A stretch of DNA of 64,000 nucleotides, from positions 121-64,120 of the forward strand of contig DATHSW010000395.1 in assembly GCA_035463855.1 (NCBI GenBank). Reading direction: 5' to 3'. A program made the position numbers and the translations under genes. The notes beneath the pieces are model-generated. The model had not been told where the DNA came from, did no database searches, and was given only the letters and a program-made list of their open reading frames with translations. Numbering within the stretch: the first letter of the stretch is position 1; each line of letters starts with the position of its first letter. Below, piece by piece: positions 1 to 64,000 of the stretch. This DNA comes from Candidatus Deferrimicrobiaceae bacterium. Lineage in GTDB: Bacteria; Methylomirabilota; Methylomirabilia; Rokubacteriales; CSP1-6.

Positions 1-177
1 CTCTTCTGCCTCGGTGGCGCGCTCGGCGCGTGGGCGGAGAGGAAGTATCCCCGGTGGTCGGAGGAGCTCACCTTCCCGGTGGCCTCGGGCTGGATCGCCG
101 GGGAGAGCCTCATGGGCGTACTGCTCGTGATGTGGCAGAACGGGCCCGAGCTCGCGCGGAAGCTGTTCGGCTACTGA
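1..177 (+). CDS. 3' end of an OPT-family oligopeptide-transporter-like membrane protein gene (5' end outside the window)
   Basis: Frame +1 is open from base 1 and reads ...TFPVASGWIAGESLMGVLLVMWQNGPELARKLFGY before TGA at 175-177. The hydrophobic tail resembles OPT transporter C-termini. Confidence 0.4.
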   Translation, partial: LFCLGGALGAWAERKYPRWSEELTFPVASGWIAGESLMGVLLVMWQNGPELARKLFGY

Positions 178-183
178 GGACGC

Positions 184-2601
184 TCACCGCCGCTCCGCTT
201 CCGCCGCCGCGACCGCCTCGAGGCCGCGCACGATCGCGTCCGGATTGAGCGAGATGCTGGTGATGCCCCTCCCCACGAGGAACCGGACCATGTCGGGATA
301 GTCACTCGGCGCCTGGCCGCAGATCCCGACCTTGCGTCCCGCGCGGCGCGCTCCGTCGATGATCATGCCGATCATGCTGAGGACCGCCGGATTGCGCTCG
401 TCGAACTCGGGCGCGACCAGCTCAGAGTCCCGGTCCACGCCCAGCACGAGCTGGGTGAGATCGTTGGAGCCGATCGAGAACCCGTCGAAGAGGGCCGCGA
501 ACTCGTCGGCCAGGATCGCGTTGGAAGGAATCTCCGCCATCACGTAGACCTCGAGGCCGTTCGCGCCGCGCGCGAGGCCGTTGGCCGCGAGGAGATCGAG
601 CACCCGCCGACCCTCGACCGGGGTCCGGCAGAACGGGATCATCAGCTTCACGTTGGTGAGGCCCATCTGCTCGCGGACGCGGCGCAGGGCCCGGCACTCG
701 AGATCGAACGCATCCCGGTAGCGCGGGTGCGCGTACCGGAACGCGCCCCGGAACCCCAGCATGGGATTGCCTTCCTCGGGCTCGAAGTCCCGACCGCCCA
801 CGAGCCCCGCGTACTCGCTGGACTTGAAGTCCGAGAGCCGGACGATCACGTCCTTGGGGTGGAAGGCGGCCGCGATCACCGCCACGCCCTCGGCCAGGCG
901 CTCGACGAAGTACTCCCCGCGGTCCGCGTACCCCGCCGTCAGCGTGTCGATCTGGGCCCTCACGGCCGCGTCGCGGACCCGGTCCGGGTGGAGCAGCGCG
1001 AGCGGATGCACGCGCACGAAGCTCGCGATGATGAACTCGATGCGGGCCAGGCCCACCCCGTCGTTCGGGAGCGCGGCCAGGCGGAAGGCCTCGCCCGGAT
1101 TGCCGACGTTGAGCATCACCTTGGTCTCGGTCCGGGGCATCGCGGCCAGGTCCACCTGCCGGCGCTCGAAGGCCAGCGCGCCCCGGTAGACCGAGCCGGT
1201 CTCCCCTTCGGCGCAGGACACGGTCACCACCTGGCCGTCGCCCAGCACTTCCGTCCCGTTGCCGGTACCGACCACGCACGGCACCCCGAGCTCCCGGCTG
1301 ACGATGGCGGCGTGGCAGGTGCGGCCTCCGCGATCGGTCACGATCGCCGCCGCGCGCTTCATGATCGGCTCCCAGTCCGGGTCCGTCATCGAGGCGACCA
1401 GCACCTCGCCGGCCCGGAAGACCTCCAGGTCGCGCGGGTCCCGTAGCCGCCGCGTCGGCCCGACTCCGATCCGCTGGCCGATGGCCGCGCCGGTGACGAG
1501 CCGCTCGCGCCCGACGCCCGACGGCAGCGAGAAGATCTCGAGGTGCGACCGCCGCGCCGCGCGATGGACCGTCTCGGGCCGCGCCTGCAGGATGTAGAGC
1601 CGGCCGTCGTCGGCGTCTTTCGCCCACTCGATGTCCATCGGCATCGCGTGGCCGGCCTTGCGCGAGTAGTGCGCCTCGATCGCGATCGCGAAGCGGCCCA
1701 GCTCCAGCGCCTCCGCGTCGCCGAGACTGGCGGAGCGCTGGGCCTCCGCCGGCACCGGAGCCCGCTCGGTCTGCCCGCCCGCTCCCATGACGAGCTTCCA
1801 CGTCTTCCGGACGATCTTCCGCTTCAGGAGGGCTTGATGGCCAGCCCGCAGCGTCGGCTTGAAGATCCAGAACTCGTCGGGATCGAGCTGGCCCTGCACG
1901 ACCGCCTCGCCCAGCCCGAAGGCGGCATTGACGAGGACCACATCGGGAAACCCGCTGTCGGGATCCAGGGTGAACAGGACGCCCGAGCTGGCCCGGTCGG
2001 ACGCGACCATCTTCTGGACCGCGATGGACAGGGCCACGCTCAGGTGATCGAAGCCGTTCTGGATGCGGTACACGATGGCGCGGTCGGTGAAGATGGAGGC
2101 GAAGCAGCGCCGGCAGGCGGTCAGCAGCGCCGCCTCGCCCCGGACGCCCAGGTAGCTCTCGTGCTGGCCGGCGAAGCTCGCCTGGGGAAGATCCTCCGCG
2201 GTGGCGCTCGAGCGGACCGCCACCTCCGGCTGCTCGGATCCATACTCGCGCGCGAGCCGCCGGTAGGCCGAGACGATTCCCTCTTCGAGCTCGGGCGGGA
2301 GCGGAGCTGATTCGACGAGCTCGCGGAGCCGGGCGCCCGCGACGGCCAGCGCCGCCACGTCCTCACCCGTGACCCCCTTCAAGATGGTGGCGAGCCGATC
2401 TCGCAATCCGTTGCCGTCGAGGAGGGTCCGATAGGCGGCCGCGGTGATCGCGAACCCGTTGGGGACGCGCACCCCGGCCGCGCCCAGCTCGCCGTACAGC
2501 TCGCCGAGCGAGGCGGTCTTGCCCCCGACCCGCGGGACGTCCGCGAGCCGGATCTCCCGGAACCACTTGATGAAGGGCGTCCCGGAGGTCCGTTCACTCA
2601 T
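184..2601 (-). CDS. ppsA: phosphoenolpyruvate synthase (pyruvate, water dikinase)
   Basis: 805-aa ORF with ATP-grasp N-terminus (VGGKTASLGE), swivel His region GGRTCHAAIVSRELGVPCVVG and a PEP-utilising C-terminal barrel (GFSIGSNDLTQL). Its start overlaps the stop of the upstream permease. Confidence 0.92.
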   Translation of the reverse strand: MSERTSGTPFIKWFREIRLADVPRVGGKTASLGELYGELGAAGVRVPNGFAITAAAYRTLLDGNGLRDRLATILKGVTGEDVAALAVAGARLRELVESAPLPPELEEGIVSAYRRLAREYGSEQPEVAVRSSATAEDLPQASFAGQHESYLGVRGEAALLTACRRCFASIFTDRAIVYRIQNGFDHLSVALSIAVQKMVASDRASSGVLFTLDPDSGFPDVVLVNAAFGLGEAVVQGQLDPDEFWIFKPTLRAGHQALLKRKIVRKTWKLVMGAGGQTERAPVPAEAQRSASLGDAEALELGRFAIAIEAHYSRKAGHAMPMDIEWAKDADDGRLYILQARPETVHRAARRSHLEIFSLPSGVGRERLVTGAAIGQRIGVGPTRRLRDPRDLEVFRAGEVLVASMTDPDWEPIMKRAAAIVTDRGGRTCHAAIVSRELGVPCVVGTGNGTEVLGDGQVVTVSCAEGETGSVYRGALAFERRQVDLAAMPRTETKVMLNVGNPGEAFRLAALPNDGVGLARIEFIIASFVRVHPLALLHPDRVRDAAVRAQIDTLTAGYADRGEYFVERLAEGVAVIAAAFHPKDVIVRLSDFKSSEYAGLVGGRDFEPEEGNPMLGFRGAFRYAHPRYRDAFDLECRALRRVREQMGLTNVKLMIPFCRTPVEGRRVLDLLAANGLARGANGLEVYVMAEIPSNAILADEFAALFDGFSIGSNDLTQLVLGVDRDSELVAPEFDERNPAVLSMIGMIIDGARRAGRKVGICGQAPSDYPDMVRFLVGRGITSISLNPDAIVRGLEAVAAAEAERR

Positions 2602-3826
2602 AGCGGAGCGCCTCGATCGGCTTGAGCCGGGACGCCTTCCGGGCCGGGTAGTAGCCGAAGAAGACCCCGACGGCGGCGGCGAAGAGGAAGGCGGGCAGGA
2701 CGGCGGACCACGAGACCAGCACGCTCCACTGGAAGAGGTAGCCGAGCGCGTAGGACGCGACGACCCCGACTCCGATGCCGATCAAGCCTCCCGCCAGCGA
2801 GACGACCACGGCCTCGATCAGGAACTGGCCCAGGATGTCCCGACGCCGCGCCCCCACCGCCCGGCGCAGGCCGATCTCCCGGGTCCGCTCCGTCACCGAG
2901 ACCAGCATGATGTTCATGATGCCGATGCCCCCCACCACCAGCGACACCGCGGCCACCGCCGCCAGGAGCAGGCTGAGCACCCGGGAGGCCGCTTCCTGGC
3001 TGGCCAGGATCTCGGCCAGGTTCCGGATGGTGAAGTCGTCTTCCTCGTTCGGCTGGAGGCGGTGCCGCTGGCGGAGCAGGTCGCGGATCTGCGACTCGGC
3101 TTCCGTCATGCGGCCGGCCTCCGTGACCTTGACGAGGATCGAGCCCACCACGCGGGCATTGGCCTGGCTCACCCCGAGGACCCTCTTCTTCGCGGTGGAG
3201 AGCGGGACGACCAGCGTGTCGTCCTGGTCGTCCCCCCGAGTGCTCTGCCCCTTCCGCGCCAGGACCCCGACCACGGTGAACGGCACCTGCTTGATCCGGA
3301 CGATCTGCTCGAGCGGGTCGGTGCCGCCGAAGAGGTTCTCGGCGACGGTCTGCCCCAGCACGACCACCTTGCTCGCCGCGTCCACGTCGTCCCAGGTCAG
3401 GAGCCGGCCCGACACCGCGCCCCAGTCGCGGGCCTGGAAGTACTCGGGGGTCACGGCCTGCAGCGCGGTCGCCCAGTTGCTGCTCCCGAACACGACCTGG
3501 ACGCCGCCGCGCATCACCGGCGCGGCGACCTGCACGCTCGGCACGTCGCGCTGGATCGCCCAGGCGTCGTCCTCCGTGATCGTGAGCTGGCTGCCCGCGC
3601 CGAGCCGGACCCCCCCGGAGGTGATGGAGCCCGACAGCACCATGATCAGGTTCGATCCCAGGCTGCGGATCTGCTCGGCGACCCGCGCCTGCGCGCCGGC
3701 CCCGAGGGCCATCATCGTGACCACCGCCCCCACCCCGATGATCACCCCGAGGGCGGTGAGCGCCGTCCGGAGCCGGTTCGTCTGGAGCGCGCCCGCCGCC
3801 ATCTGGACCGTGGCCGCGGCTTTCAT
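2594..3826 (-). CDS. ABC transporter permease, MacB/FtsX family
   Basis: 410 aa. N-terminal TM helix (LTALGVIIGVGAVVTMM), large periplasmic domain and C-terminal FtsX-type helices (REIGLRRAVGARRRDILGQFLIEA). Overlaps both neighbouring genes. Confidence 0.85.
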   Translation of the reverse strand: MKAAATVQMAAGALQTNRLRTALTALGVIIGVGAVVTMMALGAGAQARVAEQIRSLGSNLIMVLSGSITSGGVRLGAGSQLTITEDDAWAIQRDVPSVQVAAPVMRGGVQVVFGSSNWATALQAVTPEYFQARDWGAVSGRLLTWDDVDAASKVVVLGQTVAENLFGGTDPLEQIVRIKQVPFTVVGVLARKGQSTRGDDQDDTLVVPLSTAKKRVLGVSQANARVVGSILVKVTEAGRMTEAESQIRDLLRQRHRLQPNEEDDFTIRNLAEILASQEAASRVLSLLLAAVAAVSLVVGGIGIMNIMLVSVTERTREIGLRRAVGARRRDILGQFLIEAVVVSLAGGLIGIGVGVVASYALGYLFQWSVLVSWSAVLPAFLFAAAVGVFFGYYPARKASRLKPIEALRYE

Positions 3827-4536
3827 GCCGCCCGGGCCTCCCGGCGGTCCCGCACCGGCTCGTCGCCCACCAGCATCCCGTCACGGAAGCTCAGAACGCG
3901 CTGCGCGTATTGCGCGATGTCCGGCTCGTGCGTCACCAGCACGATGGTCAGCCCGGTCCGGTGAAGCCCCTGGACGACGGCCATGATCTCGCCGCTGGTC
4001 CGCGTGTCGAGGTTGCCGGTCGGCTCATCGGCCAGGAACAGGATCGGATCGTTGACGAGCGCGCGCGCGATGGCCACCCGCTGCTGCTCGCCTCCCGACA
4101 GCTGCGCGGGACGGTGCGCGGCCCGCCCCTCGAGCCCCACCGCCTCGAGCTTGCGCTGCGCCCGTTCGCGGCGCTCGCGGCCGGAGACGTCGGCGTAGAG
4201 CAGCGGCACCTCGACGTTGGCCCGGGCGGTGATCCGCGGCAGCAGGTTGAACTGCTGGAAGACGAACCCGATGCGTCGGTTACGGATCCCCGACAGCTCG
4301 TCGTCGTCCAGGCTCGACACGTCGCGGCCTTCCAGCAGGTAGCGGCCCGCCGTCGGCGTGTCGAGGCAGCCCAGGATCGTCATGAACGTGGACTTGCCGG
4401 ACCCGGACGGTCCCATGACCGCGACCATCTCGCCGGCCGCGATCGAGACCGAGACCCCGCGGAGGGCGTGGACGACGTGGTTCCCGAGCGGATACTCCTT
4501 GTGAAGCTCCTGGGCGTCGATCAGAGGGGTAGTCAT
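3823..4536 (-). CDS. ABC transporter ATP-binding protein (MacB/LolD-like)
   Basis: Walker [10 protein letters not shown], signature [15 protein letters not shown], Walker [14 protein letters not shown]. Start set at ATG 4536 (MTTPLIDAQ), because the track ORF's 79 extra N-terminal codons run through the promoter module. Confidence 0.85.
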
Positions 4537-4594
4537 CAGCGACCAATCCGTGCCCTTCATCCTGATCCCGGTGAACGGTGTAGCTCGCGAGGGC

Positions 4595-4610
4595 TGCATC
4601 ACCAGTGCCA
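4595..4610 (-). promoter_or_regulatory. sigma-54 type -24/-12 promoter for the ABC exporter-ppsA operon
   Basis: Minus strand reads TGGCAC-TGGTG-ATGCA, about 60 nt upstream of ATG 4536. Confidence 0.6.
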
Positions 4611-4697
4611 GGCGGCAGCTCCATCGATTCAAGAGCTTGCCATCGTTTCCCGGGCCACCGCGGGGGCGCTCCCGCCCCGGTGTGGCCGCGGCGCCCC
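4595..4697 (-). repeat. 103-bp conserved promoter module, copy 1 of 3 (sigma-54 promoter plus upstream conserved block)
   Basis: Aligns without gaps over the same 103-bp length with 57155-57257 (high identity) and 24163-24265 (lower identity). Shared blocks are tgca(t/a)..gtgcca, cgattca, and ccgcccc..tgtggccg...cgcccc. Confidence 0.7.
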
Positions 4698-4797
4698 GCT
4701 TCTCCTTGATGGCGTTGCCCTGGCGGAACCGGGCGTCGAACCGGGGGCGTCGGGCGCGCCCGTGTTCCGCCATCTCCGCGGCCGAGCGTACCGCCTG

Positions 4798-4995
4798 CTA
4801 TGCCTTCGCGAAGTGCTCCTTGAGGTGAGCGACGAGGCGCTGGAGCTGCTCCTCGTCCGTCTTGCGCATGTATTCCCACAGCTGCCCGCAGCTCGGGCAC
4901 TGCTTGGCGTCGTTGCGGAACGTGCCGTAACGATGCAGCCCCTTCGAGAGAATCGATGCGGTTTCCATCATGTCGTACGTCGCGTTGTCGAGCAT
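4798..4995 (-). CDS. small hypothetical protein (65 aa) with one CxxC pair
   Basis: MLDNATYDMMETASILSKGLHRYGTFRNDAKQCPSCGQLWEYMRKTDEEQLQRLVAHLKEHFAKA. A GGAG ribosome-binding site lies upstream of ATG 4995 and the gene has its own -24/-12 promoter. No family recognised. Confidence 0.5.
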   Translation of the reverse strand: MLDNATYDMMETASILSKGLHRYGTFRNDAKQCPSCGQLWEYMRKTDEEQLQRLVAHLKEHFAKA

Positions 4996-5061
4996 CCTGG
5001 AGTTCTCCTTTCGGTCCGGCCGGTTTCGAAGCCCGTCGACACCCCCGGTGGCCAGAGGTGC

Positions 5062-5077
5062 AGCAAGGTTGTTGCCA
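5062..5077 (-). promoter_or_regulatory. sigma-54 type -24/-12 promoter for the 65-aa gene
   Basis: Minus strand reads TGGCAA-CAACC-TTGCT, about 65 nt upstream of ATG 4995. Confidence 0.55.
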
Positions 5078-5284
5078 GTCGTGAGCGCGCCGCAAGTCGT
5101 GAAGTCTGATCGTTCGTGCTTCGCTGAACGCGGGCTGTCGCCGCGCTTCCTGTGGAGCCCCTGCCCCGAGTGGGGCAGGCGCGGGACACGATCGGCCGCC
5201 GTCGCGAGCGCGGCCGCGCCACATCTGGCAAGGCATGTTGGCCGCTTCGGCGCATTGTGCGTGCGCGGGCGCCCGGCCGCCGGC

Positions 5285-5300
5285 TGGTGCGGGACTTGCA
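5285..5300 (+). promoter_or_regulatory. candidate sigma-54 promoter for the AOR-PIMT gene (weaker -24 box)
   Basis: TGGTGC-GGGAC-TTGCA, with GG and GC at correct spacing, 27 nt upstream of ATG 5327. Confidence 0.4.
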
Positions 5301-5326
5301 CGAGAGGCGCCACGAGGGAGGAGTAC

Positions 5327-7903
5327 ATGGCCCGAGGGTTCATGGGCAAGATCCTCAACGTTGATCTCTCCACTCGCCGGATATGGAACGAGGCCCTGGA
5401 CGAATCCCTGTGCCGACGCTTTCTGGGAGGCTACGGGCTCGGCGCGAAGCTCCTCTATGACCGGATTCCACCCGGAGTCGATGGCCTGGGCCCCGACAAT
5501 CTCCTCGGCTTCTTCACCGGACCGCTGACGGGTACACCCGCGATCGAAGGCAATCGTTTCGTCGTGGTCGCGAAGTCCCCATTGACCGGCACCTGGGGTG
5601 ACGCCAATTGCGGTGGCACCTTTGGCCCCCATCTGAAGTTCGCCGGCTACGATGGCATCCTGTTCCGGGGCATCGCTGACACACCCGTCTACCTGTTCAT
5701 CGACGATGGCATGCCGCAGTTGCGCGAGGCCGAGTTCCTGTGGGGCAAGGACACCAACGAGACGGAGGACACGCTCAAGGAAGTCCTCGGCGCGAGCGCC
5801 GGTCGCGGTGGCCGGGCGATCGAGATCGCCTCGATCGGACCGGCGGGCGAAAAACAGAGCCTGATCGCGGCCATCATCAACGACAAGGGGCGGGCGGCCG
5901 GCCGCTCCGGGCTGGGCGCGGTGATGGGCAGCAAGCGCCTGAAGGCGATCGCGGTGTCGGGCCGTGCCACGGTGCCCCTCTTCGACGCCGACCGGGTCCG
6001 GGCCCTGCGGGAGCAGTACCTGAAGCGCCACGACGGGGCCTACGAGCTCTTCGTCAAGTACGGCACCATCGGGATCACCGCCGGTTCGATCCTGAGCGGG
6101 GATGCGCCGGTGAAGAACTGGGGCGGGGTTGGCTCCGTGGATTTCCCGCGCGGCGCGGTCGCGTTCGATCCGGACACGGTGATCGCATACCAGGACCGGA
6201 AATACGGCTGCTGGCAGTGCACGATGGCGTGCGGCGGACACATGTCGGTCAAGGAGCCGGGGCCGTACCGGGGCGTGGCGCATCACAAGATCGAGTACGA
6301 GACGGCCGGGGCCTGGGGAACGATGACGCTCACCGAAGACGTTCCCGCCCTGATCAAGATCAACGAGCTGTGCAATCGCTACGGGCTCGACACGATCGCC
6401 GCCGGCTGCACGGCCGCGTTCGCCATCGAATGCTACGAGGCGGGACTCATCACCAGCGCGGATACCGATGGTCTGGAGCTCACCTGGGGCAACGCGGCCG
6501 CCCTGGTCGCCCTCGCGGAGAAGATGGGCCGGCGCGAGGGATTCGGCGAGGTGCTGGCGGACGGCGTGAAGCGCGCCGCGGAGCGGATCGGGAGCGGATC
6601 AGAAGCCTACGCCATGCACGTGCAGGGCGCAGAGGTTCCCATGCACGACCCGAAGTACCAGCCGGGGCTGGCCACCGCGTACACGATGGACGCCACTCCC
6701 GGGCGGCATACCCAGGGCCACGAGGACATGCCCCCCCTCGTGAAGAGCTGGCCGGAGCACGACAAGTACCGCTGGACCGGCAAGGGAGAGCTCCACAAGC
6801 AGTGCGTGGAAATGGTCCACGTGGTCAACGCGGCGGGCGTCTGCCTGTTCGCGTACCTCGCGTATGACTGGCAGTTCATGCCCGATTTCTTGAGCGCGGT
6901 GACCGGCTGGCCGATCGATACCGCGGAGTGTCATCTCATCGGCGAGCGCATCGCCAATATCCGCCACGCGTTCAACGTGCGCGACGGCCTCAACCCGATC
7001 CGCTTCGAGCTGCCGGCGCGCGTGATCGGCGATCCGCCGCAGACCGCGGGCAACGTGCGCGGCATCACCGTGGACGTCAGCACGCAGGTCCGCGAGTACT
7101 GCCAGGCCATGGATTGGGACCCGGAGACCGCGCGCCCCAGTGAAGCGCGGCTCCACGCTCTGGAGCTCGACGAGGTCGCGCGAGACCTGTACGCACGGCC
7201 CGAGGAGCGTGAGATCGGGCGGCCGGGAACTCGAGACTTCAGGGACGAGCGCGAACGGATGGTCGACACTCAGATCGCAGCTCGCGGCATCCGGGATCCC
7301 TGGGTGCTCCACGCCATGCGGACGGTCCCCCGTGAGCGCTTCATCCCGGCCTCGCTCGAGGACTCCGCCTACGACGACGGGCCGTTGCCGATCGGAGAGG
7401 GCCAGACGATCTCCCAGCCCTATATCGTGGCGCTGATGACCGAGGCGGTTCAGCCCCGGCCGGGGGACCGTGGCCTCGAGATCGGAACCGGGTCGGGGTA
7501 TGCCGCGGCGGTGCTCGCCACGATCGTGTCGGACGTCTACACCGTCGAGCGCGTCGGCTCCCTGGCCGATGGCGCTCGACGACACCTGGCGGCGGTCGGC
7601 TATCGCAATGTTCACGTGCTCCACGGAGACGGGACCCTCGGCTGGCCGGAGCACGCTCCCTACGACGCCATCATCGTGACGGCCGGCGGTCCCTTCGTGC
7701 CCCCGGCGCTGCTCGAGCAGCTCGCCATCGGCGGGCGCCTGGTCATGCCGGTCGGGTCGGTGCTTCGCTTTCAGCGCCTGGTTCGCGTGACCCGTATGGC
7801 GGCGGACAGCTACGCCCGCGAAGAACTCGAGGAGGTGGCCTTCGTCCCCCTGATCGGCGAGCAGGGCTGGAGTCCCCCCCGCAAGCGGGCTGGGGAGAGA
7901 TGA
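5327..7903 (+). CDS. aldehyde:ferredoxin oxidoreductase (tungsto/molybdopterin AOR family) fused in frame to a C-terminal protein-L-isoaspartate O-methyltransferase domain
   Basis: Start MARGFMGKILNVDLS follows the ribosome-binding site GGGAGGAG. AOR motifs are GGYGLGAKLLYD and DANCGGTFGPHLKFAGYDG, and a typical AOR C-terminus (REYCQAMDWDPETARP) ends near residue 620. Residues about 645-858 are PIMT (GQTISQPYIVALM, LEIGTGSGYAAAVLA, PYDAIIVTAGG). No stop codon lies between the two parts. Confidence 0.8.
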   Translation: MARGFMGKILNVDLSTRRIWNEALDESLCRRFLGGYGLGAKLLYDRIPPGVDGLGPDNLLGFFTGPLTGTPAIEGNRFVVVAKSPLTGTWGDANCGGTFGPHLKFAGYDGILFRGIADTPVYLFIDDGMPQLREAEFLWGKDTNETEDTLKEVLGASAGRGGRAIEIASIGPAGEKQSLIAAIINDKGRAAGRSGLGAVMGSKRLKAIAVSGRATVPLFDADRVRALREQYLKRHDGAYELFVKYGTIGITAGSILSGDAPVKNWGGVGSVDFPRGAVAFDPDTVIAYQDRKYGCWQCTMACGGHMSVKEPGPYRGVAHHKIEYETAGAWGTMTLTEDVPALIKINELCNRYGLDTIAAGCTAAFAIECYEAGLITSADTDGLELTWGNAAALVALAEKMGRREGFGEVLADGVKRAAERIGSGSEAYAMHVQGAEVPMHDPKYQPGLATAYTMDATPGRHTQGHEDMPPLVKSWPEHDKYRWTGKGELHKQCVEMVHVVNAAGVCLFAYLAYDWQFMPDFLSAVTGWPIDTAECHLIGERIANIRHAFNVRDGLNPIRFELPARVIGDPPQTAGNVRGITVDVSTQVREYCQAMDWDPETARPSEARLHALELDEVARDLYARPEEREIGRPGTRDFRDERERMVDTQIAARGIRDPWVLHAMRTVPRERFIPASLEDSAYDDGPLPIGEGQTISQPYIVALMTEAVQPRPGDRGLEIGTGSGYAAAVLATIVSDVYTVERVGSLADGARRHLAAVGYRNVHVLHGDGTLGWPEHAPYDAIIVTAGGPFVPPALLEQLAIGGRLVMPVGSVLRFQRLVRVTRMAADSYAREELEEVAFVPLIGEQGWSPPRKRAGER

Positions 7904-7918
7904 GGATCCGCGCGAGCC

Positions 7919-9256
7919 GTGCCGTCTCCAACGTCCCGCTCGTCGCGCCTCGAACCGTACGGCCTGCACCGCCCGGAGCTGCGCGCCTGGGTGATGTACG
8001 ACTGGGCGAACTCGGCGTTCATGACCACGGTGGTCGCGGCCGTCTTCCCGATCTACTTCGCCCGGGTGGCCGCGGCCGCCTTGCCCCCCGCTACCGCGAC
8101 GTTCCGCTTCGGCCTTGCCACGACCATCGCTCTGGCCATCGTGGCGATCATGGCGCCCGTGTTCGGGGCGATCGCCGACTACGCGGCGTACAAGAAGCGG
8201 CTGCTCTTCGCCTTTCAGACGGTCGGCGTCGGCGCGACCGCGGGCATGTGCTTCATCGGCCAGGGCGACTGGCTTCTGGCCCTCGCGCTCTTCATGCTCG
8301 GCAACATCGGCGTGTACGGCGCCTTCACCTTCTACGACTCACTGCTTCCTCACATCGCATCGGCATCCGAGATGGACCGCGTCTCCACCGCGGGCTATGC
8401 CGTCGGCTATCTGGGCGGCGGCCTGTTGCTCGCCGTGAATCTGGCCTGGATCCAGATGCCCGAGCGCTTCGGTCTGCCCGACGCCCACGCGGGCGCGCGG
8501 TTGTCATTCCTGAGCGTCGCCCTCTGGTGGATGGTCTTCTCGCTACCCCTCTTCCTGCGCATCCGGGAGCCGTCCCGCGGGCTCGCCCTCGGCGAGCAGC
8601 CCGACCTCAATCCCGTTGCGGCCGGATTCAGCCGCGTCGGCAAGACGCTGGGAGAGCTGCGGACCTACCGGCAGGCGCTTCTGCTGCTGACCGCGTTCCT
8701 CATATACAACGACGGGATCAGCACGATCATCCGGATGGCCGCCATCTTCGGCACCGAGATCGGCATCGGGACGGGCCACCTCATCACCGCGCTCCTGCTC
8801 GCGCAGGTCGTGGGCATCCCCTGCTCGTTCCTCTTCGCCCGCGTGGCCGGCTGGATGGGCACGAAGGCGGCGATCTTCCTCACCCTGGGCTGTTACACCG
8901 GCATCAGCGTACTCGGCTACTTCATGAGCACGGCGGCCCACTTCTACGCGCTGGCGCTCCTCGTGGGGACCGTGCAGGGGGGCAGTCAAGCGCTCAGTCG
9001 GTCCCTGTTCGCCACCATGGTGCCGCGTGACCGGTCCTCCGAGTTCTTCGGCTTCTTCGGGGTCTCCGAGAAGTTCGCGGGCATCATCGGTCCTCTCGTC
9101 TTCACCGGCACGATCGCGCTCTCCGGCTCCAGCCGTGGCGCCGTGCTGTCGGTCATCGTCTTTTTCATCGCCGGCGCAATCGTGCTGAGCCGAGTCGACG
9201 TGGACGAGGGGCAGCGCGTCGCCCGCCGTGCGGACCTGCGACGCGCGCGAGAATGA
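7919..9256 (+). CDS. MFS transporter (UMF1/Atg22-like family)
   Basis: 445 aa with about 12 predicted TM helices. The N-terminal motif WVMYDWANSAF is typical of this MFS subfamily. Confidence 0.7.
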   Translation: MPSPTSRSSRLEPYGLHRPELRAWVMYDWANSAFMTTVVAAVFPIYFARVAAAALPPATATFRFGLATTIALAIVAIMAPVFGAIADYAAYKKRLLFAFQTVGVGATAGMCFIGQGDWLLALALFMLGNIGVYGAFTFYDSLLPHIASASEMDRVSTAGYAVGYLGGGLLLAVNLAWIQMPERFGLPDAHAGARLSFLSVALWWMVFSLPLFLRIREPSRGLALGEQPDLNPVAAGFSRVGKTLGELRTYRQALLLLTAFLIYNDGISTIIRMAAIFGTEIGIGTGHLITALLLAQVVGIPCSFLFARVAGWMGTKAAIFLTLGCYTGISVLGYFMSTAAHFYALALLVGTVQGGSQALSRSLFATMVPRDRSSEFFGFFGVSEKFAGIIGPLVFTGTIALSGSSRGAVLSVIVFFIAGAIVLSRVDVDEGQRVARRADLRRARE

Positions 9257-9272
9257 GCGCGGACGAGAGGCC

Positions 9273-9770
9273 ATGTTCGATCAGAAGCAGCCGGCGGTCG
9301 GGAATGAGAGCCGTGGTCGAGAAGAGCCCGTGGTCGTGCGGCGCTTCAGGCCTTCCGACCTCCCGCACATCATGCCCATCGAGAACGCGGCATTTCCGGT
9401 CGACGCCTTTCCCGAGTCGGAGTTCAGGAGACTCTCCACCGCCCACCCCGATCAATTTCTCGTGGCCGAGATCGCGGGGGCTGTCGTGGGGTACGTGGCG
9501 GGATCCGTCACCGGGGACTGCGGGGAACTCGCATCCGTCGCGGTCGATCAACGGTATAGAGGGCGCGGGATCGCCACGGTACTCATCGGGCGTCTCCTGG
9601 ACGGATTCCAGCAGATCGGCCTGCGACGATGCGTTCTGCAGGTGCGCACCACGAACCTCCCCGCGATCGACCTCTACAAGCGTCTGCGCTTCCATATCGT
9701 CCGCTCGCTCGCGGCATACTACGCGGACGGGAGCGACGCGCTCCTGATGGAAAAGACGCTGTCGGGTTGA
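9273..9770 (+). CDS. GNAT family N-acetyltransferase (RimI-like)
   Basis: Acetyl-CoA binding motif QRYRGRGIATVLI and C-terminal NLPAIDLYKRLRF. Start chosen at MFDQK. Confidence 0.7.
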   Translation: MFDQKQPAVGNESRGREEPVVVRRFRPSDLPHIMPIENAAFPVDAFPESEFRRLSTAHPDQFLVAEIAGAVVGYVAGSVTGDCGELASVAVDQRYRGRGIATVLIGRLLDGFQQIGLRRCVLQVRTTNLPAIDLYKRLRFHIVRSLAAYYADGSDALLMEKTLSG

Positions 9771-9807
9771 GCGCTCATCCACTGCGCCTCCCGGGTCGAC
9801 GTCAGGC

Positions 9808-10419
9808 CTACGATGGACGGCCCACCGGCAACAGCGAGAGCGGCTCCTCGTCACGCGCCAGACCCAGGACTCGCTTCACTCGGCCGTCCTCGAAGGCCCC
9901 GACGACCACGGCGCCGAGACCGAGCGCGGCGGCTTGAAGGCAGACGTTCTGGGCCGCGTGGCCCACCTCCATGTGCACGTAGCGGATTCCCCGCTCGCCG
10001 TACTTCGCGGTCGTACGCTCGTACACCCCACTGAGCGCGATGACCGCCGCGCCGGCCTCCACGCAGTCCTGCCCGAGCGCCGCCGCGCTGAGCTCCCGTC
10101 GCCGGTCGCCCTCCCTGGTCAAGACGAGCTCATGCCGGTCGGGTTTGTACCGGTAGATCGCGCTCGGCAGACCGTCCACGTCTCCGATCACCACGTCGAC
10201 TTCCAGAGGGTAGAGCGCGCCGGCCGACGGGGCGGTCCGGAGGCCTTCAGGACCCGTGACCCCCTGAGCCGCCCAGAGGAGCTGGGCCAGCTCATCCTGA
10301 GTCAACGGCTTCCGCGAATACTCCCTGACCGATCTGCGCACTTGCAGCACGCGCTCGAGCGATCGCTCGCTCGACCGCGTGAGCCGCGACAGCCTGACCG
10401 GCGTGCTGACCGCGCTCAT
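9808..10419 (-). CDS. SagB-type dehydrogenase / nitroreductase-family protein
   Basis: 203 aa with RRSVREYS, LAQLLWAAQGVTG, PSAGALYPLE and a nitroreductase-fold C-terminus. Confidence 0.75.
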   Translation of the reverse strand: MSAVSTPVRLSRLTRSSERSLERVLQVRRSVREYSRKPLTQDELAQLLWAAQGVTGPEGLRTAPSAGALYPLEVDVVIGDVDGLPSAIYRYKPDRHELVLTREGDRRRELSAAALGQDCVEAGAAVIALSGVYERTTAKYGERGIRYVHMEVGHAAQNVCLQAAALGLGAVVVGAFEDGRVKRVLGLARDEEPLSLLPVGRPS

Positions 10420-10703
10420 GCTCGCCCCCTCCGGGCCGCCCCGCCCCGATCGCGGGTCGGGTCGTCGCTCGGCTTCTCCGCGCGAGTGCGCGGTCTTGGG
10501 TGCACCGGAACTGTCGCGCCCTCGTGGACCGCGAATTGCCCGCGCCGGGGCTCGGCCAGACGGAGATACTCGGTCGCGCGCATCCGGATCGCGCTGCGAT
10601 GATCTCCGGCGGGCATCGCGATGTCGCGCTGGTCGACGAGCGCCTCCTCCACGAACGCCGGCATGTCAAAGAGGCGGCCGAAGGGCGGGATCGCGCCCAG
10701 CAT
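10416..10703 (-). pseudogene. possible truncated YbaK/aminoacyl-tRNA-deacylase-like remnant
   Basis: MLGAIPPFGRLFDMPAFVEEALVDQRDIAMPAGDHRSAIRM resembles only the C-terminal third of YbaK/EbsC domains. The N-terminal part is absent because the CBS gene ends at 10714. A low-complexity tail follows. Confidence 0.3.
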
Positions 10704-10713
10704 CGCGTCCTCT

Positions 10714-11133
10714 TCATCGGCGCTCTCCGGGCGTTCCCACGAACGCCCGGATCACATCGGTGACGGTGAGCATCCCGACCACCCGGCCCGCGTCGGCCAC
10801 CGGCAGGGCGCCGAGCTTGCGATCGTGCATGATGCGGGCGGCGGCGCGGATGTCGGTGTCGGGGCCCACGGTGATGACGGCCCAGGTCATGATCTCGTTC
10901 ACTCTCAGACGAGCGAGCGTGCCCGCCAGCTGGCCCGGCTCTTCCTCAAGGCACCGTTCGAGGATTACCAGCCGGAGATCATGATCGGTGAGCATCCCGA
11001 TGAGCCGGCGGTCGGCGTCGAGCACCGGGAGATGGCGCACCTGCCGCGTCCGCATGATGCTCCAGGCGTCCGCGACGGTGGCGTCGTGTCCGATCGTGAC
11101 CAGCGAGCCGGCCATCAAGTCAGCGACCCGCAT
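10714..11133 (-). CDS. CBS-pair domain protein
   Basis: 139 aa with two CBS motifs (VRHLPVLDADRRLIGMLTDHDL and LGALPVADAGRVVGMLTVTDV). Confidence 0.85.
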   Translation of the reverse strand: MRVADLMAGSLVTIGHDATVADAWSIMRTRQVRHLPVLDADRRLIGMLTDHDLRLVILERCLEEEPGQLAGTLARLRVNEIMTWAVITVGPDTDIRAAARIMHDRKLGALPVADAGRVVGMLTVTDVIRAFVGTPGERR

Positions 11134-11524
11134 CGCGGCCCCCGGCCCTCATCACGCGGCCGTGGGCCGCACGAGCATCACGGGAACCGTGGCCTTCGCG
11201 AAGACCCGCTCGGCCACGCTGCCCAGCGGCGAGGATCTCTGCGACCGGATCGCCGAAGCGCACGACACCCTCCACCGGCACGTCGCCGAAGTGGACCTCA
11301 AGCGTACGCAGGTAATCGAGGCCTTCGCTGGTGAGGCTCTCGGTCTCCTGATCCGCGTACACCACGACACGGCCCTCCGCGTTGTGGACGGCCGATGGCT
11401 CGGGTGCCACGTGCAGCAGCCGCGCCGTTGCGTGAGCGCCGCGGGCGGTGTCGGCCACGATGGCCGCAACGGCATCCGTGCGAGGTGAACGGTCGACCGC
11501 CAGCAGGATCTTTTTGGTCGTCAT
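11120..11524 (-). CDS. universal stress protein (UspA family)
   Basis: MTTKKILLAVDRSP start after the ribosome-binding site GGGAGG. The domain is shorter than the other USP copies and lacks their clear C-terminal G-x2-G-x9-G(S/T) ATP-binding motif. Confidence 0.8.
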   Translation of the reverse strand: MTTKKILLAVDRSPRTDAVAAIVADTARGAHATARLLHVAPEPSAVHNAEGRVVVYADQETESLTSEGLDYLRTLEVHFGDVPVEGVVRFGDPVAEILAAGQRGRAGLREGHGSRDARAAHGRVMRAGGRDAGR

Positions 11525-11576
11525 GATAGCCTCCCGGACACGCTCGACGCGGAGCACTGCCTTTTCTCGTCTTTTG

Positions 11577-11592
11577 AGCAACCGAAATGCCA
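11577..11592 (-). promoter_or_regulatory. sigma-54 type -24/-12 promoter for the USP-CBS-(YbaK remnant)-SagB operon
   Basis: Minus strand reads TGGCAT-TTCGG-TTGCT, about 55 nt upstream of ATG 11524. Confidence 0.6.
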
Positions 11593-11708
11593 AGAATGGG
11601 AGTCAATGATTCCACGATGTTCGCGAGCTGGCACGCGGCCCCTGACCGAGGTGCGACGGGGCGGGAAGGCCCCACTGTAGCGGGCCGGCCCCATACCTTC
11701 CGGGCACG

Positions 11709-14700
11709 TCATGGGTCCCGCCTCGGTCGGCGCGGTGAGGCGGTGGCGCGGGCCACGGCCTTCCTCCCTTCCTCGAGCAACAGCATCGCGGGGGGGATCC
11801 ACAAGAGGAATCCCCACTCCGAGACGCCGAGGGCCGCGAGGCCGAAAGCCTCCGCCAGCGGTGGCGTGATAATGAGCAGCAGCAAGAGGCCGAGCTCGGC
11901 CGTGATTCCCACGAAGACGAGTGGGTTCCCGAAGAGGCCGGCGCGGAAGACCGACTCCCGATCGGTGCGGCAGGCGAATACGTTACCGACCTGGGCGGCG
12001 ACGATACCCGCGAGCGTCATCGTGGTCGCCCTCCGGTAGAGGGCACCGGTGGCCGCCATCGGCATCCCCGGTCGCCAGCCCGTCAGCCAGTAAGTCCAGA
12101 AGAAGGCAGCCAGAGCGAAGACGGCTTCGGCGGCCCCGAGGAAACCGTACGCATGCAGCAGGCGTCGGGCCCCGAGCAAGCGCTCGCTGCGGCCACGCGG
12201 CGGCTGGTCCATGACGCCCGGCTCGGGCGGCTCGGCCCCGAGCGCCAGCGCGGGCAGCAGGTCGGTACCGAGATCCACGGCCAGGATCTGCATGACCGTG
12301 AGCGGCAGCGGGATCCCGAGCAGCACGAACGCCAGGTAGGGCACCAGCTCGGGCACGTTGGAGGCGAAGATGTAGGTGACGAACTTGCCCATGTTGGCGT
12401 AGATGGCCCTCCCCTGCCGGACCGCCGAGACGATCGAGGCGAAGTTGTCGTCGGTGATCACCACGACGGCCGCCTCCTTCGCCACCTCGCTGCCCCGCCC
12501 TCCCATCGCCACCCCGACGGCGGCGGCCTTGAGAGCCGGGGCGTCGTTCACCCCGTCACCGGTGACGGCCACGACGTGGCCAGCCGCGGCCAGAGCCGAC
12601 ACGAGGGCGAGCTTGTGAGCGGGCGACGTCCTCGCGAAGAGCACGGCGGGCTCGGCGAGCAGTCGCTCCAACAGCTCGGGCGTCAGCCGTTCCAGCTCCT
12701 CGCCCGTGACGACTTTCTCGACCGGGAGGCCGACCTGGCGCGCAATGGCCTGCGCGGTGAGACCGTAGTCTCCCGTCACCATGATCACCCGGATACCGGC
12801 CCGGTGACACATGGCCACCGCCTCGGCAACCTCGGGACGGGGAGGATCCCAGAGCGCCACCATTCCCAGGAAGGTCAGCTGCTGCTCGACGCGGGAGGCT
12901 CCGCCGTCCAGCAGCTCATCGGCAATCGGGCGAGTGGCAACGGCCAGCATCCGAAGGCCTTCCGCGGCGAGACGGTCATGCTCCTGCTCGACGGCGCGGC
13001 GGATGGCGTCGGTGAGCAGTTCGGTGCGCCCGCTCCATCGGATCGTCTCGCAGAGAGCGAGCGTCTCCCGGGGCGCACCCTTGACGAAGGCCACCGGGCC
13101 GTCGGCGGTCGCGCGGATCAGGGTCATCCGCTTCCGGAACGAGTCGAAGGGGTGCGGGGCCAACAATGGGTGCGCCGTCCTGACCTTCGTGGGGTCCACG
13201 CCGGCGCGGGCGGCCGCCACCATCATGGCCACTTCGGTGGGATCGCCGCGCTCGGCGCTCGCCTGGGAGGCCAGCGCGGCGGCCTCGAAGAGCTCCTGCA
13301 CGCCGTCGGCGCCGCCCGTACCGGGGTCTGCGAGCGCACGCGTCCGCCCCGCCGCCCAGGCGAAGCGGGCCTCCATGCGTCCCTGGGTCAGAGTGCCGGT
13401 CTTGTCGGTGCAGATCACGGTGGTGGCGCCCAGCGTTTCGACCGCGGATAGCCGCTTGACGATGCAGGCGCGCCGGGCCATGCCCTGAACGCCGAGCGCA
13501 AGGGCGAGGGTCAGCGTCGGCAGCAGGCCCTCGGGCACGTTGGCGACGATCACGCCGAGGGCGAACACCAATCCGTCGCCGACGGAAAGGAGACCGAGCG
13601 CCGCACCCAACGCGAAGAAGGCCGCCCCAAAAGAGACCGCCAGCACGGTCACGACCCTCGTTACCCACGCCATCTCGCGCTGTAGCGGGCTCGGCGCCTC
13701 CGCCACGGCCTGCGTCAGGTGCGCAATGGCGCCGATCTCCGTCTGCATGCCCGTCGCGCGAGCCACCATGGTCCCGGTGCCGGCCACGACACCCGTGCCC
13801 GCGAAGACGAGCTCCTGGCACTCCAGGAAGGGGATCCGCGAGCGCGACTCGCCGGCGGCGGCGAGCTTGAACACCGGATGGGCCTCACCGGTGAGGGCAC
13901 TCTGGTCCACGCGCAGACCGGCGGCCGAGAGGAGCTGACCGTCGGCCGGAATCTGATCGCCTTCCTCGAGCCGGACGACATCTCCGGGGACGAGCCCCGT
14001 CACGATCAGGCGCTCCTCGCGACCGCCGCGCAACACCGTGATCTGCTGGGGCAGCATCGCTTGCAGCGCCTCCACCGCCCGCTCGGCCCGGTACTCCTGA
14101 AGGAAGCTGAACACACCGTTGACGACGATGACGCCGAAGATGGCCCAGCCGAGCTGCGGCATTCCGGCGAGGAACGCGCAGGCCCCTCCGATCCAGAGCA
14201 GCACCGCGAAGAAGCTCCAGAACTGCTCGAGGAAGCGGGCGACGAGCGGACGCCGCCGGATGCGCTCGAGCCGATTGGACCCGCAGGCGTGGAGGCGAAG
14301 CTCAACTTCGTCCGCAGCGAGCCCGTCGGGCCCGGACCCGAGGAGCGCCAGCACGTCGGCGGGCGCCAGCGCCGCCTCGCCGGCATGCTCTTCCGCCAGG
14401 GCCAGCACCCGCACGAGGCTCTCGCGGGTCGTCGCGGACACGGCGGCCTCCCGCACGGCCGCTTCGGCCAGGCAGGCGCAGAGCCGGGACACCAGCCGCA
14501 GGGCGCGCCCGCTCTCGGCAACGGGCGAGGTCAGCACGAGCGCGATCTCGGCGGAAGGGAGATCGGCCGCGAGCCGCGGCGCATGCGGCAGGCGCACCCA
14601 GCGCAGGCCCATGCCGCCGGAGGGTCGGGTGAGCGCGTGGGCCAGCACGACGCCGGGCGCGATCGTCAAGAGTCCAATCGGCCCTTCGAGATCGAGCCGC

Positions 14701-14789
14701 TCCGAGAGTGCGGCCGCCGAGGCGACGTCGGCCCCCAGCACGACCGGATCGCCGATGAGGAACGGGGAGATGGAGGGGGCCCGTGCCAT
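11709..14789 (-). CDS. P-type cation-transporting ATPase (type II-like) with an N-terminal extension of about 140 aa
   Basis: DKTGTLT phosphorylation site, VTGDGVNDAPALKAA hinge and 10 TM helices. The canonical N-terminus (GLAADEVELRLHACGSNRLE) begins only near residue 155. Confidence 0.9.
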   Translation of the reverse strand: MARAPSISPFLIGDPVVLGADVASAAALSERLDLEGPIGLLTIAPGVVLAHALTRPSGGMGLRWVRLPHAPRLAADLPSAEIALVLTSPVAESGRALRLVSRLCACLAEAAVREAAVSATTRESLVRVLALAEEHAGEAALAPADVLALLGSGPDGLAADEVELRLHACGSNRLERIRRRPLVARFLEQFWSFFAVLLWIGGACAFLAGMPQLGWAIFGVIVVNGVFSFLQEYRAERAVEALQAMLPQQITVLRGGREERLIVTGLVPGDVVRLEEGDQIPADGQLLSAAGLRVDQSALTGEAHPVFKLAAAGESRSRIPFLECQELVFAGTGVVAGTGTMVARATGMQTEIGAIAHLTQAVAEAPSPLQREMAWVTRVVTVLAVSFGAAFFALGAALGLLSVGDGLVFALGVIVANVPEGLLPTLTLALALGVQGMARRACIVKRLSAVETLGATTVICTDKTGTLTQGRMEARFAWAAGRTRALADPGTGGADGVQELFEAAALASQASAERGDPTEVAMMVAAARAGVDPTKVRTAHPLLAPHPFDSFRKRMTLIRATADGPVAFVKGAPRETLALCETIRWSGRTELLTDAIRRAVEQEHDRLAAEGLRMLAVATRPIADELLDGGASRVEQQLTFLGMVALWDPPRPEVAEAVAMCHRAGIRVIMVTGDYGLTAQAIARQVGLPVEKVVTGEELERLTPELLERLLAEPAVLFARTSPAHKLALVSALAAAGHVVAVTGDGVNDAPALKAAAVGVAMGGRGSEVAKEAAVVVITDDNFASIVSAVRQGRAIYANMGKFVTYIFASNVPELVPYLAFVLLGIPLPLTVMQILAVDLGTDLLPALALGAEPPEPGVMDQPPRGRSERLLGARRLLHAYGFLGAAEAVFALAAFFWTYWLTGWRPGMPMAATGALYRRATTMTLAGIVAAQVGNVFACRTDRESVFRAGLFGNPLVFVGITAELGLLLLLIITPPLAEAFGLAALGVSEWGFLLWIPPAMLLLEEGRKAVARATASPRRPRRDP

Positions 14790-14809
14790 CGGCGAAGATC
14801 CGCTTGCCC

Positions 14810-16504
14810 TCAGCTTCGCCCGAGCAGGGCTCTCAGCTCGCGGCCGCGCCTGGGCCGACCCAGCTTCCGCAGGGCGTGCGCCTCGATCTGACGGATCCGC
14901 TCTCGGGACAAGGACAGGCGCGTCGCGATCTCCTGGAGCGTGTGCTCGTGATCGGTCCCGATTCCAAACCGAAGCCGCAGGATCTCGCGCTCCTTGCCCG
15001 ACAGCGCCTTCAGCGCCTGCCGCACGCGGGTCACGGTCTCCTCGCTCAGGACGGCGACATCCGGGCTGGCAATCTCCTTGTCCTCGAGCAGATCGCCCAG
15101 CTGCGACTCCTCCTCACCGATCGGAGCCTGCAAGGATAGCGTCCGACCGGGAGCTTCCAGGAGCAGGCGAACCTGGCGGGCGGGCACCCGCATCATCACG
15201 GCCAGCTCCTCCGGAGTGGCTTCGCGTCCAAGCTTCGCCTCCAGGCTCCGCCTCACGCTCGATAGCCGGTACAGCTTCTCCGCCACATGGACCGGCACGC
15301 GGATCATGCGGGCGCGGTCGGCGATGCCCCGGGTCACGGACTGGCGGATCCACCACGTCGCATACGTCGAGAACCGGAACCCGCGGCGATACTGGAAGCG
15401 ATCCACCGCCTTGATCAGGCCGAGGTTGCCTTCCTGGATCAGATCGAGCAGGGAGATTCCGCTTCCACGATATCGCTTCGCCACCGAGACGACGAGTCGA
15501 AGATTCGCCTCGATCAGCTCCCGCTTGGCCTCGCGGACCAGGCGGTCCTGCTCCTGGATCCCGGACACGATCTCCCGGAACCGGTCGCGTCGGAGCCCGA
15601 CCTGCTTCTCCAGCTCTCGGAGGGCTCTGGTGCGTTCGCGGCCCGGCGAGCGGCCTTCCAGCTCCCGGATGCGCCCGCCCAGGCCCCCGAGCGTCGACGC
15701 CAGATCCTCGAGCACGACGGGCTTGATCGGAAGCCCCGCCACGATCTGCTGCACGCGCTCCCGATCGCGGGCGATCTGCCGTTCGACCAGCGCGCGCGCC
15801 GCGGCGGATCGCCTCCGTCCCCCGGGGGCGCGCTCCAGTCTGCCGATCGCCTGCTCGATGCGCTTGACCCGGGCAAACGCGGCCAGGACGCTCCGCACCC
15901 TCGCCGGCGTCGGCTCACGCGCTTCCGGCACGAGGATGAGGCCCTCGGGCGGGGTCTTGCCCGTCCGCACATCCTCGGCCCGGCCGAGCAGGGTCTGAAC
16001 GCCGAGCGGAACGGCGGCAAGCGCCCGGCGCAACTCGGTCTGACCCGCTTCGATGCGCTGGCCGATCTGCACTTCCTGGGCGGCGGTCAGCAACTTGGCC
16101 TTGCCGATCTCCGTGAGGTACCTGGTCGTCGGGTCCTCGGCCGCCGGCGCCGCCTCTTCGATCTCCTCTTCTTCTTCCGCTCCCTCTACCTCGAGCTCCT
16201 CTTCCGCTCTCTCTGCATCGAGCGTCCCGAGCACTCCGGCCGATTCGAGGACCAGCTCCGTCGCGGGCTTGATCGGCCGAGCCTCGGCCCGCTCCAGGGC
16301 GGCCCCGGGATTGCCGGTGACTCGACCGATCCGGCGGCGCCGGGGGCCCGGAGCCGGCTGGAGGGGAAGCCGTAGCTGCGAGACCGGCAGCACTCCCCAG
16401 CGCACCGCCCGCTCCCGCCACTCGCGGTCAGACTCCGAGAAGCGGCCCGCGCGCGGGATCCCCGATCGGCCCCGGCTGGATCGCGGCACGTGTGCGCTCC
16501 TCAC
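14810..16504 (-). CDS. RNA polymerase sigma-70 family factor, RpoD-like (paralog 1); start uncertain
   Basis: Region 1.2 [17 protein letters not shown], region 2 [35 protein letters not shown], region 4.2 [20 protein letters not shown], and an acidic spacer. The proposed GTG at 16504 overlaps the DUF2267 stop as GTGA. Confidence 0.8.
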
Positions 16505-16902
16505 GCCTCGGCTTGCGCTTCGACCCACACTTCCTTGAGACTCTTCGGCAGCTGCGCGAGAACGTCCCCCGCCTCGCCCGGCGACAGCTGTTCCTTCAGC
16601 GCCGCGAAGACCGCGAGCGTCATCCACCGCGCTTCGCGAGCCGACGCCAGCCCGGTCTCACGGCGCACTCGCTCGCGGAAGTCCTCCCACTTCAGCTTGA
16701 GCGGTCTCCGCTCGGGCGCCTCGCCCTCTTCCCACACGGTCTTCAACTCGAGCGGAAGCTGGGCGACGACCTGATCGGCTTCGATCGGGGTGAGCCGATC
16801 TCGCAACGCGTGAAACACCGCCGCGGTCGCGCGTCGTGCCGCCGCCGGATCTCCCTGGTGGCTCGTGTCCATAACGGTCCGGTAGAAAGACTGTGCCGTC
16901 AT
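16501..16902 (-). CDS. DUF2267-like protein
   Basis: [12 protein letters not shown]... with two repeats of the motif A..VF.AL...L...E...V.AQLP..LK.VW. The ribosome-binding site GGAGGAGGAGG precedes ATG 16902. Confidence 0.65.
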
Positions 16903-17043
16903 GCTCTCCTCCTCCTCCCGTCCCAGGATTGCGTAGTTAGCCACCCAGCTCGCCTCGGGGACGTCCTGCCTCAGACGTGCTGGTCCTCCGCGACACTCCG
17001 GTCGGAGGCCGGCGTCGATGCCGGTGACGATTACGCCATCCAA
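16903..17043 (-). pseudogene. relic of a GYD-domain gene in the 5' leader of the DUF2267 gene
   Basis: Translation ...LRQDVPEASWVANYAILG matches RRDCPQVKWVANYAILG of the intact GYD gene at 62567-62860. The DNA at 16922-16948 matches 62718-62744 at about 24 of 27 positions. Confidence 0.5.
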
Positions 17044-17046
17044 AGG

Positions 17047-17062
17047 AGCATTGCCGGTGCCA
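17047..17062 (-). promoter_or_regulatory. sigma-54 type -24/-12 promoter for the DUF2267-sigma factor(-ATPase) operon
   Basis: Minus strand reads TGGCAC-CGGCA-ATGCT. Confidence 0.55.
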
Positions 17063-17204
17063 AGCGGGGGGTGCCGTGTTTATGGCCACTTCGCCCCGCC
17101 CCATCCCGATGTCTGCGGCATCGCTGCCCCACTGGGTCGTGACTTCCTTGGGGCGGCTCCCTGAGGCGCCTGGGTCAACTTCCCGATCCGACGTGCTTTC
17201 TGAA

Positions 17205-17220
17205 TGGCATGAGCCTTGCC
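17205..17220 (+). promoter_or_regulatory. sigma-54 type -24/-12 promoter for the Cys-rich small ORF and PIMT-like gene
   Basis: TGGCAT-GAGCC-TTGCC, 48 nt upstream of ATG 17268. It diverges from the promoter at 17047. Confidence 0.5.
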
Positions 17221-17267
17221 GGAATGCTGAGCTGCCAGCTCGGCCATCGGACGAAGGTGGTGACTTC

Positions 17268-17432
17268 ATGGACATGTGCATCTGTGGACATTCGGAGAGG
17301 GACCATCGCCCAACGGGCGAGTGCCGTGCGGCAGGTTGCCGCTGCAAGAGCTTCGAACCGGTTCCCGAGATCCACCGCGCCCAACCCTGCCCGCCACGGC
17401 TGACGGCCAGCTCTCCCACCAACGGTCGGTAG
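17268..17432 (+). CDS. small Cys/His-rich protein, copy 1 (54 aa), unknown family
   Basis: MDMCICGHSERDHRPTGECRAAGCRCKSFEP... matches 57189-57404 at 27 of the first 31 residues. The DNA differences between the copies are mostly synonymous. Confidence 0.55.
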   Translation: MDMCICGHSERDHRPTGECRAAGCRCKSFEPVPEIHRAQPCPPRLTASSPTNGR

Positions 17433-17459
17433 GTCGGCGATCCGCACTGAACATGGTCG

Positions 17460-18179
17460 GTGGGGCACATGAACGAGAACCGGGCACGGGGCTGGGCCGT
17501 ACCGCCACCGAAAGAATCAACGAAGAGCTCCGGGGATTTCGCGCGCGAGCGGGCCGCCAAAGTCCGCCGGCTCATCAGGCAGGGCTACGTCCAATCCGCC
17601 CGAATCAGACAGGCCTTGTTGAAGGTGCCGCGAGAGGACTTTATTCCTCGCCAGTACCGGGACTACGCCTACCTCGAGGTTCCGCTGCCCCTGCCGGGCA
17701 CGCAGGCGACGATCTCGTGTCCGCACAGCTACCCCCTATTCTACGAGCCGCTCGGTCTGGACCAAGGCCATCGGTTCCTCGAGATCGGCACCGGCTCAGG
17801 ATACGGAAGTGCCGTCGCGCGAGAGATCGTCGGTGCCGGGGGGCTGGTTGTCTCGGTTGAAATCGACCCGTTGACCTTTGCCTTCGCCAAGGCCAATCTC
17901 GAGGCCGCTGCCTATCGAGATATCGTTCTTGTGCGCGGCGACGGCGGCCTCGGCTATCCGGAGCTCAGTCCGTACGACCGGATCGCGGTGACCGCGGCCT
18001 GCTCGACGATCCCTCCCCCTCTGATCGAGCAGCTCGCGATCGGGGGGAGGCTCGTCGCGCCGATCATAGAAGAGGGAGCCCAGAACCTCCGCCTCCTCGA
18101 GAAGACCGCGGAGGGGATCAGGACGCGAGTCATCGGCGAGGTCCTGTATGTATCTCTCAGGGGCGCCTACGCCGCGTGA
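17460..18179 (+). CDS. divergent protein-L-isoaspartate O-methyltransferase-like methyltransferase
   Basis: LKVPREDFIP, SAM motif FLEIGTGSGYGSAVAREIVG, PYDRIAVTAA, EQLAIGGRLVAPI. The substrate-loop motif is altered (ATISCPHSYPLFYE instead of GQTIS-P). Confidence 0.75.
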   Translation: MGHMNENRARGWAVPPPKESTKSSGDFARERAAKVRRLIRQGYVQSARIRQALLKVPREDFIPRQYRDYAYLEVPLPLPGTQATISCPHSYPLFYEPLGLDQGHRFLEIGTGSGYGSAVAREIVGAGGLVVSVEIDPLTFAFAKANLEAAAYRDIVLVRGDGGLGYPELSPYDRIAVTAACSTIPPPLIEQLAIGGRLVAPIIEEGAQNLRLLEKTAEGIRTRVIGEVLYVSLRGAYAA

Positions 18180-18271
18180 CCGTCCCGGCGGTGGGCTCGC
18201 CGGGCTGCCGCACCCTTCGCACCTTGCCATCATGCCCTCTGCCCTCCCAAGGTCGTCGGCCGGTTGCCCGC

Positions 18272-19684
<1,413 letters not shown>

Positions 19685-19753
19685 GCCGACCCCGCCGGCA
19701 CCTTCACGAGCCGAGCGCTCATCTCACACTCCTTCTGACGATTGGTTGTCCTC

Positions 19754-19769
19754 AGCATTGCCTGTGCCA
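19754..19769 (-). promoter_or_regulatory. sigma-54 type -24/-12 promoter for degP/htrA
   Basis: Minus strand reads TGGCAC-AGGCA-ATGCT, about 70 nt upstream of the start. It is nearly identical to the promoter at 17047. Confidence 0.6.
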
Positions 19770-19947
19770 GCTCGCCTTCGCGGCCCGGGCGACGGGAAAC
19801 CGCTTCGCGGCCACGTTCACTTGTCGGTGCTCATGCGAGTCCATTCCGCGGCGATGGGGCGCTCGCGCCCCAGATGGGACATGAGTGCCAGCCACGGGCC
19901 CCGCGCTTCACTGCGGGCCTCGTCGAGTTACCGATGGCTTGGCGCTG

Positions 19948-19963
19948 AGGCACGGAGCTTGCT
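19948..19963 (+). promoter_or_regulatory. candidate sigma-54 promoter for sigma factor paralog 2
   Basis: AGGCAC-GGAGC-TTGCT. The GC of the -12 box lies only 16 nt before ATG 19978, which implies a near-leaderless mRNA. Confidence 0.45.
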
Positions 19964-19977
19964 GGCCGAGTCGTTCG

Positions 19978-21312
19978 ATGGGACCATCGAGGCTCGCCGA
20001 ATCTGATTCGCCGGAGCGGCAGAAGCCGGTATGGGAGGGCACGCGGTCAGCCCGGTCGGCCGGGGAGGACTTGGTCCGGCTGTATTTCCGGGAGATGAGC
20101 CAGGTTCCCCTCCTGAACCCGGCCGAGGAGATCGACCTCTGCCGGCGAATGGAGGAGGGACAGATCGCGCTTCGGCGTGCCTTGGCACGGGCCCCGCTGG
20201 CGCTGTCGATGCTCCTGGCGGTGGCCGGCCAGGTCCAGAGACACGAGCTTCCGCCGTCCGAGCTGATCGTCCCCGCGGACGGCAGCGAGGTCGACCCGGG
20301 GGTCCTCCGGGCCGCCTTCTCGCGAATCCGTCGCATCCGCAGGCTTCAGCGGGACCTCGACGCGCGCGGGGGCGCCTCCCGTGACGGCCGCCGCGCGGCC
20401 TCGAGCCGGCAGGCCTGCCGGCTACGTCTCGAGCGGGCCATGACCAGCCTGCCGGTCGCCCCCGCTCTCGTAGACAAGCTCGTCGCAGAGCTCCGCCACC
20501 AGGCGGCCGGTGTTTCCCCAGGCCTCATCGGCCTGTCGCAAGAAGCGCTTCGGAACCTCCTCGCCGAGCTGGCGGAACAGGAGCGCATCGTCTGCCGGTG
20601 CAAACGCGAGTTGACCGAAGCCAATCTCAGGCTGGTGGTCTCGATTGCCAAGCGGTATGCGCGCTTGGGCCTTCCCCTTTCCGACCTCATCCAGGAGGGC
20701 AACCTCGGACTGATCAAGGCGGTCGACCGCTTCCAGTACCGGCGCGGCTTCAAGTTCTCGACCTATGCGACCTGGTGGATCCGGCAGGCCATCACACGGA
20801 GCCTCGCCGATTCCGGTCGAACCATCCGGCTACCGCCGCCCATCGTCGAGGCGATGCAGCGCCTGCGACGGGTCCACGCAACGCTCACGGCAGAGCTGGG
20901 TCGGGAGCCCGCGGAGGCCGAGCTGGCCGGCCGGAGCGGCTTGTCGGATTCGAAGGTCCGACTCATCCTCGATTCCGTCCAGCGGCCCTGCTCCCTCGAG
21001 ACGCCGGTCGGCGAAGATGCGCAGCTGGGAGACTTCCTGACGGATGCCGAGGCGCCGAGGCCCGACGAGGCCGCTCTCGAGAAGGATCTCACCGCCCAGA
21101 TCGAGCGGAGCCTCGCGAGGCTCTCGGACCGGGAGCGCATGCTGCTGCAACTCCGCTTCGGGCTCGCCGGCGGCAGCGAGCACACGCTGGAAGAGATCGG
21201 CGCGCACTTCCTGGTCACCCGGGAGCGAATCCGGCAGATCGAGGCCAAGGCGCTCCGAAAGCTTCGTCACCCGGTCCGCAGCCAGGCGCTCCGGGCCTTT
21301 GCCAGGGGCTGA
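19978..21312 (+). CDS. RNA polymerase sigma-70 family factor, RpoD/RpoS-like (paralog 2)
   Basis: Region 1.2 [16 protein letters not shown], region 2 [35 protein letters not shown], region 4.2 [20 protein letters not shown]. Start at the first in-frame ATG after the promoter. Confidence 0.8.
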
Positions 21313-21328
21313 CCGGACGGAGGGGAAA

Positions 21329-22213
21329 CTGCTTCGCAAAGCCGGGCAGGACGCCTTGCGGGGGCGTCTCGAGGCCCACGTGCGTGCGCTCGCCGCCGAT
21401 ATCGGCGAGCGGAACGCCTTCCGGCTGCCCGCGCTACGCCGCGCCGCGGACTTCGTAGCCGGGGAGTGGACTGCCCAGGGCTATCGCGTGACTCCCCAGA
21501 TCTACGACTTGGGCGGGGTCCCGATGGCGAACCTCGAGATCGAGCTCCGGGGCCGGGTAAGGCCGCACGAGATCGTGCTGGTGGGCGCTCACTACGACTC
21601 CGTCCTCGGCAGCCCCGGGGCCGACGACAACGCGAGTGGCGTGGCCGCGCTCCTCGAGATGTCACGCCTCCTCGCCGACACGGAACCCGGCCGGACCGTC
21701 CGGCTGGTGGCCTTCGTCAACGAAGAGCCGCCGTTCTTCGCGACACCGCGGATGGGCAGCGAGGTCTACGCGCGCGCGGCGCACGCGCGGGGTGACGATA
21801 TCCGGCTGATGGTCTCGCTCGAGACCATCGGCTACTACAGCGAGGCGCCCGGTAGCCAGCGGTATCCTCCGCCCTTCGGGCTGATCTACCCTGATCGGGG
21901 GAATTTCCTGGCCATGGTGTCGAACCTGAAGTCTCGGCGGGTACTCCACCGCGTGGTCGAGGCCTTCCAGGTCCACTCGGATTTCCCCGTCGAGTGGCTG
22001 ACCAGCCCCTCTCTGCTCCCCGGCGTGGGCTGGAGCGACCAGCGCTCCTTCTGGAGACGTGGCTATCCGGCCCTCATGGTGACGGATACCGCATTTTATC
22101 GCTACCCCTACTACCACTCTCCCCAAGACACCGAGGAAAAGCTCGATTACGAGGCGCTCGCCCGCGTCGCCCAGGGCCTGGCCCGCGCCATCGGCATGCT
22201 GGCCGAGACCTGA
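21329..22213 (+). CDS. M28 family metallopeptidase (aminopeptidase-like); non-ATG start, position uncertain
   Basis: VLVGAHYDSV, GADDNASGVAALLE, FVNEEPP, WSDQRSFW. No ATG lies after the upstream stop; candidate starts are CTG 21329 (after GGAGG) and TTG 21356. Confidence 0.7.
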   Translation: MLRKAGQDALRGRLEAHVRALAADIGERNAFRLPALRRAADFVAGEWTAQGYRVTPQIYDLGGVPMANLEIELRGRVRPHEIVLVGAHYDSVLGSPGADDNASGVAALLEMSRLLADTEPGRTVRLVAFVNEEPPFFATPRMGSEVYARAAHARGDDIRLMVSLETIGYYSEAPGSQRYPPPFGLIYPDRGNFLAMVSNLKSRRVLHRVVEAFQVHSDFPVEWLTSPSLLPGVGWSDQRSFWRRGYPALMVTDTAFYRYPYYHSPQDTEEKLDYEALARVAQGLARAIGMLAET

Positions 22214-22398
22214 CCACCCCGAGGAGGATGCTGCGCCCAGATCTCGCCATCGGCTCGCTGCTTGACCTCGGCGACGAGGCCGTCGCCGTGCAGGGCGGGC
22301 GAGAGGCACTCCATCCTGGGAGTGCCGAGGTCGATCCCGATGTTCGCCATGTCAAGTCTCCCGTCGGATGGATGGCCGTCTGTCGCCTCCCCCGCTAT

Positions 22399-22701
22399 TC
22401 ACGGGTGTGCCGTCTCGGGCACGGCTCCCGGCTTCAGAATTGCCCGTAGATCCTTCCCCATCTTGAAGAACGGCACCTTCCGAGCGGGAACGTTCACGGT
22501 GGCGCCCGTCTTCGGGTTCCGGCCGACGCGGGCGCGTCGTTGCCGAATACCGAACGTGCCCAGACCGCGCAGCTCCACGCGCTCACCCTTCGCAAGCGCC
22601 TCGGTGATCCGCTCGAAGACGGCGGTCACGACGGTGGCGCTCACTTCACCAGTGAGGCCGGAGATCCGCGCCACTTCCTGGACCAGGTCGCTCTTGTTCA
22701 C
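22399..22701 (-). CDS. IHF/HU family DNA-bending protein, paralog 1
   Basis: (V)NKSDLVQEVA..., VELRGLGTFGIRQRRARVGRNPKTGATVNVPARKVPFFKMGKDL. GTG start at 22701, placed by alignment with paralog 2. Confidence 0.85.
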   Translation of the reverse strand: MNKSDLVQEVARISGLTGEVSATVVTAVFERITEALAKGERVELRGLGTFGIRQRRARVGRNPKTGATVNVPARKVPFFKMGKDLRAILKPGAVPETAHP

Positions 22702-22745
22702 GTGCGCACGCGAGCTCGCGAGACGGCTTTGGTCGGCGGCGACCC

Positions 22746-22949
22746 TCAGTCGAGCTCCTCCTCGGATCGGCCGCACCGATCGCATCGCGTCATCGGCCAA
22801 TCCGTGCCCGCCACGTCCTCCTCACCCTCGGCGGCATGGATCAGCCCGCCGCACGGGCACGGCTCCGGATACTCCTCCAGGCACTCGGGGCACTGCGCAT
22901 CGCCGATGACGTGCGTGGTCTCGTCACCGATCGCAAACAGCTGGGGCAT
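22746..22949 (-). CDS. small zinc-ribbon-like protein (67 aa)
   Basis: Cys pairs CPEC ... CPCGG ... CDRCG with an acidic tail. Lies between pcm and the IHF-like gene in the same orientation. Confidence 0.4.
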   Translation of the reverse strand: MPQLFAIGDETTHVIGDAQCPECLEEYPEPCPCGGLIHAAEGEEDVAGTDWPMTRCDRCGRSEEELD

Positions 22950-22963
22950 GATTCGTCCTCCGG

Positions 22964-23632
22964 TTATCCGGTAGAAGAAGCTTCGCCGCCCTCGGTCCAG
23001 CCCTCGGCCCCGATCAGGGGGACGAACGCTACCTCTTCGAGATCCTCGTACTCGTACTCGTGCACATCGGTTCGGGTCACGCGGACTAGGCGCTGGTGGC
23101 GGGCGACCGGGCCCACCGGCATGACCAGCCGGCCGCCCACCGCGAGCTGGTTGAGCAGCGCCTTGGGCACTCGCGGGCCCCCCGCCGTCACCAGGATCGC
23201 GTCGTACGGCGCGTGCTCCGCCCAGCCCAGGCTGCCGTCGCCCTCGAGAACGTGGACGGTGGCGTAGCCGAGCCTGGCCAGACGGTCGCGGGCCTCGTCG
23301 GCCAGGGCCCCCACCCGCTCGACGGTGTACACCTCGGCCGCGATCCGCGACAGGACCGCCGCGCCGTAGCCCGAGCCGGTCCCGATCTCGAGGGCCCGGG
23401 CGCCCGCCTTGAGCCCGGCGGCGGCGGTCATGATGGCCACGATGTACGGCTGCGAGATGGTCTGGCCATGCCCGATCGGCAGCGGACCGTCGTCGCAGGC
23501 GAACTTCGCCAGGGACACCGGGACGAAGCGCTCCCGCGGGACGTTCCGCATCGCGTCCAGCACGAGCGGATCGGTGATGCCCCGCGCCTCGATCTGGGTG
23601 GCGACCATGCGCTCTCGGTCTACGTTCGGCAT
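22964..23632 (-). CDS. pcm: protein-L-isoaspartate O-methyltransferase
   Basis: 222 aa with GQTISQPYIVAIM, LEIGTGSGYGAAVLS, PYDAILVTAGG. Close paralog of 55969-56625. Confidence 0.9.
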   Translation of the reverse strand: MPNVDRERMVATQIEARGITDPLVLDAMRNVPRERFVPVSLAKFACDDGPLPIGHGQTISQPYIVAIMTAAAGLKAGARALEIGTGSGYGAAVLSRIAAEVYTVERVGALADEARDRLARLGYATVHVLEGDGSLGWAEHAPYDAILVTAGGPRVPKALLNQLAVGGRLVMPVGPVARHQRLVRVTRTDVHEYEYEDLEEVAFVPLIGAEGWTEGGEASSTG

Positions 23633-23668
23633 CGGAGCACCACCTCTCGCGCCCCCGGCGGATCCCGG

Positions 23669-24109
23669 CTACTCGCCCTTGATCGGGATCGTCGTGCCCT
23701 TCGCCGCCGGCGTCTTGGGCAGGGTCACCGTCAGCAGGCCGTTCTTGAACGTCGCCGAGACCTTGCTGCCATCCACCGCCACCGGCAGCCGCACCCCGCG
23801 CGTGAAGGCCCCGTAGGACCGCTCGACCCGGTGATACCGCTCGTCCTTCTCTTCCTTTTCCTGCTTCTTCTCGCCGGTGATCGTGAGCAGGTTGTCCTGC
23901 AGCGAGATCCGGATGTCCTTCTGGTCCATCCCCGGCACTTCGAGCGCCACGACCAGGCTGTCCTTCGTCTCCGAGATGTCCATGCTCGGGGACCAGTCAC
24001 CAAGCGCCGGGAAGTCGTCCCACTTGGTGGCGAGGAGCCGGTCGAACAGCCGGTCCATGTCCTGCTTCAGGTTCCCGAACCCCGTCCACGGCATCAGGCC
24101 ACTCGTCAT
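23669..24109 (-). CDS. Hsp20/alpha-crystallin small heat-shock protein
   Basis: 146 aa with an alpha-crystallin domain (SMDISETKDSLVVALEVPGMDQKDI ... GLLTVTLPK). Close paralog of 56658-57101. Confidence 0.9.
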   Translation of the reverse strand: MTSGLMPWTGFGNLKQDMDRLFDRLLATKWDDFPALGDWSPSMDISETKDSLVVALEVPGMDQKDIRISLQDNLLTITGEKKQEKEEKDERYHRVERSYGAFTRGVRLPVAVDGSKVSATFKNGLLTVTLPKTPAAKGTTIPIKGE

Positions 24110-24162
24110 GGTGTTTCCTCCTCTCGTGAGAGCGCTTCGGTCGACAGGCTCATCCGGAGAAG

Positions 24163-24178
24163 TGCAACGCGAGTGCCA
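24163..24178 (-). promoter_or_regulatory. sigma-54 type -24/-12 promoter for the hsp20-pcm-Zn ribbon-IHF operon
   Basis: Minus strand reads TGGCAC-TCGCG-TTGCA, a perfect match to the consensus, about 55 nt upstream of ATG 24109. Confidence 0.7.
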
Positions 24179-24265
24179 GCGCGAACCGCCGTCGATTCAG
24201 CGGGTTGCCCCGGTCGTGCCGGCGGCCGCCGAGGCACGACCGCCCCGGTGTGGCCGACCCGCCCC
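24163..24265 (-). repeat. 103-bp conserved promoter module, copy 2 of 3
   Basis: Same length and block structure as 4595-4697 and 57155-57257. In addition it carries the inverted repeat ggtcgtgcc-N12-ggcacgacc. Confidence 0.6.
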
Positions 24266-24309
24266 AGTCCCGCGACGCCGGAACCCCGATTCCGTGCGGG
24301 CTTGTGGCT

Positions 24310-24325
24310 CGGCACCTGCCTTGCA
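24310..24325 (+). promoter_or_regulatory. sigma-54 type -24/-12 promoter for the CBS / ACP-FAAL-acyltransferase / HdeD operon
   Basis: CGGCAC-CTGCC-TTGCA, 41 nt upstream of ATG 24366. It diverges from the hsp20 promoter. Confidence 0.5.
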
Positions 24326-24365
24326 CTTCACGCGGCCGTCCAACTCTCACTCAAGGAGGCTCATC

Positions 24366-24788
24366 ATGCTCGGGAAGATCTGCATCAAGCCGGTTGTCAC
24401 CGCGTCGGTTCAGATGACCGTGGATCAGGCGGCGCGGGCGATGCGGGCCAGGAACGTGGGCGCCCTCGTCGTCGTCAACGCCGGCCGACCCGTCGGGATG
24501 CTGACCGACCGGGATGTGGCCGTCGAAGTCGTCGCGAAGGGAATGGACCCCGAGACGGTCCGGGTCGGGGACGTCATGCACAAGAAGCCCATCACCATCC
24601 GGGAGGACCTGGGCATTCTCGATGCGACCAAGGTCTTCGCCAGGACCGGCGTCCGCCGCCTCCCGGTGGTCACCAAGAGCGGCGTTCTGGTGGGTGTCAT
24701 CGCGATGGACGACCTGATCATGCTGCTCGGCAACGAGCTGGGCCACGTGGCCGGTGCCCTCTCGGCCGGCCTGAGACGGGCCTCGTAG
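24366..24788 (+). CDS. CBS-pair domain protein
   Basis: 140 aa. Ribosome-binding site AGGAGG. Two CBS motifs (VGALVVVNAGRPVGMLTDRDV and VRRLPVVTKSGVLVGVIAMDDL). Confidence 0.85.
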   Translation: MLGKICIKPVVTASVQMTVDQAARAMRARNVGALVVVNAGRPVGMLTDRDVAVEVVAKGMDPETVRVGDVMHKKPITIREDLGILDATKVFARTGVRRLPVVTKSGVLVGVIAMDDLIMLLGNELGHVAGALSAGLRRAS

Positions 24789-24817
24789 GACGCCGCCCCC
24801 CGGTCCGGCCCGACGGC

Positions 24818-27640
24818 GTGTCCATCTCGGACGTGATCCGGCAGGACCCGCGAGCGGTCGGGCGCGACGTCCTGGCCATCGTCTCGACCCTGGTCGACGA
24901 GCTCGGCGGCCGGCCCGGTGACCGGCCCGTCGGGCTCGACGATCGCCTGGATCGCGACCTGGGCATCGGCAGCCTCGAGCGCGTCGAGCTGCTGCTCCGC
25001 CTCGAGCAGCGGTTCGGGGTCCGCCTGCCCGACGCCGTGATGGCGGAGGCGGTCAGCCCGCGCGATCTCGTCACGGCCATCCGGGGGGCGGAGCCGGCCA
25101 CCCTGGAGGCGCTGCCCCGGATCCGTCCGCCCCTGGGTGAGGCGGCGCCCCCGCCGGTCGGGGCCCGATCGCTGCTGGACGTGCTCGCCTGGCACGCCGA
25201 GGCCACGCCGGAGCGGGTCCACGTCTTCCTGCGAGACGAGGACGGCCGGGAACAGCCCATCACCTACGGCGCGCTCTGGGATCGAGCAAAGGGCATCGCC
25301 GCCGGGCTCCGGGATCGGCGGGTCGGCCGCGGGGACACGGTGGCGATCATGCTGCGAACCGAGGCGGCCTTCTTCCACACGTTCTTCGGCGTCCTGCTCG
25401 CCGGTGCGGTGCCGGTCCCCGTCTACCCGCCGTTCAGACGGGACCTGATCGAGGACTACGCGCGGCGGCAGGTCGGCATCCTCCAGAACTCGGGCGCCCG
25501 CGCCATCATCACGTTCCCGGAAGCCGTGCGCGTGGCCGCGCTGCTGCGCTCGCGGGTCCCGTCGATCCGCCACACCGTGACCGCGAATGATCTGGGTCAG
25601 GCGGAGCCGGTGGGCTCCACGTCGGCCGGGGGTCCGCACGACCCGGCGCTGATCCAGTACACTTCGGGCAGCACCGGCGCGCCCAAGGGTGTCTTGCTCT
25701 CCCACGCCAACCTGCTCGCCAACATCCGCGCCATCGGCGACGCGATCCAGGTCCGTCCCGATGACGTCGCCGTGAGCTGGCTGCCGCTCTACCACGACAT
25801 GGGACTCATCGGATCCTGGCTCGGCGCCCTCTACTTCGGCATCCCGATCGCGATCCTGTCCCCGCTCGCGTTCCTCGCCCGGCCGGCGCGGTGGCTGCAC
25901 GCCATCCACGCGCACCGGGCCACCGTGTCCGCCGCCCCCAACTTCGGCTTCGACCTCTGCGCGCGGCGGATCACGGACGAGGAGATCGCGGGACTGGATC
26001 TGTCCTCCTGGCGGTTGGCGCTCAACGGCTCGGAGCCGGTGAGCCCGGAGACCATCGAGCGGTTCAGCCGGCGGTTCGGCCCGTGGGGATTCCAGGCCCG
26101 CGCGATGTGCCCGGTCTACGGGCTCGCCGAAGCCTCCGTGGCGCTCACGATCCCCGCGCCCGGGGCGGGACCGCGGATCGACCGGGTCGCGCGGGAGCCG
26201 TTCCAGCAGGCCGGCCAGGCGCTCCCCGTCCCCGCCGGCGAGGCCGCGCCGCTGCACTTCGTCTCGTGCGGCCCGCCCCTGCCCCGCCACCAGGTGCGGG
26301 TGGTGGATCGGGACGGGCGGCCGCTGGGTGAGCGCGCGGAAGGGCGGATCGAGTTCCGCGGCCCCTCGGTCACCGAGGGCTACTGGAGGAACCCGGCCGC
26401 GACGCGGGCGGTGTGGCACGACGGGTGGCTGGACTCGGGCGATCTGGGCTACTGGGCCGACGGCGAGCTGTTCATCACCGGCCGGGTGAAGGACCTCATC
26501 AAGAAGGCCGGCCGCAATCTCTATCCGCAGGAGGTCGAGGACGTCGTCGGAGGGATCCCGGGCATCCGGAAGGGCTGCGTGGCCGCCTTCGGCGTGCACG
26601 ACCCGAGCGTGGGCACCGAGCGCCTCGTGGTCGTCGCCGAGACCCGGACGCCCGGGACCGCCGAGCGGGAGCGGCTGCGGGCGACCGTGATGGACCGGGT
26701 GGTGTCGGCGCTCGGCGTGCCGGCCGATGTGGTCGTCATCGCCGACCCGCACGCCGTCCTCAAGACGTCCAGCGGCAAGGTGCGGCGCAGCGCCACGCGC
26801 GCCGCCTACCTGCAGGGCGTCATGGGTCGTCCGGGGCGCCCGATCGCCGCGCAATGGGCGCGGTTGCTCCTGGGTGCCCTCGGGGCGCGGGTGCGGCAGG
26901 CCGCCGGCCGACTCCCCGCCCTCGGCCGCGGCGCCTATCTCGGCTCGCTGCTGCTGGTCACCCTCCCGCCGCTCTGGCTGCTCGTGCTCCTGGCCCCGAC
27001 GGGTCCGGCCGCCGACCGGGCGGTGCGGCTCTGGTGTCGCCTGATCCTGGCGCTCTCCGGCTGCTCCCTCCGGCTCGAGGGTCAGGACCAGCTCACCGCG
27101 GTGACGGGCCCGGTCGTTCTGGCCGCGAACCACGCCAGCTATCTCGACGTCGTCGTCCTCCTCGCCGCGCTGCCGCTCCCCTTCCGGTTCGTCGCCAAGC
27201 GGGAGCTGGCGCGGACCCCCCTGGTGGGCCGCGTGATCCGCAAGGTCGGGCACCTGATGGTGGAGCGGGGTCAGGCCTCGCAGAGCGTCGCCGACGCCGG
27301 GCGCGTCACCTCGGCGCTCCGGGCCGGCCTGTCGGTGCTGGTCTTCGCCGAGGGCACGTTCGCGCGGCCACCGGGAATCCTGCCGTTCCGCCTGGGCGGC
27401 TTCAAGGCGGCGGTGGACACCGGCTGCCCGGTGATCCCGGTGACGATCCGGGGCGCCCGCGAGATCCTGCCCGCGTACGAATGGCTGCCGGAGCCGGGTC
27501 CCCTCACGGTCGCGGTGAGCGCTCCCATCACGGCTGAAGAAGACGGATGGCCCGCCATGGTGCGCCTGCGCGACCGCACGCGCGCGGAGATCAGTCGCCG
27601 GTCGGGCGAGCCTGCGGTGGACCGATCCTACACACCCTGA
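24818..27640 (+). CDS. tri-domain protein: acyl carrier (PP-binding) domain, fatty acyl-AMP/CoA ligase, TM segment, and 1-acyl-sn-glycerol-3-phosphate-type acyltransferase (PlsC/LPLAT)
   Basis: GTG start just after the CBS stop. ACP motif DLGIGSLERVELL, AMP-binding motifs QYTSGSTGAPKGV and GDLGYWADGELFITGRVKD, a hydrophobic stretch LLLVTLPPLWLLVLLAP, and acyltransferase motifs NHASYLDV and FAEGT. The first ~570 codons of the track ORF are a shadow of pcm/hsp20. Confidence 0.8.
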   Translation: MSISDVIRQDPRAVGRDVLAIVSTLVDELGGRPGDRPVGLDDRLDRDLGIGSLERVELLLRLEQRFGVRLPDAVMAEAVSPRDLVTAIRGAEPATLEALPRIRPPLGEAAPPPVGARSLLDVLAWHAEATPERVHVFLRDEDGREQPITYGALWDRAKGIAAGLRDRRVGRGDTVAIMLRTEAAFFHTFFGVLLAGAVPVPVYPPFRRDLIEDYARRQVGILQNSGARAIITFPEAVRVAALLRSRVPSIRHTVTANDLGQAEPVGSTSAGGPHDPALIQYTSGSTGAPKGVLLSHANLLANIRAIGDAIQVRPDDVAVSWLPLYHDMGLIGSWLGALYFGIPIAILSPLAFLARPARWLHAIHAHRATVSAAPNFGFDLCARRITDEEIAGLDLSSWRLALNGSEPVSPETIERFSRRFGPWGFQARAMCPVYGLAEASVALTIPAPGAGPRIDRVAREPFQQAGQALPVPAGEAAPLHFVSCGPPLPRHQVRVVDRDGRPLGERAEGRIEFRGPSVTEGYWRNPAATRAVWHDGWLDSGDLGYWADGELFITGRVKDLIKKAGRNLYPQEVEDVVGGIPGIRKGCVAAFGVHDPSVGTERLVVVAETRTPGTAERERLRATVMDRVVSALGVPADVVVIADPHAVLKTSSGKVRRSATRAAYLQGVMGRPGRPIAAQWARLLLGALGARVRQAAGRLPALGRGAYLGSLLLVTLPPLWLLVLLAPTGPAADRAVRLWCRLILALSGCSLRLEGQDQLTAVTGPVVLAANHASYLDVVVLLAALPLPFRFVAKRELARTPLVGRVIRKVGHLMVERGQASQSVADAGRVTSALRAGLSVLVFAEGTFARPPGILPFRLGGFKAAVDTGCPVIPVTIRGAREILPAYEWLPEPGPLTVAVSAPITAEEDGWPAMVRLRDRTRAEISRRSGEPAVDRSYTP

Positions 27641-27655
27641 GAACGGGAGACCGCC

Positions 27656-28225
27656 ATGACCAACGGCAGCAGCACGGACCATATCCTCCTCACGACGCTC
27701 GGCGAGAACTGGTGGATGGTCGCAGCTCGCGGGGTGCTCGCCATCCTGTTCGGGCTCACGGTCCTGCTCTGGCCGGCCCTGCCCCTCAACCTGCTGGTCG
27801 CCATCTTCGGCGTCTATGCGCTCCTGGACGGCGCCTGGGCCGTCGCCTCCGCGCTCTGGGTCGCGCGACTGTCGTTCGCGACCTGGCCCGTGCTCTTCGA
27901 AGGGGTGGTGAGCCTCGGGGTGGGGTGGCTGGCGCTCGGGTGGCCCCTCGTGTCCCGTGACGCGGTGCGGGCGATCGCGGTCTGGGGTCTGCTCACCGGG
28001 GTCCTGGAGCTCGTCGCGGCCGCCCGCCTGCCGCGCCGGGGAGCCGGGTACTGGCTGCTGGTGACGGGCGGCGTGTTCTCCCTGTTCCTGGCGGTGCTCA
28101 TCCTGATGCTGCCCCACGCCGTCGAGCCGTCCGTCGCCTGGGCGGTGGGCGTCTACGCCCTCTGCTTCGGCGCGCTGCTCACGGGGGCCGCCGTCTCGCT
28201 CCGGAAGCCGCTGCAGGCCCGGTGA
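27656..28225 (+). CDS. HdeD/DUF308 family membrane protein
   Basis: 189 aa with repeated TM pairs in the pattern WWMVAARGVLAILFGLTVLLWP ... GVYALLDG. Confidence 0.65.
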   Translation: MTNGSSTDHILLTTLGENWWMVAARGVLAILFGLTVLLWPALPLNLLVAIFGVYALLDGAWAVASALWVARLSFATWPVLFEGVVSLGVGWLALGWPLVSRDAVRAIAVWGLLTGVLELVAAARLPRRGAGYWLLVTGGVFSLFLAVLILMLPHAVEPSVAWAVGVYALCFGALLTGAAVSLRKPLQAR

Positions 28226-28237
28226 GCCGGGCGGCCC

Positions 28238-30304
28238 TCATTCCTGCTCGGGGATGAGGTCGATCTGGTGGAGCCAGGCCGCCGCCTCGCCATCGCTCGG
28301 GGCGCGATAGTCGCCCCGCGGCGAGAGCGACCCGCCCGATCCGACCTTGGGCGCGTTCGGGATCGCGCTTCGCTTGAACTGGCTCAGCCGGAAGAAGCGG
28401 TCGAGGAACAGGCGCAGGTAGGCCTTGATCTGCTGGATCCCGTACTCACGGTGCGCGGCCGGCTGGATATCGGGCCAGGCGCCCAGGGACCGGTCGTGCC
28501 AGGCACAGTAGGCGAGGAAGGCGACCTTCGGCGGCGGATAGCCGAAGCGTAGCGTGTAGTAGAGGTTGAAATCCTGCAGCTCGAACGGGCCGACCACGGC
28601 CTCCGTCTCCTGCGCGGGCTGCGCCCGATCGGCTTCGCCCGGGACCAGCTCCGGACTGATCCGGGTGCCGAGGATCTCGAGCAAGACGTCGCTCGCCTGG
28701 GTGCCCAGGCGGTCGGTCCGGGCCACCCAGCGGATCAGGTGCTGGATCAGGGTCTTCGGCACGCTGGCGTTGACCGCGTAGTGCGACATCTGGTCGCCGA
28801 CCCCGTAGGTGCACCAGCCGAGCGCGAGCTCGCTCAGATCGCCGGTGCCGACGACCAGCCCCCGGTGGAGATTGGCCAGGCGGAAGAGATGGCTCGTCCG
28901 CTCGCCCGCCTGCACGTTCTCGAAGGTCACGTCGTAGACCTTCTCGCCCCGGCTGAACGGATGCCCGATGTCCCCGAGCATCTGGAGCGCGCTCGGCCCG
29001 ATGTCGATCTCGTGCGCCTCGACCCCGATGGCGCGCATCAGCCGATGCGCCTGGTCGAGCGTGCGCCGGCTGGTGGCGAAGCCCGGCATCGTGTAGGCGA
29101 GGACGTGATTCCGGGGATGGCCCAGGACGTCCATGGCCTGGGCCGCGACGAGAAGGGCGTGGGTCGAGTCGAGCCCGCCCGACACGCCGATCACGACGTG
29201 CGGCAGCCCGGTGAACTGCAGCCGCTTGACCAGGCCCTGCACCTGGATCTCGTATATCTCGGCGCAGCGGGCGTCGCGCCGCTCCGCGCTCGCCGGCACG
29301 TACGGAAAGCGCTCGTAGCGGCGCTCCGGCAGCAACCGGCCTTGCTGCGGGAGCGGAAGGCGTACCGGAATCCGCCGGAACCGCCGGAGCCGGTCCCGGT
29401 GCCGCTCCGCGGCCTGCGCGAAGCTGGTCTGGCGCATCCGCTCCTGGGCCAGGCGCTCGAGGTCGATCTCGGCGCAGACGAGCTGCGGCTCGTAGCTGAA
29501 CCGGCGGGACTCCGCCAGGAGGTCTCCGTTCTCGCAGATGATCGCGTGGCCGTCCCAGGCCAGATCGGTCGTGGACTCCCCGTATCCCGCGCCCGAATAG
29601 AGGTAGGCGGCGAGACACCGGCCGGACTGGCTTGCCACGAGCAGGTGCCGGTAGTCGGCCTTGGCCACCGTGACGTTGGAGGCCGAGAGATTCAGCAGGG
29701 CGGTGGCGCCGGCCAGCGCGGCCTCGGACGACGGCGGCACCGGCACCCAGAGATCCTCGCAGATCTCCACGTGGAAGGTCGCCAGCGGCTGCTCCTCGAG
29801 CCGGAACAGCAGGTCGGAGCCGAACGGCACGTCCCGCTGACCGCAGCACTCCACGGTGTCGCGCACCGCGGCGTCGCCCGGCGCGAACTGTCGCCGCTCG
29901 TAGAACTCGCGGTAGTTGGGCAGGTAGGTCTTGGGGACGATCCCCAGCACTTGCCCCCGGCACAGCACGACCGCGCAGTTGTAGAGCAGCTGGTCGACGG
30001 CCAGCGGCATCCCGACCACCGCGACGATCGGCCAGGCCCGCGAGGCATCGAGCACCTGCTCGAGCGCGCGCCGGCATTCCTCGAGGAGCGCGCCCTGGTG
30101 GAAGAGATCCTCGCACGAGTACGCGGAGAGGCAGAGCTCGGGAAACAGCACCGCGATCGCCCGGCGCTCCGCGGCCTGGGCGATCAGCTCGCAGACCTGC
30201 CGCGCGTTGTACGCCGGGTCGGCCACGCGCACGGCGGGTACCGCCACCCCGACCCGGATGAGCTCGTGATTGTAGAGATTGAAGAAGTCCTCCCCGTCGC
30301 GCAC
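28238..30304 (-). CDS. nadE: glutamine-dependent NAD+ synthetase (large two-domain form)
   Basis: 688 aa with an N-terminal CN-hydrolase domain ([15 protein letters not shown]) and a C-terminal synthetase carrying [15 protein letters not shown]. Confidence 0.9.
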
Positions 30305-30331
30305 CGGCTCCTCCCCGCGCTCAGTCCCGCC

Positions 30332-34104
<3,773 letters not shown>

Positions 34105-34137
34105 TCGAGGCTCGCGGAGCTCGGCCGCTAGCCCGGA

Positions 34138-34620
34138 CTAGTCATGAACGGGCGACGGCTCCGGCGGAGGGGTCGCCGCGGGCGCCGGAGGCCGCACGAG
34201 CATCACCGGAACCGTCGCTCTGGCGAAGACCCGTTCGGCCACGCTGCCGAGCAGGACGCGTCCGATCGCGCTCCGGCCCGCGGTGCCCACCACGATCAGG
34301 TCGGCCCCGAAGGCCTGGGCCTCCTCGAGGATCTGTGCGACCGGATCCCCGAAGCGCACGACGCTGTCCACCGGCACCCCGCCGAAGTGGCCCTCGAGCG
34401 TGCGCAGATAGTCGACGCCCTGGCTGGTGAGGCTCGCCGTCTCCTGATCCGCGTAGACCACGACGCGGCCTCGCGCGTCGTGGACGGCCGATGGGTCGGG
34501 CGCCACGTGCAGCAACCGCACCGTCGCGTGGGCACCTCGGGCGGTGTCGGCCGCGATGGCCGCGATCGCCTCCGCGTGCGGCGACCGGTCGACCGCCAGC
34601 AGGATTCGCCGGGTCGCCAA
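34138..34620 (-). CDS. universal stress protein (UspA family)
   Basis: MATRRILLAVDRSP..., GTAGRSAIGRVLLGSVAERV. Close paralog of 11120-11524. Confidence 0.85.
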   Translation of the reverse strand: MATRRILLAVDRSPHAEAIAAIAADTARGAHATVRLLHVAPDPSAVHDARGRVVVYADQETASLTSQGVDYLRTLEGHFGGVPVDSVVRFGDPVAQILEEAQAFGADLIVVGTAGRSAIGRVLLGSVAERVFARATVPVMLVRPPAPAATPPPEPSPVHD

Positions 34621-34632
34621 GGTCAGCCTCCC

Positions 34633-34851
34633 CTACCCCTTCTTGACCTTGGGCTTGGTGACGCCCCAGATCACGCGCGGCCCCTCCGCCGCCTGGTGAA
34701 TCGTCGTGTCCTTGCGGAACGCGGCCCGGGCGCTCTTCTGCCGGCGGCGGACGCGTGCCGGCATCGCTTGTGAGCTGGGGGGCCGGCCGGCCTTGGCGGA
34801 ACGGCGCCCCTGCTTCGCACTCCTGACGCGTGCCGCTCGTGCTTTTGCCAT
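34633..34851 (-). CDS. small highly basic protein (72 aa), hypothetical
   Basis: MAKARAARVRSAKQGRRSAKAGRPP...IWGVTKPKVKKG. Ribosome-binding site GAGGAGG lies 5 nt upstream, and the opposite-strand ORF looks non-coding. Confidence 0.4.
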   Translation of the reverse strand: MAKARAARVRSAKQGRRSAKAGRPPSSQAMPARVRRRQKSARAAFRKDTTIHQAAEGPRVIWGVTKPKVKKG

Positions 34852-34882
34852 CACGGCCTCCTCTTCGCGGTTCTCGACCCGG

Positions 34883-35113
34883 TCAGCGATCGCCCGACCG
34901 CTCGTATTCCTCGTCCTGCGCCGGGTCGCGAGCCGGCGGCCCCGGCACCCCCGGCTCACGCGCGGCGCCGGCGCCGCGCCAACCGAGCGGGTGAGGCGCG
35001 GGAACGGGCGCGAGCTTCCCGCCCGGACGTCGCCGCGTCCTTCTCCCGGCCGGCTTCGCCGCCCCCCGGCCCACCTTCGCGCGGCCCCGTTTCTTCTTCG
35101 CCATGGCTACCAC
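34883..35113 (-). CDS. small basic protein (76 aa), hypothetical
   Basis: (GTG)VAMAKKKRGRAKVGRGAAKPAGRRTRRRPGG..., with GGAGG 6 nt upstream of GTG 35113. The sequence is low-complexity, so coding status is uncertain. Confidence 0.3.
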   Translation of the reverse strand: MVAMAKKKRGRAKVGRGAAKPAGRRTRRRPGGKLAPVPAPHPLGWRGAGAAREPGVPGPPARDPAQDEEYERSGDR

Positions 35114-35571
35114 ATGTAGCCTCCGCCGAACTCGGCGACCTTCCCCTCGAGCAAGAGGGCCTTCAGCACGTCCTGCTCGGTGAGCATCCCGACGAGGCGC
35201 CCGTGCTCCAGGACCGGCAGGCTCCCCACGCGGCTTTCGAACATGATCAGCGCGCCGTACGTCAGCGGAGCCTCCGGACCGGTCGTGACCACGGCCCAGG
35301 TCATCACGTCCTTCACCCGCAGGTTCTCCAGCGTCTCGCTCATCTGCCTGGCTCGCCGGTGAGCCCGGACCGACAGGTACTCGTCCAGCGCCGGGGCGAG
35401 GGCCGCGTGCCGGAGGTCACGATCGGTGACGATCCCGATGAGCGTCCCGGCGTCGTCCACGACCGGCAGGTGACGGATGTGCTTGGTGCGCATGACGTCC
35501 AGCGCCGTGCCCACCGCGGCCTCCGGGTCGATCGTGATCGGATGCTTGGTCATGACGTCCTTGACCTTCAT
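35107..35571 (-). CDS. CBS-pair domain protein
   Basis: MKVKDVMTKHPITI... with two CBS motifs. Ribosome-binding site GGAGAA before ATG 35571. Confidence 0.85.
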   Translation of the reverse strand: MKVKDVMTKHPITIDPEAAVGTALDVMRTKHIRHLPVVDDAGTLIGIVTDRDLRHAALAPALDEYLSVRAHRRARQMSETLENLRVKDVMTWAVVTTGPEAPLTYGALIMFESRVGSLPVLEHGRLVGMLTEQDVLKALLLEGKVAEFGGGYMW

Positions 35572-35598
35572 CGTTTCTCCTTCAGCCGCGGTCAACGG

Positions 35599-36159
35599 TC
35601 AGCCCTCGACGCCCCAGCGGCCGGGCTTGGAGATCACGCCCTCGTCCAGCATCTGGATGAGCGTCTTCAGCACGTCGCCGACCGCGAGCATGCCCACCAC
35701 CCGGTCATGGTCCACGACCGGGGCAGCCCCGATCTTGTTCGCGTACATGAGGTGCGCGGCCTGGCGGAGCGGGGTGTCCGGGGTCGCGCTGACCGCCCCC
35801 CACGTCATCACGTCCTTGACGGTGCGGCTCTTGAGAACGCGGTCCACGTCGTCGAACGCATCGCGCAGGGCCGGTTCCAGGATGGCCTGCCGGAGGTCCC
35901 GGTCGCTCACCATGCCCACGAGACGCCCCTTGTCGCTCACCACCGGGGCGTGGCGGATGCTCCGGGCCCGCATGGCCTTGACCGCGGCGCCCACGAGCAT
36001 CTCCTGGCGGAACGTCACGGCCGGGCGGGTCATGATGTCGCGGACCCGTACGGCGCCCTCCGGCCAGGAGGCCTCCTCGAGCTCGCGCCGCGCACGGCCG
36101 GCGCGCTTCGGGTTCCGGGTCCGTATGTCGCGGGTGATCGCTCGCTTGGGACGGCTCAT
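35599..36159 (-). CDS. CBS-pair domain protein with a basic N-terminal extension (paralog of 59356-59916)
   Basis: MSRPKRAITRDIRTRNPKRAGRARRELEEASWPEG... followed by two CBS motifs. Ribosome-binding site GGGGAGG. Confidence 0.85.
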   Translation of the reverse strand: MSRPKRAITRDIRTRNPKRAGRARRELEEASWPEGAVRVRDIMTRPAVTFRQEMLVGAAVKAMRARSIRHAPVVSDKGRLVGMVSDRDLRQAILEPALRDAFDDVDRVLKSRTVKDVMTWGAVSATPDTPLRQAAHLMYANKIGAAPVVDHDRVVGMLAVGDVLKTLIQMLDEGVISKPGRWGVEG

Positions 36160-36189
36160 GAGATTCCTCCCCTCTTCGAGCCGGTGGGG

Positions 36190-36205
36190 TGCAACCGCCT
36201 TGCCA
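36190..36205 (-). promoter_or_regulatory. sigma-54 type -24/-12 promoter for the CBS-CBS-basic-basic-USP-polX-ligA(-nadE) gene string
   Basis: Minus strand reads TGGCAA-GGCGG-TTGCA, about 30 nt upstream of ATG 36159. Confidence 0.6.
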
Positions 36206-36279
36206 GATGCCGGCGGCGGTGACTGCTTGCGAACCGAGACGTTAGCCATCAGCCGCGGGTGACCTTTGGGTCTCTCCCT

Positions 36280-36291
36280 CCTCAGCTGAGG
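36280..36291. promoter_or_regulatory. perfect 12-bp palindrome CCTCAGCTGAGG, candidate activator (UAS) site
   Basis: Centred about 82 bp upstream of the GG of the promoter at 36190. A near-identical element sits at the same offset upstream of the paralogous promoter at 59932. Confidence 0.35.
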
Positions 36292-36318
36292 CGCGCGGGC
36301 CCCATGCCCCGGGCAGGG

Positions 36319-37668
36319 TCACGAGGCAGGCGGCGGGGCGATCAGGCCCTCCCGCATGAGCAGGCCGACGGCTTCGCGCGCATCGCGCATCATCCGGGCG
36401 GCCTCTCCGTGGAGCACCTCCCGGCTCTTCGTCAGGCGCGCGATGCCCTCCGCCTGGGCGGCGAGGCCGGCCGCGACCGCCACTCGGGGAAACACCTCCC
36501 ACTCGTCCATCCGCGGGAGGATGTCCTCGTCCCCGATCGTTCGTGACTCGGCGAAGGCCGCCAGCTCCCGGGCCACCGCCCTCGCCATCCCGTCGGTGAT
36601 GGCCCGGGCTCGCACGTCGAGCACCCCCCGGAAGAGCCCCGGGAAGACCAGCGAGTTGTTGAGCTGGTTGGGGAAGTCGCCCCGGCCGGTCGCGACCACG
36701 CGCGCCCCGGCGGCCTTGGCCTCCCACGGCCAGATCTCCGGAACGGGGTTGGCGCAGGCGAAGACGATGGCGTCCCGGGCCATGCCGCCCACCCACTCGG
36801 GCTTGATGATTCCCGGCCCCGAAGCCGAGAAGGCCACGCAGACGTCGGCGCCCCGCAAGGCCTCGGCGATACCGCCCACGATCCCATCGGCGTTGCTCTC
36901 CCGGCACACGCGCCACTTGTCCGGGAATCGCCCCTGCTCCGTCTCGATGTCGTGCCGGTGCCGATGCAGGATGCCCTTGCGGTCGCACGCCACGATGGCG
37001 CCCGGCTCGACGCCGCTGGTGGTGAGCAGGCGATAGCCGGCGACGTTGGCCGCGCCCATTCCCACCATCGCGATGCGGACCCGGCCGAGGTCCTTGCCCA
37101 CGACCTTGAGGCCGTTGATCAGACCTGCCAGCAGCGCGGTGGCCGTGCCCTGCTGGTCGTCGTGCCAGACCGGAATGCTCATCTGGGCCCGGAGCGCGTC
37201 GAGCACGCGGAAGCACTTGGGTTGCGCGATGTCCTCCAGGTTGATTCCCCCGAAGGTGGGCTCGAGCAGCTTGACGGTTCGCACCAGCTCGTCGGGATCC
37301 TTCGTCGCCAGGCAGATCGGGACCGCGTCGACACCGCCCAGATACTTGAAGAGCATCGCCTTGCCTTCCATGACCGGCAGCCCGGCCTCGGGCCCGATGT
37401 CACCCAGACCGAGCACCCGCGTGCCGTCGGTGACGATGGCGATGGAGTTGCCCTTGTTGGTGTGCGCGTACACCAGCTCGGGATCGGCCTGGATGGCCCG
37501 GCACGGGGCGGCCACCCCGGGGGAGTACCAGATCGCGAAGTCCTCCACGCCGCGGATCGCGCACTTGGGCAAGACCTGCAGCTTGCCCCGGTAGAAGGGA
37601 TGCAGGCGCAACGCCTCCTCGGCGGGCTTGCTCGCCCGCGCGAGCCGGTCCTCGGTGTCCTCGCGCAT
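36319..37668 (-). CDS. NAD(P)-dependent malic enzyme (short form)
   Basis: 449 aa from ATG 37668 with EEALRLHPFYRGKLQV, VTDGTRVLGLGDIGP and the Rossmann motif MVGMGAANVAGY. Confidence 0.9.
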   Translation of the reverse strand: MREDTEDRLARASKPAEEALRLHPFYRGKLQVLPKCAIRGVEDFAIWYSPGVAAPCRAIQADPELVYAHTNKGNSIAIVTDGTRVLGLGDIGPEAGLPVMEGKAMLFKYLGGVDAVPICLATKDPDELVRTVKLLEPTFGGINLEDIAQPKCFRVLDALRAQMSIPVWHDDQQGTATALLAGLINGLKVVGKDLGRVRIAMVGMGAANVAGYRLLTTSGVEPGAIVACDRKGILHRHRHDIETEQGRFPDKWRVCRESNADGIVGGIAEALRGADVCVAFSASGPGIIKPEWVGGMARDAIVFACANPVPEIWPWEAKAAGARVVATGRGDFPNQLNNSLVFPGLFRGVLDVRARAITDGMARAVARELAAFAESRTIGDEDILPRMDEWEVFPRVAVAAGLAAQAEGIARLTKSREVLHGEAARMMRDAREAVGLLMREGLIAPPPAS

Positions 37669-37680
37669 GGCCTCGAGCGC

Positions 37681-37696
37681 TGCAACTCGGCTGCCA
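37681..37696 (-). promoter_or_regulatory. candidate sigma-54 promoter for the malic enzyme gene
   Basis: Minus strand reads TGGCAG-CCGAG-TTGCA. The -12 GC lies only 14 nt before ATG 37668, which implies a near-leaderless mRNA. Confidence 0.45.
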
Positions 37697-37841
37697 GCCG
37701 TCGGCTCCCGCAATGGCGGCCACTTGCCCCACGCCGGCCGGGGCGCCCGTGCCCCATCTGGGGCGCGGCGCTCTCGGTCCGGGGAGGTGTCGCGGCCTCC
37801 ACGGAGAGCGCCTTGTCCGCGTTTGCCGTGGCTTGAGCGCG

Positions 37842-37857
37842 GGGCACGAAGCTTGCT
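37842..37857 (+). promoter_or_regulatory. candidate sigma-54 promoter for the lipoprotein-MlaC pair
   Basis: GGGCAC-GAAGC-TTGCT, 26 nt upstream of ATG 37883. Confidence 0.45.
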
Positions 37858-37882
37858 CGGATCCTCGCCGAGGAGGATCTCG

Positions 37883-38143
37883 ATGAGCGACTTCAGGTGG
37901 ACCGCGATGGCCGTACCGATCGTGCTGCTCGCCGCGACGACGCTCGTGGCGGGCTGCGCGACGAAGCGCATCGTCTGGGAGAAGGCCGCCGTCGCCCAGG
38001 TCGAGCGAGAGCGAGACGAGAACGCGTGCCTTCGGGCGGCCATGGGCGGCGACGGCGGCCAGCTCCTGGTGCCGTACTGCATCGACCGCGACGTCTACAC
38101 CCGGTGCATGGAAGGTCGCGGCTATACCGTTCGATCCCAGTGA
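37883..38143 (+). CDS. small lipoprotein (86 aa)
   Basis: Ribosome-binding site AGGAGG. Signal peptide with lipobox LVAGC (MSDFRWTAMAVPIVLLAATTLVAGCATK). Confidence 0.6.
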   Translation: MSDFRWTAMAVPIVLLAATTLVAGCATKRIVWEKAAVAQVERERDENACLRAAMGGDGGQLLVPYCIDRDVYTRCMEGRGYTVRSQ

Positions 38144-38772
38144 CGCGATCCCCGTTCGCCCTTCCCGCGCGCCTCGCCCCCTGGGTGCTGAGCGTGCTCT
38201 GCGTCCTGGCCTGGGCGCCCGCGACCGATGGGAGCGGCGCGGGTCCGGCCGAGGAGCTCAAAGGGGCGATCGACCGGGTCCTCCGCGTCCTCGAGGATCC
38301 CGTCCTCAAGGAGGCGCCCAGGGCGGGCGAGCGCCGTCGCGCGGTCCGGCGGATCGCCGACGAGATCTTCGACTTCGAGGAGACCGCGCGCCGGTCCATG
38401 GCGCAGCACTGGCGATCGCTGACCCCGGACCAACGACGGGAGTTCGTGGAGCTCTTCGGCGAGCTGCTCGAGCGGGCCTACATGTCGAAGATCGAGCTCT
38501 ACGGCGGCGAGAAGATCCAGTACCGGGGCGAGCGGGTGGAGGGCGACTACGCCACCGTCTTCACCCGGCTCACCACCACGAAGGGCACCGAGGTGCCGAT
38601 CGACTATCGCATGCTCAGGCGAAGCGACCGGTGGCGCGTCTATGACGTCAGCGTCGAGGGCGTGAGCCTCGTGGCCAACTATCGCACCCAGTTCAACAGC
38701 CTGATGCGCACATCCTCCGCCGACGAGCTGCTCGAAAAGATGCGGAGCCGCGTCGAGGAGATCCGCCGATGA
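38140..38772 (+). CDS. MlaC/Ttg2D-family phospholipid-binding periplasmic protein
   Basis: GTG start overlapping the upstream stop. Signal peptide, then FDFEETARRSMAQHWRSLTPDQRREFVELF ... WRVYDVSVEGVSLVANYRTQF. Confidence 0.7.
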   Translation: MTRSPFALPARLAPWVLSVLCVLAWAPATDGSGAGPAEELKGAIDRVLRVLEDPVLKEAPRAGERRRAVRRIADEIFDFEETARRSMAQHWRSLTPDQRREFVELFGELLERAYMSKIELYGGEKIQYRGERVEGDYATVFTRLTTTKGTEVPIDYRMLRRSDRWRVYDVSVEGVSLVANYRTQFNSLMRTSSADELLEKMRSRVEEIRR

Positions 38773-38785
38773 GCCCGCCGCCGCG

Positions 38786-39325
38786 TCACCAGTACCGGAC
38801 GCGCCCGACGTCCACGTGGACGAAGTTCGAGTCCGGGTAGTAGCCGACCCCGCCGGCCCCGAGCGCCTTCGCGGCGGCATGCACCGACGCGAGCGGCCGG
38901 CCCGGCACCCGGATGTCGACGGCCATGCCCGCGACGTGGAGGCTCGTCGAGGCGACCCCGCTCGTGGTCGCGACGAGCCGGGCATTCGTCGCCGGGGAGC
39001 GGTAGCCGGAGATGACCTCGAAGGGCTCGCGGGTCTCCAGGCGGTCGCGAAGCGCGCCCAGCACGTCGAGGAGCCGGCGGTCGATGGGGTGCACCGTGTT
39101 GCTGCGGTGGTCGCGGAGCAGCCGGTCGATCTCGATGAGCCCGTCGCGCACGTACCGGCCGGCCGCCCAGTACGTCGCGCGCACCCACTCGCCCGTGTGC
39201 ACGCTCCGCAGCGAGAGGATGCGCGCGTCGGCCGCGGCCGCGCGCCCGACCGGCACCAGCAGGCCGGCCAGCCCCGCCATGCCGAGCCGCAGGATCCGCC
39301 GTCGGGACGCGCCGTGATGGTCCAT
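38786..39325 (-). CDS. DUF882/YcbK-like peptidase M15A family protein (Tat signal)
   Basis: MDHHGASRRRILRLG twin-arginine signal, ISGYRSPATNA, SLHVAGMAVDIRV, GVGYYPDSNFVHVDVG. Confidence 0.8.
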   Translation of the reverse strand: MDHHGASRRRILRLGMAGLAGLLVPVGRAAAADARILSLRSVHTGEWVRATYWAAGRYVRDGLIEIDRLLRDHRSNTVHPIDRRLLDVLGALRDRLETREPFEVISGYRSPATNARLVATTSGVASTSLHVAGMAVDIRVPGRPLASVHAAAKALGAGGVGYYPDSNFVHVDVGRVRYW

Positions 39326-39330
39326 TCCGG

Positions 39331-41036
39331 TCAACCTGAACCCTCCTCTCGGGGCGACGGACAGCCGCCGTTTCCGCGAGCCAGATCCGGCGCGCCCGCC
39401 CGCCGCTCCGCGGCCAGCGCGGCGGCGAGGCGGTGGTCGCGCTCGTAGACGTCGTCCCGGAAGTTCACCAGCCCGTCCGGGCCGACGAACGCCGTCCAGT
39501 ACAGTATGTACACGGGCAGCGGCGGGGCAACCGGAATTCGCGGCGAGCCCCCGGCCGCGATGGCCTCCTCGAGCCGCCGTCGGGTCCAGCGGCCGGTCCC
39601 GTCCGTCAGCACGTGGGCCGCGACGTCGTCCGCTCGCTCCACCCGGATGCACCCGTGGCTGGCCGTCCGCACCGGGCGCGCGAACAGCGACCGGGTCGGG
39701 CTGTCGTGGAGATAGACGTCGAAGCGGTTCGGGACGTCGAACTTGATCCGGCCCAGCGGGTTGTCCGGCCCGGGCTGCTGCTGCAGCCGGAACGGGAACG
39801 CCTCCGCGGAGACCGCGGACCAGTCGACCGCGAGGCCGAACGGGTCGCTCTCCCGCCGCTCCATGATGACGATGTCGTTGTCGGCCAGATAGCGACGGTT
39901 CTCGCGGAGCCGGGGCAGGATCTCCCGGGCCGCGATCGAGGTGGGCACGTTCCACCTTGGATTGAGAATCACCGCCTCGAGCTGGGTCTGCACCGCCGGC
40001 GTCGGGTGCCGGCGGTCGCCGACCACGACGCGCGAGGTGAGGACGGGCCGGCCGTCCTCGACCACCTGCAGCGTGGCGTCGGCCGCGTTCACCACGATGT
40101 AGCGCGGCCCGAGGTCCCGCGGGAGCCAGCGCCAGCGCTCCAGGTTCAGGATGATCTGCCGGATCCGGTCGGACGCCGGCACGTTCAGGGCGCGGACGGT
40201 CGCCTCGCCCACGATCGCGTCGACGGCGAGCCCGTGGCGCGCCTGAAAGCGGCGCACCCCCGCCTCGAGCCGATCGTCGAAGTGGGAATCGGCGGGCCGG
40301 GCCACGAGCTCATCCTCGGCCGCGAGGCGAGCGCGAATGGTGGCGACCCGGGCATCGTCGTCGCCGCGCCGGAGGAGCGGACCGGAGGGCACCGGCGGCC
40401 AGCCGCTCCGCTCCGCGATGGCCCGGTAGCGTCGGAGCGCCTCGACGAGCCGGCCGTAGCCCGGCGCCGGCGGCGGCAGCGACGCCAGCAGCGCGGGAAA
40501 CGTCGCCGGCTGGCGGACGCCCCGGGTCAGCGCCGACACCGCGTCGAAGCGCGGCGCGGGAATTGCCCAGTCCGGGTCCCGGCGCCCAGGCGGCACCCGG
40601 CCGGCCCGGACATCACCCGCGTAGCCGAGGAACGCGGCGGTCAGCAGCAGGTCGAGCTCGGCGGTGTGCCCACCGTTCGAGCTCGATCGGTGGGCTCGGA
40701 TCGCGTCGAGATGGTAGCGGCTGGGGTCGAGCCCGTGCGTGTCGGCGGTCGCCAGCGCCCGGAGGAGCAGCGCCGTGCGATCGAGTCCACCATCGGGCGC
40801 GTCCCACGCCGGCGCGAAGGCTCGCGGCCGGTAGAATCGCCCGAGAGCCCGCGGATCGAGCGACTGCCCGTCGACGCGGAGCCCGTCCGGCCGCTCCAGG
40901 AGCTCCCGGATGCGCGGGCTCGTGGCGCCGGCGGCCGCCCCCGACGGCGCGATCGAGGCGGCGACGAGCACCGCCGCGCTCACCGCCGTCAGGCGGCGGA
41001 GGAGCGCCCACCCGCGGACCCGTCCCGCCGCGCGCC

Positions 41037-41040
<4 letters not shown>
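39331..41040 (-). CDS. L,D-transpeptidase with peptidoglycan-binding domain (YcbB/LdtD-like)
   Basis: 569 aa with a signal peptide, PG-binding repeat ([21 protein letters not shown]) and YkuD catalytic motif SHGCIRV. Confidence 0.85.
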
Positions 41041-43444
<2,404 letters not shown>

Positions 43445-43445
<1 letters not shown>

Positions 43446-43858
43446 CAGCTGCCTCCCGTGCGCTTCGGCAGGGTGATGCGGAGCAGGCCCCGCTCGTAAC
43501 GCGCCTCGACCCGCTCCGCGTCGACGGCGGCCGGCAGCACGACCTCCACCTGGAAGGGGCCCTGGCGGATGCCGGCGGCGTGGTACACGGCGCCTTCGGC
43601 GCACGAGGGGAGCCGCCGGTGCCCTTCGACGACCAGCACGTCCTCGAAGAGCTGGACCTCGAAATCGTCCTCGTCGAGCCCGGCAAGCTCCACCAGGACC
43701 TCGATCGCGGTCGCCGTCTCGTAGGTGTCCGCCTCGGGCCGCCAGCCGACCCGCGCGAGCGGACGCAGGCGTTCGCTCGGCCAGACGTCTCCGAGCGGCC
43801 ACGCGGGCGCGGAGCGCACCAGCATCGTGTAGCGGTAGCTCAAGCGTCGGTATCTCAT
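43445..43858 (-). CDS. Hsp20/alpha-crystallin family protein (divergent third copy)
   Basis: 137 aa with ADTYETATAIEVLVELAGLDEDDFEVQL ... GLLRITLPK. Its stop overlaps the lon start. Confidence 0.8.
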
Positions 43859-45216
43859 CGCCTCTGGCGGGCTCCCGGCTCATTGTGCCAGCCCTCGACG
43901 CCTCGCGCCAGGAACGCGTCGACGAGAGACGCCAGCGTGGGCTCCCCCGCGTCTTCGAACTCGTAGCGGGCGCGCACCACGGGCTTCTCGAGCGCGATCA
44001 GCGCGGCCAGATCGAGCGGGGTGGCCGCCACCACCACGTCCGCGACGGCCCGATTGATCGTCTCGCGCAGCTCCTGCAGCTGGCCGGCGTCGTAGCCGAC
44101 CGCCGGGAGCACGGGCCCGATGTGCGGATACCGGGCAAAGATCTCCCGCACGCCGGGCGCCGCGGAGGCGCGCGGATCGACGATGGCCGCCGCGCCCCCG
44201 TTGGTGGCCGCGACGTAGCCCGCCCCGTACGCCATGCCGCCGTGCGTGAGGGTCGGGCCGTCCTCCACCACCAGGACGCGCCGCCCCCGCACCGCCGCGG
44301 GGTCGTCCAGCCGGACCGGAGAGGCCGCGCGCACGATCGTGGCCCGCGGATTGATCGCGCGCGCCTCGTCGATGACCGCCCGCACGTGGCCGGCCGGAGC
44401 CGCGTCCACCTTGTTGACGACGACGACGTCCGCCATGCGCAGCACCGCTTCGCCCGGGTGGTAGGCGTCGGCCTGCCCGGGCCGGAGCGCGTCGGCCATG
44501 ACGATGTGCAGATCCGGCCGCAGCAGCGGGAAATCGTTGTTGCCGCCGTCCCAGACGATGAGGTCCGCCTCCCGCTCGGCGCGCTCCACGATCGCCGCGT
44601 AGTCCACCCCCGCGAAGACGACGTGGCCGGCGGCCAGGTGCGGCTCGTACTCCTCGCGCTCCTCGGCGGTGCATCCCGCCGCGTCGAGATCCTCGCGCCG
44701 CGCGAACCGCTGCACGCGCTGCCGCTCGAGGTCGCCGTACGGCATCGGGTGCCGCAGCACCGCGACCTTGCGCCCGCGCTCGCGGAGCCGGCGGCCGAGC
44801 CAGCGCGCGGTCTGGGACTTGCCGCACCCGGTCCGGATGGCCGAGATCGCGATCACCGGCACGCGCGCCCGCAGCATCGTGCTGCGCGGCCCGAGCAGGG
44901 CGAAGTCCGCGCCCGCGGCCAGGGCCCGCGAGGCCAGGTGCATCACGGCCGCGTGGGGCACGTCGCTGTAGGCGAACACGACGCGATCCACCGCGTCGCG
45001 CCGGCAGATCGCCTCCAGGTCGGCCTCGTCCTCGATCGGAATGCCGGCCGGATAGCGCGGGCCGGCGAGGGAGGCGGGGTAGCGGCGGTCGCTCAGGCGC
45101 GGGATCTGGGCCTGGGTGAACGCCACCACGTGGACGCCCGGGTCGTCACGGTAGACCACGTTGAAGTTGTGGAAGTCGCGGCCGGCCGCGCCCAGGATCA
45201 CGATCCTAGTGGGCAT
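43855..45216 (-). CDS. P-loop protein resembling the cyclic 2,3-diphosphoglycerate synthetase family (assignment tentative)
   Basis: 453 aa with N-terminus MPTRIVILGAAGRDFHNFNVVYRDDP and P-loop RTGCGKSQTA. Family recognition is from memory only. Confidence 0.45.
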   Translation of the reverse strand: MPTRIVILGAAGRDFHNFNVVYRDDPGVHVVAFTQAQIPRLSDRRYPASLAGPRYPAGIPIEDEADLEAICRRDAVDRVVFAYSDVPHAAVMHLASRALAAGADFALLGPRSTMLRARVPVIAISAIRTGCGKSQTARWLGRRLRERGRKVAVLRHPMPYGDLERQRVQRFARREDLDAAGCTAEEREEYEPHLAAGHVVFAGVDYAAIVERAEREADLIVWDGGNNDFPLLRPDLHIVMADALRPGQADAYHPGEAVLRMADVVVVNKVDAAPAGHVRAVIDEARAINPRATIVRAASPVRLDDPAAVRGRRVLVVEDGPTLTHGGMAYGAGYVAATNGGAAAIVDPRASAAPGVREIFARYPHIGPVLPAVGYDAGQLQELRETINRAVADVVVAATPLDLAALIALEKPVVRARYEFEDAGEPTLASLVDAFLARGVEGWHNEPGARQRR

Positions 45217-45219
45217 GCC

Positions 45220-45660
45220 TCACCAGAGGAAGAATTCGGCCTCGGCCTCGATGCCCGATCCCTTCGTGAGCCCGGTGAACACGTCGTGCTCGGTCAGGAT
45301 GCCCACCAGCCGGCCGTCCGCGACGACCGGCAGGCTGCCGATCCGGCGCTGGAACATCGTCAGGGCCGCCTGGACCAGCGGGACGTCGGCCTGGGTCGTC
45401 ACCACCGACCACGTCATCACGTCCCGGACCCGCGGCGCCTTGACGCGGTGGGGGGCCAGGCCCGTCTGCCCCGCCAGCGCGGGCAGGAAGGCCGCGTGCC
45501 GGAGGTCGCGGTCGGTCAGGATCCCGAGCACGTGGGCGCCCGCATCGACCACCGGGAGGTGGCGGATCCCTTTGCTGCGCATCAGATCCACCGCCACCCG
45601 CACCGAGGTGTCGAGATCGACCACCACCGGGTGCTTCGTCATCACGTCGCCGACCTTCAT
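45220..45660 (-). CDS. CBS-pair domain protein
   Basis: MKVGDVMTKHPVVV... with two CBS motifs. Paralog of 35107-35571. Confidence 0.85.
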   Translation of the reverse strand: MKVGDVMTKHPVVVDLDTSVRVAVDLMRSKGIRHLPVVDAGAHVLGILTDRDLRHAAFLPALAGQTGLAPHRVKAPRVRDVMTWSVVTTQADVPLVQAALTMFQRRIGSLPVVADGRLVGILTEHDVFTGLTKGSGIEAEAEFFLW

Positions 45661-45959
45661 GCGTGGACCTGCTCGGGCACCCGCGGCGGATTCAGGATCG
45701 CCTGCAGCTCCTTCCCCATCTTGAAGAACGGGACCTTCCGGGCCGGGACCTCGATCGGGGCCCGTGTCTTCGGGTTCCGGCCGGTGCGCGCCCGTCGCTG
45801 GCGCACCGCGAACGTGCCGAGACCGCGCAGCTCCACGCGCTCGCCCTTCACCAGCGCCTCGGTGATGCGCTCGAACATCGCCGTCACGACCGTTTCGCTC
45901 ACCGCGCGGCTGAGACCGGCGATGCGCGCTACTTCCAGGACGAGATCGCTCTTGTTCAT
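45657..45959 (-). CDS. IHF/HU family DNA-bending protein, paralog 2
   Basis: MNKSDLVLEVARIAG..., VELRGLGTFAVRQRRARTGRNPKTRAPIEVPARKVPFFKMGKEL. ATG at 45959. Confidence 0.85.
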   Translation of the reverse strand: MNKSDLVLEVARIAGLSRAVSETVVTAMFERITEALVKGERVELRGLGTFAVRQRRARTGRNPKTRAPIEVPARKVPFFKMGKELQAILNPPRVPEQVHA

Positions 45960-45986
45960 GTCCACGGTTCTCCCGGAGGAGAGCAA

Positions 45987-46002
45987 TGCAACTCCGCTGC
46001 CA
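45987..46002 (-). promoter_or_regulatory. sigma-54 type -24/-12 promoter for the IHF-CBS-cDPGS-like-hsp20-lon-ldt-ycbK operon
   Basis: Minus strand reads TGGCAG-CGGAG-TTGCA, about 28 nt upstream of ATG 45959. Confidence 0.65.
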
Positions 46003-46122
46003 CCAGCCATGCGCTCAAAAGACCGTGATCCCGTCAGGTTGCGCCGCGGGGGCACGATCCCGATGGGGCGGCTCCACCCCAGCCGGGGCGGCACGTCCCC
46101 GCCGTCGGGCCACGTCCCCAAC

Positions 46123-47118
46123 TCACCGGAGACGGGTCAGCTCGTCCCGGGGCGACCATTCGAAGCGCACCCGCCGGCCTTCTCGATAGGCATCGACACC
46201 CCGGCCGGCCGTGACCCAGCCGATCACGGCGGCCGCCACCCGGCGGCGCCTGAAGGCGCCCAGCAGCGCCTCGGCGCGGCGCTCGGATATCGCGAGGAGC
46301 AACGAGCCGGATGCGATCAGTCCGAGGGGGCGAAGCCCGAAGTGCGCGCACAGGCGGGCGGTGTGGGGGTGCACCGCGATCCGATCGAGATCGACGGTCA
46401 GCCGCCGGCCCGAAGCGGTGGCGAGCTCGAAGAGGGCCGCGGCCACGCCCCCCTCGGTGGGGTCGTGCATCGCGCTTGCTCCGGCCCGCGCCGCGAGCAG
46501 GGCTTCGCCGACCACGGAGATGCCGGGCCGGTGGTTGAAGCGTGCGGCCTCGTGCCGGGCGCGGCCGCCGAGGGCCGTTCGGGCCGCGCGGGCGAATCGG
46601 CGCGCGAGGATCGAGGTGCCTTCGATGCCGGCGAACTTGGTCATGATGATCAGATCCCCGGCCCGGGCGCCGGCCGCGGTCACGAGGCCGTCTCGACGGA
46701 CCAGGCCCTGCATGTCGCCGGCCACGATGGGCTGCCTCACCGCGGGGGAGATCTCGGTGTGGCCCCCCGTGACGGCGATGCCGAGCCCGCGCGCGGCGCG
46801 GTCGATGTCCCGGAAGATCCCTCGTACGACCCCGGGAGCGGTGCGGGGCGGCACGATGATCGTGGACTGGAACCACGCCGGCCGGGCTCCCATGACGGCG
46901 ATGTCATTGGCGTTGACGTGCACCGCGTACCAGCCGACTTCCTCGGTGGTGAAGGTGACCGGGTCGCTCTTCAGGATCAGATACTGCGGCCCGAGGCTGA
47001 CCACCGCGGCATCGAGTCCAAAGGCCGGGCCCACCACCACCCGCCGATCCGGGGCTCCGCGGAATCGAAGCAGCCTCCGCAGGAGAGCGGGCGGCAGCTT
47101 GCCGGGAAGCAGGGCCAT
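46123..47118 (-). CDS. AIR-synthase-related (PurM/HypE/ThiL superfamily) protein
   Basis: 331 aa from ATG 47118 with DPVTFTTEEVGWYAVHVNANDIAVMGA and DPTEGGVAAALFE. Confidence 0.65.
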   Translation of the reverse strand: MALLPGKLPPALLRRLLRFRGAPDRRVVVGPAFGLDAAVVSLGPQYLILKSDPVTFTTEEVGWYAVHVNANDIAVMGARPAWFQSTIIVPPRTAPGVVRGIFRDIDRAARGLGIAVTGGHTEISPAVRQPIVAGDMQGLVRRDGLVTAAGARAGDLIIMTKFAGIEGTSILARRFARAARTALGGRARHEAARFNHRPGISVVGEALLAARAGASAMHDPTEGGVAAALFELATASGRRLTVDLDRIAVHPHTARLCAHFGLRPLGLIASGSLLLAISERRAEALLGAFRRRRVAAAVIGWVTAGRGVDAYREGRRVRFEWSPRDELTRLR

Positions 47119-47555
47119 CACCGGCAGACCAGCACCGGGATCTTGCTGTGGGTGAGGACCTTGTTGGCCTCGCTGCCCAGCGCGAGGGCCGAGATGCCCT
47201 TCCGCCCGTGCGAGGCCATGCAGATCAGATCGCAGCCTTTCGTCCCGGCGGTCTCGACGATGGCCTGGTAGGGATGATCCTGGATCAGGTGGAGCGTCTC
47301 GCAGGCGACGCCGGCCGTGGCCGCCTCGCCTTTGGCGATGCCCAGGATCTTCTCGGCGAGCGCCTGGCAATCCTTCTCGTACTGCGCCGCGGTGGTGGTC
47401 ACCATCACCGGATCGACCGCGAGATTGTCGAAGGGCAGCGAGACGGTGAGAGCGGTCACCTTCGCCCCCAAGGCCTTGGCGAGCGCGATGCCCTCACGCA
47501 GCGCGCGCTCGGAGAGCGGCGATCCGTCGCTGGGAATCAGGATGTGCCGGTACAT
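47118..47555 (-). CDS. universal stress protein (UspA family)
   Basis: MYRHILIPSDGSPLSE ... ASHGRKGISALALGSEANKV. Paralog of 55526-55972. Confidence 0.85.
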   Translation of the reverse strand: MYRHILIPSDGSPLSERALREGIALAKALGAKVTALTVSLPFDNLAVDPVMVTTTAAQYEKDCQALAEKILGIAKGEAATAGVACETLHLIQDHPYQAIVETAGTKGCDLICMASHGRKGISALALGSEANKVLTHSKIPVLVCR

Positions 47556-47581
47556 GTCGAACGTCCTCCCGGGCGCCGGCG

Positions 47582-47789
47582 CGGACTATTCATGAACGGC
47601 CTCGACCGAGACCGGACGGGTGGCGCCGCGGGCGCCTCCGGGGTGAGCGAGCGGAGTGGGCCCCCCGAGCCCGGTGCGCCGCTCGAAGAGCGGCGAATCC
47701 GGCGAGTGGGTGACGGAGCCGCTCGCCCCGGAGGCGCCCGCGGCGACAGGACCCGTCCGACTCGCGCTTGTCCGTTCATGAATAGTCCG
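47582..47789. repeat. 208-bp imperfect palindrome (long hairpin or cruciform element) filling an intergenic gap
   Basis: Perfect 18-bp terminal inverted repeats cggactattcatgaacgg (47582-47599) and ccgttcatgaatagtccg (47772-47789). Further paired blocks include a 20-bp one, cgccgcgggcgcctccgggg. The apical hairpin gccgctc-gaa-gagcggc at 47678-47694 sits exactly at the symmetry centre. Confidence 0.75.
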
Positions 47790-47791
47790 GG

Positions 47792-48343
47792 CTAACGCGA
47801 TCCGGGCGGCGGGGGCGGCGGCGCTCCCGCTGGCGGAGGCGGAACGCCCGGCGGGAGGGGAGCGGGGGCGGGCGGCGGGGGCGGCGACGTGTATGCCGGC
47901 TCCGAGCCGCGGGCGACCGGGATCTGGTGACCCTTGGCGTACATGCATTGCATGTACGTCATGTCATAGCGTCGCTGGACCGCGTAGCCGCTTCCCTCCG
48001 CCCGGCCCGCGCCGGCGGCGGTCCCCCCCAGCAAGCCGACGCCGGCCCCCACGGCCGCTCCGGTCGCAGGGCTGCCCGCCGCGGCGCCGAGCGCCGCGCC
48101 GGCCGCCGCGCCGACGACCGTCCCGATCGCCGCGCCGCCGACGGTGCTCGTGGCCGAGGCCTGGCTGGGCGTGATCCCGGTATGCTGCGCGGCCCACTGG
48201 CGACACACGAGGTCGTCGGTCTGGAACTGCTCGAAGCTCTTCCCCGTGCCCGGCAGCACCATCACGCTCGGCCCGCTGGGCACCGTGGCGCACCCGGCCA
48301 GCAGCACGCCGGCCACGAGCGGAGCGAGGACGGTCTTGCGCAT
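47792..48343 (-). CDS. glycine-zipper lipoprotein with proline-rich C-terminus
   Basis: Lipobox LLAGC, glycine zipper GGAAIGTVVGAAAGAALGAAAG, poly-Pro tail. ATG 48343 is preferred because of its GGAGG ribosome-binding site; an in-frame duplicate start lies at 48367. Confidence 0.65.
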   Translation of the reverse strand: MRKTVLAPLVAGVLLAGCATVPSGPSVMVLPGTGKSFEQFQTDDLVCRQWAAQHTGITPSQASATSTVGGAAIGTVVGAAAGAALGAAAGSPATGAAVGAGVGLLGGTAAGAGRAEGSGYAVQRRYDMTYMQCMYAKGHQIPVARGSEPAYTSPPPPPAPAPLPPGVPPPPAGAPPPPPPGSR

Positions 48344-48379
48344 CCTATGGCCTCCGGTCTTGCGCATCCTATGGCCTCG
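48332..48379. repeat. tandem 24-bp duplication spanning the ribosome-binding site and start codon of the lipoprotein gene
   Basis: ggtcttgcgcatcctatggcctcc followed by ggtcttgcgcatcctatggcctcg (23 of 24 identical). It produces the MRKTGGHRMRKT N-terminus in the track ORF. Confidence 0.8.
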
Positions 48380-48725
48380 CCGGAACCTTCACCCACTCTT
48401 CGGGGCAGGTCTGCACGCTCGGGTAGTACGCGCTGGCGCTCATGCAGTAGTACCAGTAGGCCGGAGGTGCCGGCGGCGGCGGGGGCGCTGCCGGCGGCTG
48501 CTCGATGTACACCGGCGGCTGCTCGATGATGACGGTCGGCGGATAGTAGTATGGCGGCGGGTACCACCAGTAAGGATGGGGCGGTCCCCAGTACGGCGGC
48601 CCCCACCACGGCCCGACCCCGACGTAGACGCCGCCGCGCCAGTGGACCGACGCCTGGCTCGGCACGGCGGCGCCGAGGATCAGGAACGCCGCGATCACCA
48701 ACGCGAGCAGGGCCGACGTCTTCAC
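48369..48725 (-). CDS. small secreted Pro/Tyr/Trp-rich protein (118 aa), hypothetical
   Basis: GTG start, signal peptide KTSALLALVIAAFLILGAAVPSQA, PYW-rich core and a C-terminal motif YWYYCMSASAYYPSVQTCPEEWVKVP. Confidence 0.5.
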   Translation of the reverse strand: MKTSALLALVIAAFLILGAAVPSQASVHWRGGVYVGVGPWWGPPYWGPPHPYWWYPPPYYYPPTVIIEQPPVYIEQPPAAPPPPPAPPAYWYYCMSASAYYPSVQTCPEEWVKVPARP

Positions 48726-48727
48726 GT

Positions 48728-49138
48728 TCAGCGCTCGCTGGGCTCCCAGACGTAGATCCGGACCGCCGTCGCCCGCTTGCCGTCGGCCTTCACGATCGCG
48801 GTGATCCAGTCCCCCGGCTTCACCTGCCAGCCGGGAAGCCCGCTCTCGACGAAATCCCCCACCCAGCCGCTCGGCGCCGGCCCGCTGGCCCGCTTGACGC
48901 TCACGAACTCGGTCGCGGACGTGACGCCGATGGTGCGCCGTTCGACCTGGGTCACCCCTTCCTTGATCCGCCACGGGCCCATGCCTTCGACGACGACCGC
49001 ACCCGCGGTCCCATCTACCGCGACCACGGTGCCCGAGTACTTGCTCTCCTGGCCGGCGCCCCAGGTCGGAATCGCCCAGGCCGCGATCGCCACGATGGCC
49101 AGCACCGCGCTCCGTCGAACCGTTGCAGTCGTGTCCAT
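48728..49138 (-). CDS. secreted protein of unknown function (paralog of 62135-62545)
   Basis: Signal peptide followed by KYSGTVVAVDGTAGAVVVEGMGPWRIKEGVTQVERRT...GWVGDFVESGLPGWQVKPGDW. The second ATG (49138) has better ribosome-binding-site spacing. Confidence 0.6.
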   Translation of the reverse strand: MDTTATVRRSAVLAIVAIAAWAIPTWGAGQESKYSGTVVAVDGTAGAVVVEGMGPWRIKEGVTQVERRTIGVTSATEFVSVKRASGPAPSGWVGDFVESGLPGWQVKPGDWITAIVKADGKRATAVRIYVWEPSER

Positions 49139-49165
49139 GATCATCCTCCGCCCGCTGGCTCATTG

Positions 49166-49181
49166 AGCAAGGCGTGTGCCA
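49166..49181 (-). promoter_or_regulatory. sigma-54 type -24/-12 promoter for the secreted protein / PYW-rich / glycine-zipper cluster
   Basis: Minus strand reads TGGCAC-ACGCC-TTGCT, 22-28 nt upstream of the start. Confidence 0.6.
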
Positions 49182-49300
49182 CCGGCCGGAGCTCGGAACC
49201 CGTTGATTCCGTGCGGGGCTGGTCTCGCGCGATCAGCGCGATCCGACCGCCTGGGGCGGCGGAGTCCCATCGGCATGGGCGCGGCCGCCCCGCCACGGCT

Positions 49301-49316
49301 CGGCACCGGCCTTGCA
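49301..49316 (+). promoter_or_regulatory. candidate sigma-54 promoter for the glycoside-hydrolase-like gene
   Basis: CGGCAC-CGGCC-TTGCA, of the same form as the promoter at 24310. The -12 GC lies 22 nt before ATG 49337. Confidence 0.45.
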
Positions 49317-49336
49317 CCCGGACCGACACGAGCTCG

Positions 49337-50449
49337 ATGACAAACGTGATGACCCGCCGGCATCTGCTGCAGGGGACGCTCGCGCTCCTCGGGGGAGGAG
49401 CGGCCAGCGCGGGCGCGGTGGACCCCAGCCGGCCGCATCGGCTGCTCAAGGGCGTGTACCTCTCCTACTACGGGGTGGCCGATCGCACCATCCGCGGCCG
49501 GGTGCTCGAGCTGCTCGACCGCACGGAGCTCAATGCCGTCGTGATCGACGTCAAGGGAGACCGGGGCTTCATCCCGTACGACAGTCGGATTCCCCTGGCC
49601 CGGAGCGCCGGCGCGATGGGGCCGGTGCGGCTTGCCGCTTTCGATGACCTGCTCGCCGGGCTCAAGGCGAAGGGCATCTACACGGTGGCGCGCGTCGTCG
49701 CGTTCAAGGACGACGTGCTGGCGCGCTACCGGCCGGAATGGGCCGTCGCCGACACGACGACGGGCTCGCTCTGGCTCGACAACGAGCGGCTGGCCTGGAT
49801 CGATCCCTTCCACGAGGAAGCGTGGGCCTATCCGATCGCGGTCGCCCAGGAGGCCGCGCTCCGAGGTTTCGACGAGATCCAGTTCGACTACTTGCGGTTC
49901 CCGAGTGAGGGCCGCCTCGGGGCGGCGCGCTACTCGCAGACCAGTACCCAGCAGAGCCGCGTGCAGGCCATCGCGCGGTTCCTCCGGCAGGCCCGGGCGG
50001 CCCTGGCCCCGGGAAGCCCGGCGCTGGCCGTCGACGTCTTCGGCTACACGGCCTTCAACCCGGACGACACCGGCATCGGGCAACGCATCGAGGAGCTGGC
50101 GCCGCTCGTGGACGTCCTCTGCCCGATGGCCTACCCGTCCGCGTACCACGTCGGCATCCCGGGCTTCCCGAATCCCGTCGCGCATCCCTACGAGGTCGTC
50201 CTCGAGACGATGCGGCGCATGCACGCGCGAGCGGCGCACGCACCGGTCCAGATCCGGCCCTGGATCCAGGATTTCCGCGACTACGCCTTCGACCGCCGCG
50301 TGTTCGGGGTGCCCGAGGTTCGCGCCCAGATGCGAGCCGCCCTCGATGGCGGAGCGATGGGCTGGATGCTCTGGAATCCCGGCAATCGCTACACCGCGGA
50401 CGCGCTCGCCCCCCGGGGGGGCCGGGATAGCAAGGCGGCCGCCTCCTAG
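49337..50449 (+). CDS. putative glycoside-hydrolase-like TIM-barrel protein (DUF4015-like) with Tat signal
   Basis: MTNVMTRRHLLQG twin-arginine signal, NAVVIDVKGDRGFIPY, EIQFDYLRFP. Confidence 0.6.
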   Translation: MTNVMTRRHLLQGTLALLGGGAASAGAVDPSRPHRLLKGVYLSYYGVADRTIRGRVLELLDRTELNAVVIDVKGDRGFIPYDSRIPLARSAGAMGPVRLAAFDDLLAGLKAKGIYTVARVVAFKDDVLARYRPEWAVADTTTGSLWLDNERLAWIDPFHEEAWAYPIAVAQEAALRGFDEIQFDYLRFPSEGRLGAARYSQTSTQQSRVQAIARFLRQARAALAPGSPALAVDVFGYTAFNPDDTGIGQRIEELAPLVDVLCPMAYPSAYHVGIPGFPNPVAHPYEVVLETMRRMHARAAHAPVQIRPWIQDFRDYAFDRRVFGVPEVRAQMRAALDGGAMGWMLWNPGNRYTADALAPRGGRDSKAAAS

Positions 50450-51561
50450 ACCCCCAGCTCGCCGCGCACCCGGATGTAGTGGAGGATCTGCTCGCGGCCG
50501 ATCATCCCGACGAGCTCGCCGCTCGCGAGCACCGGCATCTGCGCCACGTTGGCGTCGTCCATCTTCTCGAGCGCGGCGAGCAGATTCTCCTTCGGCTCCA
50601 CCGCGGTCACCTTCTCCGCCGGCGTCATGACCTCACCCGCGGTGACCTGCGCCCACCGGTCCTGCGGGATCGCCTTGATCTCGTGCAGCGTGAGCAGGCC
50701 GGCCAACCGCCCGCCCTCCGTGACCGTGAAGCAGCGCCGCCCCGCCCCCAGCACCTCCTCGCGAACGATGCGCTCGAGGCTCGCGCCACGCTCGAGGCGC
50801 CGGCCGTCCGGGGTCATCGCCTGGGCCACCGTCACGTCACGCAGCATCTCCCGGATATTGGCCTCCGCGTGACTGTGGGCGGCGGCGTTCTGGAGGAACC
50901 AGCCGATGAACGCGAACCACATACCCCCGATCACGTTGCCCCCCATCACGGTCAGGATGCCCCAGCCGATGAGCCCGAACGCCACGAGCTGGCCGGCGAA
51001 CGCGGCGACCCGGCTCGCGCGGTGGAAGCTCCCGGTGAAGTGCCACACCGCCGCGCGGAAGAGGCGGCCGCCGTCCAGCGGAAAGCCGGGCACGAGGTTG
51101 AACACCGCCACGAGGAAGTTGATGCGGGCCAGCCAGATCGCGGGCGCCGCCAGGAGAGGCACGTCGCGGACGAGCTGCCACGCTCCCGCGAACAGCCCGG
51201 CCAGCGCGAAGCTCGTCACGGGTCCGGCGAGCGCGATCCGGAACTCCGCTCCCGGCGTGTCCGGCTCCCGGGAGATCCGGGCCATGCCGCCGAACACGAA
51301 CAGGGTGATGCTCCGGATCGGGATCCCGTTTCGCCGGGCGACCCATGAGTGCCCGAGCTCGTGGATCAGGATGGACACGAAGAAGGCCAGCGCGGTGACG
51401 GCTGCGATCGCCCAGTAGGACCCGCCGGCCCAGCCCGGATACTCGCCCGGGAAGTAGCCGGCCGCCAGCGACCAGGTCACGAGGCCGAAGACGAGCAGCC
51501 AGCTCACGTGGACGCGGATCGGGATTCCCCAGACCTCGACAACCTTGAGCCGACTCTCCAA
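50446..51561 (-). CDS. site-2 protease family (M50) zinc metalloprotease with C-terminal CBS pair
   Basis: HELGHS zinc motif within TM helices, the downstream NLVPGFPLDGG motif, and two CBS motifs at the C-terminus. Confidence 0.85.
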   Translation of the reverse strand: MESRLKVVEVWGIPIRVHVSWLLVFGLVTWSLAAGYFPGEYPGWAGGSYWAIAAVTALAFFVSILIHELGHSWVARRNGIPIRSITLFVFGGMARISREPDTPGAEFRIALAGPVTSFALAGLFAGAWQLVRDVPLLAAPAIWLARINFLVAVFNLVPGFPLDGGRLFRAAVWHFTGSFHRASRVAAFAGQLVAFGLIGWGILTVMGGNVIGGMWFAFIGWFLQNAAAHSHAEANIREMLRDVTVAQAMTPDGRRLERGASLERIVREEVLGAGRRCFTVTEGGRLAGLLTLHEIKAIPQDRWAQVTAGEVMTPAEKVTAVEPKENLLAALEKMDDANVAQMPVLASGELVGMIGREQILHYIRVRGELGV

Positions 51562-51592
51562 TCCGGCACCGCCTTCCGGTCGAGAGGCCCGG

Positions 51593-52012
51593 TCAGTCCT
51601 CGTCGAGAACGCCCTGGAGCGCTCGCAGCACGTCCACGTAGCTGATGATCCCGAGCACCTCGTGCGTGTCCTCCTGCACCACCGGAACCGCGCCGATCTT
51701 GTGCTCGATCAGGAGATCGATCACGTCGCCGATCTCCGCCTCCGGCTCGACCGCGATCACGTTCGCGCTCATGATCTTGACGATCGGCGTCGTCAGCTCC
51801 TCCCGGAGCGCGTCCGCCCCCTCGGTCTTCAGCAGCCGGGCGATGTCGACGCGGGCGAGATCACGGTCGCTCACCATCCCCACGAGGGCATCCCCCTCGA
51901 CGACGGGGATATGCCGGACGTCGGCCTCGCGCATCAGGTCCCACACCTCCGCGATGCTCGTCTGGGGAGTCACGGTCAGGGGATCCGGCGTCATCAGCTC
52001 ACGTGCGATCAT
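51593..52012 (-). CDS. CBS-pair domain protein
   Basis: MIARELMTPDPLTV... with two CBS motifs. Ribosome-binding site GGAGG. Confidence 0.85.
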   Translation of the reverse strand: MIARELMTPDPLTVTPQTSIAEVWDLMREADVRHIPVVEGDALVGMVSDRDLARVDIARLLKTEGADALREELTTPIVKIMSANVIAVEPEAEIGDVIDLLIEHKIGAVPVVQEDTHEVLGIISYVDVLRALQGVLDED

Positions 52013-52045
52013 GTGGGCCTCCTTCCCTCCATGCCGCGGGACGGG

Positions 52046-52061
52046 AGCAAGGACGGTGCCA
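52046..52061 (-). promoter_or_regulatory. sigma-54 type -24/-12 promoter for the CBS-S2P operon
   Basis: Minus strand reads TGGCAC-CGTCC-TTGCT, about 35 nt upstream of ATG 52012. Confidence 0.65.
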
Positions 52062-52229
52062 CGGGAGTGGCCGACGAATCCCGCTCTTTCCCCGCGGACC
52101 GAGCCTCTTCCGGCCGTGCGCGGTGGGGCAGCGGCTCCCCGGATGAGGCGGCGGGGCCCCGGCGCGACGGCGCCGGCGCCCTTGCGCTGGGGCGCCGGCC
52201 CTGCTATCGGTCGGTGCGGGGAGATCCTG

Positions 52230-53252
52230 GTGAGACGCAGGCCGGTAGTCCTGGTGACCGGCGCGGGGGGTGAGGTCGGGCATGGCCTCATCCATCAGCT
52301 CGCGGAGCTCGGCGTCTACGATGTGCTGGCCCTCGACGTCCGGGCCGTGGATGACGAGGTCGCCCGGCGGTGCGCGGCCACGCGGGTCGGGGACATCCTC
52401 GACCGTCACCTGCTGGACCGGCTGCGGAGCGAGTTCGAGATCTCGGTCGTCTTCCATCTGGCCGCGCTCCTGTCCACCCGGGCGGAGTTCGTCCCGGAGA
52501 CGGCCCACGAGGTCAACGTGCAGGGCACGCTCAACCTCCTCCGCCTGGCCGTCGAGGAAGCCCGCTCGCTCGGCCATCCGGTCAGGTTCCTCTTCCCGAG
52601 CTCCGTCGCGGTCTACGGGCTGCCGGACCTCGAGACCAAGCGCGCGGCCGGCCGGGTGGCCGAGGCCGCGTGGCTCGCGCCCATCACGATGTACGGCTGC
52701 AACAAGCTCTACTGTGAGCACCTCGGCCGCTACTTCGCGCGTCACTACCGGCAGCTGGCGGCGGGAGAGCCGAGCGGGGTCGACTTCCGGGCGATCCGCC
52801 TGCCCGGGCTGATCTCGGCCTTCACGGTGCCGAGTGGCGGCACCAGCGACTACGCGCCGGAGATGATCCACGCCGTCGCCCAGCGGCACCCGTACGCCTG
52901 CTTCGTCCGGGAGGACACGCGCATCCCGCTCATGGCCATGCCCGACGCGGTCACGGCGCTGCTGGCGCTGCTGGAGGCTCCGGCCGGATCGTTGACCAGC
53001 GCGGTCTACAACGTCGCCGCCTTCAGCCCCAGCGCCGGCGAGCTGGCCGATCTCGTGCGGCGCGCGTTCCCGGACGCCCGGATCTCGTTCGAGCCCGACC
53101 GGCGCCGACAGGCCATCGTCGACTCGTGGCCCGAGGACGTCGACGACACCCCGGCGCGACGCGACTGGGGTTTCCGGCCGGCCTACGATCTGAGGCGCAC
53201 GTTCGAGGAATACCTCGTGCCGAACATCACGCGGCGCTACGCCCCGCGCTGA
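52230..53252 (+). CDS. tdh: NAD-dependent epimerase/dehydratase-fold L-threonine 3-dehydrogenase (SDR type)
   Basis: GTG start. Rossmann motif VTGAGGEVGHGL and catalytic motif YGCNKLYCE. It lies directly upstream of kbl, as in tdh-kbl operons. Confidence 0.7.
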   Translation: MRRRPVVLVTGAGGEVGHGLIHQLAELGVYDVLALDVRAVDDEVARRCAATRVGDILDRHLLDRLRSEFEISVVFHLAALLSTRAEFVPETAHEVNVQGTLNLLRLAVEEARSLGHPVRFLFPSSVAVYGLPDLETKRAAGRVAEAAWLAPITMYGCNKLYCEHLGRYFARHYRQLAAGEPSGVDFRAIRLPGLISAFTVPSGGTSDYAPEMIHAVAQRHPYACFVREDTRIPLMAMPDAVTALLALLEAPAGSLTSAVYNVAAFSPSAGELADLVRRAFPDARISFEPDRRRQAIVDSWPEDVDDTPARRDWGFRPAYDLRRTFEEYLVPNITRRYAPR

Positions 53253-53266
53253 CCAGGAGATGACTC

Positions 53267-54451
<1,185 letters not shown>

Positions 54452-54478
54452 GCGCCGGGGACGGCGCCCGGAGCGGCG

Positions 54479-54925
54479 CTATCGCCCCCGGACCGTGAGC
54501 ACCGGGCAGGGCGCCGTGGCCAGGACGCGCGCCGCCACGCTGCCCAGGAAGAAGCGCGGCAATCCGGTGCGACCGTGCGTCCCCAGCACGAGCACGTCCG
54601 CGCGCTTCGACCTGGCCGCCCGGACGATGACCTCATACGGGCTTCCGGCCATGATCAGGCTCGCGGCGCGGACACCCGCCCGCCTGGCCTTCGTCACCAG
54701 GGTCCGGAGCTGCTTCTGGGCCGCCGCGCGCGAGGCCGCCTCGATCCGGTCCCAGGTCTGCGGCGGGATATACTCGCCGCCCAGGGTCGGAGGAGGGAGC
54801 GTCACGGCGTGCATCAGCAGGAGCGTCGCGCGATTGGCCTTGGCCAGCTCCACCGCGCGCGCGAACGCGGCGCGTGAGGCCGAGGAGAAATCGGACGCCA
54901 TCATCACCTTCCGGATCTTCGCCAT
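54479..54925 (-). CDS. universal stress protein (UspA family)
   Basis: MAKIRKVMMASDFS ... GTHGRTGLPRFFLGSVAARV. Confidence 0.85.
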   Translation of the reverse strand: MAKIRKVMMASDFSSASRAAFARAVELAKANRATLLLMHAVTLPPPTLGGEYIPPQTWDRIEAASRAAAQKQLRTLVTKARRAGVRAASLIMAGSPYEVIVRAARSKRADVLVLGTHGRTGLPRFFLGSVAARVLATAPCPVLTVRGR

Positions 54926-54988
54926 GGTCGGGCCTCCTCAGCGCATTGGAGTCGCGGGCTGGTCATGGCCAGCTGCCATCGCCGAGGC

Positions 54989-55507
54989 ATGACCACTCTC
55001 GCCACCGCTCTCTGCCGCGTGGTCCAGCTCCTCTATTTCATGGCGCCGGCCTACGCCGCCAACATGGCCCCCCCGTTTGTCCGGTACTGGAGAGGGTGGA
55101 ACCGGCCGATCAGTCGACGGTGGCTCGGCACGCACAAGACCGTCGTGGGCTTCGGGCTCGGCGTCGTGGTGGCGGTCATGGCGACCTTCATCCAGTCCCG
55201 CATCGGCTGGGACGGAGCGCTCGTCGCCTACGAGCACTGGGCGACGCTCGGACTCCGCTTCGGCGTCGGCGCCATGGCCGGCGACGTCGCGAAGAGCTTC
55301 GTGAAGCGCCGCGCGGGGATCGCCCCGGGCGACCCCTGGATCCCGTGGGACCAGATCGACTTCGTGCTGGGCGCGCTCACGCTCGTCTGGGGCGCCGCGG
55401 CGCTGTCGTGGGCCGATCTGGTGATCATCCTCCTGCTCAGCGTGGTCGGGCACGTGCTCGTCAATCGTCTCGGCTACTGGCTCGGGATTCGGGATGTGAA
55501 GGGGTAG
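54989..55507 (+). CDS. CDP-archaeol synthase-like (DUF46/CarS family) membrane protein
   Basis: YFMAPAYAANMAPPF, GTHKTVVG, GDVAKSFVKRRAGI, WDQIDFVLG. An alternative ATG lies at 54965. Confidence 0.55.
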   Translation: MTTLATALCRVVQLLYFMAPAYAANMAPPFVRYWRGWNRPISRRWLGTHKTVVGFGLGVVVAVMATFIQSRIGWDGALVAYEHWATLGLRFGVGAMAGDVAKSFVKRRAGIAPGDPWIPWDQIDFVLGALTLVWGAAALSWADLVIILLLSVVGHVLVNRLGYWLGIRDVKG

Positions 55508-55525
55508 CCGCCGTCCTTCCGCGGC

Positions 55526-55972
55526 TCACCGGCAGACCAGGACCGGGATCTTGCTGTGACTGAGCACCTTGTAGGTCTCGCTGCCGAGCACGAACCCGGA
55601 TATCCCCTTGCGCCCGTGCGAGGCCATGAAGATGAGATCGCAGCCCTTCTGGGTTGCGGTGTCGATGATGGCCTCGTACACATGATCCCGTGTCACGTGC
55701 ATCGTCTCGCAGGGGACGCCGGCGAGCCCCGCCTCGACCCTCGCCACCGCGAGATACTTCTCGGCCCGTGCCTCGGAATCCTTCGCGTACTGCTCCGGCG
55801 ATGGGGTGTAGCTCACCATGATCGGATCGACCTCGAAGACGTGGAAAGACGGCGAGACCGCGAGCGCGGTCACCTTGGCGCCGATCGCCCTGGCGAACGT
55901 GACCGCCTGCCGGATCGCCATCTCGGAGAGTGCGGAGCCATCCGTGGGGACCAGAATGTGCTTGTACATCAT
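55526..55972 (-). CDS. universal stress protein (UspA family)
   Basis: M(M)YKHILVPTDGSALSE ... ASHGRKGISGFVLGSETYKV. The start overlaps the pcm stop. Confidence 0.85.
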   Translation of the reverse strand: MMYKHILVPTDGSALSEMAIRQAVTFARAIGAKVTALAVSPSFHVFEVDPIMVSYTPSPEQYAKDSEARAEKYLAVARVEAGLAGVPCETMHVTRDHVYEAIIDTATQKGCDLIFMASHGRKGISGFVLGSETYKVLSHSKIPVLVCR

Positions 55973-56625
55973 CCCTGTCCTTCCTCGGTCCACCCCTCGG
56001 CCCCGATCAGGGGGACGAACGCCACCTCTTCGAGATCCTCGTACTCGTACTCGTGCACGTCGGCCCGGGTCACCCGCCCCAGCCGCTGGTGGCGCCCGAC
56101 CGGGCCCACCGGCATGACCAGCCGGCCCCCCAGCGCGAGCTGGCTCAGCAGCGCCTTCGGCACTCGCGGGCCCCCCGCCGTCACCACGATCGCGTCGTAC
56201 GGTGCGTGCTCCGGCCACCCCAGCGTCCCGTCCCCCGCCAGCACGTGGACGTTGCCGTACCCCAGCTCGGCCAGCCGGGCGCGGGCCGTCTCGGCCAGCT
56301 CCCCGACCCGCTCGACCGTGTATACCTCGGCCGAGATCCGCGACGGGACGGCCGCCCCATACCCCGAGCCGGTCCCGATCTCGAGCGCCCGGGCCCCCGG
56401 TTTGAGCCGGGCGGCCGCCGTCATGACCGCCACGATGTACGGTGGCGAGATGGTCTGGCCATGTCCGATCGGCAGCGGGCCGTCGTCGTAGGCGAACCGC
56501 GCCAGCGCCGCCGGGACGAACCGCTCCCGCGGAACCTCCCGCATGGCCTCCAGCACGAGCGGATCGGTGATGCCCCGCGCCTCGATCTGCGCGACGACCA
56601 TGCGCTCTCGGTCGTCGTGCGGCAT
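55969..56625 (-). CDS. pcm: protein-L-isoaspartate O-methyltransferase (second copy)
   Basis: MPHDDRERMVVAQIEARGITDP, GQTISPPYIVAVM, LEIGTGSGYGAAV, PYDAIVVTAGG. Confidence 0.9.
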   Translation of the reverse strand: MPHDDRERMVVAQIEARGITDPLVLEAMREVPRERFVPAALARFAYDDGPLPIGHGQTISPPYIVAVMTAAARLKPGARALEIGTGSGYGAAVPSRISAEVYTVERVGELAETARARLAELGYGNVHVLAGDGTLGWPEHAPYDAIVVTAGGPRVPKALLSQLALGGRLVMPVGPVGRHQRLGRVTRADVHEYEYEDLEEVAFVPLIGAEGWTEEGQG

Positions 56626-56657
56626 CGGAGCATCACCCCCCACCCGGCGGGTTCCCC

Positions 56658-57101
56658 CTACTCGGCCTTGATCGGGATCGTCGTGCCCTTCGCCGCCGGC
56701 GTCTTGGGCAGCGTTACCGTCAGCAGGCCATTCTTGAACGTTGCGGCGACCTTGCTGCCATCCACCGCCACCGGGAGCCGCACGCTCCGGGTGAAGGCGC
56801 CGTACGACCGCTCCACCCGGTGATACCGCTCATCCTTCTCTTCCTTCTCCTGCCTCTTTTCTCCCTTGATCGTCAGCAGGCTCTCCTGCAGCGAGATCTG
56901 GATGTCCTTCTGGTCCATCCCCGGGACCTCGAGCTTCACGACCAGGCTGTCCTTCGTCTCCGAGATGTCCATGCTCGGAGACCACTCGCCCAGCGCGGCC
57001 GGGAACTCGTCCCACTTGAGCTCGGCGAGGCGATCGAACCAGCGATCGAGATCGCTCTTCATGCTTCCCAACCCCGTCCACGGCATCAGTCCACGCGCCA
57101 T
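56658..57101 (-). CDS. Hsp20/alpha-crystallin small heat-shock protein (second copy)
   Basis: 147 aa, highly similar to 23669-24109 at both protein and DNA level. Confidence 0.9.
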   Translation of the reverse strand: MARGLMPWTGLGSMKSDLDRWFDRLAELKWDEFPAALGEWSPSMDISETKDSLVVKLEVPGMDQKDIQISLQESLLTIKGEKRQEKEEKDERYHRVERSYGAFTRSVRLPVAVDGSKVAATFKNGLLTVTLPKTPAAKGTTIPIKAE

Positions 57102-57154
57102 GACTGCTCCTCCTTCTGATGAGAGTGTTTCGGTGAACCCCAGGCCACTGCGAC

Positions 57155-57170
57155 TGCATCACCAGTGCCA
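57155..57170 (-). promoter_or_regulatory. sigma-54 type -24/-12 promoter for the hsp20-pcm-USP operon
   Basis: Minus strand reads TGGCAC-TGGTG-ATGCA, the same 16-mer as at 4595-4610. Confidence 0.65.
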
Positions 57171-57257
57171 GCCGGGAGCTCCATGGATTCAAGAGCTTGC
57201 CATCGCCCGGCGGACGACCGCCGGGGCGCTCTCGCCCCCATGTGGCCGCGGCGCCCC
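57155..57257 (-). repeat. 103-bp conserved promoter module, copy 3 of 3
   Basis: Gap-free alignment with 4595-4697. It overlaps the 3' tail of the Cys-rich ORF. Confidence 0.7.
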
Positions 57258-57404
57258 AGCGCTCGTGAGCCCATCGTTCGACGCGGCGCGATGGCGCGGG
57301 AGGCGAATCTCCGGTTTGAAGTGTCTGCAGCGGCAGCCCGCGGCACGGCATTCGCCCGTCGGGTCGTGCTCCCGTTCCGAATGCCCACAGATGCACATGT
57401 CCAT
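57189..57404 (-). CDS. small Cys/His-rich protein, copy 2 (71 aa; conserved part is the first ~30 aa)
   Basis: MDMCICGHSEREHDPTGECRAAGCRCRHFKP.... The tail diverges from copy 1 and runs into the promoter module. Confidence 0.5.
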   Translation of the reverse strand: MDMCICGHSEREHDPTGECRAAGCRCRHFKPEIRLPRHRAASNDGLTSAGAPRPHGGESAPAVVRRAMASS

Positions 57405-57458
57405 GCCGGCGATCTCCTTCCCGTGACGCGACGTCCCGCGCCCGGTCACGGGGTGACC

Positions 57459-57474
57459 TGCAGCGGATGGGCCA
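57459..57474 (-). promoter_or_regulatory. weak candidate sigma-54 promoter for Cys-rich ORF copy 2
   Basis: Minus strand reads TGGCCC-ATCCG-CTGCA. The GG/GC spacing is correct but both boxes are degenerate. Confidence 0.3.
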
Positions 57475-57530
57475 TGACCCGGGCTCCCGTCATCGCCGAC
57501 GCCTGACCGCAGCCGGCGTGGCCTCGCCGC

Positions 57531-57863
57531 TCACCGGCCCGGCCGCCGCTCGGCGATCCGGTCCTGCAGCAGGCGCTTGGCCTTCAGGAGCTCGGCCCGC
57601 TGTCGGCGGCTGAGCTGGCGGCCGGCGCGGTTGATGTAGAAGAGGAGCATCCGGAGGCCGGAGGTCGGCCCCTTCGGGCTCACGCGCTTCGAGGCCAGCG
57701 CCCGCGCGATGGTGCGCGCGTCTCGGGTGAAGAGGCCGGCGGGCGGAGCCGTGGATACGGTGGTCACGGTGCGGACCCAGTAGCGCGTGGGCCGCCGCCC
57801 GCGCTGCGGCGGCCGGCGGCCGGGGGTCCGGCGGTGTCCCGCCCGGCTCGCCATCGCGGCCAT
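57531..57863 (-). CDS. DUF3175-like protein
   Basis: GLFTRDARTIARALASKRVSPKGPTSGLRMLLFYINRAGRQLSRRQRAELLKAKRLL. Start uncertain (57863, 57854 or 57896). Confidence 0.6.
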   Translation of the reverse strand: MAAMASRAGHRRTPGRRPPQRGRRPTRYWVRTVTTVSTAPPAGLFTRDARTIARALASKRVSPKGPTSGLRMLLFYINRAGRQLSRRQRAELLKAKRLLQDRIAERRPGR

Positions 57864-57868
57864 CCCAG

Positions 57869-58318
57869 CTATTTCCCGGTGCGCGCCCTGATGCATTCGC
57901 CAACCAGCAGGGCCGCTGGATAGAGGATCTGCTCCTCGCTGAGGGCATGGAGCCTGAGCGCCTCCGCGAAGCGGGCGGCCTCCGGCTTCTTCTCCTGCTT
58001 CGCCGCGGCGGCCAGCCGGCGCAGCGCCCCGACGACCATCTTGTGCTCCGCCAGCATCTGCGGCAGCTCGGCCCGCAGCTTGTCGGTCAACGGGAGCACG
58101 TCCCTCATCTCGGGCGTCACGCGCCCCCCGGCGATCTCGGCGAGGAGCCCGAGCGGTGGCAGCGCGAATTCCTCCTCCTTGACGAAATGCGGATGGAGCA
58201 GGGTGGCGACGGTCCGCGCGACTTCACCGACCTTGCCGCGCCGAAGCGTCAGCTTGACCAGCTCCGCATGGAGCACCTCGTGCTCCGCCACCAGCGCCTG
58301 GGGGATCTTCGGAATCAT
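57869..58318 (-). CDS. hemerythrin-like (HHE cation-binding) domain protein
   Basis: 149 aa with repeated H...E and H..(EE) spacing: AEHEVLH, HPHFVKEEEFALP, AEHKMV, HALSEEQILYP. Confidence 0.6.
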   Translation of the reverse strand: MIPKIPQALVAEHEVLHAELVKLTLRRGKVGEVARTVATLLHPHFVKEEEFALPPLGLLAEIAGGRVTPEMRDVLPLTDKLRAELPQMLAEHKMVVGALRRLAAAAKQEKKPEAARFAEALRLHALSEEQILYPAALLVGECIRARTGK

Positions 58319-58352
58319 GCACGCGCCTCCGCCGCGGCCCGAGCCGGCGTCG

Positions 58353-58829
58353 TCATTTCACCGCCGCCCGGGCGACACGCCTGGCCACCTGGGCTTCCGT
58401 GGCCCGCATCAGGAACACGGGCATGTCGACATGGCGGAGCACGGCCTGGGCGACGGACCCGAACACGAGCCGGCCCAGACCGCCGCGGCCGTGGGTGGAC
58501 ATCGCGATGAGGTCGGCACCCGTCTCGCGGGCGGCCGCCACGATCTCCTCGGCCGGATTGCCCCGGCGCACCCGGCTCTCCACCTTCACGCCCTTGTTTC
58601 GCAGCTCCACCGCGATCGGCGCCAGGTACTCCTCGGCATCCGTGCGCCGCGCCTCGATGTCCTCCACCTCGACGTGCCGCGAGCCCTCGATCACCATGGG
58701 CGCGAGCGGCTCGACAACCCGGAGCAGGTCCACCTCCATGTCGAGCGGGCCGGCGATGTCGAGGATGAACGGAATGATGGCTTCGGCCACCGGCGAGCCG
58801 TCGAGCGGTACCAGCGCGCGCTTATACAT
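58353..58829 (-). CDS. universal stress protein (UspA family)
   Basis: MYKRALVPLDGSPVAE ... STHGRGGLGRLVFGSVAQAV. Confidence 0.85.
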   Translation of the reverse strand: MYKRALVPLDGSPVAEAIIPFILDIAGPLDMEVDLLRVVEPLAPMVIEGSRHVEVEDIEARRTDAEEYLAPIAVELRNKGVKVESRVRRGNPAEEIVAAARETGADLIAMSTHGRGGLGRLVFGSVAQAVLRHVDMPVFLMRATEAQVARRVARAAVK

Positions 58830-59313
58830 TGGACCTCTCCTTGGCGGGTCGGGCCTGGCCCGTTCCCTCAGGTGCCTCGATGGGCGCCTCGGGGGCCCGT
58901 AGCAGCAGGATCGGCGTGGTCGTTCCGCGCAGCACCGACTCGGCCACGCTGCCCAGAATCAGCCGGCCCAGCCCGCCGCGCCCATGTGTGGTCATCACGA
59001 TGAGGTCGGCCTTGCGCGCCCGCGCCGCGTCCACGATGGCGGCGGCCGCGGGCCCGTACCATACGCTGGTCTCCACCTTGGAGAGGCCTTGCTGCTTGAG
59101 GCGTTCCGCCACACCGGCCAGATACGTCTCGGCCTCCCGGACCACCGCGACCTGGGCATCGGTGGGATCCGCTCCAGGGAACGTGTGCGCCTCCGCGGCG
59201 CGCACCAGCACGAGGCTGGCCACCCCGGGATGGGCCATCCCCACCGCCGTGGTGATCGCAGATTCGGCGAGCGTGGACCCGTCGAGCGGAACCAGGATCT
59301 TGTCGATCTTCAT
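58822..59313 (-). CDS. universal stress protein (UspA family)
   Basis: MKIDKILVPLDGSTLAE ... TTHGRGGLGRLILGSVAESV. Overlaps the downstream USP by 8 nt. Confidence 0.85.
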   Translation of the reverse strand: MKIDKILVPLDGSTLAESAITTAVGMAHPGVASLVLVRAAEAHTFPGADPTDAQVAVVREAETYLAGVAERLKQQGLSKVETSVWYGPAAAAIVDAARARKADLIVMTTHGRGGLGRLILGSVAESVLRGTTTPILLLRAPEAPIEAPEGTGQARPAKERSNV

Positions 59314-59355
59314 AGCCGGCTATCTCCCTGTCTCCGCCCCCCGTGAGCTCGACCG

Positions 59356-59916
59356 TCAGGCTTCGGCGCCCCAGCGGCCGGGCTGGGAGATCACGCCCTC
59401 GTCCAGCATCTGGATCACCGCCTTCAGGACGTCGCCGACCGCGAGCATACCGATCACGCGGTCGTGCTCCACGACCGGTAAGGCCCCGACCTTGTTGGCG
59501 TGGATCACGCCGGCCGCCTCGCGGAGCAGGGTCTCCGGTTTCACGCTGATCGTCCCCCAGGTCATCACGTCCTTGACGGTCTGGCTCCTGAGCACGCGAT
59601 CCAGGTCCTCGAACGCGTCGCGGAGGGCGGGCTCGAGAACGACGGAGCGGAGGTCGCGGTCGCTCACCATGCCGACGAGACGCCCCTTGTCGTCGACCAC
59701 CGGCGCGTGACGGATGTTCCGAGCCCGCATGGCCTTCACGGCGGCGCCCACCGTCATCGCCTGGCGGAACGTCACCGCCGGGCGCGCCATGACGTCGCGG
59801 ACCCGCACCACACCCTCCGGCCAGGCAGACTCCTCGAGCTCGCGCCGCGCGCCGGCCGGGCGCTTTGGATTCCGAGTCCTGATGTCCCGGGTGATCGCTC
59901 GCTTCGGGTGTTTCAT
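59356..59916 (-). CDS. CBS-pair domain protein with a basic N-terminal extension (paralog of 35599-36159)
   Basis: MKHPKRAITRDIRTRNPKRPAGARRELEESAWPEG... followed by two CBS motifs. Ribosome-binding site AGGAGGG. Confidence 0.85.
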   Translation of the reverse strand: MKHPKRAITRDIRTRNPKRPAGARRELEESAWPEGVVRVRDVMARPAVTFRQAMTVGAAVKAMRARNIRHAPVVDDKGRLVGMVSDRDLRSVVLEPALRDAFEDLDRVLRSQTVKDVMTWGTISVKPETLLREAAGVIHANKVGALPVVEHDRVIGMLAVGDVLKAVIQMLDEGVISQPGRWGAEA

Positions 59917-59931
59917 GAGATCCCTCCTGTT

Positions 59932-59947
59932 TGCATCCCCCCTGCCA
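59932..59947 (-). promoter_or_regulatory. sigma-54 type -24/-12 promoter for the CBS-USP-USP-hemerythrin-DUF3175 operon
   Basis: Minus strand reads TGGCAG-GGGGG-ATGCA, about 16 nt upstream of ATG 59916. Confidence 0.55.
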
Positions 59948-60022
59948 ATCGTCGGCGGCCGCGACCCCTTTTGAAACCCGACATTGTCCGCCATGCGGCC
60001 GGGCACCGCTGAGGCTCCTCCT

Positions 60023-60034
60023 CCCCAGCTGAGG
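60023..60034. promoter_or_regulatory. near-palindrome CCCCAGCTGAGG, candidate activator (UAS) site
   Basis: Centred about 83 bp upstream of the GG of the promoter at 59932. It is the counterpart of CCTCAGCTGAGG at 36280. Confidence 0.3.
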
Positions 60035-60055
60035 CGAACACTCCCCATGCCCCGG

Positions 60056-60889
60056 TCACCTCCGGCGATATATCCCGGACTTCGCGGACCAGACCTCGAC
60101 CCCGGGGACACCATCCGGCAGCGACTCGCCCCTGCCGATCACCAGCGCGCCCCCGGGCGCCAGACGCTCGACGATCGTTCGCAGGGCGTTGCGCTGCCCG
60201 GCCTCATCGAAGTACGTGAATGCCACGTTCCGGCAGAGAATCAGATCAAACGGCCCCGGTGGGGCCGCCTGGCGTACGTCCTGCTCCACGAACGTCACGC
60301 CGTCCCGGTACGCCTCCCCTACGCACCACTCCTGAGCGGTCGGGACGAAGGCTCGCTCGAGATAGGCCGGCGGCAGGTCCTTGAGGCTGCTCCACGCGTA
60401 GCAGCCGCGGCGCGCGCGCGCGAGATTCCCGGGGTCGACGTCGGTGGCCAGGACGCGTAGACGGAGGTCGGGCAGGCGGAGGCCGGGCCCCAGACGCCAG
60501 ACGATGGCGAGCGAATAGGGCTCCTCCCCGGACGCGCAACCGATGCTCCAGCAGCCGAGCTCGGTCGCGCCTCGGGCCAGCGCCAGTGCTCCCAGCTCCG
60601 GCAGGACTTCCTCCTCCAGGTACTGGAAGACGCCGCGATCCCGGTAGAAGCGCGAGATGGGGATCCGGCAGAGCTCGTCGAGCATCGCCCATTCGCCGGC
60701 GTGGGTATCGAGATGGGCGCGATACGCGGAAAGGCCCGACAAGCCCAGCTCCTGCATCCGTCGGGTCATCCGCTTGTACACGCGTTTGCGAACCTTCCGG
60801 AAGCCCGGCCAGCGCAGCCCAAGCCGGGGGAGGCACCACTGGAGAAACTGGATGCCCTCGGAGTCCTGGACGGATGGGATGGGACTCAC
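60056..60889 (-). CDS. CheR-type protein-glutamate O-methyltransferase (orphan; no other che genes in the window)
   Basis: 277 aa with RIPISRFYRD, SAM-binding CWSIGCASGEEPYSLA and DLILCRNVAFTYF. Confidence 0.8.
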   Translation of the reverse strand: MSPIPSVQDSEGIQFLQWCLPRLGLRWPGFRKVRKRVYKRMTRRMQELGLSGLSAYRAHLDTHAGEWAMLDELCRIPISRFYRDRGVFQYLEEEVLPELGALALARGATELGCWSIGCASGEEPYSLAIVWRLGPGLRLPDLRLRVLATDVDPGNLARARRGCYAWSSLKDLPPAYLERAFVPTAQEWCVGEAYRDGVTFVEQDVRQAAPPGPFDLILCRNVAFTYFDEAGQRNALRTIVERLAPGGALVIGRGESLPDGVPGVEVWSAKSGIYRRR

Positions 60890-60909
60890 CCGCCGTCCAC
60901 GCGGACGTC

Positions 60910-60925
60910 AGGTACGCCGCTTGCA
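60910..60925 (+). promoter_or_regulatory. weak candidate sigma-54 promoter for capA
   Basis: AGGTAC-GCCGC-TTGCA. GG/GC spacing is correct but the -24 box is degenerate. The -12 GC lies 16 nt before ATG 60940. Confidence 0.25.
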
Positions 60926-60939
60926 CCGTCGTGTCGATC

Positions 60940-62076
60940 ATGGAGCGCCCCACGTCCACCGACCGGCGGGCCGGGCTGTTGACCGTCTTCCTGTGCGGGG
61001 ACGTCATGACCGGCCGGGGCATCGACCAGGCCCTCCCGCATCCGAGCGACCCCCGCATCCACGAGCCGTTCGTCAAGGACGCCGGCCGGTACGTGGATCT
61101 GGCCGAGGCCGCGAACGGCCCGGTCCCACGGCCGGTGGACTTCTCGTACATCTGGGGCGCGGCGCTGGACGAGCTCGCCCGCGTCGCGCCGGACGCCCGC
61201 ATCGTCAACCTGGAAACCAGCATCACCCACAGTGACGGGTACTGGCCGGAGAAGGAGATCCACTACCGGATGCACCCGGACAATGTCCAGTGCCTCACCG
61301 CGGCGGGAATCGACGTGTGCGCCCTGGCGAACAACCACGTGCTGGATTTCGGCCACGCCGGGCTCCGGGAGACGCTCGAAACGCTGGCGCGGGTCGGATT
61401 GAGGACCGCGGGAGCCGGGCGCACCCTGGCCGAAGCCCGCGCGCCGGCGGTGGTGGAGGTCTCCGGAAAGGGCCGGCTGGTGGTCTTCGGATTCGGAGAC
61501 GAGTCGAGTGGCATTCCCTCGAGCTGGGCCGCGGTGGGGGGCCGGCCGGGGATCGACTTCTTGCCCGACCTGTCGGAGGCAACGGCGGCCGGGATCGTGG
61601 ACCGGGTCCGGGAGGTGAAGCGAGCGCGGGACATCGTCGTCGCGTCCATCCACTGGGGCGGCAACTGGGGCTACGACGTTCCCCCGGCGCAACAGCGCTT
61701 CGCGCGCCGGCTGCTCGATGGCGGCGTCGATATCGTCCACGGTCATTCCTCCCATCATGTCCGGCCGATCGAGATGTACCGGGGAAAGCTCATCCTCTAC
61801 GGCTGCGGCGATTTTCTCAACGACTACGAAGGCATCACCGGCTACGAGGAGTTCCGGGACGACCTCACGCTGATGTACTTCCCGACGCTGCGGCCGGAGA
61901 CCGGCTGCCTCGAGAGCCTTCGGATGACGCCGATGCAGATCCGGAATCTCAGAGCCAACCGCGCCACCCCGGGCGATGCCGCGTGGCTCGGGAGCATGCT
62001 CGGCCGGATAAGCCAGCCACTCGGGGCGCGCGTCGAGCTCACCGCCGACGGCACTCTGGCGCTCCGCCCCGCGTGA
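60940..62076 (+). CDS. CapA/PGA_cap family metallophosphatase-like protein
   Basis: 378 aa with FLCGDVMTGRGID, ANNHVLDFG, HWGGNWGY, HGHSSHH. Confidence 0.8.
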   Translation: MERPTSTDRRAGLLTVFLCGDVMTGRGIDQALPHPSDPRIHEPFVKDAGRYVDLAEAANGPVPRPVDFSYIWGAALDELARVAPDARIVNLETSITHSDGYWPEKEIHYRMHPDNVQCLTAAGIDVCALANNHVLDFGHAGLRETLETLARVGLRTAGAGRTLAEARAPAVVEVSGKGRLVVFGFGDESSGIPSSWAAVGGRPGIDFLPDLSEATAAGIVDRVREVKRARDIVVASIHWGGNWGYDVPPAQQRFARRLLDGGVDIVHGHSSHHVRPIEMYRGKLILYGCGDFLNDYEGITGYEEFRDDLTLMYFPTLRPETGCLESLRMTPMQIRNLRANRATPGDAAWLGSMLGRISQPLGARVELTADGTLALRPA

Positions 62077-62134
62077 GGGCGGCCGCCAGGGTCGGCGCCC
62101 AGGACCGACCCTGCCCCCGGCGGCGTGGTGGCCC

Positions 62135-62545
62135 TCAGAGTGCGCTGGGCTCCCAGACGTGGATCCGGACCGCGGCGGCTCGCTTGCCGTCGGGCTCGAG
62201 GGTCACGATCACCCAGTCTCCTGGCTTCACTTGCCAGCCAGGGAGCGCGCTCTCGACGAAATCTCCCACCCAGCCACTCGGCGCCGGCCCGGTCGCGCGC
62301 TTGAGCCGCATGAACTGGGTCGAGGGGCCCACGCCGAAGGTGCGGCGCTCGACCTGGGTCACGCCCTCCTTGACCTGCCAGGGCCCCATGCCCTCGACGA
62401 CGATCGTCCCGGCGGCCTGATCCACGGCGACGACCGTGCCCGAGTACTTGCCCTCCCGGGCGTCGCTCCAGCCGGGAGCCGCTGGAGCGGCGACCGCGAC
62501 GATGGTAAGGGCCGCCATCCAGATACTCCTCGCCATGCTGTTCAT
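62135..62545 (-). CDS. secreted protein of unknown function (paralog of 48728-49138)
   Basis: Signal peptide followed by KYSGTVVAVDQAAGTIVVEGMGPWQVKEGVTQVERRT...GWVGDFVESALPGWQVKPGDW. Confidence 0.6.
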   Translation of the reverse strand: MNSMARSIWMAALTIVAVAAPAAPGWSDAREGKYSGTVVAVDQAAGTIVVEGMGPWQVKEGVTQVERRTFGVGPSTQFMRLKRATGPAPSGWVGDFVESALPGWQVKPGDWVIVTLEPDGKRAAAVRIHVWEPSAL

Positions 62546-62566
62546 AGTCCCTCCCGTGTCCCTGGC

Positions 62567-62860
62567 TCAGCTCGGGAGCACGATCTCGAACCGCTCCCAG
62601 GGCATGGCCGTCCACGTCTCGGTCTGCCCGTGGCCGTACGAGCGGATGATCATCACCACCTTGGCGGCGATGGTCTCGTCGGGGGCCTCGAAGATGTCCA
62701 TGTAGTCATAGGGCCCCAGGATCGCGTAGTTGGCCACCCACTTCACCTGGGGGCAGTCGCGCCGGACGTGATCGGCCACCACTTTCTCCAGACGCTTCAG
62801 CTCGCCCGGAGTCTTCACGGCCTCGGGCGTGAGTCGGGTCAGCACCACGTAAGTCGGCAT
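62567..62860 (-). CDS. GYD domain protein
   Basis: 97 aa: MPTYVVLTRLTPEAV ... WVANYAILGPYDYMDIFEAPD. Confidence 0.8.
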   Translation of the reverse strand: MPTYVVLTRLTPEAVKTPGELKRLEKVVADHVRRDCPQVKWVANYAILGPYDYMDIFEAPDETIAAKVVMIIRSYGHGQTETWTAMPWERFEIVLPS

Positions 62861-62879
62861 GGGATTCCTCCTTTGGTCG

Positions 62880-63812
62880 TCATGATGCGGCGAGGTCCGA
62901 CGTGAGAACCCAAGCCGGCCGGTCCTGGGCGCTCTCTACGAGCTCGAATACCCGTCGAGGCGTTCCCAGGTCGGACCACACCATTCGCGGCATCGCCGCC
63001 ACCGCCAGGAACGGTGGACACGGCTCGAGGACCGCGCGGGAGAAATTGGCTTTGGGCATCAAGGTATAGGCCTGGTGAAGGGCCCAGGCCTCCTCGTCGG
63101 TTCCGAGAAAGGCATCCGCGCGGGTCAGTCGCCTATCGACTTCCGGAACGGCCTCCCGGCCGGCGCGGAGGAAGGCGGCGGCCTTGCCCACGAGGACGAA
63201 GGTATTCCAGAGACAGCCGGCTTCCAGGCAGATCCGGGCCTTCTCCTCGGATGGCTTCTCCCAGAAGCGGCGGATCTCCCAGATCCGTCGATCATCCAGC
63301 GACTCCAGCGGTCTTCCGAGCTCGATCCAGCCATATTCGACCTCAGGTCCGGTCGCGTGAGCGCCGAGCAGCACGAGCCGGTCCGGATGCTCCTCGACCC
63401 ACGCAGCGATCTGCGTGACATGCGCCATGAACATGGCCGGCTCCGACACGAAATGATCGGAGGGAAAGACCGCGACGGTCGCGCCGGGATCCTGCCGCGC
63501 GACCCAATGAAGCGGGAAGAGGATCCCGGCCGCGGTGCCTCGGTCGGCTGGTTGGACCAGCAGCGATGGGGGATCCGGTCCTGCCCATTGCTCGGCGAAA
63601 TACGGGGCATGACTGCGCAAGGTGACCACCGCGGTCCGGACCGCCGGGATCCCGAGCGCCACGCGGTCGAGGGTCTGGCGCAGCAGCGTACGGTCCCCGA
63701 GAACCGGGACATACTGCTTCGGGCGGTCGTCGCCGCAGATCCGCTGGGCCAGCGCCCTCAGCCTCACGCCTCCGCCCCCGGCGAGCACGACACCCCACAA
63801 GTGATTGTCCAT
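62880..63812 (-). CDS. sugar-phosphate nucleotidyltransferase (mannose-1-phosphate guanylyltransferase-like)
   Basis: 310 aa from ATG 63812 with WGVVLAGGGGVRL and FPSDHF. The track ORF's N-terminal extension crosses the promoter. Confidence 0.7.
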   Translation of the reverse strand: MDNHLWGVVLAGGGGVRLRALAQRICGDDRPKQYVPVLGDRTLLRQTLDRVALGIPAVRTAVVTLRSHAPYFAEQWAGPDPPSLLVQPADRGTAAGILFPLHWVARQDPGATVAVFPSDHFVSEPAMFMAHVTQIAAWVEEHPDRLVLLGAHATGPEVEYGWIELGRPLESLDDRRIWEIRRFWEKPSEEKARICLEAGCLWNTFVLVGKAAAFLRAGREAVPEVDRRLTRADAFLGTDEEAWALHQAYTLMPKANFSRAVLEPCPPFLAVAAMPRMVWSDLGTPRRVFELVESAQDRPAWVLTSDLAAS

Positions 63813-63876
63813 CTCGCGTTCCCCCGCTGCGGACGAGCACCGTAGGACTGCTGGTGAAGAAGCCGGAGAGCGCGCG

Positions 63877-63892
63877 AGCATCGCCCGTGCCA
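63877..63892 (-). promoter_or_regulatory. sigma-54 type -24/-12 promoter for the nucleotidyltransferase-GYD-secreted protein operon
   Basis: Minus strand reads TGGCAC-GGGCG-ATGCT, about 65 nt upstream of ATG 63812. Confidence 0.6.
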
Positions 63893-64000
63893 GCCTATCT
63901 TCTTCCCGTGACGGACTGATATCTCTCGCTTGTCGCGACTTGTCCATCGCAGCCGAGCGGCGGTCTCGCAAGGAGATGAGGCAGGGACGCCACACATGGG

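Follow-up and report, generated by a model that had tools for sequence, protein, structure and literature searches.

Why does a single stretch of bacterial DNA carry sigma-54-type (-24/-12) promoter motifs in front of so many of its operons? The window analysed here, 64 kb long, comprises nearly all of a 64,152-bp metagenome contig from an uncultured soil bacterium of Candidatus Rokubacteria (Methylomirabilota); 88% of it is coding and 12% intergenic, and its G+C content is 70%. Judging from sequence evidence, it is likely that the window represents a Rokubacteria "survival island", in which about 20 units would be transcribed from sigma-54 promoters sharing a common palindromic enhancer, under the control of one dedicated activator encoded elsewhere.

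Sigma-54-type motifs in the window

The strict motif TGGCA-N6-WTGCW (pattern TGGCANNNNNNWTGCW) occurs 14 times in the window, always on the minus strand, against 0.13 matches expected, and none of 100 shuffled sequences contained more than one. These counts confirm the dense sigma-54-type motifs reported in an earlier note on this DNA, as well as its estimate that chance would supply well under one strict match per 64 kb. Fourteen of the 15 strict sites that it listed hold at their exact coordinates, while that at 17205 is near-strict, because its final base is C. Its five degenerate sites are correctly placed and lie on the plus strand: 5285 (TGGTGC), 19948 (AGGCAC), 24310 (CGGCAC), 37842 (GGGCAC) and 49301 (CGGCAC). 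The sites in the window have exact GG-N10-GC geometry within a TGGCAC-N5-TTGCW consensus.

The comparison of intergenic with genic and shuffled sequence, proposed in the same note, was made with a core pattern chosen independently of it (TGGCA-N6-TTGC, GG and GC fixed, at most one mismatch). Nineteen of the 22 core matches in the window are intergenic and three genic, compared with a mean of 6.0 matches in first-order Markov shuffles, and all intergenic matches are oriented towards a gene on the same strand. A sigma-54 weight matrix trained on metagenome relatives alone (8-bit cutoff) recovered 19 of the 20 window sites; the one at 5285, the weakest, was missed by both this matrix and the one-mismatch core. 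A site facing the next gene is present for 20 of the 28 complete transcription units, and the matrix added none facing any of the other eight. The claim of a promoter before almost every operon was therefore somewhat generous.

A phased palindrome upstream of the predicted promoters

Every promoter region of the window also contains an 18-bp palindrome, TGGGGC-N6-GCCCCA, which the earlier reader had overlooked and which a de novo EM search found in 13 of 13 upstream regions. It is usually present in two copies, 19-20 bp apart, with centres 53-96 nt upstream of the -24 GG. With a threshold of 13 bits, the window has 15 matches, all of them intergenic, against 0.6 expected. The window supplied the training sequences for the palindrome matrix, a limitation mitigated by held-out palindromes at 63977 of the window and at 5630, 7367, 16729 and 18810 of locus L001, each adjoining a sigma-54 site.

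In 78% of 130 unique modules (promoter plus palindrome), against 5.5% expected, the best and second-best palindromes are 19-21 bp apart. The spacing between palindrome centre and GG has maxima at 53, 62, 73, 82, 94, 105 and 116 nt, with a best-fit period of 10.4 bp (Rayleigh p = 0.0015 in the window by itself, and 1e-11 for the unique modules with the main peak removed), which places palindrome and promoter on one face of the helix. No periodicity was seen in sigma-54-like matches lacking the palindrome. Such a phased upstream palindrome is arranged as sigma-54 enhancers classically are. Geometry, location, orientation and conservation, together with this element, support the reading of the sites as sigma-54 promoters. 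The sigma-54 mechanism is already known; what is new is TGGGGC-N6-GCCCCA as a predicted enhancer, and the regulon. Two weak promoter candidates of the earlier note, 57459 and 60910, are unsupported, since they score below the 8-bit cutoff and have no palindrome of at least 9 bits nearby.

Predicted promoters and their target genes

The gene families that the earlier note had named were recognised by Pfam. The site-bearing targets, assigned with Pfam and NCBIfam, comprise USP, CBS, Hsp20, PIMT and IHF-like proteins, Lon, DegP, PolX-LigA and two sigma-70 paralogs. The median gap between the -12 element and the start codon is 55 nt (145 modules).

Several palindromes are common to divergent promoters. 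Tandem palindromes at 5151..5188 lie between the predicted promoter TGGCAACAACCTTGCT (5062..5077, minus strand), before a gene for a hypothetical protein of 65 aa, and the probable promoter TGGTGCGGGACTTGCA (5285..5300, plus), which has a degenerate -24 box and precedes AOR-PIMT fusion-MFS-GNAT. A single palindrome, TGCGGCATCGCTGCCCCA (17114..17131, 14.6 bits), is shared by the predicted promoters TGGCACCGGCAATGCT (17047..17062, minus), before DUF2267-sigma-70 paralog-P-type ATPase, and the near-strict TGGCATGAGCCTTGCC (17205..17220, plus), before a small Cys-rich ORF and PIMT. The perfect palindrome TGGGGCGCTCGCGCCCCA (19855..19872, 17.6 bits) is likewise common to predicted promoters of DegP/HtrA (TGGCACAGGCAATGCT, 19754..19769, minus) and of the other sigma-70 paralog with an M28 peptidase (AGGCACGGAGCTTGCT, 19948..19963, plus).

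The tandem palindromes at 24230..24266 (8.9 and 17.2 bits) are shared by predicted promoter TGGCACTCGCGTTGCA (24163..24178, minus), before Hsp20-PIMT-hypothetical-IHF-like, and by CGGCACCTGCCTTGCA (24310..24325, plus), before CBS-acyl-AMP ligase/acyltransferase-DUF308; an identical copy of the 24163 16-mer precedes Hsp20 orthologs in L001, L083, L084, L086 and L087. Those at 37739..37776 (15.9 and 5.4 bits) separate the predicted promoters of malic enzyme (TGGCAGCCGAGTTGCA, 37681..37696, minus) and of hyp86-MlaC (GGGCACGAAGCTTGCT, 37842..37857, plus), and the orthologous site of the latter in L164 and L166 reads AGGCAC...CTTGCT and is accompanied by a palindrome. The palindrome TGGGGCGGCGGAGTCCCA (49252..49269, 16.1 bits) is common to TGGCACACGCCTTGCT (49166..49181, minus), before a gene for a 125-aa hypothetical protein, and CGGCACCGGCCTTGCA (49301..49316, plus), before DUF4015; both predicted promoters are kept in L001 and L166.

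The remaining predicted promoters are all on the minus strand. TGGCACTGGTGATGCA at 4595..4610 precedes ABC ATPase-MacB-PpsA and has tandem palindromes at 4662..4698 (4662-4679, 8.0 bits; 4681-4698, 15.2 bits), which are 19 bp apart and have their centres 62 and 81 nt from GG; the promoter of Hsp20-PIMT-USP, also TGGCACTGGTGATGCA, at 57155..57170 (palindromes 57222..57258, 3.7 and 18.7 bits, 19 bp apart), is almost a duplicate of it. TGGCATTTCGGTTGCT (11577..11592), with palindromes at 11657..11693 (11.0 and 14.1 bits, 19 bp apart), lies before USP-CBS. TGGCAAGGCGGTTGCA (36190..36205; palindromes 36267..36304, 7.8 and 16.1 bits, 20 bp apart) precedes CBS-CBS and probably also serves small ORF-USP-PolX-LigA-NadE, while TGGCAGGGGGGATGCA (59932..59947; palindromes 60010..60047, 15.0 and 9.6 bits, 20 bp apart) precedes CBS-USP-USP-hemerythrin-DUF3175. 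The long operon IHF-like-CBS-P-loop-Hsp20-Lon-L,D-transpeptidase-M15 follows TGGCAGCGGAGTTGCA (45987..46002; palindromes 46064..46101, 16.9 and 8.6 bits, 20 bp apart), a 16-mer that is the same in L001 and has variants in L164 and L166. TGGCACCGTCCTTGCT (52046..52061; palindromes 52124..52161, 15.1 and 14.2 bits, 20 bp apart), whose core is identical in L001, precedes CBS-M50/CBS protease. TGGCACGGGCGATGCT (63877..63892), before NTP-transferase-hyp93-hyp136, is paired with the palindrome outside the training set, TGAGGCAGGGACGCCACA (63977..63994, 15.5 bits), and orthologs of this NTP-transferase bear the module five times among all modules (window, L001 and L083-L162).

Sigma-54 machinery and a model of activation

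As the earlier note had stated, no activator or rpoN gene is found in the window (Pfam, neither Sigma54_activat domain nor RpoN), and the same holds for about 690 kb of island DNA (the window, L001, 516 kb of loci selected by Hsp20 and three further Lon loci). Locus L027 of the phylum has a gene for a REC-AAA+-HTH activator whose GAFTGA motif is intact, and this activator matches more than 120 protein clusters; several named clusters among these matches bear the NCBI name "sigma-54-dependent regulator [Candidatus Rokubacteria]". GAFTGA-bearing activators function only with sigma-54. Sequence support for the sigma-54 machinery, which also includes a classical sigma-54 promoter before a Rokubacteria pilin gene, is at the phylum level only, where activators exist.

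Since each promoter is paired with the same palindromic enhancer, one activator probably switches on this extensive set of genes for survival and dormancy. In response to an inducing signal, an NtrC-family AAA+ enhancer-binding protein encoded outside the island would bind the tandem palindromes as dimers and oligomerise; one palindrome, or usually two, about 80-120 nt upstream of the presumed start, would serve each promoter or divergent pair. The activator would then contact the closed sigma-54 holoenzyme through DNA looping and open the promoter at the expense of ATP. An A/T-rich, IHF-like site just upstream of -24, which resembles the consensus with one mismatch, probably aids the loop. 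The output would include joint induction of protein protection and repair (Hsp20, PIMT, Lon, DegP), small nucleotide-sensing proteins (USP, CBS), DNA repair with NAD supply (PolX-LigA-NadE) and nucleoid components (IHF-like proteins), and the two sigma-70 paralogs among the targets would create a sigma cascade. HPF (ribosome hibernation factor) and DksA-type proteins are extra targets in relatives and would join this output there. The target set resembles a programme for stress or dormancy.

Conservation in relatives and alternative explanations

We compared 80 metagenome loci picked by Hsp20 protein similarity alone (52-94% identity), 75 of them with usable upstream regions. A sigma-54 site is present in 64 of the 75, and in 61 of these 64 its distance from the start codon is 41-70 nt. 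Both the site and a palindrome about 82 nt upstream occur in 51 regions, within diverged flanks; many modules from the metagenomes are promoters of Hsp20 orthologs and hence non-independent events. Per 10 kb, the window has 2.97 modules, L001 has 3.13 and the Hsp20-picked loci have 2.34, whereas 180 kb of further Rokubacteria DNA has 0.06, other high-GC phyla have 0 and shuffles 0.005.

These densities bear on the best-surviving, though improbable, alternative: that sigma-54 acts as a general or housekeeping stress sigma factor with many activators, the motif density reflecting genome-wide promoter usage. Palindrome-free sigma-54-like sites at other Rokubacteria loci, a classical one before a pilin gene (L079) and another before a substrate-binding-protein gene (L163), agree with it, as does the abundance of activator genes in the phylum. 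However, 20 of 20 window promoters have the same palindrome, with its tandem spacing and phasing fixed, no site accompanies Hsp20-Lon where it lies in a non-island setting (L165), and modules are about 50-fold sparser outside the islands. The dedicated regulon island, the first of two possibilities raised by the earlier note, is therefore favoured over a general sigma factor.

It is less probable again that the repeats arose mainly by duplication of USP, CBS, Hsp20 and PIMT cassettes with their upstream DNA, in which case the count would overstate independent selection. Two recent duplicate pairs do occur in the window: the promoters at 4595 and 57155 are near-identical from enhancer through leader although the downstream genes differ, and those at 36190 and 59932 share upstream sequence and precede paralogous genes for CBS proteins of 186 aa. 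In most promoters, however, similarity is confined to the motif positions, and several targets are single-copy and unrelated to one another (DegP, malic enzyme, DUF4015, NTP-transferase, the Lon operon). In relatives with as little as about 54% protein identity, the flanks have diverged but motifs and spacing are kept, a block-wise conservation, and copying cannot yield 10.4-bp phasing across spacing classes.

Slightly more doubtful still is the idea that TGGCAC-N5-TTGCW or the palindrome is the operator of an ordinary transcription factor at sigma-70-type promoters. That neither rpoN nor an activator gene was found in about 690 kb of island DNA would suit it, but all informative positions of the sigma-54 consensus are matched and the GG-N10-GC spacing is invariant, the element is asymmetric and strictly oriented to genes, the phylum encodes GAFTGA-bearing activators, and enhancer position and phasing follow the classical sigma-54 layout. 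Finally, GG-N10-GC by itself is not enriched in the window and GGGGC-N6-GCCCC with one mismatch occurs 32 times against 20 expected, reflecting the high background of G/C-only patterns, but a compositional artefact of the 70% G+C sequence is refuted by intergenic bias, orientation, conservation, phasing, the strict-motif count and the 19 combined modules in the window against 0.03 in shuffles.

Sigma-54-type promoters in the window

Using 100 dinucleotide-preserving shuffles as a control, we found 14 strict matches to the motif TGGCA-N6-(T/A)TGC(A/T) in the window, where 0.13 would be expected; the maximum in any shuffled sequence was a single match. All 14 are on the minus strand. Besides these there are six near matches, the -24 (GG) and -12 (GC) doublets being exactly 10 nt apart within TGGCAC-N5-TTGCW, and the information profile of the promoters has its maxima at TGGCA and TTGC(A/T). 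Since GG-N10-GC by itself is not enriched in the window, the signal resides in the full consensus.

The strict matches are exactly those that an earlier note on this DNA had classed as such, apart from 17205 (+; TGGCATGAGCCTTGCC), where a site is present but departs from the strict form at its last position. Five sites that the note had described as degenerate in the -24 box (5285, 19948, 24310, 37842 and 49301) were all recovered, on the plus strand. Its two weak candidates (57459 and 60910) were not upheld: both fall under the 8-bit cutoff of a sigma-54 matrix trained on relatives, and near neither of them does the enhancer palindrome described below reach 9 bits.

A core motif chosen to avoid the definition used in that note (TGGCA-N6-TTGC, allowing up to one mismatch outside the invariant GG and GC) matched the window 22 times. 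On a gene map built here from codon-usage log-odds, 19 of these matches are intergenic (12% of the DNA) and three are coding (88% of the DNA), which, together with the shuffles, bears out the expectation that the motif is concentrated between genes and rare in randomized sequence. The intergenic core matches all face the start of a gene on the same strand. A weight matrix derived from metagenome relatives only recovered 19 of the 20 window sites and revealed no additional site aimed at any of the eight unmatched transcription units. The view that such a promoter precedes almost every operon needs to be narrowed accordingly: a site was found ahead of 20 of the 28 complete units in the window, and eight lack one.

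The window contains six divergent promoter pairs: 5062 (-)/5285 (+), 17047 (-)/17205 (+), 19754 (-)/19948 (+), 24163 (-)/24310 (+), 37681 (-)/37842 (+) and 49166 (-)/49301 (+). In all six the minus-strand member has a perfect TGGCA in its -24 box, and in five the -24 box of the plus-strand member is degenerate (CGGCAC, AGGCAC, GGGCAC or TGGTGC). Site 17205 breaks this pattern, having an intact -24 box (TGGCAT) and a deviation solely at the last -12 base (TTGCC).

A putative tandem enhancer in helical register with the promoters

Upstream regions were aligned on the -24 box, and palindrome-constrained EM was applied to 13 distinct regions. This identified in all 13 of them an 18-bp dyad, TGGGGC-N6-GCCCCA, with variants of the form TGnGGC...GCCnCA (e.g. 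TGGGGCGCTCGCGCCCCA at 19855-19872). Palindromes scoring at least 13 bits number 15 in the window, all of them intergenic, against 0.6 expected. The element also recurs outside the training set: promoter p63877 has a 15.5-bit copy at 63977, and L001, a locus on a 1.2-Mb contig of a close relative (ena:ERZ25039547:contig_8485), contains four copies of at least 12 bits, each beside or between sigma-54 sites, while 81 other loci yielded only three at this threshold. A sigma-54 site with this palindrome upstream is referred to below as a module; the median leader over modules is 55 nt. In 78% of 130 unique modules (5.5% expected) a weaker second palindrome lies 19-21 bp from the best copy.

For every promoter region of the window, the palindrome centres lie between 53 and 96 nt upstream of GG. 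Six intergenic regions have their palindromes between two divergent promoters, so that one enhancer would act in both directions. Across 147 modules, the distances from palindrome centre to GG form peaks at 53-54, 62-64, 72-75, 81-85, 91-96, 104-106 and 114-118 nt, with a best-fitting period of 10.4-10.5 bp. This periodicity is significant for the 19 modules of the window alone (Rayleigh p = 0.0015) and for 68 unique modules from which the dominant 79-87 class had been removed (p = 1e-11), whereas control sigma-54-like matches without a good palindrome show none (p = 0.3).

If GG is placed at about -25, the centre of the enhancer would be situated approximately 80-120 nt upstream of the inferred transcription start. 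An enhancer at that distance and on the same face of the helix is the textbook layout for an NtrC-family activator that loops to the sigma-54 holoenzyme. By analogy, an activator of this family bound to the palindromes would contact the holoenzyme by DNA looping. To our knowledge, TGGGGC-N6-GCCCCA matches no known activator site. We also considered the palindromes as transcription terminators and rejected this, as six are located between divergent genes, they are phased with the promoter, and no T-run follows them by eye.

The IHF site consensus, WATCAA-N4-TTR, was sought between the enhancer and the core promoter. The sequence CAA-N4-YTGAAT(C), which is this consensus with one mismatch, occupies the same position in 16 of 129 modules, chiefly those of the Hsp20 class. 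In DNA of 70% G+C, an A/T-rich patch lies 16-30 nt ahead of every TGG (e.g. 4624-4640, 24192-24208 and 57184-57200); A/T content reaches 0.51-0.55 at positions -30 to -26 and -20 to -16 from TGG, compared with about 0.22 farther upstream. Taking into account this patch with its IHF-like sequence, and the two IHF-beta-like genes that belong to the regulon (22399-22701 and 45657-45965), IHF-assisted looping at these promoters is a plausible inference.

Conservation in relatives and organization in islands

An exact search of public assemblies for the Hsp20 of the window gave no match. The nearest named genomes, judged by Lon, are Candidatus Methylomirabilota/Rokuibacteriota MAGs (82% and 80% identity), and the G+C content of the window (70%) falls within the range of 66-71% reported for Rokubacteria (PMC5712423). 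L001 is closer (Lon 91% identical), and there the island is syntenic but rearranged. Orthologous promoters in L001 and in two further loci, L164 and L166, have identical or near-identical 16-mers; those retained stand ahead of the IHF-like gene of the Lon operon and of genes encoding a CBS-domain protein (CBS), DUF4015, a 125-aa hypothetical protein and MlaC.

A broader sample was provided by 80 metagenome loci chosen solely by similarity to the Hsp20 protein of the window (52-94% identity). A sigma-54 site was present in 64 of 75 usable Hsp20 upstream regions, in 61 of them 41-70 nt from the start codon, and in 51 regions it was accompanied by the palindrome, whose distance from GG hardly varied (81-84 nt). 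When these upstream regions were stacked, the only conserved blocks were the distal palindrome, a proximal variant (CGAGGC-N6-GCCTCG), the A/T patch, and the -24 and -12 boxes.

The earlier note had left open whether the promoters form a dedicated regulon island or reflect the use of sigma-54 as a general stress sigma factor. Module density separates the two. It amounts to 2.97 per 10 kb in the window, 3.13 in L001 and 2.34 in the Hsp20-picked loci, but only 0.06 in 180 kb of other Rokubacteria/Methylomirabilota DNA, 0 in other high-GC phyla and 0.005 in shuffles. This contrast and the single common enhancer favour a dedicated sigma-54 regulon organized in islands over a lineage-wide habit. 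Membership of the putative regulon is not fixed: in L165 (9588-12409) an Hsp20-Lon pair 88% identical to that of the window resides in an ordinary metabolic neighbourhood and has neither a sigma-54 site nor a palindrome, hence the inclusion of Lon varies inside the clade.

Part of the repetition of the motif can be ascribed to the copying of whole promoters. Sites 4595 and 57155 are near-identical, as are 36190 and 59932, and duplication explains these two pairs, but not the remainder, since conservation is limited to the motifs across unrelated genes and distant relatives, and the helical phasing is likewise left unexplained. For the first pair, the segments 4540-4720 and 57100-57280 are near copies that span the enhancer and the A/T patch, share one 16-mer exactly and extend into the leader; it seems that the promoter of Hsp20 (57155) was duplicated in front of the ABC-MacB-PpsA operon. 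That the motif is read by something other than sigma-54 is very unlikely in view of its exact consensus, asymmetry and orientation, and of the GAFTGA activators found in the phylum. A chance origin is excluded by the numbers of strict motifs and of modules, both far above those in shuffled sequence.

Sigma factor and activator genes

Neither a Sigma54_activat domain nor RpoN was detected by Pfam or tblastn in the window, which covers nearly all (64,000 of 64,152 bp) of its metagenome contig, in agreement with the earlier note. The tblastn queries were E. coli RpoN and the NtrC central domain. By tblastn, no activator or RpoN was found in L001, nor was either found in 516 kb of the Hsp20-picked loci; rpoN was likewise not found in L001-L005, in other Methylomirabilota comparison loci or in L083-L162. 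The gene tables of L163 and of the three Lon-centred loci L164-L166 list no RpoN family and no Sigma54_activat domain besides the L163 activator that had itself been queried. The tblastn matches to activators were confined to L027, a Methylomirabilota MAG locus, and to non-Rokubacteria loci, and those to RpoN to a Methylacidiphilum locus.

The window, L001, the Hsp20-picked loci and L164-L166 thus contain no activator gene with or near its targets, a linkage by which NtrC-family regulons are recognized. Such linkage is common but not obligatory, so the absence of a nearby activator hampers its identification and does not affect the mechanism. Since no activator gene was found across the island loci, the activator of the island is presumably unlinked to its targets.

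The L027 activator is a REC-AAA+-HTH protein containing ELFGHEKGAFTGA, and its family is very common in Rokubacteria. Identities of 71-94% to it are shown by more than 120 protein clusters, several of which (only some of the clusters are named) carry the NCBI name 'sigma-54-dependent transcriptional regulator [Candidatus Rokubacteria / Rokuibacteriota]'. These GAFTGA activators support the presence of sigma-54 machinery at the level of the phylum only. The conserved neighbours of the L027-type activator are ComM, a substrate-binding protein and a sensor kinase. This family is probably not the regulator of the island, as palindromes in its vicinity all score below 13 bits, the best being a single 12.4-bit match.

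A canonical sigma-54 promoter, TGGCATGATTGATGCA, stands ahead of a type IV pilin gene in another Rokubacteria MAG (L079, 7636-7785); a different palindrome, TGTGGAGCAGACTCCACA, lies 134 nt upstream. No relevant paper emerged from full-text literature searches that combined sigma-54 or rpoN with Rokubacteria or Methylomirabilota, and the Rokubacteria paper of Becraft et al. does not mention sigma factors.

Content of the predicted regulon

The gene identities proposed in the earlier note were upheld by Pfam. The predicted regulon units of the window are ABC-MacB-PpsA; AOR-PIMT-MFS-GNAT (PIMT, protein-isoaspartate methyltransferase); USP-CBS (USP, universal stress protein); DUF2267 with an RpoD/RpoS-like sigma factor and a P-type ATPase (promoter 17047); a small Cys-rich ORF with PIMT; DegP; a second sigma-70 paralog with an M28 peptidase (promoter 19948); Hsp20-PIMT-IHF-like; CBS with an acyl ligase and DUF308; CBS-CBS, probably followed by USP-PolX-LigA-NadE; malic enzyme; MlaC; IHF-like-CBS-P-loop-Hsp20-Lon-L,D-transpeptidase-M15; DUF4015; CBS with an M50 protease; Hsp20-PIMT-USP; CBS-USP-USP-hemerythrin; and an NTP-transferase. 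In relatives, modules also precede genes for a ribosome hibernation factor (S30AE), DksA/TraR-type zinc-finger proteins, OmpA-like proteins, HAD-HerA-like ATPase, PGK, PFOR and citrate synthase. The theme of the regulon is protection, repair, metabolic down-shift and the reprogramming of transcription and translation.

An apparent gap at 34621-35106 contains a small conserved ORF that matches a 71-aa gene of L001 (15874-16089). Because of this ORF, CBS-CBS-small ORF-USP-PolX-LigA-NadE probably constitutes a single operon of approximately 8 kb, transcribed from p36190.

Comparison with known systems

The arrangement described here is closest to that of glnAp2/NtrC and of nifH/NifA with IHF. They share the TGGCAC-N5-TTGCW core, activator sites arranged as tandem inverted repeats some 80-120 nt ahead of the start, phasing on one face of the helix, divergent promoters with a common enhancer, and an A/T-rich, IHF-like patch situated between enhancer and core. 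A dyad-symmetric site common to the member promoters, by which NtrC-family regulons are defined, was also found. Unlike in these systems, the activator is not linked to its targets, and, compared with typical single-activator regulons, one type of enhancer serves at least 20 units in 64 kb, a far higher density.

The RpoN-RpoS cascade of Borrelia burgdorferi, in which rpoS is switched on by Rrp2-RpoN, is the main output there, and its activator works independently of an enhancer site. The sigma-54 sites ahead of two RpoD/RpoS/SigB-like sigma-70 paralogs (17047 and 19948) resemble this and imply a cascade from sigma-54 to the sigma-70 paralogs, but here the sigma genes are two of about 20 direct targets. 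Control of a lon gene by an NtrC-like protein has a precedent in Myxococcus xanthus, where the heat-shock protease gene lonD is reported to be directly controlled by NtrC-like HsfA (HsfB/HsfA; Ueki and Inouye 2002, as cited in PMC9109919). In the window, an operon with Lon and Hsp20 lies behind a predicted sigma-54 promoter. M. xanthus belongs to another phylum, and the Rokubacteria regulon is much larger, adding USP, CBS, PIMT and DNA-repair genes.

There is a parallel in gene content with the DosR regulon of Mycobacterium tuberculosis, whose members include USPs, HspX, nitroreductases, CtpF and a CBS-domain protein. The same families are found by Pfam in the window, and both regulons have tandem sites. 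DosR is a LuxR-type response regulator that acts at sigma-70-type promoters through a different box. In contrast, the window promoters are of the -24/-12 type and the palindrome differs from the known Dev box, which makes the resemblance one of functional analogy and not of membership. Tandem binding boxes are described as an architectural hallmark of the DevR/DosR regulon (PMC3177182); by term counts, the same paper mentions universal stress protein, hspX, nitroreductase and ctpF but not 'CBS domain'.

Significance of the island

As judged from sequence, the island of this uncultured soil phylum is a predicted sigma-54 regulon whose tandem enhancer is newly defined, conserved and in phase with the helix. 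The central claim of the earlier note is correct, and the tandem enhancer makes it stronger than could then be seen. The mechanism is of the canonical sigma-54/enhancer-binding-protein type and is already known. Unusual features are the dense packing of promoters, a regulon that is both large and coherent, the six divergent pairs each with one enhancer, and the dormancy-like theme.

A wider reading, which we consider possible while leaning slightly against it, is that of a phylum-wide sigma-54 dormancy programme in Rokubacteria. One unlinked activator recognizing TGGGGC-N6-GCCCCA would switch on many tens of operons, as a functional counterpart of DosR on different transcription machinery; as part of the same tentative reading, its scope would span ribosome hibernation, DksA, Hsp20, USP, CBS, PIMT, Lon, DNA repair, nucleoid proteins and secondary sigma-70 factors. 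Rokubacteria occur worldwide, have large genomes and have yet to be cultured, and their dormancy is a published conjecture (Becraft et al., PMC5712423). If true, such a programme could underlie the suspected dormancy of these abundant, never-cultured soil bacteria. The compact regulon, defined in sequence by a promoter and an enhancer, offers a concrete molecular handle on that conjecture. Any MAG or metatranscriptome could be screened with the joint motif, which would list the members of the regulon and reveal when it is on, and the palindrome may serve as bait for the activator and its signal. With about 20 promoters in 64 kb, six enhancer-sharing divergent pairs and 10.4-bp phasing, the island is also a good natural data set for enhancer-promoter geometry.

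Other features of the window

Two paralogous small Cys-rich ORFs, at 17268-17429 (+) and from 57404 to about 57192 (-), start with MDMCICGHSER(D/E)H.PTGECRAAGCRC. The former, the copy that was searched, has no NCBIfam match and lies downstream of the sigma-54 site 17205; the latter is downstream of the weak candidate 57459 and overlaps the enhancer of the Hsp20 promoter 57155. In the 1172 nt between the USP and 125-aa hypothetical genes (47556-48727), no ORF passes the codon test, and neither tblastx against the comparison loci nor Rfam gives a match; the flanking genes are adjacent in L001. No Rfam families or tRNAs were found in the window.

An aldehyde:ferredoxin oxidoreductase with a C-terminal PIMT fusion is encoded at 5327-7903 (+), and there are three other PIMT genes in the same 64 kb (17625-18179, 22964-23608 and 55969-56625). 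The P-loop protein of the Lon operon (448 aa; 43855-45201, -) matches no Pfam family above threshold and has no NCBIfam match; its gene is kept between CBS and Hsp20 of this operon in L001, L164 and L166.

Follow-up and report, generated by a model that had tools for sequence, protein, structure and literature searches.

The window, which is the whole stretch of 64,000 nt that was analysed, contains a gene at positions 5327 to 7903 in which an aldehyde:ferredoxin oxidoreductase (AOR) module is continued in frame by a protein-L-isoaspartate O-methyltransferase (PIMT) module. The parts of the gene and its immediate surroundings are as follows.

5327..7903, + strand: AOR-PIMT fusion gene, 858 codons plus TGA, predicted product 93.1 kDa
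5316..5323, + strand: Shine-Dalgarno (SD) sequence GGGAGGAG, read from the sequence, GGAGG core ending 5 nt before ATG 5327
5327..7192, + strand: AOR module, residues 1-622 (AFOR_N at nt 5345-5962, AFOR_C at nt 6014-7168)
7193..7234, + strand: linker ARPEEREIGRPGTR, residues 623-636, with a counterpart in neither unfused AORs nor stand-alone PIMTs
7235..7900, + strand: PIMT module, residues 637-858 (start approximate), equivalent to a whole stand-alone pcm ORF (Pfam PCMT at nt 7250-7861)
7259..7261, + strand: ATG codon of M645, the Met of RERMV in PIMT helix 1, which is conserved and internal and has no demonstrated role as a start
7919..9256, + strand: UMF1/ATG22-like MFS transporter gene, 15 nt downstream of the fusion gene (Pfam ATG22, E 4e-62)

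The ORF extends from 4970 to 7903 on the + strand without an internal stop. ATG 5327 is supported as the start of the fusion gene by the SD GGGAGGAG and by the sequence MARGxMGKILNV, which is the N-terminus both of the orthologues and of unfused AORs. Additionally, the GGAGG block before the AOR start is kept in the orthologues with its spacing unchanged (alignment A3). The upstream extension to 4970 was rejected as a high-GC artefact, as were two long antisense ORFs at 4280-6286 (-) and 6599-7969 (-); all three are devoid of domain matches and of orthologue support. No Rfam family matches anywhere in the window at gathering thresholds, a permissive Rfam search of 4700-5400 reveals no Moco/Wco or SAM riboswitch upstream of the gene, and the window contains no tRNAs.

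The AOR Module

The residues of the AOR module that are discussed below are encoded at the following positions.

6209..6232, + strand: C295-x2-C298-x3-C302, three of the four [4Fe-4S] Cys ligands, from the alignment to 1AOR
6842-6844, + strand: C506, the fourth [4Fe-4S] Cys ligand, from the alignment to 1AOR

Residues 1-622 are predicted to form an aldehyde:ferredoxin oxidoreductase with a [4Fe-4S] cluster and a tungsten or molybdenum pyranopterin. Pfam AFOR_N is matched by residues 7-212 (E 1e-76, 257 bits, cutoff 30) and AFOR_C by residues 230-614 (E 6e-96, 322 bits, cutoff 27), and the P. furiosus AOR (1AOR) is matched over residues 4-608 with an E-value of 6e-101. The cysteines C295, C298, C302 and C506 align with C288, C291, C295 and C494 of 1AOR and are invariant or nearly so in alignment A1, and E325 and H461 are invariant; their counterparts in 1AOR are E313 and H448, a Glu and a His close to the metal. 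The pterin-binding motifs were tested with the pattern of two D/N-x-x-G-L-(C/D). The first motif is NRYGLDT, which resembles that of the solved bacterial AORs, and the second is NAAGVCL, which has Asn501 at the position where all five solved AORs carry Asp; the same substitution is present in unfused relatives. No gene for a ferredoxin or an AorA/C-type subunit is seen adjoining the fusion gene.

The earlier note placed the recognisable end of the AOR near residue 620, and the unfused relatives bear this out. The module ends with DLY, and the unfused AORs have one residue more and then a stop (...ARDL(Y/H)x-stop), precisely where the fused proteins run on (residue 622/623).

The PIMT Module and Its Paralogues

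Two motifs of the PIMT module and three further PCMT genes of the window are relevant here.

7406..7420, + strand: TISQP substrate-site motif, residues 694-698 (alignment A2)
7475..7501, + strand: LEIGTGSGY, SAM-binding motif I, residues 717-725 (alignment A2)
22964-23632, - strand: stand-alone pcm, Hsp20-linked, 72% identical to the fused PIMT domain
55969-56643, - strand: stand-alone pcm, Hsp20-linked, 72% identical to the fused PIMT domain
17460-18179: fourth PCMT gene of the window, 40% identical to the fused domain

The last approximately 220 residues have the features of a canonical SAM-dependent protein-L-isoaspartate O-methyltransferase, and the corresponding activity is predicted. Pfam PCMT (PF01135) is matched by residues 642-845 (E 1e-59, 202 bits, cutoff 20), in the same frame as AFOR_N and AFOR_C. 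The module scores 249 bits with the NCBIfam pcm equivalog PRK00312 (cutoff 188) and 217 bits with TIGR00080 (cutoff 159), and the solved PIMTs 4L7V and 3LBF are matched with E-values of about 5e-51 to 8e-51. The T, I, S and P of TISQP are invariant in the four PIMTs of the window and in E. coli Pcm, with the Q position variable, and LEIGTGSGY, the acidic residue after strand 2 (VE), GDG and D-x-I-x-VTA are all invariant in alignment A2, which includes E. coli Pcm. The SAM-binding motifs and TISQP are found in every fused and de-fused orthologue. The close similarity to the two stand-alone pcm genes that was claimed earlier corresponds to the 72% identity given above; the fourth PCMT gene was absent from that account.

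A relationship to the PIMT homologues of RiPP pathways was considered and rejected, with scores of 148 bits for the FxLD-system family TIGR04364 (cutoff 320) and 111 bits for the ATP-grasp peptide maturase family TIGR04188 (cutoff 380). No precursor-peptide, lanthipeptide or ATP-grasp gene is present among the annotated neighbours, which are the MFS transporter, a GNAT, a CBS protein and an ABC transporter.

Recurrence of the Architecture and Evolution of the Linker

The search for the same architecture in relatives that the earlier note had proposed reveals AOR-PIMT proteins in at least nine protein clusters that are 80-88% identical (P0001-P0007, P0050 and P0094). The junction is spanned by 29 sequences from four data sources (JGI, ENA, NCBI and Logan assemblies). 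Among named organisms, the nearest homologues of the AOR and the PIMT are from Rokubacteria/Methylomirabilota, closely followed by Gemmatimonadota and Latescibacterota. The label 'Candidatus Nitrosotalea sp.' of HUM15289.1 was dismissed as mis-binning; the locus has 70.8% GC and carries genes for a bacterial sigma-70, LonA, HU and an L,D-transpeptidase.

The linker is as spelled in the earlier note, ARPEEREIGRPGTRDFRDERER, and is a variable segment of 14-19 residues. At least 15 linker variants are observed, none of which contains a stop and all of whose indels are in frame. Both modules are under purifying selection and the linker evolves almost neutrally; at dS values of 0.4-0.8, dN/dS is 0.11-0.20 for the AOR, 0.15-0.24 for the PIMT module and 0.4-1.25 for the linker. 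An AlphaFold2 model built from a 15-sequence alignment (A1) has a mean pLDDT of 39 and a pTM of 0.33 and is unusable for domain contacts.

These observations bear on the suggestion that the fusion is an artefact of a single contig, whether from faulty sequencing, from loss of a stop codon or from chimeric assembly. Apart from having been raised a priori in the earlier note, as an AOR stop codon lost or mis-sequenced, the suggestion has nothing further in its favour. The architecture has been assembled independently many times with different pipelines, divergence among the fusions reaches a dS of about 0.8, and the many linker variants differ by in-frame indels only, which together refute the lost or mis-sequenced stop and make an artefact of any kind vanishingly improbable. 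The domain E-values, together with the conservation of the fusion in independent assemblies, leave no room for chance. The fusion, with one 858-codon ORF holding all three domains and recurring in relatives, is therefore genuine.

The architecture is undescribed, although both component enzymes are known, and it appears to be confined to a narrow lineage. As the earlier note had supposed, full-text literature searches return no paper that describes it. No independent AOR-PIMT fusion from another clade is present among the best 150 of 1.84 billion representatives in a library collapsed at 50% identity, where the candidate P0273 proved to be a tandem of two PCMT domains; because of this collapse, and because the genome and metagenome scans extend to the matches listed, this absence is only weakly shown.

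Stand-Alone PIMT Genes with AOR Remnants

Remnants of an AOR are present in several apparently stand-alone PIMT genes that share 76-90% identity with the fused domain. The remnants consist of the first 3-18 AOR codons, the last approximately 25 AOR codons, or both. In class I scars, MAR or MAG is followed by AOR residues from about 599 to 622 and the linker (P0315, P0316, L093, L094 and L097); in L093 and L094, synteny with the window extends from nt ~7117 up to and including the MFS gene. In class II scars, AOR codons 1-18 are retained in frame and 41 of 55 nt match an AOR start (P0326/L096), and a derivative has a 2-nt deletion (P0322/L095). A class III (P0323, MTRGLMGK...) and possibly a class IV (P0319, MTRG-DFREERERMV) are tentatively distinguished. 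The de-fused PIMTs are nested among the fused domains in a neighbour-joining tree and are still under purifying selection (dN/dS 0.14-0.23).

The presence of AOR scars in stand-alone PIMTs indicates that the fusion is ancestral and that the AOR was removed later. The AOR was deleted in frame at least twice with its start codon retained, which indicates that translation of the PIMT begins at the AOR start and that the PIMT can do without the AOR. The SD and ATG of the AOR are kept in frame with the PIMT after these deletions, which points to the PIMT as the indispensable half. The scar-bearing genes are natural deletion experiments, in which the fusion came first and the AOR was repeatedly lost afterwards, in which the PIMT half relies on the AOR translation start, and in which selection retains the PIMT half. 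On a small scale, this history clearly illustrates how a fused gene can undergo fission later.

The same genes help to judge whether a functional fusion protein exists at all. The PIMT might instead be made separately, either by initiation at or near ATG 7259, as the earlier note proposed for pcm, or by proteolysis of the linker, and the open frame would then be incidental. The beginning of the PIMT domain does have a conserved Met codon, and the gene call of P0314 begins at the counterpart of Met645. Additionally, a GGAGG-like sequence is located 10-12 nt upstream of Met645 in several orthologues, among them L089 and L091, so that some internal initiation is possible. However, the counterpart of M645 is internal in stand-alone PIMTs, and in the two stand-alone pcm genes of the window, which begin MPNVDRERMV and MPHDDRERMV, it is located 8 codons after the start. 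The window has GGGACGAG before this codon, which is not a good SD and is spaced at a long distance. The frame is kept through the linker in all orthologues (29 sequences) despite the near-neutral evolution, and the de-fused descendants keep the SD and ATG of the AOR in frame rather than using Met645. An internal start at ATG 7259 is consequently disfavoured, and separate production of the PIMT as a whole is rather improbable.

Genomic Context

The MFS transporter gene is probably co-transcribed with the fusion gene. Downstream of the AOR-deleted pcm, L093 and L094 have this transporter gene as well (83% and 76% amino-acid identity), and it is absent from the position after the fused gene in L001, L002, L088, L089 and L091. 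With four PIMT genes, the window forms an island of stress and proteostasis functions, and contains Hsp20-pcm twice, HtrA, Lon, Usp, CBS, sigma factors and PolX; CBS, Usp, Hsp20, nitroreductase and ribonucleotide reductase genes are found around the orthologues.

A linkage of AOR and pcm outside the fusion is not observed. No PCMT is present within 6 kb of at least 80 related unfused AOR genes in genomes (among the matches listed), none adjoins the nearest unfused AORs, and no AOR is present within 3 kb of 79 other PCMT loci. An origin of the fusion by loss of a stop codon between long-standing neighbours was rejected because pcm adjoins none of the related unfused AORs among the matches listed.

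Proposed Function of the Fusion Protein

The reading that we prefer, with a probability of roughly 0.65, is that the gene encodes a real bifunctional damage-control protein, a translational fusion of ~93 kDa whose halves are loosely coupled and most likely act independently. Translation would begin at the AOR start codon ATG 5327 and yield a 622-residue AOR, a short, flexible and fast-evolving linker and then the PIMT. The fusion would have a single origin in a narrow lineage of GC-rich uncultured bacteria, where a lineage-specific pcm paralogue would have been joined behind an AOR gene inside the stress/proteostasis island and would have lost its own start. The AOR would remove reactive aldehydes and thereby pre-empt damage, and the PIMT would methylate isoaspartyl residues of aged proteins and thereby repair it; the joining of aldehyde detoxification to protein repair, which the earlier note put forward, is a plausible proposal. 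The advantage of the fusion would lie in the enforced joint expression of both halves from a single stress-controlled promoter and ribosome-binding site, not in substrate channelling. From the neutral linker and the loss of the AOR, we infer that the two activities are independent, and the repeated loss of the AOR with retention of the PIMT argues that any coupling of the halves is loose.

A dedicated repair in cis would give the tether a different purpose, in which the PIMT mainly keeps its own long-lived, cofactor-expensive AOR (or the dimer partner) free of isoaspartyl damage in dormancy. The physical tethering of the two modules, the dormancy-like character of the island and the three other PIMT genes, which cover general repair and could leave a fused fourth copy to specialise, are in line with this idea. 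However, motifs prone to isoaspartate formation are not enriched in the fused AORs, which have 0-2 Asn-Gly and 2-7 Asp-Gly compared with 1 and 3-6 in the unfused AORs. The PIMT also stays under purifying selection once the AOR is deleted, and the linker evolves neutrally, with no sign of a co-evolved interface. Repair in cis is therefore unlikely.

A chemically coupled bifunctional enzyme is considered highly improbable. In such an enzyme, the PIMT-like domain would methylate the carboxylic acids produced by the AOR, or the AOR would act on aldehyde or carbonyl groups of the damaged proteins that the PIMT recognises; carboxyl chemistry is common to both halves, and fusions often mark consecutive steps. 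Against this, the PIMT domain clears the cutoff of the canonical pcm equivalog, shares 72% identity with ordinary Hsp20-linked pcm genes, has kept the peptide-binding TISQP, and functions without the AOR in the descendants, and AOR and pcm are linked in no other lineage examined. It also seems doubtful that the tethered PIMT is a maintenance module for a long-lived, oxygen-sensitive tungsten AOR (or its dimer partner) in dormancy, or that the two active sites cooperate chemically on carboxyl/aldehyde groups of damaged proteins; if either were true, this would be the first enzyme to carry its own isoaspartyl-repair domain.

The independent, co-expressed damage-control protein remains the preferred reading, and its practical impact would be modest. 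Public records name the protein either "AOR" or "pcm", so that half of it is missed each time, and the annotation can be corrected. The fusion may also be of use for studying PIMT in organisms that carry several pcm paralogues. As a Rosetta-stone hint that can be tested, it suggests that aldehyde detoxification and the repair of isoaspartyl residues are parts of a single stress/dormancy programme in abundant uncultured soil and sediment bacteria.

Comparison with Known Systems

The AOR module resembles the solved AORs (1AOR, the bacterial 9G7J and 9MQX, and A. aromaticum AorB, 8C0Z) in that AFOR_N and AFOR_C are both present in full length, and it matches the solved AORs with E-values from 6e-101 to 7e-89. 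The cysteine ligands of the [4Fe-4S] cluster, all four of them, are conserved, as are the Glu and His next to the metal. The first pterin motif has the form N-x-x-G-L-D, as in the solved bacterial AORs. The fusion differs from these proteins by its C-terminal PIMT and by Asn501, which replaces D489 of 1AOR in the fusion and in its nearest unfused relatives. Extra domains at either end of the AOR subunit are tolerated elsewhere, as is evident from the AOR-GNAT (P0289) and ThiF-AOR (P0218) proteins in the protein library, whose partner domains, however, are not PCMT.

The fused PIMT is comparable to the Pcm proteins of E. coli (3LBF), V. cholerae (4L7V) and P. furiosus (1JG1); all SAM-binding and substrate motifs are present in it, and the E. 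coli protein is 48% identical to it. In contrast to these proteins, the fused PIMT appears to lack a start codon and a ribosome-binding site for itself alone and would be translated as the C-terminal domain of an oxidoreductase. With the RiPP homologues (TIGR04364 and TIGR04188), it shares the PCMT fold, and the HMM matches are partial only.

Fused protein-repair enzymes are known from MsrA-MsrB and from the Trx-MsrA-MsrB protein PilB of Neisseria, in which MsrA and MsrB each deal with one epimer of a single lesion. As in AOR-PIMT, two damage-control activities are present on one polypeptide and their co-expression is obligatory, and separate forms exist in other organisms. The substrates of AOR-PIMT, in contrast, are predicted to be unrelated (a small aldehyde and protein isoaspartate), and the AOR-PIMT fusion appears to be limited to one narrow lineage.

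Open reading frame and domains of the fused gene

The region 4970-7903 (+) is one uninterrupted open frame, in which ATG 5327 is supported as the start of the fusion gene. This codon is preceded by GGGAGGAG at 5316-5323, and the N-terminus read from it, MARGFMGKILNV, is common to the fused orthologues and to unfused aldehyde:ferredoxin oxidoreductases (AORs) of several phyla. The deposited annotation (P0127, NCBI), a 977-residue call from ATG 4970, is probably over-extended, because its extra 119 residues (4970-5326, +) have no homologues and a Shine-Dalgarno (SD) sequence precedes ATG 5327. The predicted fusion product has 858 residues and a mass of 93.1 kDa, and three Pfam families match it in the same frame, exceeding their gathering scores by tens to hundreds of bits:

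Residues 7-212, AFOR_N
Residues 230-614, AFOR_C
Residues 642-845, PCMT

These matches confirm the observation of the earlier note that an AOR and a protein-L-isoaspartate O-methyltransferase (PIMT, gene pcm) share a single frame, and the linker sequence and the position of ATG 7259 both agree with its description. In a search of solved structures, residues 4-608 match the P. furiosus AOR (E 6e-101) and residues ~643-844 match bacterial and archaeal PIMTs, the best two with E values of ~5e-51 to 8e-51. The PCMT part also scores above the NCBIfam equivalog cutoffs of PRK00312 (249 vs 188) and TIGR00080 (217 vs 159).

Conservation of the junction

A search of 5.8 billion clustered proteins reveals the same three-domain architecture in the relatives P0001-P0007, P0050, and P0094, where the earlier note had proposed to look for it; these proteins are 80-88% identical to the window protein (its own cluster, 100%). 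The fusion clusters comprise dozens of proteins drawn from assemblies of JGI, ENA, Logan, and NCBI. The suggestion that the AOR stop codon was lost or mis-sequenced does not hold, as 29 of the 29 retrieved junction-spanning sequences lack a stop, and the at least 15 linker variants among them differ in length by whole codons. The recurrence across assemblies, the many linker variants, and the stop-free junction refute an artefact. Unfused AOR relatives, which are up to 79% identical (73-79% in a 15-sequence alignment of fused and unfused AORs), end in ...ARDL(Y/H)x-stop, at precisely the point from which the fused proteins continue.

One fused orthologue, P0094 (3261 bp contig), has a frameshift in the C-terminal half of its PIMT domain, the cause being a sequencing error or decay of the copy. 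A member of the P0001 cluster, HUM15289.1 (nr), is at least 90% identical to the window fusion and is named pcm only, which misses the AOR half. Its label, 'Candidatus Nitrosotalea sp.', probably stems from a mis-binned contig: Nitrosotalea is a low-GC archaeon, and the window has 70.8% GC and carries bacterial sigma-70, LonA, HU, and L,D-transpeptidase genes.

PIMT genes of the window and the proposed internal start codon

Counting the fused gene, the 64-kb window contains four PIMT genes, the other three being as follows:

22964-23632 (-), stand-alone pcm immediately following an Hsp20 gene, with 72% identity to the fused domain
55969-56643 (-), stand-alone pcm immediately following an Hsp20 gene, with 72% identity to the fused domain
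17460-18179 (+), divergent PCMT gene, 40% identical to the fused domain, adjoining an HtrA/DegP protease gene

The close similarity to the two stand-alone pcm genes noted earlier is thus borne out. These genes begin with MPNVDRERMV and MPHDDRERMV, each with its own SD. Because they begin upstream of the methionine corresponding to M645 (ATG 7259), the fused domain (residues ~637-858) reads as a complete pcm ORF that has lost its start, and M645 as a residue conserved within the first helix rather than a start codon. Separate translation of the PIMT from ATG 7259, the alternative raised in the earlier note, is therefore disfavoured; the window sequence before this codon, GGGACGAGCGCGAACGG, also contains no well-spaced SD. 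In some orthologues GGGAGGAG lies 10-12 nt upstream of the M645 codon as a by-product of Glu/Arg codons, and a minor internal start may therefore exist in them.

Nucleotide identity between the two Hsp20-pcm pairs, 22964-24109 (-) and 55969-57101 (-), is 86% across 1123 nt and points to duplication in the fairly recent past. Hsp20 is directly upstream of pcm in 5 of 80 metagenomic PIMT loci (L129, L138, L143, L145, and L152). The divergent PIMT gene lies between a gene for an HtrA/DegP-type protease and two for sigma-70-family factors (18272-19684 (-), 14810-16627 (-), and 19885-21312 (+)), an arrangement reminiscent of the pcm-rpoS neighbourhood of E. coli. At the orthologous locus L001, a short PCMT-like fragment (12746-12970 (-), 44% identity over 75 residues) is located on the opposite strand shortly after the fused gene ends and may be a pcm pseudogene remnant.

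AOR remnants in PIMT-only genes

Querying with the PIMT domain by itself retrieves PIMT-only proteins that share 76-90% identity with the fused domain and carry AOR fragments as their N-termini. Those of class I (P0315 and P0316) begin MAREDPKTARPSE..LDEVARDLHAPRTEREMP..RDFREEREQMV, that is, MAR followed by AOR residues ~599-622 and the linker. In the DNA of the class I locus L093, AAGGAGGATGAA-ATGGCCGGAGAAGACCCGAAGACC links an AOR-type SD and ATGGCC(A/G)GAG to the tail of AOR. The junction recurs in L094, where the relic contains a 1-nt frameshift, and L097 is a third locus of this class. From nt ~7117 to the end of the downstream MFS gene, the window aligns colinearly with both L093 and L094 at 83-85% nucleotide identity; neither locus keeps any trace of AOR residues 4-597. 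In class II, P0326 (locus L096) begins MARDSVGHILNIDPSTRR, which is AOR codons 1-18 in frame, joined to the linker end, and 41 of 55 nt of this relic are identical to the AOR start of the fused locus L089. In the DNA alignment of AOR starts, P0322 (L095) is this same gene with 2 nt deleted within the relic, and no AOR is present near the class II genes. Shorter scars are tentatively read from the protein N-termini of P0323 (MTRGLMGK + ...) and P0319-P0321 (MTRG + DFREERERMV).

The scar-bearing PIMTs group in among the fused domains in a rough neighbour-joining tree that has no bootstrap support; all of their motifs are intact, and dN/dS values of 0.14-0.23 indicate purifying selection. We read this as an ancestral fusion in this PIMT subclade, from which AOR was later removed at least twice, by internal deletions with different breakpoints that spared the ribosome-binding site of AOR and kept its start codon in frame with the PIMT. 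Because the deletions kept these signals, the fused PIMT appears to have no independent translation signals, which provides evolutionary evidence for a true fusion polypeptide and argues further against separate translation. The PIMT also appears to be functional and selected without AOR, which speaks against an obligatory mechanistic coupling. A rival explanation, that the tethered PIMT mends the AOR itself, fits poorly with this survival of the PIMT after AOR loss, and Asn-Gly and Asp-Gly motifs are not enriched in the AOR.

Selection and functional motifs

For six fused orthologues (window, L001, L002, L088, L089, and L091; dS 0.4-0.8), codon alignments gave these Nei-Gojobori dN/dS values:

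AOR part, dN/dS 0.11-0.20
PIMT part, dN/dS 0.15-0.24
19-codon linker, dN/dS 0.4-1.25

The low values of the two enzyme parts therefore show that both are maintained by selection, and the linker behaves as a nearly neutral tether, yet its frame is never broken. The AOR part keeps the [4Fe-4S] cysteines C295, C298, C302, and C506, together with E325 and H461, the Glu/His pair close to the metal, and the PIMT part keeps TISQP, LEIGTGSGY, VE, GDG, and D-x-I-x-VTA. The second pterin motif (VVNAAGVCLF) of the fused AORs has Asn (N501 in the window protein, 6827-6829) in place of the Asp present in 5 of 5 solved AORs; this substitution is unrelated to the fusion because the nearest unfused relatives carry the same Asn.

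Genomic context and proposed role

The fused gene lies outside any conserved operon: its flanks vary among L001, L002, L088, L089, and L091 and are often on the opposite strand, and the downstream UMF1/ATG22-like MFS transporter is common to the window and the class I loci only. The window further encodes PEP synthase/PPDK, a MacB-type ABC exporter, GNAT, four CBS-pair proteins, a P-type ATPase, the two sigma-70-family factors, PIMT and HtrA, an M28 peptidase, the two Hsp20-pcm pairs, NAD synthetase, PolX, two Usp proteins, malic enzyme, L,D-transpeptidase, Lon, HU, and an M50 protease. Orthologue neighbourhoods contain CBS, Usp, Hsp20, nitroreductase, ribonucleotide reductase, DUF2267, RtcB, endonuclease V, and PolX. 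Genes of stress or dormancy type, including a ribosome hibernation factor, are dense in the window, L002, L088, L089, L091, and L093. The window thus looks like a stress, dormancy, and proteostasis island, which its relatives suggest is conserved in the lineage, and this context makes plausible both an origin of the fusion by local rearrangement among stress genes and its regulation by stress.

The frame holds two intact, selected enzyme modules joined by a neutral flexible linker. Translation from ATG 5327 would yield a 93 kDa protein whose AOR module, probably dimeric as characterised AORs are, would use a low-potential acceptor in oxidising aldehydes to acids. In aged proteins, the PIMT module would methylate L-isoaspartyl residues with SAM and thereby start their conversion back to aspartyl. 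The most economical reading of the benefit would be that, under stress, the enzymes for pre-empting and for repairing damage are made together in a fixed 1:1 ratio. A further rival explanation, a chemical coupling of the two modules on carboxyl groups, is opposed by the PIMT domain, which every sequence test identifies as canonical.

Comparison with known systems

Linkage of AOR and pcm does not appear to be general among the matches listed. No PCMT is found within 6 kb of unfused AORs in 80 genome loci (42-73% identical; Gemmatimonadota, Rokuibacteriota, Latescibacterota, Chloroflexota, Planctomycetota, Desulfobacterota, and others), and no AOR within 3 kb of PIMTs 57-71% identical in 79 metagenomic loci. 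The genes that follow the nearest unfused AORs (76-78% identical) encode pyruvate:ferredoxin oxidoreductase, an integrase fragment, or GYD/BON proteins. The best 150 matches among 1.84 billion representatives (50% clustering) include no other AOR-PCMT protein; an independent fusion may exist elsewhere. These matches also include an AOR with a C-terminal GNAT acetyltransferase (P0289), a ThiF fused to an AOR N-terminus (P0218), and a PCMT-PCMT tandem protein (P0273).

Full-text literature searches found no description of an AOR-PIMT fusion, in agreement with the earlier note. Neither a methyltransferase nor a fusion of AOR is mentioned in a 2026 classification covering 92 tungsten-oxidoreductase clades, which uses the word 'fused' once, for a ModBC transporter. 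Public databases already contain the fusion proteins, under names that reflect only one of the halves. Apart from the Asn in pterin motif 2, all the sequence features tested place the AOR half in the AOR subfamily of tungsten oxidoreductases. The PIMT half reads as a canonical Pcm and not as a RiPP-type PIMT homologue, because its scores are far below the cutoffs of those families. Neither new chemistry nor a new kind of system is evident. The conserved junction, the selection, and the scars support the earlier note's main reading of a genuine fusion, and we rate AOR-PIMT as a new domain architecture that is apparently confined to one narrow lineage and evolutionarily unstable; the fusion is unusual and undescribed, and its history of fusion followed by fission is well documented.

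Follow-up and report, generated by a model that had tools for sequence, protein, structure and literature searches.

What switches on the genes of a stress and maintenance island that recalls, in its protein families, the mycobacterial DosR dormancy regulon, and is there one switch or several? The window analysed here is a 64-kb stretch of DNA in which 67 genes were called with a codon-usage model and all searched against Pfam. Judged by protein similarity, the host is an uncultured soil Methylomirabilota ("Candidatus Rokubacteria") bacterium and the window is part of its chromosome; the nearest genomes are Candidatus Methylomirabilia MAGs, and the cyclic 2,3-diphosphoglycerate (cDPG) synthase-like protein is 78–95% identical to Methylomirabilota/Rokubacteria proteins.

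Gene content and sigma-54 promoters

All family assignments made in the preliminary description, including the M50-CBS and CapA-like calls, were recovered by Pfam across the 67 genes, and both adjacencies that it had pointed out (CBS then M50-CBS, P-type ATPase then USP) are real. Lon, DegP, PolX, LigA and NadE are likewise Pfam-supported, together with the following:

USP (seven): 11120–11557 (weak, E 7e-10), 34138–34620, 47118–47555, 54479–54925, 55526–55972, 58353–58829, 58822–59313
Hsp20 (three): 23669–24109, 43445–43858, 56658–57101
CBS-pair proteins (seven): 10714–11133, 24366–24788, 35107–35571, 35599–36159, 45220–45660, 51593–52012, 59356–60006
M50+CBS protease: 50446–51561, immediately after CBS 51593–52012
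P-type ATPase: 11709–14789, then USP 11120–11557
Nitroreductase fold: 9808–10419
PCMT/PIMT domains (four): one fused to an aldehyde:ferredoxin oxidoreductase (AFOR), 5255–7903
PGA_cap (CapA-like): 60874–62076
Hemerythrin: 57869–58318

Searching for TGGCAC-N5-TTGCW with at most one mismatch, we found 17 near-consensus sites in the window against 0.67 expected, a count reached by none of 100 shuffles, which bears out the earlier proposal of −24/−12 promoters. Of these, 14 lie between genes and are aimed at a gene start 20–110 nt downstream; the remaining three fall in N-termini that were over-called, one in the ABC ORF (4595−) and two in the malic enzyme ORF (37681−, 37842+). Two extra sites, 17205+ and 59932−, are backed by context and conservation. 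DosR boxes are absent, with 3 matches in the window against 4.4 expected. The density of strong sites per 21 kb is 6 in the window, 3–4 in the Rokubacterial loci L001–L003 and about 0.3 in 75 other loci, and relatives keep such sites upstream of the same genes (HU, Hsp20, CBS-M50, malic enzyme, MlaC, CBS). No convincing −24/−12 site was found for USP 54479–54925, CapA or the AFOR-PCMT fusion, and PolX-LigA-NadE and USP 47118–47555 are reachable from −24/−12 sites by read-through only. Some 19 stress-survival operons appear to be switched on via sigma-54 promoters, most of them with one common enhancer motif. The promoters (strand in brackets), enhancers (UAS) and operons are:

4595–4610 (−): sigma-54 promoter TGGCACTGGTGATGCA, ABC-MacB-PEP synthase operon, within the over-called ABC ORF N-terminus; dyads at −68/−87
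4663–4697: tandem-dyad UAS GGGGCGCTCCCGCCCC + GTGGCCGCGGCGCCCC (dyad scan)
184–4551 (−): operon of ABC ATPase, MacB/FtsX permease, PEP synthase (Pfam)
5062–5077 (−): sigma-54 promoter without GGGGC dyad, upstream of a 65-aa ORF (4798–4995)
11577–11592 (−): sigma-54 promoter, USP-CBS-(tRNA_edit fragment)-nitroreductase operon (pattern search)
11658–11692: UAS dyads GGGGCGGGAAGGCCCC + weaker second copy (dyad scan)
9808–11557 (−): operon of USP, CBS pair, short tRNA_edit-like ORF, SagB-type nitroreductase-fold protein
17047–17062 (−): sigma-54 promoter, DUF2267/RpoD-like sigma/P2-type ATPase operon
17115–17130: weaker UAS dyad for divergent promoters 17047− and 17205+
11709–16944 (−): operon of DUF2267, RpoD-like sigma factor (559 aa), P-type ATPase (P2A Ca-type-like)
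17205–17220 (+): sigma-54-like promoter, small Cys-rich ORF (17268–17432) and PIMT (17460–18179)
19754–19769 (−): sigma-54 promoter, DegP/HtrA (18272–19684)
19856–19871: perfect UAS dyad GGGGCGCTCGCGCCCC amid divergent promoters 19754− and 19948+
19948–19963 (+): sigma-54 promoter, second RpoD-like sigma factor (20071–21312) and M28 peptidase (21299–22213)
24163–24178 (−): consensus sigma-54 promoter, Hsp20-PIMT-small ORF-HU (22399–24109)
24231–24265: tandem-dyad UAS for divergent promoters 24163− and 24310+
24310–24325 (+): sigma-54 promoter, CBS/fatty acyl-AMP ligase-acyltransferase/DUF308 (24366–28225)
36190–36205 (−): sigma-54 promoter, CBS-CBS (35107–36159), from where transcription might continue into two small basic ORFs, USP, PolX, LigA and NadE (28238–35104)
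36288–36303: UAS dyad GAGGCGCGCGGGCCCC
37681–37696 (−): sigma-54 promoter, malic enzyme gene (36319 to about 37668); site kept in L002
37740–37775: UAS dyads for divergent promoters 37681− and 37842+
37842–37857 (+): sigma-54 promoter, MlaC-like protein (37897–38772); site kept in L003
45987–46002 (−): sigma-54 promoter, HU-CBS-cDPG synthase-like-Hsp20-Lon-L,D-transpeptidase-M15 operon
46065–46100: tandem-dyad UAS GGGGCGGCTCCACCCC + GGGGCGGCACGTCCCC
38786–45986 (−): operon of HU, CBS, cDPG synthase homologue, Hsp20, Lon, YkuD transpeptidase, M15 peptidase
49166–49181 (−): consensus sigma-54 promoter, three small envelope/unknown proteins (47792–49144), separated by a long inverted repeat from USP 47118–47555 and an AIRS-like gene
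49253–49291: tandem-dyad UAS amid divergent promoters 49166− and 49301+
49301–49316 (+): sigma-54 promoter, DUF4015 glycosyl-hydrolase-like gene (49337–50449)
52046–52061 (−): consensus sigma-54 promoter, CBS (51593–52012) and M50-CBS protease (50446–51561); kept in L002 and L082
52125–52160: tandem-dyad UAS (dyad scan)
57155–57170 (−): sigma-54 promoter, Hsp20-PIMT-USP (55526–57101)
57223–57257: tandem-dyad UAS, with its promoter 87% identical to 4594–4697
59932–59947 (−): sigma-54 promoter TGGCAGGGGGGATGCA, CBS-USP-USP-hemerythrin-DUF3175 (57531 to about 59900); identical sequence kept in L001
60011–60046: tandem-dyad UAS for promoter 59932−
63877–63892 (−): sigma-54 promoter without GGGGC dyad, NTP-transferase-GYD-unknown (62135–63812), probably served by another activator

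A tandem dyad upstream of most promoters

The new element here is a tandem 16-bp dyad common to most promoters of the island. This putative enhancer is formed by two copies of GGGGCG-N4-CGCCCC, about 19–20 bp apart centre to centre and 60–110 nt upstream of most promoters, and five UAS are common to divergent promoter pairs in the window. GGGGC-N6-GCCCC has 32 matches in the window against 20 expected at one mismatch (0 of 100 shuffles reach 32), with no enrichment there of the same half-sites at N7 spacing, and 14 of the 19 promoters have a dyad with a score of 9.5 or more in the 150 nt upstream, compared with 3.9% of random windows; the counts are slightly inflated because some promoter pairs are recent duplicates, such as the promoter-plus-UAS cassettes 4594–4697 and 57154–57257.

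Synteny in related genomes, proposed earlier as a check, holds at the level of modules, and the ABC-MacB/FtsX-PEP synthase module comes after Hsp20-PCMT-USP in L001. The relatives' islands also hold a thermosome-like chaperonin (Cpn60_TCP1), DksA and a ribosome hibernation factor. Dyad and promoter are kept together upstream of orthologous genes: in nine aligned Hsp20 upstream regions from eight contigs, the dyads, GAATC, TGGCAC and TGCA are invariant and the spacers vary. Rokubacterial DNA (205 kb) yielded 20 instances of the composite dyad-N40–70-promoter and the other loci, mostly GC-rich and 1167 kb in all, yielded none; in a metagenome scan about 22 of 120 matches were directly upstream of USP, Hsp20, CBS, DUF2267 or g47 homologues. 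From these patterns, the genes look co-regulated through one common enhancer motif.

A candidate activator and its kinase

Genes for the activator, the kinase and rpoN were found neither in the window nor within 10 kb of any of six related islands searched, so all three are presumed to lie elsewhere in the window's genome. In six related contigs (L134, L150, L206, L207, L209 and L210), an NtrC-type activator gene is followed by dyads and a sigma-54 promoter. Downstream there is a USP pair in L206, L207, L209 and L210, a single USP in L150, and in L134 an APS-kinase-like gene and a CBS gene, then a second dyad-promoter-USP unit. The dyads are at −86/−67 in L206, L207, L209 and L210, which are four independent contigs, and this is the geometry of the window's −87/−68. 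The activator family is 73–99% conserved, and its sources name it after Methylomirabilota/Rokubacteria. The L134 activator (Pfam: REC, Sigma54_activat, HTH_8) is 74% identical to that of L150 over 307 residues of the partial L150 protein, HTH included, and GAFTGA is present in both. We infer from the conserved adjacency that the activator binds the GGGGCG-N4-CGCCCC dyad.

A PAS histidine kinase gene overlaps the activator gene by 4 nt. In the L206 kinase, the second PAS domain is similar to structures of the FixL haem-PAS (E about 1e-13) and to DosP, and the proximal His and the Gly-Arg are aligned; FixL Arg206 is not conserved in the kinase PAS. Two PAS domains are present in three of the five kinases examined, and L205 keeps the aligned His. 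The L207 kinase is membrane-associated, with one PAS that is without the FixL His, and the L209 kinase agrees with it in length and in its list of domains, with one PAS. The PAS is probably haem-binding in some lineages, making O2, redox state or NO/CO plausible as signals; since the sensor varies between lineages, the signal may not be O2. The activator operon adjoins cbb3 oxidase genes in L205 and PFOR in L206 and L207.

A proposed survival programme and its alternatives

With moderate confidence, we read the window as a stress/maintenance island in which sigma-54 promoters with a common dyad place a non-growth survival programme under one NtrC-type activator-PAS kinase pair. Because the operons' sigma-54 promoters have a common enhancer motif, a single two-component switch probably controls the whole maintenance or dormancy-like programme. 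In the proposed mechanism, a PAS histidine kinase would, upon signal, phosphorylate an NtrC-family response regulator (REC, AAA+ with GAFTGA, Fis-type HTH) whose gene shares an operon with that of the kinase in another part of the genome. The regulator would then assemble on the tandem dyads and remodel the sigma-54 holoenzyme at all dyad promoters at once. The output would comprise USP and CBS nucleotide-binding proteins, small heat-shock proteins, isoaspartyl repair methyltransferases, Lon, DegP, the M50 protease, HU, the cDPG synthase homologue and the P2-type ATPase, with two RpoD-like sigma factors as a second regulatory tier. Such a programme would work like DosS/T-DosR or Myxococcus NmpRSTU, built from other parts, and the pairing of the candidate activator with a kinase that in some lineages resembles haem-PAS O2 sensors strengthens the analogy to DosS/T-DosR. 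Both the identity of the signal and dormancy as the physiology are what we infer; a role in heat, proteotoxic or general stress would fit just as well.

The same architecture of sigma-54, one activator and the dyad could serve a heat-shock, proteotoxic or general-stress regulon, its kinase sensing protein damage, temperature or energy charge, a reading that we consider possible, if rather unlikely. Protein quality control makes up much of the content (three Hsp20, Lon, DegP, the M50 protease, four PIMT domains), the relatives add Cpn60_TCP1 and DksA, and a FixL-like sensor is absent from two of the five kinases. Sigma-54-driven heat-shock genes also have precedent: M. xanthus lonD, which is under HsfA, and E. 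coli ibpB. Several phyla have IbpA and chaperones among the targets predicted by a sigma-54 survey (PMC12316311). However, USP and CBS genes are the most numerous (14), the relatives carry a ribosome hibernation factor, and the cbb3 oxidase and PFOR genes beside the activator operon also speak against this reading, as do the three double-PAS kinases, among which the second PAS of L206 resembles the FixL and DosP haem-PAS domains and L205 has the aligned His. The stress and hypoxia/dormancy readings are not mutually exclusive.

That there is no single regulon, with several activators at work and the upstream likeness due to recent promoter-cassette duplication and GC-rich composition, we regard as improbable. 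The dyad is absent at 5062− and 63877−, its quality is uneven (17115 and 60011 each have a score of just 9), GC-rich dyads are not rare by chance, and two cassettes are 87% identical; yet ten independent upstream regions have a high-scoring dyad at a constrained distance, against the 3.9% random background. The lack of the composite pattern in other, mostly GC-rich, loci, the invariance of the dyads while spacers drift, and the −86/−67 geometry shared beside the activator gene by four contigs likewise count against this reading.

The parallel drawn earlier with the DosR regulon stands for the protein families and goes no closer, except for the ATPase, whose subclass (P2-type) is that of CtpF. 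With CBS 51593–52012 as query, Rv2626c is about 24th among PDB matches (E 6e-8), no chain with a Mycobacterium label came up for the USP that was tested, and the supposed acg counterpart is a SagB-type nitroreductase with no Acg match. The ATPase-USP order also differs from ctpF-Rv1996, and the window's USP has its own promoter, so that the two are not one transcription unit. Shared Pfam families, similar adjacencies and the CapA-like and nitroreductase-fold proteins notwithstanding, true evolutionary kinship with the DosR regulon, by ancestry or horizontal transfer and with the regulator later swapped, is on these comparisons highly improbable.

The view that such a programme had not been described for sigma-54 has been overtaken by M. 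xanthus NmpR (NmpRSTU, 2025), an NtrC-like, sigma-54-dependent and hypoxia-induced system whose targets include genes for CBS, USP, P-type ATPase and hemerythrin proteins (PMC11841059). In B. cenocepacia, the lxa locus holds a DosR-like gene set under another regulator (PMC3721108). Similar family sets in Burkholderia and Myxococcus thus indicate repeated recruitment of widespread families.

Sigma-54 promoters and the gene content of the island

Most likely, the island forms one large sigma-54 regulon that would support survival in non-growing cells, its signal, activator binding and physiology being predicted from sequence. Matches to the −24/−12 pattern TGGCAC-N5-TTGCW with at most one mismatch number 17 in the window against 0.67 expected (0/100 shuffles), and with at most two mismatches 30 against 14. 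Fourteen of the 17 are intergenic and oriented to a start codon 20–110 nt downstream, and the remaining three lie in the N-terminal extensions of two over-long ORFs (an ABC ATPase and a malic enzyme), judged to be over-long from the Pfam domain starts and from gene lengths in relatives. The GG and GC doublets of the two elements, exactly 10 nt apart, are invariant in aligned orthologous promoters. Two additional sites are supported (named by start coordinate and strand): 17205+, preceding a small Cys-rich ORF and then a PIMT gene, and 59932-, upstream of CBS-USP-USP-hemerythrin, whose unusual sequence TGGCAGGGGGGATGCA recurs before a CBS gene in the related Rokubacterial contig L001. In that contig and two others (L002 and L003), strong sites are found at 3–4 per 21 kb, before orthologous genes, while 75 other loci average about 0.3. 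The −24/−12 promoters of the preliminary description are borne out by their number, gene-facing placement and conservation upstream of orthologues; as predictions from the DNA, they are real.

Gene calling with a codon-usage log-odds model and interval scheduling gave 67 genes in this DNA of about 70% G+C, and a Pfam scan of all of them found the earlier inventory correct at its coordinates. There are seven USPs (one weak), three Hsp20s, seven stand-alone CBS-pair proteins and four PCMT/PIMT domains, one of them fused to an aldehyde:ferredoxin oxidoreductase (AFOR), together with Lon, DegP, PolX-LigA-NadE, a PGA_cap/CapA-like protein and a hemerythrin; the repair functions attributed to the window (four PIMTs, Lon, DegP, PolX-LigA-NadE) are thus present. 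Absent from that description were two HU genes, a DUF2267 protein, a GYD protein, a malic enzyme, a PEP synthase, the P-loop protein at 43855-45216 and two RpoD-like sigma factors.

Individual genes of the window
9808-10419: nitroreductase-fold protein
11120-11557: USP, following the P-type ATPase
11709-14789: P-type ATPase
14810-16489 (-): RpoD-like sigma factor, best match RpoD/SigA models
20071-21312 (+): RpoD-like sigma factor, best match RpoD/SigA models
43855-45216 (-): 453-aa P-loop protein (cDPGS), homologues named cyclic 2,3-diphosphoglycerate synthase by NCBI
50446-51561: M50 protease with its own CBS domain, directly following the CBS protein
51593-52012 (-): CBS protein

Both sigma factors fall below every RpoD, RpoS and SigB equivalog cut-off and are of the group 1/2 type of sigma-70. 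Because each of the two genes follows a sigma-54 promoter (17047- and 19948+), a cascade from sigma-54 to the sigma-70 family is suggested.

Counted by operon, sigma-54 promoters stand before all seven CBS proteins, all three Hsp20s and three of the four PIMTs, and also before Lon, DegP, the M50 protease, both HU genes, both sigma factors, the ATPase, the nitroreductase-fold protein and the hemerythrin. Of the USPs, four immediately follow such a promoter and two more are reachable by read-through only, as is PolX-LigA-NadE; for the USP at 54479-54925, the CapA-like gene and the AFOR-PCMT fusion, a convincing site was not found. A search for the RpoN box in the window and the related loci sequences found none, and the presence of RpoN in the lineage is implied by its GAFTGA-bearing activators.

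Several smaller features accompany these genes. Two paralogous Cys-rich ORFs, 17268-17432 (+) and 57189-57404 (-), both begin MDMCICGHSER.H.PTGECRAAGCRC and both lie downstream of a sigma-54-like site, the second overlapping the enhancer of an Hsp20 promoter. The apparent gap between the CBS-CBS and USP-PolX-LigA-NadE genes is occupied by two very basic ORFs, 34633-34851 (-) and 34883-35104 (-), of 72 and 73 aa with 26–31% Lys+Arg and a MAK... start, which may encode nucleoid- or ribosome-associated proteins. The intergenic region upstream of the USP at 47118-47555 holds a nested long inverted repeat (47579-47792; arms of 32 and 29 nt, 81–93% complementary), possibly a MITE-like element, a terminator or a large hairpin. 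In the PDB, the CBS protein at 51593-52012 is matched best by the CBS-domain chains of 9znf, 9zng and 9zni (E 1e-23), which belong to a multi-chain assembly.

A tandem-dyad enhancer and its conservation in the lineage

Alignment of the upstream regions at their −24 elements reveals a recurrent GC-rich dyad, the 16-bp GGGGCG-N4-CGCCCC. Matches to GGGGC-N6-GCCCC with at most one mismatch number 32 in the window (20 expected; 0/100 shuffles), and N6 is the correct spacing, N7 showing no enrichment. The dyads are paired about 19–20 bp apart (4663/4682, 24231/24250, 46065/46085, 52125/52145 and 57223/57242), and the proximal dyad usually starts 59–102 nt upstream of the −24 element. Of 19 promoters, 14 have a dyad scoring at least 9.5/11 in the 150 nt before them, equivalent to 10 of 14 independent upstream regions, against a background of 3.9% of random 150-nt windows; divergent promoter pairs share an enhancer in five cases. 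Rokubacterial DNA (205 kb) contains the composite GGGG-N8-CCYC-N40-70-YGGCA-N6-WTGCW 20 times, whereas 1167 kb of other loci, most of them GC-rich, contain none. When nine Hsp20 upstream regions, drawn from eight contigs, are aligned, both dyads, a GAATC about 20 nt before the −24 element, TGGCAC and TGCA are invariant, and the spacers vary. Recurring in this geometry and conserved between contigs, the shared enhancer is the predicted signature of one dedicated enhancer-binding protein.

Promoters 5062- and 63877- have no GGGGC dyad (regions 5062-5230 and 63877-64000) and are probably served by a second activator. Relatively AT-rich DNA precedes 63877, and the start of a divergent gene seems to lie at the window's edge. 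Many promoters carry a (T/C)GAATC element between enhancer and promoter, about 20–40 nt upstream of the −24 element (24196-24200 and 57188-57192, for example), which may be an IHF/HU bending site; the island itself includes two HU-family genes. One cassette of promoter and enhancer is present twice, at 4594-4697 and 57154-57257 (87% identity over 104 nt). The genes headed by the two copies, ABC-MacB-PEP synthase and Hsp20-PCMT-USP respectively, are contiguous in L001, and the cassette seems to have been copied when an operon was split. In the AFOR-PCMT fusion (5255-7903, (+)), the oxidoreductase is joined in frame to a C-terminal PCMT/PIMT domain. The stretch encoding this domain contains a tandem-dyad-like sequence (7442-7477), near which no sigma-54 site was found.

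The island can be followed through the lineage by its cDPGS gene, whose product matches no NCBIfam model and has 78–95% identity to proteins of Methylomirabilota and “Candidatus Rokubacteria” metagenome bins, the closest species-representative genomes being Candidatus Methylomirabilia MAGs (89%). Cyclic 2,3-diphosphoglycerate synthase is otherwise known from hyperthermophilic methanogens. Homologues of 60–80% identity are widespread outside the phylum, in MAGs of Alpha-, Beta- and Gammaproteobacteria, cyanobacteria, Dehalococcoidia and Myxococcota (loci L005-L081), and in some proteobacterial MAGs they lie near PolX, Hsp20, USP, CBS or P-type ATPase genes. In six related contigs (L001, L002, L003, L082, L083 and L084), the same families surround the cDPGS gene in rearranged order, so the island is a conserved yet fluid feature of the lineage. 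The synteny proposed for checking was thus found as four recurrent modules: HU-CBS-cDPGS-L,D-transpeptidase-M15, Hsp20-PCMT-USP, CBS followed by M50, and ABC-MacB-PEP synthase. The related islands further include a ribosome hibernation factor, a thermosome-like chaperonin, an eRF1-like protein, PGK and DksA.

A candidate activator and its PAS kinase

None of the 67 genes of the window encodes a response regulator, histidine kinase or sigma-54 activator by Pfam, and no Sigma54_activat protein lies within 10 kb of the cDPGS gene in the six related contigs. A phmmer search with a PspF core found no activator in 81 loci; the same query did match on other loci. Metagenome contigs were then scanned with the composite dyad-promoter pattern, which returned at least 120 loci. 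Among the 120 listed, roughly 80% are chance matches, varied in GC content, and about 22 are informative, in that a USP, Hsp20, CBS, DUF2267 or g47 homologue starts just downstream; ORFs after other GC-rich matches look unrelated by eye (ammonium-transporter-like, radical-SAM-like, sigma-factor-like).

In two of these contigs, L134 and L150, an NtrC-type response regulator stands immediately upstream of a dyad-promoter unit, which leads to a USP in L150 and in L134 to APS-kinase-like and CBS genes and a second dyad-promoter-USP unit. The L134 activator (224-1618) consists of REC (E 5e-28), Sigma54_activat AAA+ (2e-70) and HTH_8 (6e-7) domains, and has 74% identity to the partial L150 activator across the 307 residues of the latter, HTH included. 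The GAFTGA sigma-54 contact loop is found in both, as well as in the activators of L205-L208, and the family is 73–99% conserved in sources named Methylomirabilota/Rokubacteria. Four of five long contigs (L206, L207, L209 and L210) have the same arrangement: activator gene, tandem dyads at −86/−67, sigma-54 promoter and USP pair, a dyad geometry that matches the −87/−68 of the window. Beyond the USP pair follow APS-kinase-like, CBS and single-REC genes, and in some contigs citrate synthase and PFOR. The predicted link between activator and dyad rests on this conserved adjacency to dyad-promoter-USP units in several contigs. The activator of L156 was set aside: it has 44% identity and a different HTH, and probably belongs to a different system.

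In all five long contigs, a PAS-HisKA-HATPase gene precedes the activator gene with a 4-nt overlap. FixL haem-PAS structures (E about 1e-13) and DosP are among the matches of the second PAS domain in the L206 kinase; the equivalents of FixL His200 (proximal) and Arg220 align, as does the Gly-Arg of the haem pocket, while the equivalent of Arg206 is Ala. The proximal His is conserved in the L205 kinase, whereas in the L207 kinase the N-terminus is membrane-associated and the PAS domain lacks this His; the L209 kinase has the same single-PAS domain list and length as that of L207. The resemblance to FixL-FixJ lies in the alignment of the second PAS domain of a relative's kinase, proximal His and Arg220 included. 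The differences are that the partner here is an NtrC-type sigma-54 activator and that of FixL is the LuxR-type FixJ, that FixL Arg206 is not conserved, and that some orthologous kinases are without a haem-PAS-like domain. The PAS kinase would act as the sensor, and possibly a haem-based one. Near the kinase-activator operon of L205 (1-6557 and 18725-19932) lie genes for cbb3 oxidase assembly (FixNOP/GHIS) and for an encapsulin that has an EncFtn-like cargo; in L206 and L207 (17600-21400), the operon is upstream of citrate synthase, a radical-SAM gene and PFOR.

In the mechanism that we propose, one NtrC-type activator would drive the regulon through the tandem GGGGCG-N4-CGCCCC enhancer, in response to the PAS kinase, and the two RpoD-like sigma factors would form a second regulatory tier. 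The fullest version, which we put forward tentatively and with somewhat less than even confidence, is that a Rokubacterial haem-PAS kinase and its NtrC-type activator are a master switch that acts through sigma-54 and the tandem-dyad enhancer on dozens of dormancy-like operons (energy-sensing USP/CBS proteins, protein repair, nucleoid proteins, a compatible-solute enzyme and two replacement RpoD-like sigma factors), and thus an independently evolved equivalent of DosS/T-DosR, far larger than the NmpR regulon. Rokubacteria and other Methylomirabilota are uncultured and abundant in soils and the subsurface, and to our knowledge almost nothing is known about the regulation of their survival; a master switch of this kind would help to explain the persistence of the slow-growing Rokubacterial “genomic giants.”

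Relation to the DosR, NmpR and lxa systems

The preliminary description had drawn a parallel with the DosR dormancy regulon of M. tuberculosis, wired to sigma-54. Its observation is confirmed and its interpretation holds in part: the sigma-54 promoters and the protein families stand, and the novelty for sigma-54 does not. At the level of families and adjacencies, the likeness comprises multiple USPs, alpha-crystallin, a CBS protein beside an M50-CBS protease, a P2-type ATPase beside a USP, nitroreductase-fold proteins and a CapA-like protein, to which can be added a two-component switch with a plausible haem sensor and, by analogy, the purpose of survival without growth. Specific orthology to members of the regulon was, however, unsupported when Rv2626c, Acg and the USPs were checked through PDB comparisons. 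The CBS protein at 51593-52012 matches Rv2626c weakly (E 6e-8), with about 23 other CBS proteins ranking higher; the nitroreductase-fold protein is SagB-type (TIGR03605, 123 bits) and matched no Acg structure; and one representative USP retrieved no PDB chain labelled Mycobacterium. The ATPase is a P2A (Ca-type-like) pump, the subclass to which CtpF belongs, and it does adjoin a USP gene, but this USP has its own sigma-54 promoter and the order is opposite to that of Rv1996-ctpF.

Regulation differs as well. DosR is a NarL/LuxR-type protein that acts on sigma-70-type promoters through DosR boxes; in the window, the Pfam scan found no Response_reg or LuxR-type protein, and the DosR half-site palindrome occurs 3 times against 4.4 expected, in agreement with the claim that the promoters are not DosR boxes. 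DosS and DosT sense by GAF-haem; the candidate kinase here would do so by PAS. The island adds to the content of the DosR regulon four PIMTs, Lon, DegP, two HU proteins, the cDPG synthase homologue and the sigma factors.

The claim that a persistence programme under sigma-54 was undescribed did not survive, since Myxococcus NmpR is sigma-54-dependent and hypoxia-induced (PMC11841059). In the NmpRSTU system of M. xanthus, a haem-dependent kinase feeds the NtrC-like NmpR, which binds tandem GCGCA-N5-TGCGC and under hypoxia induces a CBS protein, in a regulon whose further members include a USP, a P-type ATPase with cbb3 oxidase, and HemN with hemerythrin; its authors relate the USPs to the M. 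tuberculosis dormancy regulon (PMC11841059). Shared with the island are a haem-based sensor kinase (haem here being putative) feeding an NtrC-like, sigma-54-dependent regulator, tandem dyad sites within about 100 bp of −24/−12 promoters (binding here being predicted), and a CBS protein, USP, P-type ATPase and hemerythrin, those of NmpR being hypoxia-induced. The sites themselves differ, GCGCA-N5-TGCGC being 14–15 bp apart and GGGGCG-N4-CGCCCC having 3–4 bp between dyads, and Nmp is a four-protein phosphorelay with a globin-coupled kinase in place of one PAS kinase. The NmpR regulon is small and respiration-centred (cbb3, HemN), with seven promoters bound in gel-shift assays; the island has at least 17 dyad-bearing promoters in 64 kb, and Hsp20, PIMT, proteases, HU, a compatible-solute enzyme and two sigma factors. 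The island system would work like DosS/T-DosR and NmpRSTU but belongs to neither.

If the model holds, it would be a second, much larger case after Myxococcus NmpR of sigma-54 in low-oxygen or non-growth adaptation, with two RpoD-like sigma factors under sigma-54 control as a sigma cascade, and a compact code of one dyad, one activator and sigma-54 would predict a whole maintenance regulon from sequence. USP, CBS, alpha-crystallin, P2-ATPase and M50-CBS proteins would then have been assembled convergently under three or four unrelated regulators (DosR, FNR/Anr, NmpR and this one), which would argue for a general bacterial non-growth toolkit.

A literature search found no paper combining Rokubacteria with sigma-54. 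A 2025 survey of sigma-54 predicted IbpA and USP targets in some phyla and did not cover Methylomirabilota (PMC12316311). In B. cenocepacia, the lxa locus joins about 50 genes in one contiguous island, among them six USPs, alpha-crystallin, a nitroreductase and a cation-transporting ATPase; it is co-induced at low oxygen, is needed for anoxic survival and was compared by its authors with the DosR regulon (PMC3721108). The contiguous arrangement and these four families are shared with the present island; the difference is that lxa is under an FNR/Anr-like box (TGA-N6-TCA) and the island under sigma-54. With NmpRSTU and lxa as precedents, much of the surprise is gone, and what keeps the island of interest is an uncultured host, a regulon of this size and a clean regulatory code.

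FNR/CRP boxes were rejected as promoter elements of the window: TTGAT-N4-ATCAA occurs 13 times against 3.7 expected, but inside genes and never at promoters. Two FNR-type matches in the 3′ coding ends of Hsp20 genes (23679-23692 and 56668-56681) are identical, TTGATCGGGATCGT, and most likely reflect a conserved C-terminal peptide and not a binding site.
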